Below are positions 1 through 64,000 of a stretch of 64,000 nt of DNA, piece by piece (within the stretch, counting starts at the first letter, position 1; the number at the start of each line of letters is the position of its first letter). The stretch lies in NCBI GenBank assembly GCA_949358305.1, contig OX442314.1:1116001-1180000 (forward strand). Direction: 5' to 3'. The translations under genes were made by a program, and so were the position numbers. The stretch is from Strigamia acuminata. Lineage: Eukaryota. Below the pieces are notes generated by a model. The model was given only the letters and a program-made list of their open reading frames with translations, ran no database searches and was not told where the DNA came from.

Positions 1-59
1 ACTAATCAGACTATTTTAAATAAACATATCTTACAGTTTGACATTTGCAAACTATCAAA

Positions 60-2513
60 ATGACGAAAAGCGGGAAAAATCGAAACCCTTCAACCGCAAG
101 CGCCCGAAGAAAAGCCATGGAATCCGCCAAGGCAAGGGCCGAAGCATTAGCTAGTCCAGCGTTAGAAAAGCAGCCACCGGAGCCGACGAGGGAAAAAACG
201 ACTGGAAATACACCAGTCAACGAAAACCACGCGGAAAAACCACCCGAGAATGTGCCGACCGAAAAAACGCCGGCTAGTAAAGTACCCGCTAGCAAAAACC
301 CAACCAATAAAACGCCGATAAATCAGCGAATCGAAGAAGAAGTCGAAGAAGAGGAGGAAGAATCCGGACAAAGTCAGAACGGGTATAACCTATTCGACAA
401 TCGGGATAATCACCAGAGTAATCGTATCACGATCACGCACGGTTATAATTCGAAGAAATCCCAAATCGATAGCTGTAAGGAAGCGTATGAACTCGCTCGA
501 CTGGAGGGAATCCCTTACGATGAAGAAGGGGATCCGCTGGCCCAATTGGACATGATACTCCGGCTGACAAGAGAACGGGCGGAAAAAAGAGCTATCCGAC
601 AAGGAAAGAAGGCCGTCAAGCGTCAAAAAACGAATAATCAGACGACCGACTCGTACGACTCGACCCGAACCAGTTCCGACGCGGACGACGAAAGCGAAGC
701 TGATTCGCTCGATTCGAAAGGAATTAACGTCCAAGGATGGGCTAGTATCGTAGACGAGCCCGTCGAAGTGCAAAACGAATTCTTGGAAGCTTTTCAGCAA
801 GACAGTCGCAATAATCGCGGGAGACAATCGTGGGCATTCGCACAATCTTTCGCCGCTAAAGCTGGCCATACCAGCCAAACGCCAAACGACCCGAATTCTG
901 AAATGATACGATTAATTAATCAGAAAAACCAGGTCAGAAATCAACAGGGACAAGATAGGTTGGCAATGCCAAGCCTCGAAGATATACGGACGGTTAAAGC
1001 CAACGTCGACGCAGCCAACGAAGCCGCGAAAACCAAAATCAAGACCGCTAACGACGCCGAAAGAGAAGCCGCGAGAATTAATTCGCAGTTACACGGAGAA
1101 AGGAAATCAACCATCCGGATAAAGCAAAACAACGGGGTCCTGAGCGGAACAGCCGTAAATGGAATCTTTCCCCCCGGAACTCAACTAGCCGCGACTTCTC
1201 CAAATTTAACCAATCAAAATTCCCCTCAACACCAGAATTCTTCGCAAAACCACCAATTCCTTCCTCAAAACGGAAATATTTCACCGAGTTATGGGAGTCA
1301 GAGCCAATCCGACCCCATATTGGAAGAGCGATTACGAATGATAGAAGAACACATACGTGCTGATTCACGGACCGGCCGAAACCAAGACTTGGATGAACGA
1401 GACGAACAGAATGAAAACCTACTCCGAAAATATTCAGCCGACCGCTGGGCGTTAGATAACAAAGACCGAAACATCAAGTGGCCCCAGCTGCGCCTGATGA
1501 AATTCGACGGTACGTGGAGGGCAGGAAATAAATTTCTAAATGAGGTGGCACTCACCATCTCGAGACTCGGAGCCGAACCAGACGAAATGGTAGTTAAGGG
1601 GCTGCCAGAAATGCTGGTAGGAGAGGCGAGAGAATGGTATGTGGAGGCGAACTTGAAGTATTGGGAGCAATTTGTGGTCGCCTTCAATACGCAATATGGC
1701 GAGACACAAAAAGAGATTAGACAACGAGTCAGTCTCATGCAGCAGGCGACCGGAGAAGAGCTACGAGCCTATTTTCTGCGAGCTAAAAGTCTGTTCAATG
1801 AACTGTATACTCCGCTGGACGCTTACGCTCAACGACTAATTTTTGATAAAGGATTGAACGAGGCATCCAAAAAGGTGCTTCGCGACATGAACGCTCCAAC
1901 AACCGACAGCTTCGAACAACTGTTGAAATTTGTCGATAAACGTCACGAAGAAGTAAATGACCGGTACACAGACGCTCTAACACCGGAAGAAAGAAAATTA
2001 GTCCAACTTCGCATACAGCGAATCCACGCCAGAAATAACGACGCAGGGCGATTAATCCGGTCGCGAACGTTCCTAAACGGAGACATAGAGGCGGCCCCAC
2101 CAAAGAAACCCAGCGACAAGTCGACTTCTAACCCGATACCGGCTCCAAAAGCTTACAGAGCCAGTACGAACTCCGACGCAACTAACCTCGAAGACGGGAG
2201 AGAAAGTGAAGAAGACGACTCCGAGCAGAACTCAGAGGGCGACGCGAATAAAACCGAGCATCACAACCCAAAGAGTGACAAGCATTACGAAAAAAGGGAT
2301 TTCACAAAACGATCATTCACACGGACGGAAAACTCTACTACAAGACCTTGCAATTATTGTAACGAGGTGGGACATTGGAGGAGGGATTGCCCGAAACGAA
2401 AAAAGAGGAAGGAAGAGAAGAAAGCCGCCGAGAACGAAGCATTGTTAGAAAAGCTAACAGCTAAATTTGAAGAATTGACAAAAAACTGGTTAAAGCAGAC
2501 AGAGAAAAAATAA
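60..2513 (+). CDS. gag: Gag protein of element 1
   Basis: First ATG at 60. Capsid-like core (FDGTW...LVGEAREWY...WEQFVVAFNTQY...QQATGEELRAYFLR) and zinc knuckle CNYCNEVGHWRRDC. Confidence 0.9.
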   Translation: MTKSGKNRNPSTASARRKAMESAKARAEALASPALEKQPPEPTREKTTGNTPVNENHAEKPPENVPTEKTPASKVPASKNPTNKTPINQRIEEEVEEEEEESGQSQNGYNLFDNRDNHQSNRITITHGYNSKKSQIDSCKEAYELARLEGIPYDEEGDPLAQLDMILRLTRERAEKRAIRQGKKAVKRQKTNNQTTDSYDSTRTSSDADDESEADSLDSKGINVQGWASIVDEPVEVQNEFLEAFQQDSRNNRGRQSWAFAQSFAAKAGHTSQTPNDPNSEMIRLINQKNQVRNQQGQDRLAMPSLEDIRTVKANVDAANEAAKTKIKTANDAEREAARINSQLHGERKSTIRIKQNNGVLSGTAVNGIFPPGTQLAATSPNLTNQNSPQHQNSSQNHQFLPQNGNISPSYGSQSQSDPILEERLRMIEEHIRADSRTGRNQDLDERDEQNENLLRKYSADRWALDNKDRNIKWPQLRLMKFDGTWRAGNKFLNEVALTISRLGAEPDEMVVKGLPEMLVGEAREWYVEANLKYWEQFVVAFNTQYGETQKEIRQRVSLMQQATGEELRAYFLRAKSLFNELYTPLDAYAQRLIFDKGLNEASKKVLRDMNAPTTDSFEQLLKFVDKRHEEVNDRYTDALTPEERKLVQLRIQRIHARNNDAGRLIRSRTFLNGDIEAAPPKKPSDKSTSNPIPAPKAYRASTNSDATNLEDGRESEEDDSEQNSEGDANKTEHHNPKSDKHYEKRDFTKRSFTRTENSTTRPCNYCNEVGHWRRDCPKRKKRKEEKKAAENEALLEKLTAKFEELTKNWLKQTEKK

Positions 2514-2523
2514 ATCTGTCTGC
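2480..2523 (+). promoter_or_regulatory. -1 programmed ribosomal frameshift signal, element 1
   Basis: A_AAA_AAC (2480-2486) in the gag frame, 8-nt spacer, perfect 9-bp stem GCAGACAGA (2495-2503) / TCTGTCTGC (2515-2523). The -1 frame is open to TAG 2858-2860. Confidence 0.75.
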
Positions 2524-2939
2524 ACGCCCGGAAGACCGAACCCCGAATAGAACCACGAACGAAACAATTAACCAAGCAATCAACGAAATAATTACGGAAG
2601 AAATAGATAAATTAAAAATCGAATTAGATAATAAAGAAACCAGCGACTCAGATTCGGAAGATGAATTAAAAACCAAATGGAAAAACACCAATTGGTTAGA
2701 AAAACAAATTAAGGAATTACAGACGAAAATCGCTTATTTCACCACAGCCTACTTCACCACCGAAAAATTAAAATACCGTGGCTCAACCACTGGCAGAAGA
2801 AGAACCACCCCACCTCCTTCTATGAGTGCCCTCAAGGAGTCACTCGAGAGGAAGATGTAGTCAAAAAACATTTTTAAAGAGAAATTTCGCAATGTCATTT
2901 ATCTTTTTATTTTATAACGACATTGCTGAGGAGGGGACG

Positions 2940-3525
2940 TGTGGTGACCACGAGGTCATAAAAGTGTTTTTAGTATTTACAATAATTAATCGTCAGATTA
3001 TTACGAGAAAACTAGCTATACTAGTTTTACCGTTTCTGCGGAATCAACATGATGACGTCAGCCATTTTGCATAATTCCCCGAATTTATGCAAATACGTCA
3101 TTTCCGGTCATTAGGGGGTATTTAAACCCGTGTTTTGACCGGAAGCGCGACTTACAGATATATCACAGCAACAGTAGCATCACACCTCACCTTTCAGGCC
3201 GAGCACCACGGATTGATAGAGGACCGATGCCAGTTGCCCAAGTCATCTGTAACACCAAGCCAAAGATATTTGTCGTAGCAAAACTACGACCGAAATATCT
3301 CATCATCGCCGAAGCGTTTTGCGAACACGTGTTTCGCCAGGACGCCATTAACCCTAGACAACCAGAAGCCACGTGTAAGACTGCCGTGCAGCAACAATCG
3401 TATCCGACCAACAAGGATCCGAGACCAACCTTAAGTATTATTACTATTGTATTACAAGTGTGAAATAAAAGGTTTATTAGTAAGATATTGTGTACGTTTA
3501 TTTACCGGAAACCAAGGTTACGACA
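2940..3525 (+). repeat. 3' LTR of element 1 (586 bp)
   Basis: Follows the PPT, TG...CA ends with an 8/10 inverted repeat, AATAAA near 3464; abuts element-2 LTR sequence. Confidence 0.8.
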
Positions 3526-4005
3526 AGCTGAGGTGGCCTGATGTGTCGATAGAGAATAATGAAATCAAACGATAACAATTCAACTACAGACAATATACAA
3601 GTTCAGTTATCAAGCCAGGGGGGTTAGTGGGTGAGGAACTGATGCTTATATAGTTCTGTAGAACTACTAGATTGGCGACAGCCAATCAGCGTATGAATCG
3701 GCGGATTCGCGGGTCACTAGTCCGGACCTAATATATGACTATGTCCAGATGGGCCCAGTTGGGGTCCAGAAGGGTCCGATTGGTTCCCTTCGACAGGTAA
3801 GTAATGTGGATATTGATTCGATAGAATCAACATCATCAAGTAATTAATACTTAATTCATATTGAATAAAATAGTTATATTTTATTCACCGTGTCTAAATA
3901 ATTATTTATCACACTTTTTAGTTTTATCGAGTTTGAATTACGCGCGTTTGGTAAACAGCGCCATCTATTGTGAACATTGATAAATACGGATTTGTAATCA
4001 TCACA
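3526..4005 (-). repeat. 3' LTR of element 2 (480-bp part; remainder displaced by element 1)
   Basis: Identical by eye to 16157-16636. Preceded on the minus strand by purine run GGGGGATG (about 4006-4013). Confidence 0.92.
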
Positions 4006-4747
4006 CATCCCCCGGTGACAATCATAGAGTTTACCAACTTTTTAATTGTCATTCTTAGTGTATAAGAAATGTTCACCTAATTCTATCGAATTAATCCACT
4101 TGGTAAGTATTTTATTAAACTTAATCGCGTTATTTCTTTCAGAAACTTCGTCACCCGATTAGACTAATCGGCTTCCCTGTACAACGCAACTCCCGGTTGC
4201 TAAGCGACGGAAATGAACTCGTCCGAACATGGATACATGTTCGAGAAAACTAATTTCGATAGAAATTTTATTTTCGCCATCAAATAAACTTCTCCACAGC
4301 TTATTAATTATCCAGATGATCAAATAAAATAAATTTATGCAAAATTTTATTTATCGGAAAAATCTAAACTACTAATTTTTATTACGATTGTCATAAAAAT
4401 TATTGAATTTCAACTTGAAATTCTTCAACACTTTGAACAAAGCAAAATAAACACAAAATTTCCACAAATAATTATGAAATTTGTAAATAAATCAAACAAA
4501 CATATATTAATATGATTCGTTCAAACAAAATCAAATTGAATTCGGAAAGAACAATTAAATTGAATCTAATTTTTAATCAACTATATTCGTTAGAATATTT
4601 AAATAATTAGTTCTAATTTTAAATAAAAACTGAACACACTACTCATGAGAATACTGGAAAAATCGCAAACACAACAAAACACTTGGAATATTTTTAGTCA
4701 AAAATATTTCCACTCAGAAAAAATAACGAATGTTAATTTTGTCCCTT

Positions 4748-6265
4748 TCATTCCTTCTTCTCGACTTCAGTCGAGTCTTTCTCTTCCTTCTTCTCGACTT
4801 CAGCAGAAGTCAGAAAATCCGACTCTTCAGTCGCCTCTGTCGAGACGGCGGAAAACACAGCTTCTTCCGGCGCTTCGATTTCCTCTGGGCTCGGAGGTGG
4901 GAACGGTAGATCCTCGAGCAACTCCGCCACAAAATCGACGACGGAAAGCAACTCCTCGGCGTCCTCGAACTGTGCGTCGTCCGAAGTCTCAGACTTAGAC
5001 GCTGGAGGGGCGCTAGACACGTCGGTTACGGCCGCTGGAGGATCCTCCACGGGTTTAGACGACGTTTCAACAGCCTGTTGAAGCTTACGAGCTCGCCCTC
5101 GTGCCAAGATGTTGGTGCGTTGAACTTTGGCAATTTCTCTCGCTCGATCGAGCGTCAGGCAGCCTCGTCCACGCGACATCGCTCTTGGTCGAACGAATTC
5201 TTCCTGCACCTCGCTTCCGGCGCTCTCGACGGCTTGGACAGTTTCAGTAGAAACTTCGGAGTCCTCGGATGGCGGCGGCGACTGTCGAAGGAGTTCGACT
5301 CGGACACCGGCGTTGGCCTCAGCGCGGGTCCAGGTGAGGAAGCGCGGGTCGATGTAAACCGCTTCGCCACGACTATTCAGGAAAAGACGGCACTTGGGGC
5401 AGTGAGCCCAACATCGCTTCTCATTTGGCTTAATGCCTTTCACCACGTGGGGCTGAACCTCCTTGCGCCACGGCTCCGAACGCGGTCGCGTTTTCCTTCC
5501 ACGGCAGTTTGGACAGCGCATTAGAGAAGAACCTGCGGATGCACCGCAGCACCACCCACAGCCGACGCAAAATGGGCAGATCGTCTCTGTGGCCTGGTCC
5601 GTTACGATGTTATCGTGCGGAATTCCTGCAGCCATGTCACGTTCGCACTGTTCCTTGCGCAGGCGGGCCTTCTCATCCTTCTTTCGTGCCTTGTTGGCCG
5701 CTCGGTACTCGCGGTTGCAAGAAACGGGCTCCGAATAACGCAAAGCGCCCGGCGGCGGCTCATTCCATCCGTATTCTGATGCAGAAGACTCAGCACCAGC
5801 AGGAAGATGCGTAACAGCCGCTGATTGTCCCGTCACAGTCGGTGCAGCCGCATTCGACGTGTTGGCGACGGTGGGCGCCACGCTTGCAGTTGGCGGCCGA
5901 AATTCGGGTGAATGCGGGGCCAACGGGACGTTGATAACGTTCGCGGGCGGATACGCCACCTGGGCCAACGGGGCCAATTGCGCCGACTCATAAACAGTTG
6001 GCTGCGCAGAAGTGGATGGGGCCTGCATCATCGCATTCAAATCGAGCGGAAGTCCGTCCGGGTGGACACTGAGCCAATTAAGCGTTGCGAGTTGCAGCGG
6101 CGTCAGGGCGTACATCGAGGCGGGCGCCGTCGGTATCGGTTGGGCCCTCATGTAAGCGCGTTCCGCTGAACGGCGTTGCTCGTCACTAGACGAGGTGGAC
6201 GAGCTGGAGCTTTCATGACGGTGTCGTCGATGACTCCGTTTTGAACGGTGTTTACCGCTTCCCAT
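4748..6265 (-). CDS. ORF3 of element 2: 505-aa Cys-cluster protein of unknown function in the env position
   Basis: Uninterrupted GC-rich ORF in AT-rich flanks. ATG directly after a TCTGCAG splice acceptor. Motifs CPFCVGCGWCC, CPNCRG, CWAHCPKC; basic N-terminus, acidic C-terminus. Confidence 0.75.
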   Translation of the reverse strand: MGSGKHRSKRSHRRHRHESSSSSTSSSDEQRRSAERAYMRAQPIPTAPASMYALTPLQLATLNWLSVHPDGLPLDLNAMMQAPSTSAQPTVYESAQLAPLAQVAYPPANVINVPLAPHSPEFRPPTASVAPTVANTSNAAAPTVTGQSAAVTHLPAGAESSASEYGWNEPPPGALRYSEPVSCNREYRAANKARKKDEKARLRKEQCERDMAAGIPHDNIVTDQATETICPFCVGCGWCCGASAGSSLMRCPNCRGRKTRPRSEPWRKEVQPHVVKGIKPNEKRCWAHCPKCRLFLNSRGEAVYIDPRFLTWTRAEANAGVRVELLRQSPPPSEDSEVSTETVQAVESAGSEVQEEFVRPRAMSRGRGCLTLDRAREIAKVQRTNILARGRARKLQQAVETSSKPVEDPPAAVTDVSSAPPASKSETSDDAQFEDAEELLSVVDFVAELLEDLPFPPPSPEEIEAPEEAVFSAVSTEATEESDFLTSAEVEKKEEKDSTEVEKKE

Positions 6266-7322
6266 CTGCAGACGCAAATAAATTATTTATTAAAAATAAT
6301 TCCACTCTAAATAGTCATTCCTTGAGTCCAAAGAATTAAAACGTATTGTTCGCAACGAAAAATACACAACTCGAGTTATTTATAACCCTTAACACGTGAC
6401 ACTAATGAGTCACATTCCCCTTGTGTTTATGACACGAGAATGGACTCGCCTGACAGCGATTTTCATTGAAAATCGCAACTTGTTGATTCTTCAAGAGAAA
6501 AATCCCCTTAGTTTTGTAAACTATTTAGTCCAACTTCCGAGTATCAAAGATAACTTTTCGTATTAATTAATTAACACTTAGTCTAATAAATATCTTTCAT
6601 CGAAAATTCACCGCTAAATAATTTATGCAAGCCTCGACCGCGACTTGATTTAAATAACTAGTGCCCACGTACTTAAACTTAATAAATAATTATTAAACTT
6701 AACCCAACTATTCGACTGAATAGCTAAACTTCCAGAGTGATTTAATGCCGATTCACGCTTATAACAGCACGTGAATTTATAACTTTTTTTATCGGGACGC
6801 CGATATTTTTCAATTGTTGCGAACAATTTTCTAATTCTTTAGTCAAAGAATATTAACGAAAACTACTTACAATTAGAAGCTAGTTTTCCTGGTTTGAAGT
6901 CGGCTAAATAAATTAGCGTCGAAATTCTCAAGTCGAAAAAAATGAAGACGGGTCGAAGGGACGAAGTCACTAGTATCCGTGTGTATTACGAAGTGTTTGT
7001 GTGCAATGAACCCTGGGAATTTTATTCCCTATTAATTGTCGGGTTCGAGGTTTAATCACACCTCGTAAGTCTCGTACCTTCGTAATTACGCGAGATTATC
7101 ACTTTTCCAAGTAATTCTCTGTATTTTGGTTAAAATACATGTAAATACGACCAAAAAATTAAAATATTCTACCGAATATTTAATTCATCGCAACAAATTC
7201 ATATTTTAATATAAGTTTCTATAAATATCGTAATATCTTGTCCTCCGGTGTTGAGATTATAAATCACTACACCTGTCAGACATGTAAATAATTACAGTCT
7301 TCAAGTTTTGAATAAAACTTTA

Positions 7323-10300
7323 TCAATTCCAACAGAACTTTGAGGCTTTTCCTCGTTGTTGGTAAGGTTTTTTAAATACTGCAGTGATGTTTCGCACAAA
7401 ATTTTCATCTGCATATTTAGGATTTGGTTTTCGTTCTTGTCGTGGACGAGTGCTAGTTCGTGGAACTATCGGTTGGGGTTTGCGGGGTTTTCGAGGCGGT
7501 TTCTTTGGAACTTCGCCTCTTTTTAACGCCGCTTTCCTTTCCATAGCAGTTAAGCGTTGTCTATGTCTATGTTTAGACTTTGTAGGCGCAGATTTGTCAA
7601 TCTGCACTGAAGTTGAGTCGGATAATTCCATTGGAATTTCTGAGGAAGTTTCAGGAATTAATTCCATTTCCTCAGCATCCGGAAGTTGATTACTTTCGTC
7701 CATCCATTTAGGATTGTCTTGAGGCGAGTAAGAGGCGGACTTTTGTCCTATTTTCCAAGTCTCAATCGGATACGACGGAGTATAGGGATACAACGCTTTA
7801 ATATTTACTGATTTTTCAATCGAACCATCAGCTAGTTTGCGTAATTTATACGCTCCGCCTGGGAGTACTTTAGTAATCTCCCACGGACCATCTCTCTTCT
7901 CTGCGAAACCAGCAGAAATGTTTTTATCTGCGCACGAGAGAATGTGAGTTTGTTTCCAAACTAAATCTCCAACTTCAAACTCCGTAATTACGAACTTTTG
8001 TTCGTGTATTTTTCTATGTCGTTCAAAATTCAATTGGATTCTGCGATGCATCTCTTGATGCGATCTGCGTAATATATCTAATAGTACTCTGACATATTTT
8101 TCTGGATTTTCTTTGTCAAATGGATTGGCATGTTTAATAATCCTTGGGTCGAAAGGTAATGTTACGATTCGTCCCGTGTTCAGTAGCATCGGGCTTGAGC
8201 CTGTTGCCGCTGAGACATTATTTCTCATCGCGAACGCGAATTCGTCTAAATATCGTGGCCATTGCGTGTGCACATCTGTGTACAAAGCTAGCATCGTCTT
8301 TATATCTCTATTGGCTCGCTCTGTCGGGTTCGCCTGGGCATGATACGTGCTCGTATGAGACGGGCGAATGTTGTACATATCGCAATACTCATTGTAAATA
8401 TCGGAAACAAATTGTTTTCCGTTATCGCTCACAATCTTTTTGGGGTGTCCCCATCTGTTTGTAACAGATCTTAATTCTTGAACGCAGTTAGCGCTCGTGG
8501 CTTTTGTCAAAGCCTTAATTTCAACGAACTTGGTACAATTGTCAATAATGACAAAAATATACTGGTTTTGGGACCTTCCCGCGGGTTTTGGGCCCATCAA
8601 GTCCATGTTAATACATTCCCAAGGATTGGTCATGTTGTGTGGTGTGTACGGAGCTGCGTGCCTTTTCTGTTGAATAGGCTTGTACTGAGCACAGTGCGTG
8701 CAGCTTTTGACGTAGTTCCTGACACTTCTACTCATACCAGGCCAGAAATATATTAAACGCGTTTTCTCAAGCGTCTTACTCATCCCAGCGTGACCGCTTA
8801 GGGGGTGGCCATGACAAGCGAAGAGTACTCGTTTTACGAGTGAACTGGGTACAACGGCTTTAAAGCCATTTCCCGAATCGTTTAATTCCTCTTCGAATGA
8901 AGGGTTAAAATAGATGATCATTTGATCACCATCAACTTCTTTTTTGTCCAAACAATAGTTTTTGACTTTGTTTTTCCATTCTTTTATTTCAGATTGTGGT
9001 ATCCCAACAACCTTGTCATTCAATAAATATTCCCGAATGCGTTTGCATTCAGTATCTAGTAACTGAGCATCTATTATTTCTCTCCTTGTAGGAGGGACTT
9101 CTTTAAGTACTTCAGTCAACGCACTGTACAAGGTTTCTTGTACTTCCTCCCCCTCCTTTTCTTCAGAACATTCTTTAGAATTTTCTGAAAAATAGGAACG
9201 CACACTAGCCAAATATTCTCGTTTCTCCGGGGCACGATTTAATGAAACAGAAGGATTTCCGTCCCACTCAGGCCAATATTGTTTAATTTCAACAGGTTCC
9301 ACATGATCACGAAGAGGAATGTCTTCCTCTGTTAGTGGGGCTCTAGAAAGTGCATCTGCAACTTGATTAGCAGCACCTTTTCGAAAAACAATTTTAAAAT
9401 TTCCACATTGGATTCTTAAGGCCCATCGGCCAAATTTCCCAGATGGTTCAGGCGTTCGCATCAACCATTTCAGTGCTTCTGCATCTGACTCTAAAGTGAA
9501 TGTACCATATTCGAGATATGGTTTAAATCGATCAATAGCCCACACGACTGCGAGACATTCGAGTTCCGGCGTTGTATAACGCTTCTCCGCTCCACGTAAA
9601 ACTCTGCTTGCATAAGCTACAGGTCTGGGTACAGAAATGTTTTTCTGCTTCTTTTCATCGAATATATCGACGTCTTGGCAAAGGACAGCTCCTAAGCCTT
9701 CATGTGAAGCGTCAGTCATGACAACAAATGGCAAAGTCATATCTGGTTTGTGTAGACAATTGTCACCACAAAGTAGCTCTTTAATTCTATTAAAAGCTTC
9801 TGTCTGCTCATCTCCCCACTCGAATGGAGTTTTCTCATTCATCATACGTGTGTATGGCGCGGCAATAGTTCCGTGATTTGGAACAAACTTCCTGAAGAAG
9901 TTAGTCATGCCGTGAAAGCGCTGAATGTCTTTAGCACACGTGGGGGTGGGAAATTTCATGATCGCCGATATTTTATCGGGATCACCGAAGAGACCTTCGG
10001 GTTTAATCCAGTGGCCCAAGAATTTTAATTCTGTACGCCCAAAACGAGATTTCGCTTTATTTATTGTCATGTTGGCTTGGTTAAGCCTTTCCAAAACATC
10101 TCGGACATGTTTGAGATGATCATCCCAATTATCTGAATACACAATTACGTCATCCAAATAAACTAACGCGTAGTCTTGTAAAGCTGAGCCTAAAATGCCT
10201 TCCATCAGACGCTGGAAAGTACAAGGCGCATTGCACAGGCCGAACGGCATTCGCACAAATTGATAAGGGCCGTTTGGCGTATAAAACGCCGTTTTTGGAC

Positions 10301-11528
10301 GATCTTCCTCACACATTTCGACTTGGTAGTAACCTTTAACAAGGTCAATAGACGTAAAATACTTTGCCGGACCAGTATTATGCAGCAAAAGGTCAATACT
10401 TGGCATTTGTATTACTTCGACTTCAGTGATGGCATTTAGCCACCGGTAGTCAATGCACATCCTATACGAGCCGTCAGGCTTCGCAACAATGACGGGATGA
10501 CTTATGAAGGGCCCTTTGGCCTTTTCAATGAGTCCATCCTGTTCCAATTCTGCAGCTAGTTTGGTCATAATGGCTCTCTTGGCCGGGTTATACATTCTAT
10601 ACTGCATTTTGGGCAATGAATGCCCTTCTTTGAACTTAATACGATGTTGGGTCACGTTAGTGCACCCAACTTGATCACGAAATACGTTCGGTATCGAGTT
10701 AACCACTTCGCGAAGTGCTAGTCGTTGTTCTGGAGTGCAGTCGCTCTCCTCAACTAATTTTTCATCCCAAGTCAACACAGGAGTGTCTGTTAACTCAATT
10801 GAGTTGAGAGTGGACGACAGTCCTAAATAATCGAAAGTAATTCGATTTAATGGGGCGAGGGCCAAATTGGCTTCTTCCGATTCATAAGGAGCGGACCAAT
10901 TAGGTTTATCTGCACAAGAGAACTCTTGTAAATGTGGATGCGGACTAATTTTCTGTCTGCGCATGAAATTGTGACCAAGTATCAAGCCACAAACTCGTTT
11001 TGCTAAAACGATGAAGTTCATTGGTGTAAATTCATCAGCCCATTGTACGCACAAAGTTATTTGTCCGACAGGCTTGTGTGCTACGCCTACAGCGTTAACC
11101 AACATGTTTCTGGGGGCCTCTTGCAAAAATTCCGGCAGAGCCTGAGTTTCAGACAAAAGTTGTTCCCCAATGTAACATTGAGATGCTCCTGTATCCATGA
11201 GCGCGTTGTAGGTGAGCCCACCAATTGTGATCTTCATTCGAGGATCATCTTTATTATTACCTAAAGTGATATTGTGCAAATTATTGCCGCCTATGACTCT
11301 GTTGAGTCGGCGAAGTCTACAGAATTTCTTCGTGTAACACTTGTGTGGAAATAATGTCAGATTTTTTAATTGTTCTGTCATTTCTTGCAGATTTTCCTCT
11401 ACTCCGCCACTATGACTAGTGGCTATTTCAAGACAAGTTGTGTCTACATCCATAAATAAAGTTTCCGATGCAGCATTAGCTACTTCTGGGGGATGGAATA
11501 AACCTTCGTCCCCCGGACCTAGTTTTTT
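7323..11528 (-). CDS. pol: Pol polyprotein (protease, RT, RNase H, integrase), reached by -1 frameshift
   Basis: LMDTGAS protease, VYLDDV RT, TDAS RNase H, H..H/CTHC and MDLMGP/SDNGKQF/ERANR integrase, GPW motif. Frame is open from the slippery site to the Met at 11453. Confidence 0.97.
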   Translation of the reverse strand, partial: KKLGPGDEGLFHPPEVANAASETLFMDVDTTCLEIATSHSGGVEENLQEMTEQLKNLTLFPHKCYTKKFCRLRRLNRVIGGNNLHNITLGNNKDDPRMKITIGGLTYNALMDTGASQCYIGEQLLSETQALPEFLQEAPRNMLVNAVGVAHKPVGQITLCVQWADEFTPMNFIVLAKRVCGLILGHNFMRRQKISPHPHLQEFSCADKPNWSAPYESEEANLALAPLNRITFDYLGLSSTLNSIELTDTPVLTWDEKLVEESDCTPEQRLALREVVNSIPNVFRDQVGCTNVTQHRIKFKEGHSLPKMQYRMYNPAKRAIMTKLAAELEQDGLIEKAKGPFISHPVIVAKPDGSYRMCIDYRWLNAITEVEVIQMPSIDLLLHNTGPAKYFTSIDLVKGYYQVEMCEEDRPKTAFYTPNGPYQFVRMPFGLCNAPCTFQRLMEGILGSALQDYALVYLDDVIVYSDNWDDHLKHVRDVLERLNQANMTINKAKSRFGRTELKFLGHWIKPEGLFGDPDKISAIMKFPTPTCAKDIQRFHGMTNFFRKFVPNHGTIAAPYTRMMNEKTPFEWGDEQTEAFNRIKELLCGDNCLHKPDMTLPFVVMTDASHEGLGAVLCQDVDIFDEKKQKNISVPRPVAYASRVLRGAEKRYTTPELECLAVVWAIDRFKPYLEYGTFTLESDAEALKWLMRTPEPSGKFGRWALRIQCGNFKIVFRKGAANQVADALSRAPLTEEDIPLRDHVEPVEIKQYWPEWDGNPSVSLNRAPEKREYLASVRSYFSENSKECSEEKEGEEVQETLYSALTEVLKEVPPTRREIIDAQLLDTECKRIREYLLNDKVVGIPQSEIKEWKNKVKNYCLDKKEVDGDQMIIYFNPSFEEELNDSGNGFKAVVPSSLVKRVLFACHGHPLSGHAGMSKTLEKTRLIYFWPGMSRSVRNYVKSCTHCAQYKPIQQKRHAAPYTPHNMTNPWECINMDLMGPKPAGRSQNQYIFVIIDNCTKFVEIKALTKATSANCVQELRSVTNRWGHPKKIVSDNGKQFVSDIYNEYCDMYNIRPSHTSTYHAQANPTERANRDIKTMLALYTDVHTQWPRYLDEFAFAMRNNVSAATGSSPMLLNTGRIVTLPFDPRIIKHANPFDKENPEKYVRVLLDILRRSHQEMHRRIQLNFERHRKIHEQKFVITEFEVGDLVWKQTHILSCADKNISAGFAEKRDGPWEITKVLPGGAYKLRKLADGSIEKSVNIKALYPYTPSYPIETWKIGQKSASYSPQDNPKWMDESNQLPDAEEMELIPETSSEIPMELSDSTSVQIDKSAPTKSKHRHRQRLTAMERKAALKRGEVPKKPPRKPRKPQPIVPRTSTRPRQERKPNPKYADENFVRNITAVFKKPYQQRGKASKFCWN
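11488..11528 (-). promoter_or_regulatory. gag-pol -1 frameshift signal, element 2
   Basis: A_AAA_AAC just before the gag TAG, 7-nt spacer, GGGGGA...TCCCCC hairpin. The -1 frame runs into pol. Confidence 0.85.
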
Positions 11529-13765
11529 GAACTAGTCGCACTTGAATCAGCAGATTCGGGTTTGATCAAAGTCTTGACCATTTCTGCCAACGAGTTAGTC
11601 AGCGAAGTTTGTAACTTATTTTCAAAAGTATTTAATTTCGCATCAAGTTTAGCATCTAGTGTTGCATCCAACACTTCTTGAGTTATCCACCTATTATTAG
11701 GTCGTTTAGAAGTAGGATCCACAGTCGGGGAATCCGGCGTACTTCGTTTTTGCAACTCTTCAGAGTTGAAATTTGTACGTGGTTTTAAATCTGGACATTC
11801 CCGACGCATGTGTCCTGGTTTCTTACAGTGGTAACAAACTAATTGACCACGTCTGGTCTGATCTACTACTCCATTTATTAAATAAACGGCCTCGCATTCC
11901 TCAGGTAACTCTTCTTCACAATTATTAAGTTGTTCTTGTGAATCCAAAGTTAAAGATTTAGCATTTGTCTTTGGCTGAGGACGAGTGTCAGTTTTCCGAG
12001 GTGGGAAAACAACTGGATTGGAAATATTTTCCCTTGCTCCATTAGCTGTACGACTGTACAAGCCTTTATTTTTTGTTATAACGGTATAAATCTCTGTCAG
12101 AGGCAAATCCGCTATGCCTTGCGTATGCAAAAGCAAATCATTAGCAGGAGTTACACTCCCGATAAAAAGACAACCAGCCCCTTTTGCATCAAGACTGTCT
12201 TGCAATATCCATAACTGGTAATATTTGTGCATAAAGTCGTAAAGACTTTCTGTTTCCAGTTGTTTCAACTTAGTTAGTTGGTTCGTCCGCTCTTGTCGAG
12301 TGGCTACAAACCGTTCTTTGAACGCCTGTTCAAATACTTCCTAAGATATGAAATCTTCTCTCCTTTCATGAAACCAACCGTGCGCTTGCTCGGTTAGATA
12401 ACCGGCTACGCCTTTAACAAGCATGTCATCGAGTGACATGTTTCGCAGGAAAGCGACATTTTTTACAATATTGAGAAAGCGTTCGCTTTCTTCTGCTTTT
12501 CCGGAGAATACAGGGATATCTGGTGGTTTCAAACAGTTAGTTTGAGGGACAGTGGCGGAACTTTTTCCTGCCTGCATCAACTTGTGCATAGTCGTGGCAA
12601 TTGACGCGAGGTCATCAGCCGTCATTCCAAAGCTACTGGGGGGGCGCGAATTGTCATTTGACGATCCGCCATTGTTAGGTCGACTCGAGTTATTTTGACT
12701 TGAGCCACCATTATTGGGGTTGAAATTATTCGACCCTCCTTGATTTGACCTACCGTGGTTACCAAAGTTCGAATGGTTATTCGAATTGCCTTGGTTCCCA
12801 TAATTCGAATGATTATTAGAATTACCCTGATTGTCAAAATTCGGACGGTTGTTCGAACTTTCTTGATTACCAAAATTCGGACGATAGTTCGAATTACCTG
12901 GCGTACCTCGATTCAAATAGTTATTTGAATTTCCTGGAGTTCCAGTAGAAGGATTATTTAAATCGTTCGGATTATTTGGGTTATTCGAGTTCGGAGGAAC
13001 TGGGTGACCCCTTTGCATGTTAGGTGCTGGACTAGAATTGTTTGCAAATCTAGAATTTGGGTCAAAACGGCGGTTTGGACCTCTTGTCGCACCTGAATTT
13101 GGGTTCAAATTTCCAGCGAGATTCGGACAACTATTTGATCCGTTTGGAAAACTTGGATTAGGGTTGGCCATATTAGGCAGACCCAAATTCGCTCTGTTGA
13201 ACGTATTCTCAAAGTTCTCTGGATTTGTAAATCCTCTTTGTTGGTTGCGAGCGAAGTTATTCGCTCGTAATCGTTGTTGGAAAGCACGATTAAAATCTCC
13301 TGGTGTCAAATTCGACTGATCTTGACGAGGAGGTTGTGCATTTTTATTTCTATATCTAGAAATAGGCGTCGAAGGAGTGGGACTAAAATTATTTAATCTT
13401 TGGCTGGCTGGGGAATGGAGTTGCTCCGACGTAGCACGAGGCGCGTGCACAAAATCTAACACTTCGGTCAAAGATCTAAATTGGTTTGGGTTCAAACCGT
13501 GATCCTGACAAAATAATAGACCGCCTCGGCCTAAATGAGAACCTTCAGGAATGCATTCCTCTTCTCCAGGCGGAGTAGGTTCACGTGGAGCCCTATTCTC
13601 TCCAGATGGTCCGGCTGTTTCATTTGAAACGCCATTATGGACCGCGTGGTTTTCCACTTCTTCAATTCCATTAGGAACAGGTATAAACCCGGATAGATTC
13701 ATTCCACCGGTCAAACAAGTTCTTTCCTTACCACGGGTGTTCATGTGATGCTGATTATTAGTCAT
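11519..13765 (-). pseudogene. gag: gag of element 2 with one in-frame amber stop (12341-12343)
   Basis: The 474-aa and 249-aa ORFs are in frame. FIS*EVFEQAFKERF sits where capsid W-x2-F is expected (TGG>TAG). Knuckle CYHCKKPGHMRREC. Confidence 0.88.
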
Positions 13766-14864
13766 AACTAAACTTAAAACTGAGAAAATTTCCTAAGTCT
13801 GAGAGATAACGATGAAGTTGCAAACGTTCAGGAGGATCGCAAACGAAGCAGTGGTCACACTAGTTCGAAAGGAAGTATGGGTACTTCGCTACACCTCTCT
13901 GATTGGTCAAGTATCAACGCTAGTCTCGCGAGAATCCAATCTCATCCGAGATTGGTGGAAATCACCAAGTTCGTGGAACCTTAATCTTGTCGGATTTTAG
14001 TGTTATGACGCAGTCACAAACAATATGGATACTTTTCAAAGTACTCTAAAATATTATCAAATTTATTTAATAAAAATGACCATTCCATGAGAATTTTAAA
14101 GTATTAAAACCCACATTTTTAATAAAGCGCGTCAAATCGTTTGAATCGACGGCTTCTCTGCACAACCTGGTTGCTAGGCAACACAACAATGAGAATTTTT
14201 CTTCGCTAAAATTCGAACGGTACTCCATTCGTAAAATTTGATTCCAACGCCTTGAAATCACGATTTTTAACCAACATTCTAATGTAATCTACATTTTAAA
14301 AATAAGGTAAACCATTTTGAAATAAAATATAAATTTTAATTCCTTCGAAAAATGTCAATTTTCCTTCTATTTATTTAGGCAAATAAATTTAGGTTTAACT
14401 TGAAGTCTCAAGCAAAATACATATAAAAGAATATTCTAAAAATTAAAACAACTGTTAAATTGATAGAATTCTTTAAGAATTCCAACAAAAGTCAACTTTT
14501 CAAAATTAGGCCCGACCGCGTGGTTTTGTCCGATTGTCGATGACAAAATGACGTTGTCCGGGCGGAACCAACTTCAACAAGTTCGGGCAAGATGTTTCCG
14601 TTCTCGGGCTGGGCCTTTAGGCCTGACCACGCGGTAGAAATTATTATTTTGTTAAAACAAATAATTTCCACTGCGGAGAAAACAGAATAAAGTGAGTGAC
14701 ACTTATGCTCTTGCGAGAAGTTCTAAAACAGAATAAAATATATTAAACACTTATAAATCTCAAACGAAATTTATTTTACACACAAAAATCACCATAAACG
14801 TTACACTACTCGAATTCATCATAGACATGCAAAACTTCAAATTTTATTTAAAATTTGGCAGCCT

Positions 14865-14882
14865 ATCTCGGTAGAACCTCCA
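14865..14882 (-). promoter_or_regulatory. Primer-binding site, tRNA-Gln
   Basis: TGGAGGTTCTACCGAGAT 2 nt inside the 5' LTR, complementary to the metazoan tRNA-Gln 3' end (...ATCTCGGTRGAACCTCCA). Confidence 0.85.
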
Positions 14883-14884
14883 CT

Positions 14885-16636
14885 TGTGACGATTCTACTT
14901 TTGGGCTAATTTATTAGTCCTTTTTGCGATAGATAATTCGGTTTATACAAGACGTTGCTAAGTTTAGCAACAACCTAACCGAGATAAGCTACGGAAGCCC
15001 TTACAAACATGACTATGCGATCAAGCAGAAAATAACTTACAGTTTTAGTGTGATATAACATATTTATTATTAAATATTAATCAATAACAAAGATGGGTTC
15101 TGGACGCGTGTAAACGGGCGGCATCAACTGGTTGAGGATCCGGGCGAAGCCAGAGGGATACGGCTGACTTGCGGCATCGTCACAAATATCGCTACGGAGA
15201 CGTATTTAGTCCGCAGCATCGATTATCTAAATATGCGAGGAGTCCTTCGCATAAACAGGAATATTCGGCAGAATATTCCATTGTTTCAAATGAATAAAAG
15301 TAAAGTGATTAGTGGAATACAACAAATGAATTGTTGTATAAATATTAATTGGGCGGGGACCGTCACGACAATTGAGAGAACGTCGCGGGAGTTGTTGAGA
15401 CTCCATCCGCCAGCATGCCTTACGACGACAAGATCTCGTGATCAGGCGCCGAGTATTTAATTGTGTGCTTTAACTCGCTATCGGTGGTACCAACCACCAG
15501 GTAAACATTTCTATGGACTTACCGGGTTTAAAGATATTGCCAATACAGGATTACCAATGCCCGAGTAGTTTGTTTAATACAGTGTTGTTTAACTCCTGTT
15601 CACGGGTTACTAACCCGGAGGGTACGATGGGGCGGGGACCGTCACGTCGGTCGAGAGAACCATCGCGGGAGGATTTGACTCCTCCATCCGCCAGCATGCC
15701 TTACGATGACGGGATCCATTGATCGAGCACCGGGTAAAATATTAATTGGCCACTGCCATTGGATTACCATTATCCAGGTAGTTGTTTTATCGCAACATCT
15801 TTAGATATTACTCACGGGCTACCAACCCGGCGTGTTACCTGTATATTAGGCTTTTACCGACTTTTAACGTGCGGAAGGACCAATCGAGAAAGACGGGAAC
15901 CTGCGTGGGCTGTTTACAACAGCCATCCTGCAGCGGACTGAGGCCAGTTAGCTGAGGGACCTTCTTTCATCTAGCAAGGTCGTACTGTATACGACCGTTA
16001 TATTAAGCCACCGTACGAAGTCCTACTGTCCCGTAGAACAGCTGGCTAACGTTACAGGGCCATTTCATGCGAATGCATGTCTATTACCGGAGTTAGCCTT
16101 CCCGAAATAGCCCTACAACAGCAATAACAAAATAGTAATGAATACTAACTGTGGAGAGCTGAGGTGGCCTGATGTGTCGATAGAGAATAATGAAATCAAA
16201 CGATAACAATTCAACTACAGACAATATACAAGTTCAGTTATCAAGCCAGGGGGGTTAGTGGGTGAGGAACTGATGCTTATATAGTTCTGTAGAACTACTA
16301 GATTGGCGACAGCCAATCAGCGTATGAATCGGCGGATTCGCGGGTCACTAGTCCGGACCTAATATATGACTATGTCCAGATGGGCCCAGTTGGGGTCCAG
16401 AAGGGTCCGATTGGTTCCCTTCGACAGGTAAGTAATGTGGATATTGATTCGATAGAATCAACATCATCAAGTAATTAATACTTAATTCATATTGAATAAA
16501 ATAGTTATATTTTATTCACCGTGTCTAAATAATTATTTATCACACTTTTTAGTTTTATCGAGTTTGAATTACGCGCGTTTGGTAAACAGCGCCATCTATT
16601 GTGAACATTGATAAATACGGATTTGTAATCATCACA
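14885..16636 (-). repeat. 5' LTR of element 2 (1752 bp)
   Basis: Terminal inverted repeats TGTGAYGATT; minus-strand TATATAAG near 16276-16283 and CCAAT boxes near 16301-16317; adjacent PBS. Confidence 0.9.
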
Positions 16637-16664
16637 AATTAAAATGAATTTAATTTGTATGTAG

Positions 16665-19121
16665 GAAGTGAATTATATCATTAACGGGCTTCGAGTGCTC
16701 CACCCGGATTTCTTGGTGGATCGGAACGAAGTATACGCGATGGTTGAAACCTTGAGTGCGAATCCCAACAGAAGAAACATCGTAATTGATCGTTTGATCG
16801 CCGAACGGTTAAAGCAACCCGTACAAGTGCCGTTGCACATCCCAGAAGAAAACCAACCGAACACGTTGAACGAATTGATCAACGATGTTGAGGTCGTGAG
16901 CAGATTCGTCCCGAACAAGAGCCGGGAGGAAATCCTCGCGTATCTGGAGGCGCATCACGGGAATGCAAACCGGGTGCGCTTAGTCATCGGCGAGTTGCTC
17001 GATATGCGCGGGATGGCGCCGTTTCCCGCGACGAACACAGCCCCGAATGCCGGGAATAACGGGCCGGAAGCAATCGCGTCCACTTCGACCGAAAAGAGTA
17101 TCCATGTGTCGGCGACGATGGAAAAAGTCAACTTGGTTTTGGAGCTCTTTCCGGACGCTGATCCCGAATACCTTCGCACTTTTCTGGAGAGATGGAAGAA
17201 CGATGTAAATTACATAAACGCGACGGTCAACGGGTGGTTGGAGAGTCGTTCGTATCCCAAGTTGGCCGAAGCACAAAAGGCGGCGGTCAAGCGGAAGTTT
17301 GTCGAAAGGTTTTTTCATTATTTTGTCTATTTTATCTCGTTTTTATGGTGTTTCTACGAACAAAGCGCTTTTAATGTTGATTTTTCATGATTTGTCGTTG
17401 TCTGTATTGATTTTTGTCATCATTTCCACTGAATTTGTTTTGCAGTAAGTTCAGCGTTGAGGAATTCCTGGAAATGTTCCCAGACCCGGAGAACTACTTC
17501 AAAAACAACGACCGAGTCGTGAGTGCATCGTACCGGTTGCACGTCGAATGCTATGTCAGTAACCAGTTCCGATACGCGTACAAAAACGATTTGACGCAAG
17601 TGATGGAGAAACATCGTTTCCACCTCACGCCCATCATTAAAGAGATGAATGCGCTCTGGAACGTTTCGCCCACTTACCGTGAATTAATAAAGGAAATAAC
17701 AAATTGTGACTGTCTGGTTTTATCCAGGGTAACCTAGGGTCAAGATACCCTGGGGTGGGACGCATGCTCACGTAAATAAAGACAAGAGACTCCAGATTGT
17801 TGGGTTGGGTGACCTTTAATTCGTTGTTTAGTGGTTGGAGATCTACCGTCTAACTGGCCAATATTTTGGTCATAAATTACTTTTAATGATGAGTTTATTG
17901 TTGTTTTATTTACTTAATTTTAGCATTATTAGGTCTAATATTAGGCTTAATACTACTATATATCAAATGGAATTAGAAAATCGCCTGTGCAGAATGGGAT
18001 GTACAGTAGGAATTTAGCATCAAAATACCGGGCTTACCTCGGGGCCATTGGACAGTGTGGTTCAGTGACACTTCGCACCTTTGGGTGGCCGAACGGTCAC
18101 AAAATAATCAACTTACTTGATGAATTCGATTAATTCCAGAACCGTTAATCAAGAAAAGGAGGGAGAACTTGAGGAAAAAGAAGGTGAAGAGTCCCCTGAA
18201 AGTGATGCCACAACAAATCGACGAACTCTTCTACAAAGAGAAGTTGTTCATCGAGATGGAAGACAGGATCATTCGTACAGTTTAAAGAGCAAAAATCGTG
18301 TCGTGCAATTACGAGTCATTTCTTTTCTAGAATACAAGAAGGACAAGGAGGCGGAACGACTGAGTAAAATCGAAGTGGCGAAAGCAAACGACGAACTGAT
18401 GGAGTGCAGTTGCTGCTTCGAGGACGAAGTGCTCTTGGAGGACATGCTGCAGTGCACGGACGGGCACTTGTTCTGCAGATCGTGCATCCGGCGTCGCGCC
18501 GAGGTGCACATCGGCCAGGGCAATTACCACTTCCCGTGCCTCGACCCGTACTGCGAGCGCGAGTTCCCGCCCGTCGTGCTGCAGAGTGTTTTACCACCCA
18601 ATGTGTTTTCTAACGTCGTACGCAAGATGCAGGAGGAGGAGATCCGGCGCGCCGACATCCCGGATCTCGAGTCGTGTCCTCACTGCTCGTTCTGCGCCAT
18701 CATTCCGGACGCGAACCTCACGATCTTTCGCTGTCTCAATCCGGAATGTCTCAAAGTGACGTGCAGGTGACGTAAAAATGAAAAAAAGGAATAAATAAAT
18801 GCTAATTTAGTTTATGAATGAAGGTTGTGAAAGGAACCCAACCACCTCCCGCTGCGTTGCGACGAGATCGAGCAGAAACCGGAAGTACAGTTCCGCACCT
18901 ACGTCGAGGACCAGATGACGGACGCGTTGGTGCGCACGTGTCCCAAATGCAAGCGGCGCATCGTCAAAGAACACGGCTGCAATAAGATGACGTGCACGTG
19001 CGGCCAGATCTTCTGCTACGTGTGTCGCGAGGCCATCCAGGACTACAAGCATTTCGACAATGGAAGGTGAGTTAATGATTGAAGTGGAATGCAAATTGAT
19101 GAATTAATCCAATTTCAGGTG
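16665..19121 (+). pseudogene. RNF216-like RBR E3 ligase copy A (exons 2-6)
   Basis: Near-identical to the copy at 44389. Intron 1 is interrupted by element 2, TGC>TGA at 18828-18830 in the IBR, and the last exon is deleted after the acceptor at 19118. Confidence 0.88.
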
Positions 19122-19896
19122 AATTTGAAAATTGTCTTTATGATTTTTTACATGATTAGCACTTCTTCTTGAAGAAAAAGAGGAAGAAGAAGACATTCAG
19201 AGCGAAATTTCGTCCGACGCGTGGGACTCGTGCATCGATTCAACAGAATGCGAATGTAGCGACGAGCAAAGTTTGTGTCGCTCGGACGACAACGTTTCGT
19301 ACGCCTCGTACTCCACTCCGACTTCAGCGACGCCAACTCGGACGTCTTCTACTCCGACAACGACTTTGTTCTCGAATAAAATCAAATAAAGTCAAATGTA
19401 AAACGATAAATGGATGGACTGCTTTATTTACTAGACCTTTACTAACAAAACAACCTGCAACTAAAGAGAAGAAATTGCGCATCTTCACATTATATCAGTA
19501 GACGTATGACAAAAATAAACAATGAAAACATATGGATTTGTTTACTTTGTGGCTCTTTGTTTCACGGAGTTCGAGAAAGCCCTTTGATTTTTATCTTCGA
19601 CTGGAAATATGGAGGCGCATATCGTTTTTGTTGGTCGAATGGTCGCCACCGATCGATCTCCGTCTAGCGGTCCATCTTTCGACGAAATTCAACTTTGTAT
19701 CAACAAACAACCACAAATCAAACACAACGGCGCGAGTTCAGCGCGTGAGATTCCAAATTCATCTCATCGAGCCGTGCAAGTTTCGCCTTTCATCTTCGAA
19801 TGTCGACGAAAAGGGCTGAGAGCTTTTCGGGTTCTTTTTCCCGTTTCTTTTCACATAGTTGAGCCGTTATAAATATCAATAAATAACTGGCTTTTT

Positions 19897-21400
19897 ACGT
19901 CACCTGCACGTCACTTTGAGACATTCCGGGTTGAGGCAGCGGAAGATCTTGAGGTTCGCGTCCGGAATGATGGCGCAGAACGTGCAGTGTGGACACGACA
20001 CGACTCGAGATCCGGGACGTCGGCGCGGCGGATCTCTAATCAATAAAACCGGCGGTTTTATTGATTTAATTTGATAGCAGCAAATTGATTCAGGTATTTC
20101 TGAGTAATTAATTAAACTTCGGATTAATTGAATAACTGGCACTTAAAGTACATCGATTTCTGCAGTGCTCGGACGGCCACTTGTTCGGCAGGACACAAGC
20201 AGGCAGAGATGCACATCGGCCAGGACAATTATGTTACCAGTTCCTATGCCTCGACCAGTACTGCGAGAGCGACTTTCCGCCCATCGTGCTGCAGAATGTT
20301 TCACCGTGATATGCAAGATTCAGCTGCGCAAGATTCAGGAGGAGGCGCGCCGACATGCCGGACCTCGAGTGGTGTCCGCACTGCTCCTTCTTGTCCCACC
20401 TTCTTGGCACCCCCCTCCAGCCGATGCAGTTCATCATCGTTAGAGAATTGAGGACAACTGACAAGTGAGTTGAAATGAGATCGATTAACTTTTGTGACTC
20501 ATCAATCATTAATTCATCTTCCGTTGTCGAAATGCTTGTAGTCCCTGATGGACTCGCGACACACGAGCAGAAGTGTTGTCCGCACGTGCACATCATCTTG
20601 TTCTTTGATGATGCGCCGCTTGCATCTTGGACACGTGCAGAGCAACGCGTTCGTCATCTGGTTCTCGACGTATGTGCGGAACTGCACTTCCGGTTTCTGC
20701 TCGATCTCGTCGGTTCCACACTGCTCGTTCTGCGCCATCATTCCGGACGCGAACCTCAAGATCTTTCGCTGCCTCAACCTGGAATGTCTCAAAGTGACGT
20801 GCAGGTGACGAAAGAAGAAAAAAGGAATAAATAAATAAAATGCTAATTTAGTTTGTAAATGAAGGTTGTGCAAGGAAGCGAACCACCTCCCGTTGCGTTG
20901 CGACGAGATTGAGCAGAAACCCGAAATGCAGTTCCGCACGTACGTCGAGGACCAGATGACGGACTCGCCGGTGCGCACGTGTCTTCGGTGCAAGGACTAC
21001 AAGCATTTCGAGAGCGGAAGGTGAGTTAATGATCGATGAGTCACAAAAGTTAATCAATCATTTCAACTCACTTGTCAGTTGTCCTCAATTCCCCCACGGA
21101 TCTCCTCCTCCTGAATTTGGCGCACGAGGTTTGAAAATACGTTTGGTGGTAAAACACTGCAGCACGATGGGCGGGAACTGGCTCTTGGAGTATAGGCCGA
21201 AGCACGGAAACTGGTTCTTGTCTTGGCCGATGTGCACCTCGGCGTGGCGCCAAATGCCGGTTGTGCGGAACAAGTGTCCGTCGAGCACTGATGCATGTCT
21301 TGGATGAGCAGCAACCGCACGTCATCATCAGTTGTTCTTTTCCTTCGCCGTTGCGATTTTTATCTGGCTCTCCGTTTCTTTGTACTTTTTAAATTCTAGA
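19897..21400. pseudogene. Scrambled RBR-derived fold-back (inverted-repeat) locus
   Basis: RBR exon and intron pieces in alternating orientation. 20163-20712 is reverse-complementary to about 20900-21290; 19897-19995 is reverse-complementary to about 20716-20812. Confidence 0.85.
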
Positions 21401-21805
21401 AGTGGAATTAAATGTAATTACATGCCACAATTTTTGTTTTTCAAAGCTACGCACGTTTCATTCTGTCTTCCATTTCCAAGAACAATCTCTGTTCGATGTT
21501 CGATGTTCGATGTCGATTGTAGCGTCTGTTCAACATTCGTTACATTAAATACAAACAAAATACCGTATTGTCACGACACTATGGTATTCTTGCTTCCTTA
21601 GCCAAGGCTCTTATTCGAGGGTGGCGCTTAATCAATTTGAAGCTTGTTAATTTAATTTCCTTAAGAAAAACCAACCTTTAGCTATTAATTACTGTATAAA
21701 ACAATCAGCAAACACTTTGTTTTGACCAGCTGACTGGTGAAAGTTTGAAGCTTTTAGTTGAAGCGCTAATTATCTTAAAGAAGTGAATCTGGAGTTTTAA
21801 ATATA

Positions 21806-21947
21806 CTCTGTCCACACTCAAGAGTAATCCTGGAAGCTGGGCCCCCATTGGCCGAGCTATTTCACTAGTGTAGCAGTAGTTGCATTGCAGTTCTAAGTAG
21901 GCCAATGGGAGCCCAGCTTCCAGGGTCACTCTTGAGTGTGGAAAGAG
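21806..21947. mobile_element. Short MITE with TA target site (Tc1/mariner-like)
   Basis: About 50-bp terminal inverted repeats CTCTGTCCACACTCAAGAGT... / ...ACTCTTGAGTGTGGAAAGAG, flanked by TA. Confidence 0.7.
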
Positions 21948-22179
21948 TATAGTAGAATATCGAATTAAATAAATTATGAACCACTATAAATTTTACTTGA
22001 GATTTAGTTTATTATCACATAAACAGTCACAAATTTGCAGATAAAAAAAGTCAATAGCAAAAAAATTTCCTATTCAAGAAAGTGGTATTCTCTTTCGGTA
22101 GTCTTTAAAAACAGTGTTTGATCCGAATCATGCCATTATTTTTACATTTAAATGACACTGAAATTAACGCACTTCTCAG

Positions 22180-22400
22180 CTTTTCTAGTCTCGAACGACG
22201 ATGAACTGCATCGGCTGGAGGTGCAGGAGGGCCACAAGAAGGCGGGACAAGAGAACATCAAGACGCATCCGGAAGCACTTGAATTCATTAACCCTTCTGA
22301 AACTATCCGTTCAGTATGAGCGCAAAGCAGTGGCAGATGGACTGGCAATAGGGCCAGCTTGCCCAATAGCAAGTGGGCCCTGAGTGCGCCTGATGAAGTA
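22180..22400 (+). pseudogene. Decayed RBR last-exon fragment
   Basis: TCGAACGACGATGAACTGCATCGGCTGGAGGTGCAGGAGGG matches exon 7 of the intact copies, with frameshifts. Confidence 0.7.
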
Positions 22401-22741
22401 GGCCCCCTGCAACATTACACACGTTATACATTAATACAAGTTCCAATATTAGTTATTTTACAAAAATTTGCAAAATTTTACAAATTCTTGCAAAACTTTA
22501 CCAAATCTTTCAAAACTTTACCAAACCTTGCAAAATTTTACAATATCATGCAAAATCTCTCGCGAGCTCGTACTGGTAGTGGCATAATCTGAACTTCAGG
22601 AATGACTAGTGTAATCAAACCTGGCGAACCTTGAATTTAAATTTAAATTTAATTTGGCACAAACAAGAAATACACAAATAGAATTATGTTAATAAAACCA
22701 CATTAATAACACCTGATTAAAGTGCGAAATCTCCGTTCAAC

Positions 22742-23392
22742 CTAGAATATACTATCGTGTCCGACAACGGACTGCTCCTGTGCAAATTCCCGTGTGGAGC
22801 GTCGACCACGGCGCGAACAAACACGCCAAACATTCGCCCACGTCTCAAATTCCAGTTCTCGAATCCGCCATACATTAATTTCCCATCGCCCATCGTAAAA
22901 ACCGACGGAATTGACCGTCCGACGAACCGTCGTCACTTGGAGGTGATAAGTTGTGAAGGGCGACAGCCCATTGAGGGTGTACGACCGAATTGCCGGATCC
23001 ACCGAACGATTTATTTGTGGAAAATCCCACTTTGGCTCACGTTCGTGGCCACGTAGGTAATCCTGTACTCGCTCGGGACGAACAAAAGCCGAGGACTCCA
23101 CGTCAAAGTGGCGGAACTCGTGGACGCGTCGTGCGCTCGAAGCCACGTTGTCGTCCAACTCGCTTTCATTTATTTCAAGAAACCCTAACAAGAAAAAGTA
23201 GGAAACAAAGCATAATTTCATTTATTTCATAACGAGGAAGTCATGTTGCAGCTCATTTTCTCATCAACAAAAATGGAAAAATGGCCAAATTGCAAATCCA
23301 CCTTCTTAAGGAGTGGCGTAGCGCTGATCGCTCGTGTCCACTGGGACCATGTCCTTGAGCCAGGTGATGGTGAGTGGAGTCGAAATAAAGGA
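22742..23392 (-). pseudogene. LAR-family receptor tyrosine phosphatase relic (Ig and FN3 fragments)
   Basis: Across frameshifts it reads ITWLKDMVPVDTSDQRY (Ig-like), LRAHDASTSSATLTWSP, YTLNGLSPFTTYHLQV (FN3) and FTMGDG..YGGFEN..FVRAVVDAPHGNLHRSSPLS, resembling recalled Dlar extracellular segments. Confidence 0.7.
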
Positions 23393-24249
23393 ATTATGTT
23401 GCACTTTCTAAACTTAAGAAATGATTTTTTCAAGTTTCTAAACTTTTGGCACAAGTAATGTTTTGAAAATCTGGATTTGTAACTAAATGACATAACTAAA
23501 TATATGTAATTTTTGGTTATTTTTAGATGAAAAATAATTGTTTTATTCAAATCTGATGGTACAAATTGGCTTTGCTTAACTTTTATGTCATATTTTTGAT
23601 GTTATTCACAAAGTGAGTGAATTTTTTCACTCACTTTCTAAACTTTTGAAATGTAGTTGTAAATAAAGCAGTCCATCCGTACATCATTTTTCTTCGAGAA
23701 CAAAGTCGTTGTCGGAGTAGAAAACGTCCGAGTTGGCGTCGCTGTAGTGGAGTGGAGTACGAGGCGTACGAATCATTGTCGTCCGAGCAACACCAACTTT
23801 GCTCGTCGCTACATTCGCTATATTCGCACTCGCATTCTGTTGAATCGATGCACGAGTTCCACGCGTCGGACGATATTTCGCTCTGACATTATTCTTCTTC
23901 TTCTGCGGAAATCAAATTGAATTGATAAGATGTGAAGTGCTAATCGTGTAAATAATCATAAAGTCAAATTTCAAATCGAGTTCACGTCATTTATTCTGAA
24001 TTTTAAATAAAAGTGAGAAGTGAAATAAAATTTCTGTTTATGTACACGACGACCAATCAATCGATCCATCGATTTCAAAGAACAAACAATGAAGAAAATT
24101 GATATTTGTTTGTGTTCACAACGTCCTTGGATGCCAAAGAGAAAAACGAATGACGACGACGACGACAAGTTGCCTCACTTCTTCCGGTTGTTCTTGTTGC
24201 CTCGCTTATTCCGGTTGTTCTTGTTGCCTGTCAAATTCAATTTTTGTAG

Positions 24250-27200
24250 TTAATTGGATGCACGAACGAAACGACGAATACCGGTACCTGCGTTGTCTGC
24301 CGCTTGTGTCGCTTGCGCAACCGGCCTGGGTGGGACCCTCGGCGGGGGTTTGGGCGGGGCCCTCGGCGGGGGTTTGGGTGGGGCCCTCGGCGGGGGTTTG
24401 GGCGGGGTCTTCGGCGGGGGTTTGGGCGGGGCCCTCGGCGGGGGTTTGGGCGGGGCCCTCGGCGGGGGTTTGGGCGGGGCCCTCGGCGGGGGTTTGGGCG
24501 GGGCCCTCGGCGGGGGTTTGGGCGGGGCCCTCCGCGGGGGTTTGAGCGGGGCCCTCGGCGGGGGTTTGGGCGGGGCCCTGGGAAGAGGCCTGGGCGGAGG
24601 CCAGAGCGGAAGCCTGGGCGGAAGACTGGGCGGAGGCCAGTGCGGAAGATTGGGCGGAGGCCAGTGCGGAAAATTGGGCAGAGGCCAGGGTGGAAGACAG
24701 GGTGGAGGCAACGGCGGAAGACTGGGCAGAAGCCAGGACAGAAGACTGGGCGGAGGCCTGGGCGCAGGTTGTACTGGTCGGATGATGGCGTTGGCATTGG
24801 CATTGGCGGCAACCATCAGTTGGGCTTGGGGTTGCTGCTGCTGCTGCATGAGTGGCTGGAAGACGATTTGGCCACGCTCGTTGACCATGGGCATGAAGCC
24901 TTGCGCGTACTGTTGCTGGGCCTGCTGCACGGCCGCGAACGGTGTTTTGGTCGGGTCGTGGCGCAGCTCGACCGCCTGCGCTTCCGGATGCGTCTCGATG
25001 TACTGTTGTTTCGCCTTCTTGGCGCCTTGCTCCACCTCCAGCCGATGCATTTCGGCGTCGTTCGAGAATTTGGGACACCTGAAGTTGCATTAATTCGTCA
25101 ATTTGCATTCCACTTCAATCATTAACTCACCTTCCGTTGTCGAAATGCGTGTAGTCCTTAATAGCCTCGCGACACACGTAGCAGAACATCTGGCCGCACG
25201 TGCACGTCATCTTGTTGCAGCCGTGTTCTTTGACGATGCGCCGCTTGCATCCGGGACACGTGCGCACCAACGCGTCCGTCATCTGGTCCTCGACGTACGT
25301 GCGGAACTGCACTTCCGGTTTCTGCTCGATCTCGTCGCAGCGCAGCGGGAGGTGGTTCGGTTCCTTGCACAACCTTCATTCATAAACTAAATTAGCATTT
25401 TATTTATTCCTTTTTTCATTTTTACGTCACCTGCACGTCACTTTGAGACATTCCGGATTGAGACAGCGAAAGATCGTGAGGTTCGCGTCCGGAATGATGG
25501 CGCAGAACGAGCAGTGAGGACACGACTCGAGATCCGGGATGTCGGCGCGCCGGATCTCCTCCTCCTGCATCTTGCGCACGACGTTTGAAAACACATTGGG
25601 TGGTAAAACACTCTGTAGGACGAAGGGCGGGAAGTCTTGCTCGCAGTACGCGTCAAGGCACGAGAAGTGGTAATTGCCCTGACCGATTCGCACCTCGGCG
25701 TGGCGCCGGATGCACGACCTGCAGAACAAGTGCCCGTCCGTGCACTGCAGCATGTCCGCCAAGAGCACTTCGTCCTCGAAGCAGCAACTGCACTCCATCA
25801 GTTCGTCGTTTGCCTTCGCCACTTCGATTTTACTCAGACGTTCCGCCTCCTTGTCCTTCTTGTATTCTAGAAAAGGAATGACATGTATTTACACTACACG
25901 ATTTTTGCTTTTTAAACTGTACGAATGATCCTGTCTTCCATCTCGATGAACAACTTCTCTTTGTAGAAGAGTTCGTCAATTTGTGGTGGCATGACTCTCA
26001 GGGGGCTCATCACCTTCTTTTTCCTCACGGTCTTCCTCCTTTTCTTCATTAACGGTTCTGTAATCAATCGAATTAATCAAGTACCGTATGAATGACCTCA
26101 CATTAAGCCGCATGCCAGTATTGTGAAAGTTATACTGGCATGACGATAAACCCCTGCCTTTTTAACGGCATGGCGATGTGAGGACGAATTTTTTAAAAGA
26201 ATTTAGCCAAAACAATCAAAGAAATTATTTTAGATGTCTAAAATCTACGAAATTTGTATAAATTTTCAAAAATTTTAGTAACAATCTTCAGAATATCAAT
26301 AAAACTCGAATTTCAGGCCCAAAATCCCATATAATCATTCATCTGGGCTCTTTAATGTGGCATGCCGGTCTTTACTTTTTGAACAAAATTTTAAAAACCT
26401 GCCACAGTAAACCCAGGCCCAACGGCATTATTCGAATTAGTTGATTATTTTGTGACCGTTTTGTCACCCAAAGGTACGAAGCGTCACTGACACACACTGC
26501 CCAATGGCCCCGAGGTGGGCCTGGTATCTTGGTGCTAAATTCCTACTGCGCATCCCATTCTGCACAGGCGATTTTCTAATTCCAGTTGTTATTTAGTAGT
26601 ATTAAGCCTAATATTAGACCTAATAATGCTAAAATTAAGTAAATAAAACAACAATAACCTCATCATTAAAAGTAATTTATGACCAAAATATCGGCCAGTT
26701 AAGCTGAGGATCTCCAACCACTACCGGTAGACAGAGTATTAAAAGCCACCAAACCCAACAACCCTCAAGTCTCTTGTCTTTATTTACGTGAGCATGCGTC
26801 CCACCCCAGGGTATCTTGACCCTAGGTTGCCCTGGATAAGACCAGACAGTCACAATTTGTTATTTTCGTTTAATAATTCACCGTCAGTGGGCGAAACGTT
26901 CCAGAGGGCATTCATCTCTTTCATGATGGGCGTGAGGTGGAAACGGTGTTTCTCCATCACTTGCGTCAAATCGTTTTTGTACGCGTATCGGAACTGGTTA
27001 CTGACGTAGCATTCAACGTGCAACCGGTACGACGCACTCACGACTCGGTCGTTGTTTTTAAAGTAGTTCTCCGGGTCTGGGAACATCTCCAGGAATTCCT
27101 CAACGCTGAACTTGCTGCAAAACAAATTCAGTGAAAAATGATGACAAAAATCAATACAAACAACGACAAAACATGAGAAAAAAAACACATTAAAAGCGCT

Positions 27201-27863
27201 TTGTTCATAGAAACACCACAAAAACGAAATGAAATAGACAAAATAAGTGGAAAACCTTTCGACAAATTTCCGCTTGACCGCCGCCTTTTGAGCTTCGGCC
27301 AACTTGGGATACGAGCGATTTTCCATCCATTCGTAAACCGTGGCATTTATGTAATTCACATCGTTCTTGCATCTCTCCAGAAAAGTGCGCAGGTATTCGG
27401 GATCAGCGTCCGGAAGGAGCTCTAAAATCAAGTTTTCTTTCTCCATCGTCGCCGACAAATTGTTATTCTTTTCCGTCGAAGAGGACGCGATTGCTTCCGG
27501 ACCGTTATTCCCGGCAATCGGGGCTTCATTCGTCACTGGAAAAGGTGCCATCCCCTTCATATCGAGCAATTCGCCGATGACTATCCGCACCCGGTTTGCA
27601 TTCCCGTGGTGCGCCTCCAAATACGCGAGGATTTCCTCCCGGCTCTTGTTAGGAACGAATCTGCCCACCATCTCCACATCTTTAATCAAATCCTTGAACT
27701 TGTCCGGTTGGTCTTCAACTGCATGCGGCGCGGGCGCAACGGCGATCATGCCGGGCATGTACGGAATGTCGTCTTCCTCGTCGTCTTCGTCGTCGTCGTC
27801 TTCGTCTTCGTCATTGTCATTGTCGCTGCTGTGGCGGGAATTAAAAAATTTAACTTTTTTCAT
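24250..27863 (-). CDS. RNF216/TRIAD3-like RBR E3 ubiquitin ligase, copy D (827 aa)
   Basis: Exons 27863-27256, 27114-26882, 26057-25923, 25866-25431, 25373-25131, 25078-24250 join in frame. RING1-IBR-RING2 with catalytic GCNKMTC; Pro-rich tail. Confidence 0.88.
24325..24765 (-). repeat. 24-bp coding minisatellite (PPRAPPKP x11 plus diverged 8-aa units)
   Basis: Tandem GGGCCCTCGGCGGGGGTTTGGGCG units on the + strand. Confidence 0.95.
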
Positions 27864-28227
27864 CGTTTTTCATTCTTATATTACGAAATCAGTGTGCTTT
27901 TTTGTTGATATCCATAACTGTTCCACTCTGTGAACAGAAACGGCAAGTTAGAACGGCTTTGTACGAATTACTTGGATTTTCACCTGGAAATTTGATGCGA
28001 CCAAGTTCGAGCCGTCATCTAAAACAGGGAGGTCGAAAAGTCAAAAAAGTCAAAAAAACATTTCTTGCAAGAAGAACCCGAAATAGGCTTTCAGGCCTAG
28101 ATTTGGAAATGGAAGCCAGAAGTTGTGAGATGACCGTTGTTCTATTTGTTTTGTTTTAAACAAAACAAAATATCGTTCTCATCTTTTTTATTATTTACCG
28201 TAAGTTGCAAAATTATTGTTATTATTT

Positions 28228-28260
<33 letters not shown>

Positions 28261-28399
28261 GTGAAAGGATTTCACGGATTTTGAGCAAAACGAGCGGTTC
28301 GAGGTTGCCAGGCGACTCCAGCGACTGCTGTGTTCATTTTGAATCGTTTTTATACAGGACAGAGTAATAAATTCGAAATAAGTTTCAAGCTTAAGCAAA

Positions 28400-28965
28400 A
28401 ACAAGGAAAAACAAGGAAGAGCAGCGCCTGAGTAGAATCGAAGTAGCGAAGGCAAACAACGAACTGATGGAGTGCAGTTGCTGCTTCGAAGAGGAAGTGC
28501 TCATGGAGGACATGCTGCAGTGCACGGACGGGCACTTGTTCTGCAGGACGTGCATACGGCGTCAGGCAGAGATGCACATCGGCCTGGGCAAGTACGAGTT
28601 CCCGTGCCTCGACCCGTACTGCGAGAGCCACTTCCTTCAGCACGTTTTACCGCCCATGGTATTCTCCAACGTCATGCGCAAGATTGAGAAGGAGGAGATC
28701 CAGTGTGTCGACATCCCGGACCTCGAATGGTGTCCGCACTGCTACTTCTGCACCGCCGTGCCAAGCGCCAACGTCAAGATCTTCCGCTGCCTCAACCCGG
28801 AATGTCCCAAAGTGACGTGCAGGTGAAAAGAAAATTAATAAAAACAAAAATTTTTTTTTTGTGTTAATTAATTTTCTTTAAAAAGACTTTGCAAGGAACC
28901 GAACCATCTTCCGCTACGTGTGTCGCGAAGCCATCGAGGACTACGAGCATTTCAAGAACGGAAGG
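28400..28965 (+). pseudogene. RBR fragment E (RING1-IBR exon plus internally deleted RING2 exon)
   Basis: [11 protein letters not shown]...CLNPECPKVTCR, then a deletion joining HLPL directly to the YVCREAI codons; no 5' exons. Confidence 0.8.
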
Positions 28966-30069
28966 CCCAAAGGAGGCGAGGCAAGGCTGAAATGTGATAA
29001 AATTATTTAAAGAATTGGGATGCCTGAAATTCAACGTTTTCTTTTCTGTTCATTGAATTTTCATTCTTTTCTGTTTCTCTAAGAAGAGAGGAAGAAGAAG
29101 ACAAATATTTTTAACTTTTGAAGAAACCGCACTCTTTTAAACCTGATTTCCATTCGATTTTTTCCGATTTTTTCCGATTTTAGAATTATTTTTTATCAGG
29201 AAAATTTTCGACCAGGATTCCATTCAACTGGGAAAATTTCTGATCAAAAATTGACGAACAAAAACCGCGTTATATTGAATTTAAAATTGAAAACGCCCCC
29301 TTGATACTGCACTGCATCGCACAAGGAATAAAAAAATGCGGGTGTTGCGCCAATGCGTAGGATCAAGCAAAAAAAATAAGATAAAAAAATTAAAATTAAA
29401 GAATAATTCATGAAATTTCCAGTGTTTACCCACTAATTTCACATTCAATCTCAATTAATTTTGTCACGCACCTTCTGCAAACAACAAATTGGTTAAATTT
29501 CAACATAAAAATGAAATATTCAGAGATTAGAATCATTTTCAAACATTTTTGCAATTTTTTTTTACTGGGCACCACCAGAGAAATAAGCATTTCAGCAATA
29601 TTGCAAATAAACAATGTAAACATATGTTAAATAAAGAAAAATTGATTAGAAAATTGGTGTTTTAAAATAGATTTGTTTACTTGGTGGCTCTGTGTTTCAC
29701 GGAGTTCGAGAAAGCCGTTTGGGTTTTATCTTCGACTGGAAATATGGAGGCGCATATCGTTTTTGTTGGTCGAATGGTTGCGACCGATCGATCTCCATCT
29801 AGCGGTCCATCTGCCGACGAAATTCAACTTTTTATCAACAAACAAACACAACGGCGCGAGTTCATTCATCTCATCGAGCCGTGCAAGTTTCGGCTTTTAT
29901 TTTCGAATGTCGACGAAAAGGGCTAAGAGCCTTTCGGGTTCTTTTCCCGTTTCTTTTCACAGAGTTGAACCGTTATGAATATCAATAAATAACTGGCACG
30001 ATTTCTTAATTTAATCATGAAAATCGATGAAAAAAGATGAATTTTTAAAATCCCGCCACAACAACGACG

Positions 30070-32548
30070 ATGAATAACGACGGCGACGACAATGAGGATC
30101 GTCCGAACATCGGCAAGATCGCCGTTGCGCCCGCGTCAGAAGCTGAAAACGACATCACAGAAGTATTCCATCCTAAATTAATCCAAACTATCAAACAAAA
30201 TAATTTAGGGATTTAATTTCTATATAGGAAGTAGCTTTGATCGTTAACAAGCTTCGCGAACTCTATTCGGATTTCGTTGTAGATCCGAACGAGGTTTACG
30301 CGTTGCTTGAACCAGTGAGCGCGAATCCCAACAGGAGGAACATCGTGATCGATCGGATGATCGCCAAATGGCAAAAGGAACCCGAAGAAGCACCGCTGAA
30401 CATCCCGGTGGAACAAAAAGCGGACAAATACGACGAATTGCTCAATGATGTGGAGGTGGTTAGCAAAGTCGTTCGGAACAAGAGCAGGGAGGAGATCCTC
30501 GCGTATTTGGAAGCGTTCCACGCGAATCCGGACCGAGTACGCATCGTGATCGGCGAGTTACTTGGAATGGACGGGCCGGCGCCGTTTCCTGCGGCGAATG
30601 ACGTTCGGAGCGCCGGGAATAATGGGGCGTCGACTTCGGCCGAATCGATGACGATGGAGAAAGTCAGATCGATTTTAGAGCTTTTCCCGGACGCCGATCC
30701 CGAGTATCTACGAAATTTCGTCGAGAAATGGGCAGATAATGTGAATTACATCAACGCGACGGTCTACGGGTGGATGGACAATCGGAATTATCCGAAGTTG
30801 GCGGAAGTTCGACGAGCGGCGACAAAACGGAAAATTGTGGAAAGGTTTGCTCGTTGTTTTATGCATTCGAAATATTTTTATGATACGAGAGAACATTTTT
30901 ATTAATTTTTCTCAATGATTTTGCTGTCCGTTTTGCAGCGATTTCAGCGTCGAGGAGTTCTTGGAGATGTTCCCAGATGCGGAGAACTTTTTCAACAACG
31001 AAAACAGACCCACGAGTGTATCGTACAGACACCACGTCGATCGCTACCTCCAAAACCGGTTTAAATACGCGTTCTACGCCGATTTGTGGAAAGTGATGCA
31101 TAAACACCGTTTTCACCTCACGCCGGTCATGAAGGAGTTGAATGCCATCTGGAACGTCTCCCCAACAGACGGTGATTTAATCAATCAATCAATCAATCAA
31201 TCAATAAACTTAATCGATCGATTCGATGAATGCAGAACCGCTCGCCAAAAAGACGAAAAATACCGTGAGGACAAAGAAGTTTCCGACTCAACGCGTTCCC
31301 ATGCCGACAACGATCGACGAACTCTTCTACAAAGAAAAGTTGTTCATCGAACTGGAAGACAAAATCAAACGTAATTTAAAATTATAAATCATTTTGTGTA
31401 ATTATGTGTGATTCAATTTCTAGAATACAAAAAAGACAATGAAGAGCAGCGCCTGACTAAAATTGAAGTGGCGAAGGCAAACGACGAACTGATGGAGTGC
31501 AGTTGCTGCTTCGAGGACGAAGTGCTCTTGGAGGACATGCTGCAGTGCACGGACGGGCACCTGTTCTGCAGGACGTGCGTACGGCGTCAGGCAGAGATGC
31601 ACATCGGCCTGGGCAAGTACGAGTTCTCGTGCATCGACCCGTACTGCGAGAGCGCCTTCCCGCCCATCGTTTTGCAGAATGTTTTGTTGCCCAACGTGTT
31701 CTCCAACGTCGTGCGCAAGATGCAGGAGGAGGAGATCCGGCGCGCCGACATCCCGGACCTCGAGTCGTGTCCTCACTGCTCGTTCTGCGCCATCATTCCG
31801 GACGCGGACCTCAAGATCTTCCGCTGCCTCAACCCGGAATGTCTCAAAGTAACATGCAGGTAAAAAAAAGACGAATAAAGGAATCAATATAATGCTAATT
31901 TTGTTTGTAAATGAAGACTGTGCAAGCAGCCGAACCACCTCCCGCTGGGCTGCGACGAGCAGAAATCCGAAGTGCAGTTCCGCACTTACGTTGAGGACCA
32001 CATGACTGACGCGTTGGTGCGCACGTGTCCAAAGTGTAAGCGGCGCATCATCAAAGAACACGGCTGCAACAAGATGATGTGCACGTGCGGCCAACAGTTC
32101 TGCTACCTTTGTCGCAAGACCATCTGGGGCTACATTCATTTCGGCGAGGGAAAGTGAGTTAAGGACGCACAAAGTTAATCAATTTCATTTCAACTCGCTT
32201 GTCAGGTGTCCTCTATTCTCGAACGACGATGAACTACATCGGCTGGAGGTGCAGGAGGGTGCCAAGAAGGCGAAGCAAAACTACCTGGAGAAGCACCCGG
32301 AAGCGCGGGCGTTGGAGCTGAGACACGACCCTGCCCAAACGCCGTTCGCAGCCGTGCAGAGGCAGCAGCAGCAGTACGCGCACGGCGCCATGCCCAGGCT
32401 GAACGAGCAGGGTCAGATCGTCTTCCCCAACCAGCAGCAGCGTGCGCAGGGTGGCCTGCCATTCAACTTGCCTTGGCCTTTTAATTTTTGGCGACCTGCA
32501 CCGAGGCCCCCACCGGTGGTACCTCCGCCAGATCCTCTTTCGTTTTGA
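30070..32548 (+). CDS. RNF216-like RBR E3 ligase, copy G (697 aa, short tail)
   Basis: Exons 30070-30162, 30228-30844, 30939-31171, 31236-31370, 31424-31859, 31917-32153, 32206-32548 join in frame; catalytic GCNKMMC. The start codon is inferred. Confidence 0.75.
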
Positions 32549-33857
32549 ACAACCTGCGCCAAACGTTTTTGTGTTTGGACTACCTGCGCCGAGGCCACGT
32601 CGTCGTGGTCGTCGTCGTTAATTATTTTTCTCTCTGTCACTAATGGACGTCGTGATCGCGGACGGGAATTGAACGAAAAGCAATAATTAATTATTATTAT
32701 TTTTTATTGTTCTTTGAAATTCATTGAACTTCGTGTTTATTTGTACAGATATAAAGAAAATCATTTTCTTCTTATGTTTTTATTTGTTTTTAGATTAGAA
32801 TTCCTTCATTTTTGAGGTGCCAGAAATAATTTTTTATCAATTCGGACGACAATCTTTCGTACGCCTGCTGATTGCAGTTGAATTCTTTCTTACGCTTATT
32901 TGGATCAGACAAAGCTAAAATTATTTTATATTAAAAAATAAAACGTCCCCTTGAAACTTCTCCGCATCGCACAAGGAATAATAAAATGCGCGATGTTGCG
33001 CACATGCGCAGGATTCACGCAAGATACTCCCAGAGGTTTGGTGTTGCTGTTAATGCATTGGGGTAATTACCGTAAGTAAACTAACGCCGTGTAAACTCAC
33101 ACGGATTTCTAGATAGTAAATAACATCTAATTTTTCACTTATCTGGAAAACTATCTTCATATAAATTTAGTTAAAATTTTAGTTAAAATCCTATCCGATG
33201 ATCAGCTTTTAAGACAAAAAATAAATCAAGTCCACGCCTTCGTGATAAGGCCATTGCGTATATACAGTTTTTAAAAATGTTCCATAATTACTTCTATTAT
33301 GTTCTGTCATAGACTTGTGTTGTAAGTGAAATGAGAGATTTGGTCTAAGGCTGGCCAAGTTTGGGGCGGACTAAGTAAGCTTAATTGGCCGTTTGTGTTT
33401 ATTGTTTGGTTTATGTTTTTACTGGCTTGGGATGCTAAAGAAATTGTTTACGGTCGGTATTGAAATGAATTGATAAAAAATGATTACGGTACTGCAGCAA
33501 CAGGTAAACAAACGTGGAACTGTTGATCAACAATCAACGAAATCTTATAAGAAACAATAACAAACTGCAAGAACAATCAAAAACAACAATTGTTAGTGTA
33601 ATAAAAACAGTGGTTGACATGGCGTATTAACTTTTTATTTCTGAATACAAATCAAATCGATTTAATGCAGACTCAGCCTCTGATTTTTCTAAAAATCAAT
33701 TTTCTTCTTTTCTAAAAATCATTTTTATTTTTTTCTTAAAATCATTTTTCTTTCTTTCTAAAAATTCAATTTTGAAACTTCAAAATGCGAAATGTAACGC
33801 ATGACACTTATTTGACATGCCATATTTGCCTTTAATTTTTGAATAAAAAAAAATCGG

Positions 33858-36096
33858 TTAGTTCTTGTCCTCGTCCCAGGGAAGAAATCGTAGGTTCAGG
33901 CGAACACCGCGTTCTTCAGCCTTTCGATTCAAGGCATCAACGTCAAACTGTTGTCTTTTCACCTCATTAATTCGAAAACGTACTTCTAACACCTTCAGAG
34001 AATCGATTTTGACCAGATCCTCAATCCCCGACGGCCCCAACAAGTTGCATTCAACAATTTCCAAACATTCGAGTTTGTTTGTCAGGGCTGGACTGGCAAT
34101 TCCAGATCGAAAGCACAACGAACGGCGTAAATTATTCACCGTGAAATACCCGTAATCCCGCCGGGCCATCAAGTCGGCCAACTTATGCGCCATTTCATTA
34201 CTGAAGCCGGGCCAATGAGAAAGAATGAGCCAATCCAGATTGGGACACATGGCCAACAACTCGAACAAATAACCCGAGCTAACCCAACGATCGTTTAGAT
34301 TTTCCAGGCGAAAGCGCGTCAATTTATCAAACGACAAATCGCGCAAACCAACACGATCGAACGAATCATTTTGCTCCGCTAATCTCACGTCCGAGGCATA
34401 ACGCATGTCAACGTTCAAATAACTCAACTCCTTGAATTTCGTCAAACTCTGCACCATGTTGAGGGTGAAAACCTTCGGAGTGATGTCGATTTCGGAAACT
34501 TTGAGGCACGTGAGCGCGGCTATCTCCAATTCCTCCTCAATGTCGTCGCGAGGGTACAGCAAGACCAATTTTCGCAGATTGTATTGCGGCGGTGGCGCGC
34601 CCATTGGCCGGAGCGCCTCAATGTCGCCGATCGGCACGAGCGCTTTGAGCCACTTGGAGTCGTAGGTTTCAAATTCTTCGATGGATTTCATCGTGTTCAA
34701 GATCAAGCACAAACAGTCGGTTGGAAATTCATGGCTCAACCTGACAACTTGTAGCGTTTTTCTGAGAGTGGAATCTTCCGCGCATAGTTGTCGTAGGAAT
34801 TTTTCGTTAATATTGGCTCCTTCGGCATCAAACACACAGAGTGGCAGCCCAGCGATGTACTTCGCCGCGTCGTCTTCAACAACAGTGTGAGAAATATCGA
34901 GTATCCCTAGCTCTGGCGAAGTCTGGCACATTTTTTTGCAGGTTTTGGCCTTCAGTGTACATCCCACGGGCAGTTGTAACATTCCCAGATTCTGTGCGAA
35001 TAGATACAGTTAGTAGAATTAATGAAACAAATTTTTTTTTAACACTAGAATGGCCAGATTGGTCATTTTGACCTACCCAATGGGTTTACAATGGTGTTTT
35101 TATTTTTACTTTAGTTGATTTATGATGCTTTACATGATGAATCAGCAAACGCTGCATTTTTCTTAAAAAATAAAAACAAAAAAAGAATTAACCTAGAACG
35201 ACCAAAACTGGTCAAAACGACCGGTCGAAATAGCACAAACAATACGTGCACAATACTGCATACAATGTTTTGGCGTCAAATTGAGTTGTTTTAAATTCCG
35301 AAACACACGAAACATGTGAAGAAAACAGTAAAGCAAAAATTGATGGATTTTATAAAACCTGAGAAAATTAAAACGGGAATTCTGATTTCAGACACATGCA
35401 ATTTTGGATAGGTCTTGTTCCCTGATATCGATTAAACTATATCTAGTCATTCATAAAATACACATATATATATATTTTACATTATTGCACATTAATTTAT
35501 TATTTTTCTCTCAATGGGTCATTACGACCGGTTTTGGCCGTTCTAGAAAATACACTTTTCTGTTAAAAAGGCCACTTGTGTGTGGAGGTAGTTCCATTTG
35601 TCTACTCACTTTCAACTTGTGGCCACAAACTCGAAGCAAAAAATCCAAATCAAAATTTGGACTCATAAACCCCAACTCCAGTTCTTCCTGCTCTTCGTGT
35701 ATAAACAAAGCAACATCCCACGCGTCTGGCTGGCGAACACTGACGTCCCAAAAACTGGAGTCATTCAATTTCATCATCATTTTATAACGAACACATCGAG
35801 CTAAATCAAACAATTTCATATTGATAATTACGAAATAAATGCACAAATCCGTGTGACACTCACGCAGTTCATTCATGGTTGGACTGGGCCGTAGGAAATT
35901 AAAAGGCAATTTCCAAACGTTACGGGCCACCGGAAAAAACCCGGAATCCCACCGCGCTAGTCCAGTACTTTGTCCATCGAAGTAAATCCATTAGTTCCAA
36001 TGTTTTTCTCAGTCGATCCTCTTCCACTTCTTCAACCGGTCGTTGAATAAGACAGTTGAATAGAACTTTAATAGTCAGGTCCTTTAATGTCCACAT
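33858..36096 (-). pseudogene. BC-box/Cul2-box LRR gene L1 (1-nt frameshift in exon 1)
   Basis: MWTLKDLTIKVLFNCLIQRP start; ATGGATTTACTTC versus paralog ATGGATTACTTC; spliced LPRCVRYKMM; intact terminal LRR exon to 33858. Confidence 0.7.
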
Positions 36097-36799
36097 TTTC
36101 GATCCTGCTGAAGACCTTCCGACCAGAAATTTTGATTTGAAGCTCGATGCTTCGAAATTTACAACAATAGTTACTGTAGCAACAGGTAATCAAACGTTGA
36201 AATGTTGAACAACAATCAACGGGATGAAATAATGAAATATGCCCAAAAGTAAATAAAAAAATACAATTAAAAGTACTAAAAATCAATTAATAAACGACAA
36301 AAACCCTAAAGAAAGAATAATAAAACTGAAAATCATTTGAAAACAATATACATACCTTTATTCTTTTTAAACAGACCCGAGAGAAGACCAAAAGCAGGAC
36401 CAAGCTGACTCCATCGTTCCTGTGACCCCGCGGACTCAGAAACGCCATCTTGGACACTCCATCGTTCAACTTTCACAAACTTATTACATTGTTAGGCATA
36501 CAGCCAGTCGGTACGGCGACTAATCATCGCAAGATTCATCGCGTAATTCATCAGTTTTACAAACTAACTATGCGTGAAAGCGAGTATACACTTGTAATCA
36601 ATTAAAATGGCAGCAAAATCGCCATCTTTTCCACAGTTGCTCCATCTGTTGAAAAAATGCATAACTTTCTTTATAAATCAGACTAATATTGAATTCTACA
36701 TCAAAACTGTTTGATTTCAGACATGACTTGACAAAAAAGCTTAGCTCCGAATCTACATGTGATGACATTTGTTTATTTTTGAATATAAAACAATCGAAT

Positions 36800-36950
36800 T
36801 AATGCAGACACTGACAACTCGTTAGTCGCCATCGTTGCCACCGTCATCAACATCATCTACAAGTGCATCATGGGGCGAGTCTTCAAATAGTATTTCCAGG
36901 ATCACAGCACCCTGTTTTCAGCCATTAGCTGCATCGCAGCAACGTCAAAA
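36800..36950 (-). pseudogene. 3'-end fragment of an LRR paralog
   Basis: FDVAAMQLMAE...DGD-stop plus the shared 3' UTR CGAGTTGTCAG. Confidence 0.6.
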
Positions 36951-37386
36951 TAACAATTAACAAATTAACAATGAAATAAAATGGAGTGCAAAACACTCCA
37001 ATGAATTTTTTATGTCTCAAAATGCAATTGTTTTGGCTTTTTTGTGGGAAAGTGCATTATAAAAGAAAGAGCAAAAGCGTTGTTTTAACGTCGCTTGGGT
37101 TTCTAGGCGACGATAGTTGTCTATCAATGGCAGAGTACGATAGCTGTGTGTTAACTATGGCGAATTAAATATTTCTTCTTGTTCATTCACCCAAACCGAG
37201 CTCTTTTATTCTCACATTTTTTCAGAACATGAATTTTTCTCTTAAAAATCATTTTTCTTTTTTTCTAAAAATTCAATTTTGACACCTCAAAATGCATTCT
37301 CCTGCCTGCAAATGCGAGATGTACACATGACACTTGTTCGCTTTTTATTTTTTAATAAAATAAAGATCTATTTAGTGTAGGCACGG

Positions 37387-38456
37387 TTAGTTCTGGTCCT
37401 CCTTCCAGGGAAGAAATCGTACTAGCAGCTCCCCTCCGTGTTTTTCAGCCATCCGCTCCATCGCTCCAACGTCAAACTGTTGCCTTCGCATCTCATTAAT
37501 TCGCAAATCCACAACTAACGCCTCCAGAGCACCGATTTCCACCAGATCCTCAATCCTCGACGACTCCAACATGTTGCAATCAACAATTTCCAAATATCCG
37601 AGTTTGTTTGTAAGGGCTGCACCAGGAATTCCGGATAGAAAGCGCAACGAATCGAGTAATTGATTCACCGGAAAATACCAATTCCGCCGGCCCATCAAGT
37701 CGGCCAACTCGTGCGCAATTTCATTACTGAAGCCGGGGCAATGAGAAAGTTTAAGCCATTCCAGATTGGGACACATGGCCAACAACCCGTATAAATAACC
37801 AAACGATCGTTTTGATCGGAAAGTTCTAATTGTGCCAATTTATTAAACCGCATATCGCGCCAGACTTCAACAAATGCATCATCTTGCTCCGCTAATCGCA
37901 TGTCGACGATCAACTCACTCAACTCCTTGAACTTGGTCAAACTCTGCAGCATTTTCAGGGTGAAAACTTTCGGAGTGATTCGGATTGTGGAAACTTTTGG
38001 ACACATGAGCCCGCCTATCTCCAGCTCCTCCTCAATGTCGTCGCGAGGGTGCGCCAACGTCAACTCTCTCAGATTGTAATGTTGCGGTGGCGCGCCGATC
38101 GGCAGCAGCGCTTTGAGCCACCTGGAGTCGGAAGTGATCAAATGTTTGATCGATTGCATCGTATTCAGGATCAAGCAGAAACAGTCCTGTGGAAATTCAT
38201 TGCTCAACTTGATATATTCAAGCGTTTTGCTCAGGGTGGAGCCTTGCGCGCATAGTTTTCTTATGAAATTTTCGTTGTTGGTTCCTTCGGCAAAAATTTG
38301 CACGAGTGGCAGCCGAGCGATGTAGCTTGCCGCGTCGTCTTCAACGATGGTGTTCGAAATGAATAGTACGTGGAGATTTGGCAAAGTCTGGCACATTTTT
38401 TGGCACACACTGGCTGTCAGTGTACATCCCTCGGGCAGTTTTAAGAATGTCAGATT
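37387..38456 (-). pseudogene. LRR gene L2 terminal exon (frameshift near 37790; 5' exons replaced by the ZnF array)
   Basis: Two overlapping ORFs (237 and 132 aa) homologous to L1. Confidence 0.8.
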
Positions 38457-38664
38457 CTACAAGTATGTGAACAGAACAATTATTAGAATTAAAACAAACA
38501 ATAGAACGGCAGGACCGGTCATTTTGACCGACACAATAAACTCAATGGGTTTACAATGGTGTTTTCTTTTACTTTAGCTGATTTACGATGCTTTTTGTGC
38601 CATTTTTCTTAAAAAATAATAAAAAGAAGAGAGAATTTACCTAGGACGGCCGAAACCGGTCAAA

Positions 38665-40314
38665 ATGACCGGTCGAAATAGCATAAACGTTACGTGCACA
38701 GGAGAAAAACCATTCGAGTGCCATTTGTGTGATTATTCTTGCAATCAAAATGGGAATTTAAGAAGACATCTATTAATTCACACAGCAGAAAAACCATTCG
38801 AGTGCCATTTGTGTGATTATTCTAGCAATCAAAGAAGGCATTTAAGAATGCATCTTTTAACCCACACTGGAGAAAAACCATTCAATTGCCATTTGTGTGA
38901 TTATTCTTGCAGTGAAAGTGGGCTCTTAAAAGTCCATCTATTAACCCACACAGGAGAAAAACCATTCGAGTGCCATTTGTGTGATTATTCTTGCAATCAA
39001 AGTGGGCGCTTAAAAGTCCATCTATTAACCCACACTGGAGAAAAACCATTCAAGTGCCATTTGTGTGATTATTCTAGCAATCAAAGAAGGCATTTAAGAA
39101 TGCATCTTTTAACCCACACTGGAGAAAAACCATTCAATTGCCATTTGTGTGATTATTCTTGCAGTGAAAGTGGGCTCTTAAAAGTCCATCTATTAACCCA
39201 CACAGGAGAAAAACCATTCGAGTGCCATTTGTGTGATTATTCTTGCAATCAAAGTGGGCGCTTAAAAGTCCATCTATTAACCCACACTGGAGAAAAACCA
39301 TTCAAGTGCCATTTGTGTGATTATTCTAGCAATCAAAGAAGGCATTTAAGAATGCATCTTTTAACCCACACTGGAGAAAAACCATTCAATTGCCATTTGT
39401 GTGATTATTCTTGCAGTGAAAGTGGGCTCTTAAAAGTCCATCTATTAACCCACACAGGAGAAAAACCATTCGAGTGCCATTTGTGTGATTATTCTTGCAA
39501 TCAAAGTGGGCGCTTAAAAGTCCATCTATTAACCCACACTGGAGAAAAACCATTCGAGTGCCATTTGTGTGATTATTCTAGCAATCAAAGAAGGCATTTA
39601 AGAATGCATCTTTTAACCCACACTGGAGAAAAACCATTCAATTGCCATTTGTGTGATTATTCTTGCAGTGAAAGTGGGCTCTTAAAAGTCCATCTATTAA
39701 CCCACACAGGAGAAAAACCATTCGAGTGCCATTTGTGTGATTATTCTTGCAATCAAAGTGGGCGCTTAAAAGTCCATCTATTAACCCACACTGGAGAAAA
39801 ACCATTCAAGTGCCATTTGTGTGATTATTCTAGCAATCAAAGAAGGCATTTAAGAATGCATCTTTTAACCCACACTGGAGAAAAACCATTCAATTGCCAT
39901 TTGTGTGATTATTCTTGCAGTGAAAGTGGGCTCTTAAAAGTCCATCTATTAACCCACACAGGAGAAAAACCATTCGAGTGCCATTTGTGTGATTATTCTT
40001 GCAATCAAAGTGGGCGCTTAAAAGTCCATCTATTAACCCACACTGGAGAAAAACCATTCAAGTGCCATTTGTGTGATTATTCTAGCAATCAAAGAAGGCA
40101 TTTAAGAATGCATCTTTTAACCCACACTGGAGAAAAACCATTCAAGTGCCATTTGTGTGATTATTGTTCGAGTCTAAATGGGAATTTAAAAAGTCACCTA
40201 TTAACCCATTCAGGAGAAAAACCATTCAAGTGCCATTTGTGTGATTATTCTTGCAATCAAAGTGGCCATTTAAGAAGACATCTTTTAATACATACAGGAG
40301 AAAAAGCATTTTAA
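38665..40314 (+). CDS. C2H2 zinc-finger array, 19 fingers, 549 aa, no effector domain
   Basis: CHLC-x12-H-x3-H with TGEKP linkers. 84-bp units form a 252-bp three-finger higher-order repeat (QRRH / ESGL / QSGR helices) five times plus one finger. Confidence 0.8.
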   Translation: MTGRNSINVTCTGEKPFECHLCDYSCNQNGNLRRHLLIHTAEKPFECHLCDYSSNQRRHLRMHLLTHTGEKPFNCHLCDYSCSESGLLKVHLLTHTGEKPFECHLCDYSCNQSGRLKVHLLTHTGEKPFKCHLCDYSSNQRRHLRMHLLTHTGEKPFNCHLCDYSCSESGLLKVHLLTHTGEKPFECHLCDYSCNQSGRLKVHLLTHTGEKPFKCHLCDYSSNQRRHLRMHLLTHTGEKPFNCHLCDYSCSESGLLKVHLLTHTGEKPFECHLCDYSCNQSGRLKVHLLTHTGEKPFECHLCDYSSNQRRHLRMHLLTHTGEKPFNCHLCDYSCSESGLLKVHLLTHTGEKPFECHLCDYSCNQSGRLKVHLLTHTGEKPFKCHLCDYSSNQRRHLRMHLLTHTGEKPFNCHLCDYSCSESGLLKVHLLTHTGEKPFECHLCDYSCNQSGRLKVHLLTHTGEKPFKCHLCDYSSNQRRHLRMHLLTHTGEKPFKCHLCDYCSSLNGNLKSHLLTHSGEKPFKCHLCDYSCNQSGHLRRHLLIHTGEKAF

Positions 40315-41525
40315 GCAGGATAGAAATTTCAAAACCTTCGTTTCGTTCATTTTCTGTATAATTCTTAAATTCAAACGCTGATTTTTGGTTTTGTTAGTGC
40401 ATTTAACTTTTTAAAAAAAACCATACGGAATATATATTTCTTACTTTGAATTCTTGTCAAGTGCAACTGTATATTTCTCTGTTCACTTCCAATTTTAAAA
40501 CACTTTAACCTGTGTGCATGTTTCGTTCTTGCATTGTAAATAAAATATAAAAATTTCTTCCACTTATGTATTTTATGCATATTTATGTATTTTTTTCTAT
40601 GACTGATTTATATTTTTCACGTTGAAAAACAATCACTTTCCATCGTTCAATATGAATTATAAGCATTCAAATGACTACACTTTGCTGTATGTGCTCAAAT
40701 TGATTGCTCAACCTGAACCCACCTCATATTTCCTTAGAATTTGCTTCCTGGGACTGCTGATAATTTTAAATAAATAAATAAATACCGGTATGCAAAAATC
40801 AGTTTTAATGTTTAGGAAAGACAAAAGTTTAATTTGTAGACAATAAATGCTACTTTGGGCAAAAAATTAACCATTCGATTTGAGGAAACGGATCATTTTA
40901 GCAAATATTATTTAGAAATTCTAGTTATACACTCCAGTGTTCTCCAGTGTACTACTAAAAAGCCCACAATTAAATTTTTGGTTCAAAAAATTAATTTCTC
41001 TTAGAATTCAATTCAACGCTAAAATTCATTAAATATTCATGACTTTTGCATTCTAATTTGCCATTTATCAATATTATTTATCAATATGCTCGTCGGCGCC
41101 TTCGATCACGCCAGTCGCTGTCCTGGCCTTTCATCAGCTCCTTGTTCCGTTCAGTTCTCGGACCCGGATCCAGCCCGGGATGTTTGAAATGGGTTCGTGA
41201 CGATGCGCGGCGGACCAAGTGTGCCGCCAATGATTGTGCCACGCGCCAACGTGGCACTCACGCATGCGCTGGAGGATGAAAATCAAACAAAAAAATAAGA
41301 TGATTGAAAAATTAAAATTAAAAAAAATTGATGAAATTTCCGTTGTTTACCCACTACTTTCGCATTCATTCTCAATTATTTTTGTCACACTCCTTTCGAA
41401 AATATATAACAAATTGGTTAAATTTTAACATAAAAATGAAATAATCGAAAGATAGAATCATTGACATCAATTTTTGAAATTTGTTTTTGGTTTTGGGTTA
41501 AAAGTGGCTTGGGTTGGATGTGTAA

Positions 41526-41535
41526 GGGATTTCCT
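41526..41535 (+). promoter_or_regulatory. kappaB-like site upstream of the defensin-like gene
   Basis: GGGATTTCCT about 370 bp upstream of ATG 41899, with TGATAA nearby (41576). A short motif that could be chance. Confidence 0.4.
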
Positions 41536-41898
41536 AATATCGGTACTGCTAGGCTGAAGAAAGCTAAGAATCAATTGATAAATTATTAATTATAAATTAG
41601 AATTTAGAATTCAGAATTTAAAATTTAAAAACAACCTTAACTCGTGTCAAGTATAGTTTAATTGCATTTTTCGTATTGTTACTCAGCTATCAATTCATTT
41701 TAATTAATTGAAATATTAAAATTTATTGCGTAATGAAATCAATTGAATAGAAACAATTGAATTCCACACATGGCCATTAACTGTAGTTACATTTTGTGTA
41801 TATCAACTAAGGCAATCTCGAGCAGTCACATCCTGCTAACAAAATCTTGCACAAGCCACCGGTCAATTTGTTTCTCCAACTTGTTTCATCAGTCGAAG

Positions 41899-42129
41899 AT
41901 GAAATATCTAGCATTCATCTTGTTCCTTGTAATTCTGTCGTTCATGGGTAAGTTATATTTTGCATAAAAAATAATCCATTTATTTTTTGAGCATTGACAT
42001 GTTTTCATCCGATTAGCCATGACAGCAAATGCGTGTGACGGAGGTGAATGCCAAGACAATTGTCAGAATGAACATGAAAGGGACGGTCATTGTGACGACG
42101 ACGGTAACTGCAATTGTGACACGGATTGA
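41899..42129 (+). CDS. Secreted anionic CS-alpha/beta defensin-like peptide (53-aa precursor)
   Basis: Exon 41899-41947, GTAAG...TAG intron, exon 42017-42129 give MKYLAFILFLVILSFMAMTANA|CDGGECQDNCQNEHERDGHCDDDGNCNCDTD. AATAAA at 42175. Confidence 0.88.
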
Positions 42130-42924
42130 GAAAATAAGCACGTGTGTCCAAACAAGAGACGAACTGGACACCAGAATAAAAAGTAGACATTTTATGAATA
42201 TGAAAAATCAATGGAAACACATGCTAAAGAAATAAAAAATTGATTATGACTTTTTTGTTTTAAAATTGATATTCGTTTACTTTGTGGCTCTGCACTTCAT
42301 GCAATCCGGGCTGTTTGGTTTTTGTTTTGCAACCAAAAATAAGGTGTAGTATCTCGACCGGTCTGCTTAGCGCCCTGGTCAAGACAGACTAATGGTCAGG
42401 GATACACACAAACCTTTCTCGAGAAATGGACAAACGATATGAATTATATTATTTAAACACGACGTTTCCGGATGGTTGGGACAGCCAAATTTAGCCGGTT
42501 GGTCATCTGGTTTTGAAACTGAATGCAATAAAGGTTGTGAAGATGATGTGGGCGGTGGTTGTGATGGTTGTGATGGTGAACACGGATGCAGTTGCTCATT
42601 TGATCGTTGATGGCGGAGCTTATCGTTCTTGTTGGTCGAATGGTTGCGACCGGTTTCCGTCTAGTGGTCTACCTGCCGGCAAAATTCAAATTTGTATCAA
42701 TAAACAAACACAAATCAAACAACGGCGCGTTTTAGCGCGCGCAATTTCAAAATCATCTCATCGAAAAATTTCATCGGTTTAAATCCTATTTACATTTTTA
42801 CACATTAAAACGTCCATTTTTCTATCTGATTTATGCTTTTCTATTTTAAAAGATTCCTTTGTCACTTTATTTACATTTTTACATCGTAAGGTCGTTGGAT
42901 GTTGGGTGTAAGTGCTTGTAAGAG

Positions 42925-43710
42925 CAGCGACGACGACGACACAAGGGATCGACCGGACATTCCGGCATAATTGCCGTTGACCCCAAGCGATTGCGCGGGG
43001 GCGAAGAAAATGACGTTTTAGAGATATTTGAGCGTAAATTATTTATTGACACACTTCACAAGTATCAAACCAAATTAAAATGCATTCAATTTGTATCTAG
43101 AGAGTAATTTTGATCGTATAAACACGCTTCGAGCACAGCATCCGGATTTCGTAGTAGATCCGAATCAGATTTACGACTTGCTTGCATCGTGGAGTACAAG
43201 TGCCAACAGAAGGAACATCGTGATTGATTGGCTGATCGCCAAACGGCTGAAGGAACCCAAAGAAGCGCCGTTGTACATCCTGGAGGAAAACAGACAAGTT
43301 CGAGGAATTGCTGAACGATGTGGAGGTGGTGAGCAAGTTCGTTCCGAACAAGAGCCGGGATGAGCCGTGATGATCTTCACGAGAATCCGAACCGGGTGCG
43401 CATCGTCATCAACGAGTTGGAGCCGTTTCCAGTGACGAATGAAGCCCCGAATTCCGGGAATAACGGGCCGTAAGCAATCGCGTCCTCATCGACGGAAAAG
43501 AATAACAATGTGTCGGCGACGATGGAAAAAGTCAACTTGGTTTTAGAGCTCTTTCCGGACGCTGATCCCGAATATCTGCGATCTTTTGTCGAGCATTAGT
43601 CGATTACATCATGGCGGTCTGGTGGTCTGGTGGTTGGCGAAATCGCTCGTATCCCAGGTTGGCTGAAGCCCAAAAAGACTAAAAGGACTAAAAGGAATTT
43701 ATAGAAAGGT
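42925..43710 (+). pseudogene. RBR 5' fragment H (exons 1-2, stops and frameshifts)
   Basis: HPDFVVDPNQIY...NRRNIVID...FPDADPEYL homology with disablements. Confidence 0.8.
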
Positions 43711-44388
43711 TTTATAGTTATTTGCTTTATTTTGATTGCTTTATGTGTTTTTCAGTATCAGGTGCATTTATTAACGCATAAACAGTCGTTTAAACACGTT
43801 TAAAATAAGTTTTGAACGAGATTTTCGGTTATTATTATTATTATTTGAGTCAGATCGACGCCACTACGATGTAAGGTGAGCAATTTTGCACCATTATTTT
43901 TTGTTTACGACTAAAGAAGAAGAAGAATGATACTTACGTGTATAGTTAGGCCTGGAAACAAAAAGAAAAGCGAGGGCGAGGAAACAATGCAGGTGGCTGA
44001 TTCTCAAAATGCGTGAAATCGTTTCACGAATAATAATAATAATAATAATAATGAAAATAATAACAATAATATTGCAACTAAAATAATCAAAAAGGATGAT
44101 AACGATATAGAACGACGGTCACCTCACAACTTTTGGCTCACATTTCCAAATCTAGGCCTGAAAGCCTCTTTCGGGTTTTTCTTGCAACAAATGTTTTTTC
44201 GATTTTTTGAATTTTCGACCACCCTGTGTCAGTTGACGGCTCGAACTTGATCGCATCAAATTTCCAGGTGAAAATCCGAGTTGTTCGTGCAAAACCCGTT
44301 CTAACTTGCCGTTTCTATTTACAGAGTGGAACAGTTATGGATATCAACAAAAAAGCCATCTGATTTCGTAATTTAAGAAAGAAAAACG

Positions 44389-47300
44389 ATGAAAAAGGTT
44401 AAATTTTTTAAATTCGGCCACAGCAGCGACGATGACAATGACGACGAAGACGACGATGGCAGTGACGACGAAGATGAAGACGGAGACGAAGTCGATGACG
44501 ACGACATTCCGTACATTCCCGGGATGATCGCAGTTCCGCCCGCGCCACACGACGCAGTTGAAGAAAACAGCGACGACGACGACGACACCATCGCGAATCT
44601 TCCTTACCTCCCTGGTATGATCGCCGTTACTCCCGCGCCACAGCAGAGAGTTGAAGTAAACGACATCACAGAAGTATTTCGTCCTAAATTAATCCAAACT
44701 ATCAAACAAAATAATTAAAATGGAATTAATTTGTATGTAGGATGTGAATTATATCATTAACGGGCTTCGAGTGGTTCACCCGGACTTCTTGGTGGATCGG
44801 AACGAAGTTTACGCGATGGTTGGAGCCGTGGGTCCGAATCCCAACAGAAGAAACATCGTAATCCATCAGTTGATCACCAAATGGCTGGAGCAACCCGCAC
44901 AAGCGCCGTTGCGCATCCCGGAAGAAAACCAACCGAACAAGTTCAACGATTTGATCAACGATGTTGAGGTCGTGAGCAGATTCGTCCCGAACAAGAGCCG
45001 GGAGGAAATCCTCGCGTATCTGGAGGCGCATCACGGGAATGCAAACCGGGTGCGCTTAGTCATCGGCGAGTTGCTCGATATGAAGGAGATTGCGCCGTTT
45101 CCCGTGACGAATGAAGCCCCTAATGCCGGGAATAACGGGCCGGAAGCAATCGCGTCCTCTTCGACGGAAAAGAATGAAAAGAATAACAATGTGTCGGCGA
45201 CGATGGAAAAAGTCAACTTGGTTTTAGAGCTCTTTCCGGACGCCGATCCCGAATACCTGCACACTTTTCTGGAGAAATGGAAGAACGATGTGAACTACAT
45301 AAACGCGACGGTTAACGGCTGGTTGGAAAGTCGTTCGTATCCCAAGTTGGCCGAAGCTCAAAAGGCGGCGGTCAAGCGGAAATTTGTCGAAAGGTTTTCT
45401 ACTTATTTTGTCTACTTTATTTTGTTTTTATGGTGTTTCTATGAACAAAGCACTTTTAATGGATTTTTCATGATTTGTCGTTGTTTGTATTGATTTTTGT
45501 CATCATTTTGCACTGAATTTCTTTTGCAGCAAGTTCAGCGTTGAGGAATTCCTGGAGATGTTCCCAGACCCGGAGAACTTCTTCAAAAACAACGACCGAG
45601 TCGTGAGTGCGTCGTACCGGTTGCACGTTGAATGCTTTGTCAGTAACCAGTTCCGATACGCGTACAAAAACGATTTGACGCAAGTGATGGAGAAACACCG
45701 TTTCCACCTCACGCCCATCATGAAAGAGATGAATGCGCTCTGGAACGTTTCCCCCACTGACGGTGAATTAATAAACGAAATAACAAATTGTGACTGTCCG
45801 GTTTTAACCAGGGCAACCTAGGGTCAAGATACCCTGGGGTGGGACGCATGCTCACGTAAATAAAGACAAGAGACTCCAGATTGTTGTGTTTGGTGACCTT
45901 TAATCCGTTGTCTAGTTGTTGGAGATCTACCGTCTAACTGGCCAATATTTTGGTCATAAATTTCTTTTAATGATGAGGTTATTGTTGTTTTATTTACTTT
46001 ATTTTAGCATTATTAGGTCTAATATTAGGCTTAGTACTACTAAATAACAAGTGGAATTAGAAAATCGCCTGCGCAGAATGGGATGTACAGTAGGAATTAA
46101 GCATCAAGATACCGGGCTTACCTCGCGGCCATTGGGCAGTGTGTGTCAGTGACACTTCGTACCTTTAGGTGGTCACAAAATAATCAACTTACTTGATTAA
46201 TTCGATTAATTACAGAACCATTAATCAAGAAAAGGAGGGAGAACTTGAGGAAAAAGAAGGTGAGGAGCCCCCTGAAAGTGATGCCGCAACAAATCGACGA
46301 ACTCTTCTACAAAGAGAAGTTGTTCATCGAGATGGAAGACAGGATCATTCGTACAGTTTAAAAAGCAAACATCGTGTTGTGTAAATACATGTCATTTCTT
46401 TTCTAGAATACAAGAAGGACAAGGAGGCGGAACGACTGAGTAAAATCGAAGTGGCGAAGGCAAACGACGAACTGATGGAGTGCAGTTGCTGCTTCGAGGA
46501 CGAAGTGCTCTTGGAGGACATGCTGCAGTGCACGGACGGGCACTTGTTCTGCAGATCGTGCATCCGGCGCCACGCCGAGGTGCTCATCGGCCAGGGCAAT
46601 TACCACTTCCCGTGCCTTGACCCGTACTGCGATCGCGAGTTCCCGCCCATCGTGCTGCAGAAGGTTTTGTCACCCAATGTGTTTTCTAACGTCGTACGCA
46701 AGATGCAGGAGGAGGAGATCCGGCGCGCCGACATCCCGGATCTCGAGTCGTGTCCTCACTGCTCTTTCTGCGCCATCATTCCGGACGCGGACCTCAAGAT
46801 CTTCCGCTGTCTCAACCCGGAATGTCTCAAAGTGACGTGCAGGTGACGTAAAAATGAAAAAAGGAATAAATGAAATGCTAATTTAGTTTATGAATGAAGG
46901 TTGTGCAAGGAACCGAACCACCTCCCGCTGCGCTGCGACGAGATTGAGCAGAAACCGGAAGTGCAGTTCCGCACCTACGTAGAGGACCAGATGACGGACG
47001 CGTTGGTGCGCACGTGTCCCAAATGCAAGCGGCCCATCGTTAAAGAACACGGCTGCAACAAAATGACGTGCACGTGCGGCCAGATCTTCTGCTACGTGTG
47101 TCGCGAGGCCATCAAGGACTACACGCATTTCGACAACGGAAAGTGAGTTAATGATTCAAATGGAATGCCAATTAATGAATTAATGCAACTTCAGGTGTCC
47201 CAAATTCTCGAACGACGCCGAAATGCATCGGCTGGAGGTAGAGGAGGGCGCCAAGAAGGCGAAACAAGAGTACATCGAGTCCCATCCGGAAGCGCAGGCG

Positions 47301-47762
47301 GTCGAGCTGCGCCACGACCCGACCAAAACACCGTTCGCGGCCGTGCAGAAGTCCCAGCAACAGTGCGCGCAGGGCTTCATGCCCATGGTCAACGAGCGTG
47401 GCCAAATCGCCTTCCAGCGACTCATGCAGCAGCAGCAAGCCCAAGCCCAACGGATGGCCGCCGCCAACGCCAATGCCAATGCCATTATCCGACCAGTACA
47501 ACCTGCGCCGAGGAATCCGCCCAGGCCTCCGCCCAGACTCCCGCCCAGGGCCTTGCCCAGGACCATGCCCATGCTCTTGCCCAGACCCCCGCCGAGGGCC
47601 TTGCCAAGGCTTCCGCTCTGGCCTCTGCTCAGGCCTCCGCCCAGGACCCTGCCCGTGCTCCCGCCCAGACCCCCACCGAGAACTCTGCTCAGGCCGGTTG
47701 CACCAGCGACACAAGCGGCGGACAACGCAGGTACTCGTCGTTTCGTTCGTGCGTCCAATTAA
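44389..47762 (+). CDS. RNF216/TRIAD3-like RBR E3 ubiquitin ligase, copy F (850 aa)
   Basis: Exons 44389-44673, 44741-45393, 45530-45762, 46216-46350, 46407-46842, 46900-47142, 47195-47762 join in frame. Acidic N-terminus, [15 protein letters not shown]-like module, RING1-IBR-RING2, Pro/Arg tail. Confidence 0.9.
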
Positions 47763-48779
47763 CGACAACAATTCAATTTGACAGGCAAAAAGAACAACCG
47801 GAAGAAGTGAGGCAACTCGTCGTCGTCGTCGTTCATTTTTCTCTTTGGCATCCGAGGACGTTGTGAACACAAACATTCTTCATTGTTTGTTCTTTGAAAT
47901 CGTTGGATTGATTGTTTGATTGGTCGTCGTGTACATAAACAGAAATTCTATTTTACTTCTCACTTTTATTTTAAATTCATAATAAATGACCGTGAACTCG
48001 ATTTGGAATTTGACTTTATAATTATTTACATGATTAGCAATTCACATCTTCTCAATTCAATTTGATTTCTGCAGAAGAAGAAGAAGAGCGAATGTAGCGA
48101 CGAGCAAAGTTGGTGTCGCTCGGACGAGAATGTTTCGTACGCCTCCTGTCGCGTCGACGACTCCGACTCCGACTATAGCGACAACAACTTTGTTCTCAAT
48201 AAAATCAAATAGACAAATGTAAAACGATAAATGGATGGACTGCTTTATTTACTAGACCTTTACTAACAAAACAACCTGCAAGTAAAGAGAAGAAATCGAG
48301 CATCTTCACATTACATCATTAGACGTGTGTCGTATGTAGATCTGGGACGAACATATTTGTGGATTTTGTCTGAAATTAAACAGTTTTGATGCAGAAATCA
48401 ATATTTATCATTTATTTTCAACAAATGGAACTGTAAAGAAAATTTTGAATTTATTCAACAGATGGAGCTACTGTGGCAAACCTGGTAGCAGTTTAATGAG
48501 TTTCAGCATTTCCTGCATCAAAAATTAAACATTAAATAATGGTGCTGCAAAATAAAAATGTTTGTTTGGTCAATAGCAAATTGTTGTGACTTGTTTGATG
48601 TAGATGGATTAAATAAATGTTTGTTCACTTGTTATTGCAGTAACTGTAGTTGAAAACTATAACAAAAGCAGAAATTTAAGAAATAAAAATTTATAAGCAT
48701 CAGGTTCAAAACTGCATTAACAGACAAAACCAAATAAAAATTTGTCACTATTAAATGGAAGCAAATACAACAAAATGCT

Positions 48780-49260
48780 TAAGAAGACAATTCGGCAACA
48801 TGCATCGTCCAGCTGCCACTCTTCGAGTTTGTTGACAATGGAACCACGGAAGATTTTCTGAGAAAACTGCGGCAAAAAACTCCACACAGGAGCTGGACAT
48901 AAGCGGCTCACGTGTCCTCAAGTTTCCAGAACAGACATAACCCCGAATATCTTCACCCTCAAATTGCTGCACAGTTTGACGAAATTCAAGAAGTTGCACA
49001 AGTTGTACGTCGACATGCGTTATGACTCGGACGTGAAAATAGCGGAGCAAAATGATATGTTTGATCGAGTTTGTTTGCGCGATTTGCGGTTTGATAAATT
49101 GGTGAAATTTTCCCCATATGACAGCACAGATCGTTGAGTTAGTTCTGGTTATTTGTTTGAGTTGTTAGACATGTGTCCCAAACTGGAGATTCTCGTTCTT
49201 TTGCAGTGCTCAGACTTCAGTAACAAAATTGCGCACGAGTTGGCCGACGTGTTGGACGTT
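48780..49260 (+). pseudogene. Decayed LRR paralog L3
   Basis: Fragments FTLKLLHSLTKFKKL and FELLDMCPKLE with stops and deletions. Confidence 0.7.
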
Positions 49261-49665
49261 CTTGTAAATCAGATTGCAGAAAGAAACTTTATCACTTTTC
49301 AGCTTGATCAGCGTCATCACTTCCTTCAAGTTACATACAAGTAGATTACAGAGCAATTCCATTAGCAATTCATGTCTCTTCTTGAGTAAACAAAGCCGAT
49401 GTTAAACAATTAAAATTGCTATACCAATCGCCATTTTTGGTTGTTTCTTTTTTATTGTTTCGTTCGGTGTCTGGTTTTTCTTATGCCGAAGCAAAATGGC
49501 TGATTTGGACGACCGGACGGGTCATTCCCCGCTTATTGTTTGTTTAACATTTCGAGGTTTGTTTATCTGTTGCTGCAGTAACTATTGTTGGAAATTAAAA
49601 AAATCAAAATATCTAAACGAATCAAACCAAAATTTTCCGTCGGAATATCACCAGCGGGATCTAAA

Positions 49666-51056
49666 ATGCAGACATTAGCAGACATGGCGATTGAAATTCT
49701 TTTTAGGTGTCTCATTCAATGGAACGTAGAAGATATTTTTGACGTTAAAATGAAAGAGACGATGGGATTAATCGCTTATTTCGATGCACTACGTAAGCGA
49801 CACACGGATGTGTTAAATTTATTTCGTAATTAAAATTGTCAATACACACGGTTCTGTTTAGCCCATACTGTTCGTGACAAAGTGTTGAACAGCTTCGATG
49901 ATGATCGGTTTTATCACAGTTATCGCGGGTTAGAGGCGTGGGACATTGCTCCATTTTTATACGAGCAGCAGAAAAGTCTTAAGTTGCGACTTACAAGTCG
50001 GAATTTTGATTTGGAATTTTTATTTAAAGTTTGTGGCTACAAATTAAAAGTAAGTATTAAGATTGTTATATCGCGATTCGTTCTAATGAGATTCGACTGT
50101 ACAATTTTACAACTCGTCATTGCCGTGTGCGACATCCTTACAAAGATTTGTTTACAATTCTTTTAATTGTATCTACCGAATAGAATCTGACGAGGTTAGA
50201 ATTACCTTACCTGAACAATTCTCCACTGACGGCCAACTTCGTCGAACAATTCCGCCACATCACGCCAAATCTACGCACGCTACATTTCTTCGGTAAAATT
50301 GAAGACGCCGCGATCGTGTACATCGTCCAGCTGCCGCTCGTCGAACTCGCTGTTTATGACTCGGCGAACTTGGAGTGGATAACTAAAGTGTGCGAAGTAG
50401 ACTCCGCTCTCAGGAAAACGTTGCGAGTGTTCCGGTTGATGATGGGCTACTTCCATTGGTACAATTTTGAATTGACCATTCCCAAAATACTGCGCAGTTT
50501 GTCGAGATTTAAGGAGTTGCGCTCCTTGCACCTCATGATTTTGGATTCGGTCTCGCACATAATGGAGAGAAACGAGCTGTTTTATCGCGATCGTTTGCGC
50601 GGTTTGCGTTTTGATAGTTTGCTGGAATTTTCCCTGTTCGATTACGACGGTCACTGGAATTCTTACGGTTTATTTTTCATGGTGTTGGATGTGTGTCCGA
50701 ATTTGGAGAAACTCGTTCTTGCTAATATCCACGGTTTTAGCGATAAAATTGCGGGTGAGTTGGCTCAAATGATGGCGAAGAGGAAACTCAAACATCTGGA
50801 AATTAGTGAGTGCAATTTTTTGGGGCCGGCCGCCATTGAGGAATTGATGAAAATCGAGTGTCTGGTTAAGTTGGAGGTGACATTACGAGTTGATGAGATC
50901 AGAAGAGAGCCTTTCGACGTTGTAAAGATGCAGCAAACGGCTGAAAGACACGGTGTCAATTTGCAGCTCGGGTTTCTTCCTTGGGACGTGGAGTACAATC
51001 GGTACAAGAAGCTCAACGAGTTTAAACTTCACGATTTTTTTTGTAGTGAAAAATAA
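49666..51056 (+). CDS. BC-box/Cul2-box LRR protein L4 (395 aa), putative CRL2 substrate receptor
   Basis: Exons 49666-49792, 49862-50049, 50184-51056 join in frame. QTLADMAIEIL (BC-box-like), spliced LPHTVRDKVL (phi-P-xx-phi-xxx-phi), CPNLEKLVL-type LRRs. Confidence 0.8.
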
Positions 51057-51592
51057 AAAGTAAATATCACATGTCGAACAAGTGTCGTATGTAGATCCGG
51101 AACAAACCTTTTTATGAATTTTCTGAGCAATCAAATAGAAATCAATATTTCTCATATTTATTTTCAACAAATGGAACTCTAAAGAAATTTTGCATTTATT
51201 CAACAGGTGGAGCCACTGTGGCATACCTGGTGGCAGTTGAATTAAACGTTCAAAAATGATGCTGCAAAATGGACGACGTTCAAATGAAAAACATTGTTTC
51301 GATAAACTAAGTAAGTGAAACCCGGATTTGTGGTGAGAATAAATCATTTCCTCACTCGACAGTAATAATTGTTGTTTTTGGTTGTTCTTGCTGTTTGTTG
51401 TTATTTTTCTATCTGTTGTAGCTGTTGCGTATCTACTTAGTTACAAATTTATAGTATTGTTGCTACTTAGCAACCAAAAGAATGTAGACATAAATAAAGA
51501 TATTGCTGAGCTGTACGAGCAGCGGCTCTTGTTATTTTCGGAATTTAAATCTGCCGAGTTTATAACCATTGAAGGAAATTTAGAAAATCAAA

Positions 51593-54410
51593 ATGGTGGT
51601 GAAATCATTATCAAACTTGGCTATTAAAATTCTTTTCCGGGCTATTGTTCAACGGCCGGTTGAAGAAATGGAGGACGATCGAATGAGAACCACGGTGGAA
51701 TTAATGAATTACTTCAATCAAGTCATTGCTGAATGGGATCGCGGAAATTTGATTGTAAATTTTTTTTTTTATTTGATAAATTTGTTGTTCCGGTTTTTCA
51801 GTACTGAATCTTGTCAAAGTCCAGCCGTGGATAAACTGGGTGAGTGTCACTCGGATTTGTGCATTGATTTCGCAATTATTAATGTGAAATTATTTGATTT
51901 AGCTCTTCGTAAAGAAATGCTAGAGAAGTTGAATGACGAGGAGTTTTGGGACTCAAGTGTTCGCGAGCCAGACGCGTGGGATGTTGCTCTATTTGTACAC
52001 GAAGAGCAGACAGAACTGCAGTTGTGGTATATGAGTCCAAATTTTGATTTGGAATTTTTGTTTCGAGTTTGTGGCTACAAGTTGAAAGTGAGTGGACAAA
52101 GTGAACTAAATCAGCATACAAAAATTTTATTTTCAAGCAGAAAATGCACTCTCAAGCAAAAAAAAATGCATTTTCAAGCAAAATAATACATTTTCAAGCA
52201 AAACAATGCATTTTCAAGCAAAATAATGCATTTTCAATAAAAAATACTGCATTTTTAACCAAAATAATGCATTTTCAAGCAAATTAATGCATTTTCAAGC
52301 GAAATAATGCATTTTTAAGCAAAATAAAGCATTTTCAAACAAAATAATGCATTTTTAAGCAAAATAATGCATTTTTAAGCAAAATAATGTATTCTCAAGC
52401 AGAAATGTGCATGTAGAAGTGCAAACGTTGCACTTCAAGCTGCAAAAATGGCATCTTGAGCAGGGGCGGATCTACATACGGGCTAATGGGGCTTGAGTCC
52501 CGGGCCCCCAAATTCTAGGGGGCCCCCAGGACGCAGGGCCATGTAGCAAAAAAAAAAAAAAAAGAAGGTCGCTAAAAAACAAAAAAGAAGGTTGCTATTA
52601 AAATTTGGCCGAGGATATTCTTACGTACGTACGTGAGAATAACGTTTGCCCGACGAGCCGCTATTCTTACGTACATACGTACGTACGTACGAAAGGGCAA
52701 AGATGAAACCCACCAGCATATTTGCCCCTCAAAAAAAAACAAAATGAATGCATGAAACAAACACAAAATGAATGCATGAAACAAATAAAAGGAACAGGAA
52801 CGCCAAACAAAATTCTTGCAGAACAATGCGCGACACGACACGTGTAGGTGGTATACGTAAGAATAATGATCCCCCCTGGCGGCCCGCAATGTACGTAGGA
52901 ATAGCCATACGTTATTCTTACGTACGTACGTACGAATATACAGTTTTTCAGGGGCCGAGAATGGGCTTCCCTGCAATTTACCGTTTGTACGTAAGAATAG
53001 CCATCCGCTATTCTTACGTACGTACGTAAGAATAGCCACGGCGTTAAAATTTTCGATAAAGGGGCCCCGAAAAAACCTCAAGCCCCGGGCCCCCGAAAAG
53101 CTAGATCCGCCCCTGATCTTGAGGTGTAAAAATAGCATCTTTCCGTGTGGAAGTAGCATCTTAATGTGCAGAACTTGCATTTTCTAAAAACTGCTTTATT
53201 GGATAAAATAATATTTTGTACATGAAAAATTTGCATGCACACTAATGTAAAATCCAAAAGACATGCACTTACAACATGCTTTTGTTATGTGCGGCATTCT
53301 TAAAAAAAATTGTTTTAATTCTACTAATTGCATTTATCCGCACAGAATCTAACGGTGTTAGAACTGCCCGAAAATTTTACGCTGACAGCCAATGCCTGCA
53401 AACAAATGTGTCAGTGTTTACCATATTTAGAGAAACTAGATTTGTCTCACATCTTTGTTGAAGACGACGCGGCGACATACATCACCCAGATGCCACTCGT
53501 CGAACTTCACGCTTGGGAAAGCACCGAAGATTTTGTGCGCAAACTGTGCGCAGAACGCTCCACACTGAGCAAAACGTTGGAAGTGTTCATGTTGAGCCGT
53601 GAACTTTCAATGGACTGCTACTGCTTGATATTAAACACGATGAAATACATCGAACACTTGGACACTAACGATTCCAGGTGGCTCAAAGCGCTGCTGCCGA
53701 TCGGCGCGCCACCGCAGCGATACAATCTGACAAGATTGGTGTTTCAGGGCGACGCCATTCAGGAAGAGCTGGAAATTGCCGTGCTCACTTGTCCGAAAGT
53801 TTACGATATTGAAATTGCTCCGAATATTTTCACCTTAAAAATGCTGCACACACTGACGAAATTCAAGCAGTTGCGCAGGTTGTACTTCAACATGTTTAAC
53901 GACTCGGACGTGATAATGGCGGAGGAAAATGACTCGTTCGATCGAGTTTGTGTGCCCGATTTGCGGTTTAAGAATTTGGTGCAATTTACCCTGTCCGATC
54001 CCGACGATCGTTGGATTACATCTGGTTTTTGGATCGAGTTGTTGGGCTTGTTTCCCGAATTGGAGGAATTCTCTTTTTTGACTTGCCCCGGATTCAGTAA
54101 CAAAACTGCGCAAGAGTTGGCCGCCGTGATGGCGAAGAAAGTCAAACGTTTGGAATTTCGAGAATGCGATTTGCTGGGGCCGCCGGGGGTTGAAGAGCTG
54201 TTAAAAATCGATTCTCTGGTGGAGTTGAGTGTGAGTTTGCACATTAATGACACAAGAAAACAACATTTTGATGTTGGTGCGTTGCAGCTAATGGCTGAAG
54301 AACACGGCGTTAACTTAAAGTTATATTTACGAGACCCGTTCGATGTGATAGTTGCAAATATGATGGCTGAACATGATGGTGGCAATGATGCCGACAATGA
54401 TGGCGACTAA
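51593..54410 (+). CDS. BC-box LRR protein L5 (5' splicing uncertain; terminal exon 53346-54410)
   Basis: KSLSNLAIKIL, shared EPDAWDVALF..FDLEFLFRVCGYKLK exon, open LRR exon. Confidence 0.7.
52125..52405. repeat. About 20-bp AT-rich intronic tandem repeat (AAAATAATGCATTTTCAAGC)
   Basis: Roughly 14 units; shorter arrays at about 56445-56520 and, inverted, about 60280-60410. Confidence 0.85.
52461..53115. mobile_element. hAT-type MITE, 8-bp TSD ATCTTGAG
   Basis: TIRs CAGGGGCGGATCTA / TAGATCCGCCCCTG; TSD at 52453-52460 and 53116-53123. Confidence 0.9.
52607..53043. mobile_element. Mutator-like MITE nested in the hAT MITE, 9-bp TSD TTAAAATTT
   Basis: About 35-bp TIRs with TACG palindromic repeats; TSD at 52598-52606 and 53044-53052. 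Confidence 0.8.
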
Positions 54411-54928
54411 CGAGTTGTCAGAGGCTGCGTGTCTACATTAATTCGATTTGTTTGTATTCAAAAATTAAATGTCAATATGCCATGTCGAACAAGTGTCGTA
54501 TGTTGATCTGGAACGAACGTTTTTGTATGGATTTTGTCTGAAATTAAATAGTTTTGATGCAGAAATCAACATTTATCATTTATTTTCAACAAATGGAACT
54601 ATAAAGATAATTTTGCATTTATTCAACAGATGGAGCCACTGTGGCAAACCTGGTGGCAGTTTAATGAGTTTCAGCATTTTCTGCATCAGAAATTAAACAT
54701 TCCATAATGGTGCTGCAAAATAAAAATGTTTGTTGGATATAATAGACCCTTTGTTCACCCGTTGTTGCAGTAACTATTTTTGAAAATTACAACAGAAGCA
54801 GAAATTTAGAAAATAAAAATTTCTAAGCATCAAGTTCAGAAACTACAAAAAGAGACGAAACCAAGCAAAAAAATTTTAAATATTAAATTTGTCTGGAATT
54901 TATTGAGCAAGAATCTAACGTGCAGACA

Positions 54929-55476
54929 TGCGAGTGGCGGTCGGTCGCCTTACGGCCAGGGGAGGCCCACGGGGTGTTTGGACATCATTCACAATGTAAA
55001 TACAAACACAAAAAACACGCAGTTTAGGATTGATATATCTTTAATGGCGTAGTTGTCTCGGGGTTACTGCGTTCACCCTTTAGCAACCCAACCCATGTGG
55101 CCGTGGGCCTTTTGGGCAGCGAGGTCGGTTAACATTGGCACGTCATGCCTTGCGGCTTGACCCAACAGGTCGCTTCCAGTCCCTTCGGTCTTGAGGGCGA
55201 CTCCGCCAGTTATTGACATTGTCGTTGCTATTGCCGTTGCCATTTCCGTTGCGATCGTTGTATCGCACATCCTCTGTAAAACGCAACTAGTCACTCTCGT
55301 GTGTGGAGTTGTACTGTGTCGGTTGTGGTCGTTTGACCACAGTCCGACAGCTTGCAGAATCTTCTGTCCTGTTTAGCTGTAATTTAGGACGCAGCTCCGG
55401 CAATCCGCCATTGCAGTTGCTGAGGATCATCCTCGTAATGTCGCCAGCGCCGACTGGTGGCAGCCAGTTGGTCACA
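54929..55476 (-). mobile_element. Solo LTR (548 bp) inserted in a dead LRR exon 1
   Basis: TG...CA ends with a GACA duplication. Removing it restores QTLTDVAIQIFIRCLI, paralogous to L4 exon 1. Confidence 0.75.
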
Positions 55477-55984
55477 GACATTAACAGATGTGGCTATTCA
55501 AATTTTTATTAGGTGTTTGATTTAATGCAATGTTGAAGAAATGGACGACGTTCAAATGAAATACAAAGTGAAATTAATCGCTTCTTTCGATAAACTTCGT
55601 AAGTGAAACATTCCTCACTCAACAGTGATGACAGCGATGACAGCAGCAATGATAGCGATATTAGGAGTTGTCATATTTAGGCTGTGTCTGCATTAAATCG
55701 ATTTTATTTGTATGTCATCAACCACTGTTGTAATAATTGTTGTTTTTGGTTGTTCTTGCTGTTTGTTGTTATTTTTCTACTTAATTTCGTTTATTGTTGT
55801 TTCGTTTATATGTTATGTTGTAGCTGTTGTGTATCTACGTTACAAATTTATAGTATTGTTGCTACTCAGCAACCAAAACAATGTAGACATAAATGAACAC
55901 ATCGCTGAGCTGTTCGAGCAGCGGCTCTTGTTATTTTCGGAATTTAAATCTGCCGAGTTGATGAAGGAAATTTAGAAAATCAAA

Positions 55985-57849
55985 ATGGAGCCGCAGTCTT
56001 TGTCACGCATGGCTCAAAACAGTCTTTTTCGGTGTATTATTCAACGGCCGGTTGAAGAAATGGAGGACGATCGAATGAGAACCACATTGGAATTAATGGA
56101 TTACTTCGATCAAATCATTGCTGAGTGGGATAGCAGGAATTTCATTGTAATTTTTTTTTTCATTTTATAATTTTTTTTCCAGGTACAGTAATTTATGTGA
56201 AAGACCAGCCGAGAAGAAACTGCGTAAATTAATTCTGATGAGGTTGTATTACAAGGTGTTTTGGGACGAAAGTGTTCGCGAGCCAGACGCGTGGGATGTT
56301 GCCCTATTTGTACACGAAGAACAAGACGAACTACTGTTGGGGTCTATGACTCCAGATTTTGATTTGGAATTTTTGTTCCGAGTTTGTGGCCACAAGTTGA
56401 AAGTGAGTAGAGAAATACAACTAAATCAACATAAAAAAATTCATTTTTAAGCAAAATAATGCATCCTCAAGCAAAAAAAAATGCATTTTCAAGCAAAAAA
56501 ATGCATTTTCAGGCAGGAATATGCATCTTGTGGTGGAAAAATTGCATTTTGATATGTAAACATTGCATCTTGAGGTGCAAAAATTAACATCTTGATGTGC
56601 AGATGCAGAACTTGCATTTTCCAAAAAATGCTTTATTGGATAAATATAAATCATTTTGTACGTGAGAAATTTGCACACTAATGTAGAATCCAAAAAACAC
56701 GCATATTTGTGTGTGCGACATTCTTAAAAAAAATTGTTTTAATTCTACTGATTGTATCTATCCTCACAGAATCTGACAACGTTAGAAGTCCCAAAGCAAA
56801 GTAAACTGACAGCTAAAGCCTGCAAAGGAATGTGGCAGACTTTGCCAAAGCTGTCGAGGCTCCTTATCAATGACATTGAGGCCGAAGACGACGCGGCCAA
56901 GTACATCGCTCGGCTCCCACTCGTTGAGCTTGATGCCGACGGAACCAGCGAAGATTTTGTGCGAAACTTATGCAGAGAAGACGGCACAATCAGGCAAACG
57001 TTGCGAAAGGTCAAGTTAGACTATTCATTTTCAATTCCATGCTACTGTTTGATATTGAACACGATGAAATTCATCGAATTCGTGGACACCTTCGATGCCA
57101 AGTGGCTCAAAGGGCTATGGCCGATCGGCGCGCCACCGCAGCAATACAATCTGAGAAGATTGGAGTTCTGGGGCACCGGCGTTGAGGAAGAGGTGCAAAT
57201 TGCCGTACACACTTGTCCGAAAATTTACAAAATTGTCATCACTCCGTTTACTTTCACAATAAAAACGCTGCTTGCACTGACGAAATTCAAACAGTTGGGC
57301 ACGTTGCACTTGGACCTGCGTGACGACTCGGACGTGAAAATGGAGGAAGGATACGATGAGTTTGATCGAGTGAGTTTGCGCGATTCGCGTTTTATTAATT
57401 TGGTGCAACTTTTGCTGTACAATGACAAGGATCGTTGGACTACCTCTGGGTATTTGTTCGAGTTGTTGGGCATGTGTCCCAAACTGGCAAAACTCTCTTT
57501 TTTGGCTTGTCCCAGCTTCAGTAACAAAACTGCGCGCGAGTTAGCCGCCATGATGGCGCAGAAACTCGAAGTTTTGGAAATTCGAGAATGCGATTTGTTG
57601 GGACCGTCGGGGATTAAAGATCTGTTAAAAATAGATTCTTTGGTGGAGTTGAAAGTGAATTTGCGAGTAGATGAGATACGAAGACAACATTTCGACGTTG
57701 GGGCGTTGCGGCTAATGGCTGTAAAACACGGCGTGGACTTACAGCTACAATTAGAACATCCGCCGAATTATCTGATGGAAATGGAAGAAGAATTTCTCGA
57801 CCCGCACGACGATATGCTTGAAGATGATTCCGGCAATGAAAGCGACTAA
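55985..57849 (+). CDS. BC-box LRR protein L6 (5' splicing uncertain; terminal exon 56770-57849)
   Basis: PQSLSRMAQNSL, shared EPDAWDVALF exon, open LRR exon with acidic tail. Confidence 0.68.
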
Positions 57850-57879
57850 CGAGTTGTCAGAGGCTGCATGTCTGCATTA

Positions 57880-58170
57880 TTTGAAAGTTTGTAAGACCGA
57901 TTTTCATTAATTTTGACCAAATTATACTGAATAATTACGATTTCCTGGGTTTTCTGAATGAGCGAATAAAGCATGTCTTTTTGAAATGAGAACAAGATTT
58001 ATTGTAATTTCGCAAATACAAATTCAAGGGAACAAATAAGACAATTCATGACACTTTTACAGCACTTCCGGTCACGCGTCATCCAATATCGCACAATAAC
58101 TCCTACTGAATGTTGGCTTCTCTCGAACTCGTACGACCTCGCTACGTATACTAAAACGCCAGTTTTTACA
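57880..58170 (-). mobile_element. 291-bp insertion with 5-bp TSD CATTA, probable solo LTR
   Basis: Absent from the paralogous 3' UTR near 54430. The minus strand begins TGTAAAAAC; the other end lacks CA. Confidence 0.5.
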
Positions 58171-58309
58171 CATTAATTCGATTTGTTTGTATTCAAAAAT
58201 AAAAAGTCAATATGCCATGTCGAACACTAAGTGTCATATGTAGATCCGGAACAAAACTTATTTACGAATTTTGTCCGAAATTAAGCAGAAATCAATATTT
58301 ATCATATTT

Positions 58310-58890
58310 ATGAAAATAGCAAAGGAAAATGATGCGTTTGATCGAGTTTGTTTGCGCGATTTGCGGTTTTATAAATTGGTGATTTTTGACCTTTCGATAA
58401 AAACGATCGTTGTTCAAGTTTTTGACCATTTGTCCCAATCTGGAGTATCTCGATCTTTGTCATTGCTCCGGCTTCAGTAACAAAATGGCGCACGAGTTGG
58501 CCGACTTGATGGCCCAGCGGGATTACTGGTATTTCCTGGTGAATTATTTACTCCGTTTGTTGCGCTTTCGATACAGAATTCCCAGTCCAGGCCTGAAAAA
58601 CAAACTCCACTGGTTGAATACCGGTATAGTTAAATGCGGCTTGTTGGGGCCGTCGGGGATCGATGGTCTGTTACAATTCGATTCTCTGAAGGGGTTAGAA
58701 GTGTATGGAAATGATGAAATCAGAAGAGAACATTTTCACGTTGCTAAAATGCAGCTAATGGCTGAAAAACTCGGTGTGAACTTGCACCTAAGATTCGAAA
58801 AGCCGCTCGATGGTTTACTTGTAGATAATGGTGGCGATGATATACAAATACTTGTCGGTAATGATGGCGACTACCGAGTTGTCAGTGGCT
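58310..58890 (+). pseudogene. LRR 3' fragment L7
   Basis: ENDAFDRVCLRDLRF and CPNLEYLDL..FSNKMAHELADL, with a frameshift and no 5' part. Confidence 0.75.
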
Positions 58891-59362
58891 GCGTGTCTGT
58901 AATTAATTCGATTTTCTTGTATTCAAAAATAAAAAGTGAATATGCCTTGTCGAATAAGTTTCATATGCAGTTCTGGAACAACCTTTTTTGTGAATTTTCG
59001 ATTACATTTTCGATTTTTGGATTATATTTTCCATTTTTTGATTACATAAAACTAGCAAAACCGCGCAATGTGTTTTGCAATATAATTGCTACAACTGCGC
59101 CAAGTAGCGACAAATTATGACATCAGTGCCTGATATGATTCGGTTAATAATAATCATTAATCCTAATAAACATGTAAATAATCGCATATTTTTATTGTGA
59201 CTTGTGTGAAAACTGAAATAATATTATACAATGTATTGACAACTAACAATATATGCAAAAATGTAAAAAGACAATATTGATAGAACACGAGCAATTCAAA
59301 AAGAACATTACGAATAGACATGATGAACATTTGGTGAAAAGCGAAATTATTATCGTACGATT

Positions 59363-60028
59363 ACGATCCTTGTCATTGGAAAGGGAAAGTTGCACCAATT
59401 TATCAAACCGCGAATCGCGCAAACTCACTCGATCAAATTCATCGTATCCCTCCGCTGTTTTCACTTCCGAGTCGTCACCCAGGTCCAAGTACAACGTGCT
59501 CAACTGCTTGAATTTCGTCAGTGCAAGCAGCATTTTTATTGTGAAAGTAAACGGAGTGATGACAATTTTGTAAACTTTCGGACAAGTGTGTACGGCAATT
59601 TGCACCTCTTCCTCAACGGCGCTGCCCACAAACTCCAATCTTGTCAGATTGTATTGCTGCGGTGGCGCGCCGATCGGCCATAGCCCATTGAGCCACTTGG
59701 AATCGAAAGTGTCCAAGAATTCGATGAATTTCATCGTGTTCAATATCAAACAGTAGCATGGAATTGAAAATGTAAAGTCTAACTTGACCTTTCGCAACGT
59801 TTGCCTGATTGTGCCGTCTTCTCTGCATAAGTTTCGCACAAAATCTTCGTTGGTTCCGTCGGCATCAAGCTCAACGAGTGGGAGCCGAGCGATGTACTTT
59901 GCCGCGTCGTCTTCGGCCTCAGTGTTATTGATAAGGAGCCTCGACAGCTTTGGCAATGTCTGCCACATTCCTTTGCAGGCTTTAGCTGTCAGTGTACTTT
60001 GCTCTGGGACTTCTAACCTTGTCAGATT
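59363..60028 (-). pseudogene. Truncated inverted duplicate of the L6 terminal exon (L8)
   Basis: Highly similar to 56770-57435 including the upstream intron; homology ends at NDKDR (59363); no 5' exons. Confidence 0.85.
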
Positions 60029-60509
60029 CTGTGAGGATAGATACAATCAGTAGAATTAAAACAATTTTTTTTAAGAATGTCGCACACAAATATGCGTGTT
60101 TTTTGGATTCTACATTAGTGTGCAAATTTCTCACGTACAAAATGATTTTTATTTATCCAATAAAGCATTTTTTAGAAAATGCAAGTTCTGCATCTGCACA
60201 TCAAGATGTTAATTTTTCACCTCAAGATGCAATGTTTACATATCAAAATGCAATTTTTCCACCACCAGATGCATATTCCTGCCTGGAAATGCATTTTTTT
60301 TTGCTGGAAAATGCATTTTTTTTTGCTGGAAAATGCATTTTTTTGCTGGAAAATGCATTTTTTTTGCTGGAGAATGCATTATTTTGCTGGCAAATACATT
60401 ATTATGCTAAAGAAATAAAAAATTAAATTAAATTAAATTAAATAAATTATTTATTGCCGCACTTCACAAGTATCAAAGCAAATTAAAATGCATTCAATTT
60501 GTATCTAGA

Positions 60510-60931
60510 GAGTAACTTTGATCGTATAAACACGCTTCAAAAACTCCATCCGGATTTCGTAGTAGATCCGAATCCGATTTACGACTTGCTTGCATCGTAG
60601 AGTAAAAATGCCAACAGAAGAAACACCGTAATTGATCGGCTGATCGCCAAACGGCTGAAGGAACCCAAAGAAGCGCCGTTGTACATCCTGGAGGAAACAG
60701 ACAAGTTCGAAGAATTGCTGAACGATGTGGAGGTGGTGAGCAAGTTCGTTCCGAACAAGAGCCGGGAGATGATCTTCACGAGAATCCGAACCGGGTGCGC
60801 ATCGTCATCAACGAGTTGGAGCCGTTTGCTGTGGCGAATAAAGCCCCGAATGCCGGGAATAATGGGCCGGAAGCAATCGCGTCCACTTCGAGCGAAAAGA
60901 ATAACCATGTGTCGGCGACGATGGAAAAAGT
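60510..60931 (+). pseudogene. RBR exon-2 fragment I, cut by element 3
   Basis: Duplicate of about 43100-43530; ends at ATGGAAAAAGT where the LTR begins. Confidence 0.8.
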
Positions 60932-61945
60932 TGTTGTGACCCGACTGGACCGGGGTCAACGAAGAGTTTCTCTCGTGACCTCGTTTCGGGTGTAAGGGGA
61001 GCCGCAAGCGCGTCTCCCTTCCCTCAGTGCATTGACATCTAGTCAATGGACAGGCGTCTGCCCTGAGGGAGTGGGGATGGCTCGTCCACCCCACCATTGG
61101 GTGATTCCGGTCACCTGTCAACCCCGCTTTGTGCAAAGGAATGTGCCTTGCACTGAGCGGGCAAAACCAACACAACCATCAAACGAGAAACACACGTAAA
61201 CCCGTCGTCCTACAAGATCAGGCCCAAGTAAATATACTGGGATTGACCAAGGACAAAGGACAATTTACCGTGAGTACGTTTGGTCAGTGTCAAACTCCGC
61301 AGAGTAACCTGCGAGATCAGATTACCACACTATTTTAGCACTCCAGCTAGAAATAGTAAAAACCACTCCAGTTTAGCGAGTTGTGCAGACAAACGGTCGC
61401 ACAAGCCTAAACTGCAGTAAACCAACGACGAGTGTTCCCGCCGCTGTGTGACCGCCAGGAGCCAGAAGAGTCCGCCGCTGTGTGATCGCCGGACACCACA
61501 CAAAAACCTAGACAACAGACTGAAGTAAGCCTTTTAACTAAGCATTCACTCGCGCCTGACCAGCGTGAGCCCGAAGGACCAGCCAGAGACGAGTCGAGGA
61601 CGCCATATTGCCACGCCGGCCCAAGACGACACCACGTTGCCACAACGAGGACGCCATCTTGGACGCAAACGAGACAAAGGACGACCTCGCCGATTCCAGC
61701 CAGCTTTCATCTTACCTTTACCTTTCCATTCCCATCCCCCATTCCGATTTACCTTTTTCTTACCTTTCATATATATATATAAGATATATCTGTACATTGT
61801 CCCACAGAATAAATCTATATTATATTTTACCTTTTATATCTGTGTAATCATTTCTTTGGGTAAACCGCTCGAACAAAGCGGTAGTGAGTTAGTCGAATTA
61901 AGTAATCAACCCACGAGTCAGCAAGAGCGAAGTAGGGGCGCGACA
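60932..61945 (+). repeat. 5' LTR of element 3 (1014 bp)
   Basis: TGTTGTGACCC...GGGCGCGACA ends, AATAAA near 61808, followed by a PBS. Confidence 0.8.
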
Positions 61946-61947
61946 CG

Positions 61948-61965
61948 TGGGGGCCTGTCCGGGAT
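61948..61965 (+). promoter_or_regulatory. Primer-binding site, tRNA-Pro
   Basis: TGGGGGCCTGTCCGGGAT, 16/18 match to the canonical TGGGGGCTCGTCCGGGAT. Confidence 0.85.
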
Positions 61966-62017
61966 CAAGTTGAATAACTGATTCTAACCTGTGATTACAT
62001 CATACCCAAAGCAAGAA

Positions 62018-64000
62018 ATGGCAGATAATACTCGAGTAACAGACTCCGACTCAGACGTTAACAAACGAGCCGGTAGTCGCAAAGGAACCGACTATCATTT
62101 GAGGTCGGGAGGTCCTTTGCCCAAAGCCTCAGCGCACGAGTCTAGGCAAAAACGCCGCAAGGCCAAGCCAGACCGACGAAGCGCTTCGGAGGCATCGCAC
62201 CCGTCTCACGCCGAGACGAGGCAGCGATTAGACGAGACGGAGCGGAGTGAGGATCCGTCCCACCCCAAACCGCCGCGTCCCAGTCGTGACGGTGAGACGA
62301 GCGGAAACGAGGTTTTATCCCGTAACCAATCGCCTCGCCTAACGCACGATACCGAGGTGAGCGATCCGAGAGCGACATCTTCGATACAAAGGACGGCGTC
62401 CGACACGACAGCGAATTCAGCGCTAAACACGCCAATTACGCCCAGTCGACCAGCCTCGGTAATGTCTGAAGGACACAAGTCCAACTCATCCTCTGTCAAG
62501 CGTGTTTCGAGCCAGCCTTACAGCGTCTCGGGCACCTTGATTGATGCGATGCAATTGGCACAGGCGGAAGGAGTGAGATACACCCTTCCGACGGGGAAAA
62601 TTACCGTGTACGAAACGTTACAGATCGTACGTGCAGCTTTAAAAGCGCACAGTGTATCCCCACAAATCACCATTGTTGAAGGTGCACACGCTCAACAATT
62701 GGTTGATTCCGCTCAATTTGAAGCGGATGCAGAGAACGAGGCTCGACAAGCCATTCGCGAGAGACGGAGGAAGCTGGCGGAAAGAGAAGCGCAAGCTCTC
62801 GAGTACGGCAGAACCCAGCCCAATCCGACTACTCCCGAGGAGGTAGAAATAGTTGACCGAGCCCTGAGAGCACATCGATATGCTTTCCACTCGCAACAAG
62901 AAGCAGAGCGAGCATTTATGGCCAGATTGCGACGAGATGACCCGAAATCCGTTCGCAAACTAGAGGTCAGTTCATCCGAGCTGTCAGACGAGAGCCTAGA
63001 GGGAGACCCAAAGCGCACGCCGAAGGCCAAACCCAAACCCCAGCCGGAGAGGGCAACACCAGCTACTCCGCGCAAGAGAGATGCGTCGGCCAGAGAACAA
63101 CAAACTCGGCCCCGCATGCAAGCTCTCGATCCAGCCACAAATAATGCGATAACGCGGTTAATCAACGCTAATAATGCTAGGCGAAATGAAGAGCAAACTC
63201 TCACAAGCCAACAGCAAGATAATCCGCAAGGGACTGAGTGGCAACAACCAGTGCCCATCCTTAAAGACGACGAGTCGTCAAGGAGACAATCGCATGATCG
63301 CACCTCTTCGCGAGAAGAAGGCAAACGCGATGAAAGACCGAAATATTTTTACTACGGAAATAGTGATTCGTCGTCAGATGGACTGGAGTCAAATGCACCC
63401 AGTCATCACGATTCGGAGAGAGGTTCCGGAGAAAGACGAAGGGAAAGAGAACGCGATGAACGCAGGGAAAGGGAACGTGGCGACCGTCGTAGGGGCCGGA
63501 AAGAGTCAAACTCTTCACGGCGCAACCCGCCACGCCGCTCACCGTCTCCCGACCCCAGCTCCGACCCCTCATCCAACGACGACAGACGAAAGGATAAATC
63601 AAGTAATCGCCGGAAGAGATCCAACTCTCCGCGCGATAGAGAGAAACGACGTCGATCGGAAAATAGCGACCACCGACGGGAGGAGTTTCAGGACCTTCCC
63701 CGACAAAGCGCGTTTACCGATTCGACGGGTCGGCAGTATACGATGGGAGAGCTTGGAAGAGCACTACTTGGCTCGTTAAAAGCCGAGGGAATCGATCTGA
63801 GCAAACGAAACGATCGTAATCGTAGCACTGGTGACCGCGTAAAGAAAAAATACGCTGTCTCCCGACGTGACACCATGAGTGTTACCGGGAATATTAGGTG
63901 GCAATTTTATATTCAGAACCGTTTCGACGGGTCATGGAAAGCGGGAGATCGCTTCCTTGACGAAGTAATTCGAATTAAGACTGCCACCAAAGCCACCGTA
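62018..64000 (+). CDS. gag: Gag of element 3 (661 codons, open at the window edge; absent from the ORF track)
   Basis: MADNTRVTDS... with no stop found. Ends NIRWQFYIQNRFDGSWKAGDRFLDEV, homologous to element-1 NIKWPQLRLMKFDGTWRAGNKFLNEV. Confidence 0.85.
   Translation, partial: MADNTRVTDSDSDVNKRAGSRKGTDYHLRSGGPLPKASAHESRQKRRKAKPDRRSASEASHPSHAETRQRLDETERSEDPSHPKPPRPSRDGETSGNEVLSRNQSPRLTHDTEVSDPRATSSIQRTASDTTANSALNTPITPSRPASVMSEGHKSNSSSVKRVSSQPYSVSGTLIDAMQLAQAEGVRYTLPTGKITVYETLQIVRAALKAHSVSPQITIVEGAHAQQLVDSAQFEADAENEARQAIRERRRKLAEREAQALEYGRTQPNPTTPEEVEIVDRALRAHRYAFHSQQEAERAFMARLRRDDPKSVRKLEVSSSELSDESLEGDPKRTPKAKPKPQPERATPATPRKRDASAREQQTRPRMQALDPATNNAITRLINANNARRNEEQTLTSQQQDNPQGTEWQQPVPILKDDESSRRQSHDRTSSREEGKRDERPKYFYYGNSDSSSDGLESNAPSHHDSERGSGERRRERERDERRERERGDRRRGRKESNSSRRNPPRRSPSPDPSSDPSSNDDRRKDKSSNRRKRSNSPRDREKRRRSENSDHRREEFQDLPRQSAFTDSTGRQYTMGELGRALLGSLKAEGIDLSKRNDRNRSTGDRVKKKYAVSRRDTMSVTGNIRWQFYIQNRFDGSWKAGDRFLDEVIRIKTATKATV

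What the first reader, a model, noticed from the sequence alone, without database searches (positions are those of the whole stretch)
16665..60931. Co-amplified ubiquitin module: RNF216-like RBR ligases intermixed with putative CRL2 LRR receptors
Seen: about 9 RBR copies or fragments and about 10 LRR copies or fragments alternate across 44 kb in both orientations, with intact and dead copies side by side. Known: RNF216 is usually single-copy and ubiquitinates TLR/TRAF3 immune components; ARIH-type RBRs cooperate with cullin-RING ligases; amplified cullin adaptors mark intracellular defence in nematodes and plants. Inference: this is a fast-evolving ubiquitin-based defence or genetic-conflict locus with variable LRR sensors and a dedicated RBR. 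The physical partnership is untested.
Basis: partly seen in the sequence, partly recalled or inferred. Interest (0 to 1): 0.85.

Follow-up and report, generated by a model that had tools for sequence, protein, structure and literature searches.

The report
Centipede cluster of fast-evolving ubiquitin receptors
In a likely centipede genome, two ubiquitin-system gene families have multiplied side by side: the leucine-rich-repeat copies change unusually fast on their predicted binding face, likely in an arms race, while the neighbouring RNF216-type ligases stay conserved and are likely neighbours rather than dedicated partners.

Summary
The two families are real. There are 8 RNF216-type RBR loci (3 with intact reading frames) and 9–11 LRR copies or remnants, in both orientations, live beside dead. 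They do not alternate: they sit in five blocks, more clumped than random (P=0.009), and no duplicated unit carries both. The closest proteins are all from the centipede Strigamia maritima, and each family forms its own window-specific clade.

The main new result is selection. Exposed LRR strand positions have dN/dS about 1.9 (2.1–2.6 at concave positions), against 0.14–0.42 at buried ones. The RBR copies are under purifying selection (0.23). The LRR genes begin with a BC-box consensus, but the Cul2 box is clean in only one intact copy. CRL2 membership is therefore likely, not shown.

Verdict: a birth-and-death cluster of likely Elongin-BC/cullin substrate receptors under diversifying selection, of the kind known from nematode F-box genes. 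It shares an unstable region with an unusual RNF216 amplification. A joint module is possible (about 20%) but unsupported.

The parts
16665..19066 (+). R1: dead RNF216-type RBR copy; exons 2-6, stop codon at the start of exon 6, exon 7 missing, 5' end abuts an LTR
19892..22277 (.). R2: scrambled RBR exon 5-7 pieces on both strands (6 pieces)
24250..27863 (-). R3: intact RBR, 827 aa, 6 exons; in-frame loss of the first N-terminal repeat; long proline-rich tail
28398..28965 (+). R4: RBR fragment (exon 5, remnant of exon 6)
30070..32548 (+). R5: most divergent RBR; open 697-aa model using a downstream ATG and a shifted first donor
33858..36096 (-). L1: LRR gene; large third exon open; first exon has a one-base shift unless an 85-base intron is spliced
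36772..36951 (-). LRR 3' remnant
37390..38456 (-). L2: broken LRR third exon (frameshift), first exons absent
43093..43716 (+). R6: decayed RBR exon 2
44389..47762 (+). R7: intact RBR, 844 aa, 7 exons; acidic N-terminus, helical UBA/CUE-like repeats, RING1-IBR-RING2 with catalytic Cys, proline-rich tail
48783..49255 (+). L3: LRR fragment with a stop
49666..51056 (+). L4: intact LRR gene, 395 aa, 3 exons; BC-box and Cul2-box consensus both met; most divergent copy
51593..54410 (+). L5: intact LRR gene, 498 aa; BC box met, Cul2 box lacks its proline
55475..55600 (+). LRR first-exon remnant with BC box and a stop
55985..57849 (+). L6: LRR gene; third exon open; 5' part in frame only with a short weak intron; Cul2 box lost
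58310..58806 (+). L7: LRR fragment
59246..60031 (-). L8: truncated inverted copy of the L6 third exon (94% identical)
60501..60931 (+). R8: decayed RBR exon 2, 92% identical to R6, cut at 60931 by a likely LTR element

Best explanation
This is a tandem birth-and-death cluster in which a family of likely Elongin-BC/cullin substrate receptors with leucine-rich repeats is diversifying its predicted binding face under positive selection, likely to tag changing foreign proteins for destruction, while an RNF216-type ligase multiplied in the same unstable region, likely without being their dedicated partner. Shown: gene structures, block arrangement, separate clades, selection patterns, motifs. Predicted: an RNI-like LRR horseshoe behind three N-terminal helices, modelled on the S. 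maritima relative. Inferred: (1) the first helix binds Elongin C and recruits a cullin, most likely CUL2 for copies that keep the Cul2 box; (2) the concave strands bind substrates; (3) the substrates are fast-changing proteins of pathogens or selfish elements; (4) the RBR copies are kept as active enzymes but were copied by the same local unequal crossing-over and rearrangement, each family duplicating on its own.
For: Selection on LRR exon 3 (6 copies, 350 codons, own codon-model code): M1a vs M2a LRT 25.6, about 10% of sites at omega 4.1; M8a vs M8 26.1; holds without L4 (16.7) and with L4/L5/L6 only (17.5); largest LRT in 73 null simulations 6.3. The 60 exposed xxLxLxx positions have omega 1.88 against 0.66 elsewhere. 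By motif position: 0.14, 1.53, 2.63, 0.37, 2.36, 0.42, 2.12, 0.99; 0 of 5000 random site sets reach it; other polar sites give 0.80. dN(exposed) exceeds dS in 13 of 15 pairs, and omega is 1.95 after dropping the first 62 codons. RBR: omega 0.23, no positive class (LRT 2.0). BC-box consensus (PMC4878042 passages) met in 4 of 5 window first exons; both boxes together arose in 6 of 20000 shuffles of L4. Model pLDDT 87.6 with helices at 2-18, 28-39, 44-56; the Elongin-C partner Rad7 is among the top fold matches (Z 20.5, rmsd 6.6, 344 aligned). Blocks, not pairs, and no shared duplicated unit. Each family is one clade beside its S. maritima relatives.
Against: Both families amplified at the same place over overlapping time (RBR dS 0.14-0.69, LRR dS 0.07-0.93), and both are ubiquitin-system genes; this is suggestive and was not tested against a genome background. 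Read depth hints at more near-identical copies of both outside the window, and whether these are linked is unknown. The RBRs do have an acidic N-terminus and weak CUE-like repeats, parts that help ARIH ligases bind neddylated cullins. The Cul2 box is clean only in L4 among the intact or near-intact copies. Fold matches to F-box proteins score as high as Rad7 (FBXL2 Z 21.8), and ZYG11B scores lower (13.9). No expression data.
Confidence: 0.6

Rival explanations
1. Joint module: the LRR receptors pick targets through Elongin BC-cullin, and the co-located RNF216-type copies prime or extend ubiquitin on them, so selection keeps the two families linked and co-amplified.
For: Same locus, overlapping duplication ages, both lineage-specific. 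Variable sensor plus conserved enzyme is the pattern such a module predicts. Acidic N-terminus, 29 D/E in the first 70 residues of R7; a review notes acidic N-termini of HHARI, TRIAD1 and TRIAD3 as suggested cullin binders (PMC3940038 passages). Depth suggests further copies of both.
Against: No pairing or shared duplicated unit. No Ariadne domain. Human RNF216 is activated by K63 di-ubiquitin, whereas activation by neddylated cullin is described for HHARI (PMC9834252 passages). S. maritima accession numbers of the five LRR and three RBR relatives are not adjacent; this is weak, since it assumes accession order follows gene order and closer paralogues may be hidden.
Confidence: 0.2
2. The LRR proteins are selected sensors but not CRL2 receptors: they use Skp1/CUL1 as atypical F-box proteins, or another cullin, or (L5, L6) act as Elongin-binding decoys or sensors without a cullin.
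For: Top Foldseek and VIA matches include FBXL2 and FBXL17. UniProt names two S. maritima relatives 'F-box domain-containing'. The Cul2 box is degenerate in L5 and L6. Rad7 uses Elongin C with a different cullin (recalled).
Against: No F-box Pfam hit at E up to 10 in 9 of 9 sequences. The F-box tail motif was not found in any of the 11 N-termini examined (one of these, the second L1 piece, was read out of frame). A BC-box helix precedes the Leu-Pro helix, which is the VHL-box order.
Confidence: 0.13
3. Passive segmental duplication with neutral decay in a transposon-rich region; neither family is under selection.
For: Most pieces are broken; LTR elements cut both ends; overall LRR omega is high (0.81); unrelated genes (zinc-finger, defensin-like, fn3 exon) share the region.
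Against: Neutral decay cannot give omega above 2 at concave positions and below 0.5 at buried ones, nor omega 0.23 with three open RBR frames.
Confidence: 0.05

Closest known systems
RNF216/TRIAD3 RBR ligases (invertebrate type; S. maritima T1J958)
   Same: RING1-IBR-RING2 with the catalytic Cys motif; 72.6% identity over 405 residues of R7 to T1J958; best solved relative of T1J958 is human RNF216, E 4e-44 against 1.6e-5 for ARIH1.
   Different: At least 3 intact and 5 dead loci in 44 kb. The RING2 zinc insertion of vertebrate RNF216, reported to set chain type (PMC9834252 passages), is absent here and in other invertebrates checked, so K63 specificity cannot be assumed.
VHL-box LRR receptors of CRL2 (PRAME, ZYG11/ZER1, LRR-1) and yeast Rad7-Elc1
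   Same: N-terminal BC box, a Cul2-box-like helix, then an LRR solenoid; PRAME is also tandemly amplified (recalled).
   Different: No sequence-level relative outside S. maritima at E below 1e-10 (4 of 4 such hits are S. maritima); Cul2 box degenerate in some copies; binding untested.
Nematode F-box/BTB/MATH cullin-adaptor expansions
   Same: Clustered paralogues with rapid birth and death, proposed immune or conflict roles (PMC12951971 abstract and passages); positive selection on the substrate-binding part (recalled from Thomas 2006, not read).
   Different: Different adaptor class (BC-box LRR), a myriapod, a far smaller family as far as seen, and an amplified RBR ligase beside it.
ARIH1/ARIH2 with neddylated cullin-RING ligases
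   Same: RBR with acidic N-terminus and UBA-like elements.
   Different: No Ariadne domain; different RBR subfamily; ARIH partnership does not depend on gene linkage (recalled).

Membership tests
RNF216/TRIAD3 RBR ligases | RING1-IBR-RING2 with catalytic Cys in RING2 | tested here: met
   present in R3, R5, R7
RNF216/TRIAD3 RBR ligases | closest RBR subfamily is RNF216, not Ariadne or Parkin | tested here: met
   PDB search with the S. maritima relative: RNF216 E 4e-44, ARIH1 1.6e-5; named hits are RNF216-like. The tree does not resolve orthology to vertebrates
RNF216/TRIAD3 RBR ligases | N-terminal CUE/UBA-like domain | tested here: inconclusive
   Pfam CUE E about 0.009, below the cut-off
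Vertebrate RNF216 (K63-specific form) | zinc-binding insertion in C-terminal RING2 | tested here: not met
   present in an amphibian RNF216, absent in R3, R5, R7 and four invertebrate relatives
ARIH-type cullin-partner RBRs | C-terminal Ariadne domain that binds cullin-RBX1 | tested here: not met
   no Pfam hit; the tail is Gln/Pro-rich; role from PMC7904520 passages
ARIH-type cullin-partner RBRs | acidic N-terminus | tested here: met
   29, 23 and 15 D/E in the first 70 residues of R7, R3, R5
ARIH-type cullin-partner RBRs | activation by neddylated cullin | not testable with these tools
   needs biochemistry
CRL2 VHL-box LRR receptors | BC-box consensus at the N-terminus | tested here: met
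   4 of 5 window first exons; L1 deviates at one position; 3 of 5 S. maritima relatives (consensus)
CRL2 VHL-box LRR receptors | Cul2-box consensus | tested here: inconclusive
   met in L4 and 3 of 5 S. maritima relatives; not met in L5 and L6; readable in L1 only behind its frame shift
CRL2 VHL-box LRR receptors | LRR solenoid after three N-terminal helices | tested here: met
   model of T1JAA4, pLDDT 87.6; LRR folds top both searches
CRL2 VHL-box LRR receptors | N-terminus matches a solved Elongin-binding box | tested here: inconclusive
   FBXL2 Z 21.8, Rad7 20.5, ZYG11B 13.9, all driven by the LRR part
CRL2 VHL-box LRR receptors | binding to Elongin BC and CUL2 | not tested
F-box/LRR (FBXL) proteins | F-box domain by profile and its tail motif | tested here: not met
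   no F-box Pfam hit at E up to 10 in 9 sequences; tail motif absent
Birth-and-death cullin adaptors under arms-race selection | clustered paralogues with pseudogenes | tested here: met
Birth-and-death cullin adaptors under arms-race selection | positive selection on the substrate-binding surface | tested here: met
Birth-and-death cullin adaptors under arms-race selection | induction by infection or germline expression | not testable with these tools
   no RNA holder listed
Linked sensor-executor module | genes paired or duplicated as one unit | tested here: not met
   5 blocks; no continuous duplicated segment across a family boundary within the window

The most novel reading that the evidence does not exclude
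A centipede has built an intracellular ubiquitin defence locus in which diversifying BC-box LRR receptors and an amplified RNF216-type ligase work together, which would be an RBR-cullin partnership outside the Ariadne family and a linked sensor-enzyme array in an arthropod.
Probability: 0.18. Interest if true: 0.8.

Novelty: new variant of a known kind. Interest (0 to 1): 0.47.

Why it matters
It gives a myriapod example of cullin substrate receptors under arms-race selection, using a BC-box LRR scaffold with no close relative outside centipedes, and it names the surface to test for targets. Amplification of a catalytic RBR ligase to several intact copies at one locus is unusual. If the two families prove linked elsewhere and cooperate, it would extend RBR-cullin teamwork beyond ARIH ligases. 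If not, it is a clear case of separate ubiquitin genes accumulating in one unstable region.

Tried and rejected
No whole genome was held, so no synteny or genome-wide count. No RNA holder listed; this is no evidence on expression. A second read-laying on the RBR-LRR junction was not obtained, so linkage of the outside copies stays open. The single-sequence fold failed (pLDDT 39.9) and was replaced by an alignment-based one. An N-terminal profile found nothing in PDB sequences at E up to 10; Pfam gave no SOCS, VHL or F-box hit. No relative of the LRR protein in JGI metagenomes (522 pattern matches, 0 confirmed). The ESM Atlas and the pdb_via look did not complete. Sixteen RBR-LRR match pairs with similar offsets were inspected and rejected as coincidence or internal repeats, since nothing aligns between them. 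No complex was predicted: neighbourhood alone gave no ground for an RBR-LRR job. Assembly artefact rejected. Literature: 'Strigamia'+'RNF216' 0 papers; RNF216 expansion search 1 unrelated paper; two searches listed nothing on this; the S. maritima genome paper's main text has 0 hits for ubiquitin, leucine-rich or F-box. Its supplements were not read, and most subscription papers are not in the library. Four look-ups in earlier findings were empty.
Full report
Setting. The window is eukaryotic DNA with short GT-AG introns. The best protein matches of both families are from the centipede Strigamia maritima: 71% for the RBR exon and 52% for the LRR exon, the only hit of that search. I infer a related centipede. 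No whole genome was held. A Ty3/gypsy-type element with 99.8% identical LTRs fills 3526-16639, and another likely element begins at 60932, so the cluster is cut at both ends.

Observation. Exon mapping gives 8 RBR loci. R7 (844 aa), R3 (827 aa) and R5 (697 aa) translate without a stop; R5 needs a downstream ATG and a shifted donor. R1 has a stop before RING2 and lacks its last exon; R2, R4, R6 and R8 are fragments. The LRR family has 9 loci by protein search plus two small remnants. L4 (395 aa) and L5 (498 aa) are intact; L1 and L6 have open third exons but need an unproven short intron at the 5' end; the rest are broken. The arrangement does not: five blocks against 10.3 runs expected, P=0.009. 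No continuous duplicated segment crosses from one family into the other; the 16 offset-matched pairs were coincidences or internal repeats.

The RBR family. The S. maritima relative T1J958 matches human RNF216 at E 4e-44 and ARIH1 at 1.6e-5. I built a quick tree of the 4 longest window copies and 42 of the 120 listed hits (135 found). The window copies form one clade (SH-aLRT 97), sister to T1J958 (99), so the amplification postdates that split. The tree is midpoint-rooted and does not resolve orthology to vertebrates. Two or more entries also occur in scallops, a mussel, a snail, rotifers and an ostracod, and three in S. maritima, so small duplications are not rare in invertebrates; 3 intact plus 5 dead loci in 44 kb is still unusual. 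Pairwise dN/dS is 0.26-0.33, M0 omega 0.23, with no positive class (LRT 2.0). The catalytic Cys is kept. The vertebrate RING2 zinc insertion, which is reported to set chain type (PMC9834252 passages), is absent. There is no Ariadne domain, the part of ARIH1 that binds CUL1-RBX1 (PMC7904520 passages). In favour of some cullin contact, the N-terminus is acidic and weak CUE-like repeats follow; such parts matter in HHARI and TRIAD1 (PMC3817463 passages), and a review mentions the acidic stretch of TRIAD3 in that context (PMC3940038 passages).

The LRR family. A search of 1.84 billion representatives with the S. maritima protein found 19 hits; the 4 below E 1e-10 are all S. maritima. The six window copies tested form one clade (96/99). 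An alignment-based model of T1JAA4 (17 rows, pLDDT 87.6) shows three N-terminal helices and an LRR horseshoe. Fold searches return FBXL2 (Z 21.8, rmsd 5.2, 326 aligned), FBXL17, Rad7 bound to Elc1 (20.5, 6.6, 344) and, lower, ZYG11B (13.9); these matches reflect the LRR part and do not decide the adaptor. The published BC-box consensus (PMC4878042 passages) is met in 4 of 5 window first exons. The Cul2 box is met in L4 and 3 of 5 S. maritima relatives but not in L5 or L6. No F-box profile or tail motif was found, although UniProt names two relatives F-box proteins. An Elongin-BC receptor is the best reading; CUL2 specifically is less sure.

Selection. I wrote codon models in Python (not PAML) for the third exon of six copies; fragments L3 and L7 were left out, and L2 and L8 are partial. 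M2a beats M1a (LRT 25.6; about 10% of sites at omega 4.1) and M8 beats M8a (26.1). The result holds without L4 and with L4, L5 and L6 alone. In 73 null simulations the largest LRT was 6.3. Sites were then classed by the xxLxLxx motif in 12 repeats. The 60 exposed positions have omega 1.88 (LRT against 1: 24.6), the rest 0.66, buried leucines 0.30. By position the values are 0.14, 1.53, 2.63, 0.37, 2.36, 0.42, 2.12, 0.99; none of 5000 random sets reached the exposed value, and other polar sites gave 0.80. There are signs of exchange between paralogues in the first 60 codons. Dropping them leaves omega 1.95 (p 6e-6), and a tree-free count gives dN(exposed) above dS in 13 of 15 pairs, which are not independent. 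That positions 3, 5 and 7 face the concave surface is general LRR knowledge, not measured on the model.

Beyond the window. Contigs of three runs from two studies hold the stretch; one may be the window's source. Relative to the L4 bin, summed contig depth at 90% likeness is 10-37 times higher over the RBR exons and 4-13 times over other LRR copies in all three runs. L5 has no window copy above 76% identity. The tool warns that this is no copy number, and overlapping contigs inflate it; I take it only as a hint that both families have more near-identical copies elsewhere. Whether those are linked is the key unknown.

Mechanism. Most likely (0.6) the LRR proteins bind Elongin C through the first helix, join a cullin ligase, and use a concave face under arms-race selection to catch changing targets from pathogens or selfish elements. 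The RBR copies remain working enzymes, copied by the same local instability. A joint module (0.2) fits the shared place and time and the variable-sensor, conserved-enzyme pattern, but lacks pairing and the Ariadne domain. A non-CRL2 route gets 0.13 and neutral decay 0.05. Defence and germline conflict cannot be separated: Rnf216 knockout causes male infertility in mice (PMC9114714 passage), and nematode adaptor expansions are tied to both immunity and hybrid incompatibility (PMC12951971 abstract and passages).

Novelty. The kind is known from nematode cullin adaptors and PRAME-like genes. This family, its selection pattern and the RNF216 amplification were not found in print, within an open-access library and without supplements. 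An earlier unchecked AI note describes a similar LRR cluster with other ubiquitin genes in another genome and judged it mostly ordinary duplication; it is not used as support. Verdict: new variant of a known kind, interest 0.47.

Noticed in passing
window 41899-41947 and 42017-42129 (+): Two-exon gene for a 53-residue peptide with a hydrophobic leader and an acidic six-cysteine defensin-like core; weak matches to plant defensins (E 0.013 in PDB; Pfam below cut-off). The S. maritima genome paper reports finding no antimicrobial peptide homologues.
   Followed up: partly
window 38623-40314 (+): Open frame with 19 C2H2 zinc fingers built from near-perfect 84/252-base repeats, lying where the first exons of LRR copy L2 should be.
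   Followed up: no
window 3526-16639: Young Ty3/gypsy-type element on the minus strand (LTRs 99.8% identical; gag, protease, RT, RNase H, integrase) with an extra 512-codon frame at 4751-6286 that has no Pfam match.
   Followed up: no
window 42-2510 (+) and 61988-64000 (+): Further retrotransposon gag-like frames at both ends; the sequence from 60932 on has very high read depth.
   Followed up: no
window 52461-53115: Short inverted-repeat element inside the second intron of L5; reads show many insertion sites and a joint that skips it.
   Followed up: no
window 31424-31859 versus 46407-46842: R5 is much closer to the other RBR copies in the RING1-IBR exon (dS about 0.3) than upstream (0.7-0.9): gene conversion or high GC3 constraint.
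   Followed up: partly
window 22745-23221 (-): Lone fibronectin type III-like exon among the RBR fragments (Pfam E 0.002).
   Followed up: no
window 50108-50741: L4, the most divergent LRR copy and the only one with both boxes clean, has the lowest read depth of the laid stretch and lacks about two internal repeats; it may be the stable member of the family.
   Followed up: partly

Follow-up and report, generated by a model that had tools for sequence, protein, structure and literature searches.

The fold-back locus described here, as read from its pieces, is a mosaic of alternating forward and reverse segments of RNF216-like RBR ubiquitin-ligase paralogs, of differing ages, set inside a tandem array of the same family. 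It is homologous to intact paralogs, keeps introns, carries frameshifts and has no intact reading frame, as a rearranged and duplicated pseudogene would. We think it probable that the locus is such a scrambled pseudogene and that its fold-back is an unselected by-product of repeated rearrangement in an unstable tandem array.

The window, that is, the whole 64-kb stretch analyzed, contains two tandem arrays, one of RBR ubiquitin-ligase genes (about 16.6-48 kb, with a further fragment near 60.4 kb) and one of LRR-protein genes (about 33-60 kb). The RBR genes match human RNF216 (E 4.9e-23; PDB 7m4m and 8eb0 are RNF216/TRIAD3 RBR E3 ligases), and the best of 9 matches to a RING1-exon query was T1J958 of Strigamia maritima, at 70% identity. 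T1J958 was also the sole match to an N-terminal exon query, and it is collinear with the window RBR genes along most of its length. These matches suggest that the DNA comes from a centipede or a related myriapod. This RING1-IBR-RING2 core homologous to RNF216 points to RNF216/TRIAD3 RBR ligases as the source genes; unlike RNF216/TRIAD3, the window gene is tandemly amplified, with 3 copies with open RBR cores and several fragments in 64 kb. Four members of the array are needed in what follows:

16640..19508, + strand: gene A, an RBR pseudogene directly upstream of the fold-back locus; an LTR cuts its 5' end and most of its last exon is missing
24250..27863, - strand: gene D, an RNF216-like paralog with an open RBR core, a possible target
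30070..32548 (start approximate), + strand: gene G, an RNF216-like paralog with an open RBR core, a possible target
44389..47762, + strand: gene H, an RNF216-like paralog with an open RBR core, a possible target

Gene A starts right behind the LTR and has a stop codon inside its RBR core, and for D, G and H the statement that the frame is open covers the RBR cores. The dN/dS comparisons took in the RBR core only, over which Nei-Gojobori counting gave 0.19-0.23 in all six paralog pairs; the paralogs are under purifying selection over this core. There is therefore no reason to call them conflict genes, and the analogy drawn in the first-pass annotation with Nmy/Tmy, hairpins aimed at conflict genes, finds no support. 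A conflict-suppressor hairpin RNA (hpRNA) of that type was accordingly rejected as a candidate, since these values are not those of a fast-evolving drive-gene target.

The array and its surroundings show further irregularities. Read from the family start-codon position, the gene G frame reaches a stop after a few codons, with a later in-frame ATG at about 30070 (window positions 30030-30070), and contigs of the public runs considered below have small insertions near 30110 in other copies of this region. The last exons of D and H contain proline-rich tandem repeats of unequal length (24250-24815 and 47400-47760), and a proline-rich repeat also occupies the corresponding position of T1J958. RBR fragment F (28398-28965) has a 12-nt deletion, a palindromic intron (28827-28879) and a RING2 exon that is mostly missing; additional RBR fragments lie at 43035-43750 and 60443-60931. 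The fold-back locus is enclosed by genes A and D, which converge as a large inverted pair (16848-19381/23688-27716, 89-94%), and read-through transcription of this pair could itself yield double-stranded RNA. A 13-kb LTR retrotransposon occupies 3526-16639 on the - strand; its 483-bp LTRs are 99.8% alike, and besides gag- and pol-like ORFs it has a further one of 512 aa (4748-6286). Its blast-defined ends show no target-site duplication, and the first exon of gene A was not found beside its left LTR. An ORF at 38623-40314 encodes 563 aa of C2H2 zinc fingers, an array whose 84-nt units show a higher-order period of three units (92-97% identity at multiples of 252 nt versus 82-88% otherwise). 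The LRR-type genes make up the second tandem array in both orientations (33700-38500 and 48300-60400), with a 1-kb inverted pair at 94% (56433-57435/59363-60364) and many fragments.

The pieces of the fold-back locus, from 5' to 3', are as follows:

19532..19891, + strand: copy of the gene G 5' region (29667-29997), 309 of 328 aligned bases identical (94%), with putative promoter activity
19892..20036, - strand: reverse piece with the end of the RING1/IBR exon and the start of the following intron; little decayed, 94-95% identical to A, D and H, 1 indel, pN/pS 0.17
20037..20159, no strand: AT-rich spacer with 3-4 small hairpins (13-bp stem at 20038-20066; fold z -2.6), followed by another short copy of the 5' motif with which the upstream copy closes
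20094..20165, + strand: intron-like GT...AG segment of 72 nt, created by the junction, its acceptor being coding sequence
20160..20391, + strand: outer part of arm 1, a decayed RING1-exon piece with 5-7 indels and pN/pS 0.54
20389..20712, - strand: inner part of arm 1, with reverse RING2 exon, last intron and last-exon start; the last-intron donor GT is changed to AT
20713..20900, + strand: loop, with the end of the RING1/IBR exon, an intact-looking intron (20805-20864) and the start of the RING2 exon; 20726-20810 is the 3' strand of an alternative helix
20901..21091, + strand: inner part of arm 2, with RING2 exon (87-column deletion at about 20990), canonical last intron (21021-21078) and last-exon start
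21097..21490, - strand: outer part of arm 2, a reverse decayed RING1-exon piece with the preceding intron and exon, paired up to 21290; 6 indels, pN/pS 0.44-0.48
22166..22276, + strand: last-exon fragment, resuming in gene coordinates near where 21091 stops

Much of this architecture had been noticed in the first-pass annotation. Its reading of the upstream region as a copy of the DNA in front of gene G holds, as does its description of each arm as RING1-exon sequence joined to RING2-exon and last-intron sequence in opposite orientation, to which last-exon sequence must be added. A GT...TGCAG segment does precede arm 1 as it had noted, but this is not an inherited intron, its donor lying in the AT-rich spacer and its acceptor being a CTGCAG of RING1-exon coding sequence.

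In gene G coordinates, the pieces run in the order upstream region 29667-29997 (+), RING1/IBR exon end 31861-31732 (-), spacer, RING1 exon 31540-31786 (+), last exon, last intron and RING2 exon 32270-31956 (-), IBR end to last-exon start 31764-32218 with the deletion (+), RING1 exon and upstream sequence 31739-31340 (-), about 700 nt that include a MITE-like palindrome, and the last exon again, 32192-32304 (+). The palindrome (21802-21951, 150 nt, with 52-nt arms that are 92% complementary) is repetitive in the public runs. The junction from RING1 exon to inverted last exon is present in both arms, its positions being offset by about 50 nt on either side. Decay is unequal, with 0-1 indels and pN/pS of 0.14-0.19 in 19892-20036 and the loop and 5-7 indels and pN/pS of 0.44-0.54 in the RING1-derived outer arms, so the pieces differ in age. 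Three inserts in one + strand gene would account for the order of the pieces but not for this unequal decay, and a simple inversion history starting from two tandem genes was set aside because a hand sort suggests that it would need five reversals.

The spacer (20037-20159) has no other match within the window. In contigs of the public runs, it is joined to RBR upstream DNA in several ways (joints 19805-20038, 20127-19837, 20129-29999 and 29945-20055), from which we infer that it belongs to the upstream region of paralogs outside the window. The back-to-back hairpins of 20037-20130 occur at differing RBR-upstream positions in other copies and may be a small mobile piece or a promoter module; the 29-nt hairpin of the spacer has a single occurrence in the window, and a search of metagenome records found it in 0 of them. 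If a DNA transposon of the Pack-MULE or Helitron type had captured gene fragments, then it could have gathered all of these pieces, and the fold-back would be part of the element. Some pieces do have short direct duplications on their flanks, one of 8 nt (20029-20036 and 21097-21104) and one of 10 nt (19882-19891 and 20131-20140), and the differing positions of the hairpin-rich spacer in the upstream DNA of other copies would suit a mobile element. On the other hand, every piece comes from one gene family and is located in that family's own array, terminal inverted repeats bounding the locus were not found, and the 10-nt repeat is explained by the presence of two upstream copies, because other copies join the spacer to the motif (joint 20129-29999). 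We consider capture by a transposon very unlikely.

The inverted arms that had been placed at 20163-20712 and about 20900-21290 were recovered by blastn and a repeat search as three inverted matches, the stems 20163-20345/21104-21290 (72%), 20445-20547/20991-21091 (91%) and 20619-20712/20901-20994 (83%). Their 370 facing bases comprise 307 Watson-Crick pairs, 21 G:U pairs, 16 A:C mismatches and 26 other mismatches, with 24 gap columns (2 of them separators), and arm 1 has large unpaired stretches at 20346-20444 and 20548-20618, the latter opposite the 87-column deletion in arm 2. Like an hpRNA, the locus is a long inverted repeat able to form an extended duplex. Folding predicts a long hairpin, the inner part of which (20400-21110) has an energy of -382.6 kcal/mol (z = -30.8, with 0 of 20 shuffles as good), and predicted helices of at least 12 bp number nine in the + strand fold and six in the - strand fold. 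No Rfam family reached its gathering score, and the one sub-threshold hit (35.4 versus 72 bits) falls on the MITE-like palindrome, outside the locus.

The suggestion that the loop can pair instead with 19897-19995 was also correct. The same searches match 19891-19999 to 20709-20817 at 94%, for which a single 85-bp helix is predicted (19898-19982/20726-20810), its 5' strand supplied by the reverse piece at 19892-20036. Over 95 positions, its strands differ at 3, giving 92 Watson-Crick pairs, 2 G:U pairs (on the + strand) and 1 mismatch. A fold of 19880-20900, representing the stage at which arm 2 is not yet made, yields this helix (-180 kcal/mol as a duplex), so it is predicted to form ahead of arm 2 synthesis during transcription, whereas in the full-length minimum-energy fold the main hairpin is favored, by a margin that runs from 65 kcal/mol for the spliced form to 120 kcal/mol for the unspliced one. 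The canonical GT-AG intron at 21021-21078 makes up 58 of the 101 nt (57%) on the arm 2 side of the best main stem, and its modelled removal costs the main hairpin helices of 34, 21, and 21 bp and leaves helices of 38, 21, 21, 19, 17, 15, and 15 bp. The alternative 85-bp helix would mostly survive splicing.

This anatomy invites the reading, close to that of the first-pass annotation, that the locus is an expressed hairpin-RNA gene in which a copied RBR promoter drives a + strand transcript whose siRNAs dampen the amplified RBR family, the best stem being either the 85-bp helix (19898-19982/20726-20810) or the 38+21-bp RING2 stem. The upstream copy is 94% intact and ends about 33 nt short of the family start-codon position, so 19892 onwards would be transcribed, and the 85-bp helix is predicted before arm 2 exists. 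Homology to targets is also present. Among antisense 21-mers of 19892-20036, those matching the mRNA models with at most 1 mismatch number 73/125 for H, 55/125 for D and 61/125 for G (perfect matches 18/125, 22/125 and 29/125), and the corresponding values for arm 1 are 31/301, 48/301 and 23/301 (perfect matches 9/301, 19/301 and 6/301). There is precedent in Drosophila, where hp-pncr009 hairpins are interspersed among their 825-Oak targets and Dsim-hp58 arose at a distance of one gene from its source, as described in PMC10317233, and small-RNA sequencing and small-RNA pathway genes including an RdRP are among the findings reported for S. maritima in 10.1101/185694. However, the best stem of the main hairpin is intronic, the alternative helix is disfavored in full-length folds, the outer antisense arm gives only 15/175, 0/175, and 0/175 21-mers with at most 1 mismatch to window genes, and the targets, unlike conflict genes, are under purifying selection. 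If the locus makes siRNAs, then the 85-bp helix would be the best candidate stem; antisense 21-mers from the main arms match H, D, and G much more poorly than its own do.

Selection for pairing, visible as a G:U excess on one strand or as compensatory change, is a supporting feature of hpRNAs, though it is not required of young ones. Sequence signs of such selection are absent. Transitions between the arms form 21 G:U versus 16 A:C pairs (one-sided p = 0.26, with low power at 37 sites). The C>T changes in arm 1 that would remain paired as U:G do exist, 8 of them where all genes agree, yet when changes in both arms are polarised against the genes, 19 form G:U and 20 form A:C, which is no excess. 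Fully paired 21-nt windows number 34 on the + strand versus 27 on the - strand (null mean 30.4, p = 0.37), and the test is likewise not significant for windows of 15 nt (p = 0.14) and 19 nt (p = 0.28). The power of these tests, and of those on the arms that follow, is limited, and a hairpin RNA of recent origin might fail all of them.

Signs of concerted arm evolution are equally lacking. The RING1-derived arms are 75.6% alike and are closer to the five genes compared (77.5-81.1% and 76.4-81.5%) than to each other. The RING2/intron parts are 86.5% alike, slightly above their 79-84% identity to the genes, because they share an intron type. Since the arm 2 bases at 20513 and 20517 are present in 5-6 contigs per public run, this intron type likely belongs to an RBR subfamily outside the window. 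The arms agree at 5 of 11 diagnostic sites in the RING1 part and at 15 of 19 in the RING2 part. None of 7 indels in the RING1 part is shared, none of the arm-specific deletions in the RING2 part (11, 1, 87, and 2 columns) is common to both arms, and the indels that the RING2 parts do share sit in the intron, which is itself variable among the genes. Of the sites at which all genes agree, only 3 of 123 and only 1 of 126 have the same derived base in both arms, and contig loose ends at 20160 show at least one of these states in a copy whose sequence runs on elsewhere as ordinary coding sequence. The candidate hairpin-RNA reading thus keeps its anatomy, with the upstream copy, long stems, and antisense 21-mers that it predicts, while every sequence test for selection is negative, and we consider an expressed hairpin-RNA gene possible though unlikely.

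Two public runs from one study contain the stretch and cover introns and intergenic DNA, from which they appear to be DNA data. Contigs of both runs cross the arm 1 junction (about 20390), reaching more than 60 letters to either side of it and showing 1 difference (X1 record 4, 20325-20464; X2 record 11). Bridging of the arm 2 junction (21091-21097) is marginal and comes from X2, where record 13 has a 2-nt insertion and extends 30-35 letters into the shorter flank. A rival explanation in terms of data rather than biology is that collapsed RBR paralogs were misassembled, and the highly repetitive nature of the family lends itself to this. Among the 16 of 261 records listed, none spans the whole locus and the junctions at 19891, 20036, and about 20712 are unbridged; in addition, the two runs, coming from a single study, may be the source of the assembly itself. 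The bin 20606-20664 has no cover at 96% likeness in either run, a hole of a kind that filters may cause, and over some pieces the summed contig depths exceed that of the arm 1 junction, although depth is no measure of copy number. Against misassembly stand the bridging of the arm 1 junction in two runs, the borderline bridging of the arm 2 junction in X2, and the frameshifts that the pieces have of their own, by which they are not collapsed copies of window genes. Misassembly is unlikely and we give it only a very small chance, the long-range order resting on the assembly. The contig loose ends also reveal that both arm types have near-identical siblings at other places in the runs, which is compatible with a family of hairpin loci. 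The fullest version of this idea would have an old fold-back pseudogene that captured a fresh RBR promoter and an equally fresh antisense IBR piece act as one of a hairpin-RNA family tuning the amplified RNF216 family in a myriapod, with two mutually exclusive stems chosen by co-transcriptional folding and splicing, and we regard it as quite improbable.

Template switching or inversion repair produces mosaics of this kind. For the preferred explanation, a by-product of rearrangement, we envisage that pieces were taken from nearby or unseen paralogs at breaks by either route and in more than one event, that the RING1-to-last-exon inversion junction came to be in both arms and so gave the locus its mirror symmetry, and that the arms may have decayed independently since then. 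Some double-stranded RNA could arise if transcription still starts from the upstream copy. A by-product is supported by the lack of strand bias and of shared arm-specific indels, by RING1 arms closer to the genes than to each other, by a best stem that is intronic, by the unequal decay of the pieces, and by a window rich in fragments, truncated and inverted ones being abundant in the RBR and LRR arrays alike. Several observations weigh on the other side. The upstream copy has decayed less than the outer arms and is oriented into the hairpin, the alternative helix is near perfect, the main hairpin retains helices of 38, 21, 21, and 19 bp after splicing, and a similar chimeric junction in both arms is unexpected from a purely random shuffle; moreover, the G:U test is weak at 37 sites, and a signal of selection need not yet be visible in a young hairpin RNA.

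If the locus is a by-product, then it is an ordinary but clear case of an unstable array yielding the raw material of hairpin RNAs in the shape of exon pieces placed in inverted orientation after a copied promoter. If it produces siRNAs, then target-derived hairpin RNAs would be extended to a probable myriapod and to the control of ubiquitin-ligase dosage, and if the loci form a hairpin family, this hpRNA system would lie well beyond Drosophila and have conserved enzymes, not drive genes, as its targets. A literature search, made without most subscription journals, found no paper on hairpin-RNA endo-siRNAs in myriapods or centipedes or on RNF216 expansion in arthropods, and likewise no published base rate for inverted repeats being hpRNAs or for G-U selection in hpRNA arms.

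In the account of PMC10317233, hpRNAs are defined by Dcr-2-dependent 21-22 nt siRNAs and by precursor accumulation in dcr-2 mutants. The present locus shows two defining features, the inverted repeat and the target homology, which do not suffice to class it as an hpRNA. With Nmy/Tmy of D. simulans, it shares homology to an amplified family and a chimeric make-up, but those loci, as far as 10.1101/2021.08.05.454923 describes them, are nearly perfect inverted repeats, Nmy being an apparent retroposed copy, and silence X-linked drivers in trans, whereas this one is DNA-derived, with introns kept, is 72-91% paired, and lies within its own array of genes under purifying selection. It resembles the hp-pncr009/825-Oak system more closely, as inverted repeats of target-gene sequence amid tandem protein-coding paralogs; there, Dcr-2-dependent siRNAs have been shown (PMC10317233), and here the evidence is genomic, the arms are chimeric, introns are kept, and a competing helix exists. 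D. simulans hp58 and the ballchen partial-duplication hpRNA, both from that paper, offer a further likeness, an exon-fragment hairpin beside its source gene in which a duplicated 5' region may supply the promoter, although those loci are of very recent origin and have been validated with small RNA and dcr-2 data, in contrast to the heavily decayed outer arms and more than one paralog source seen here. On present comparison, hp58 and hp-pncr009 are closer analogues than Nmy/Tmy, and by analogy the locus could work like either of them.
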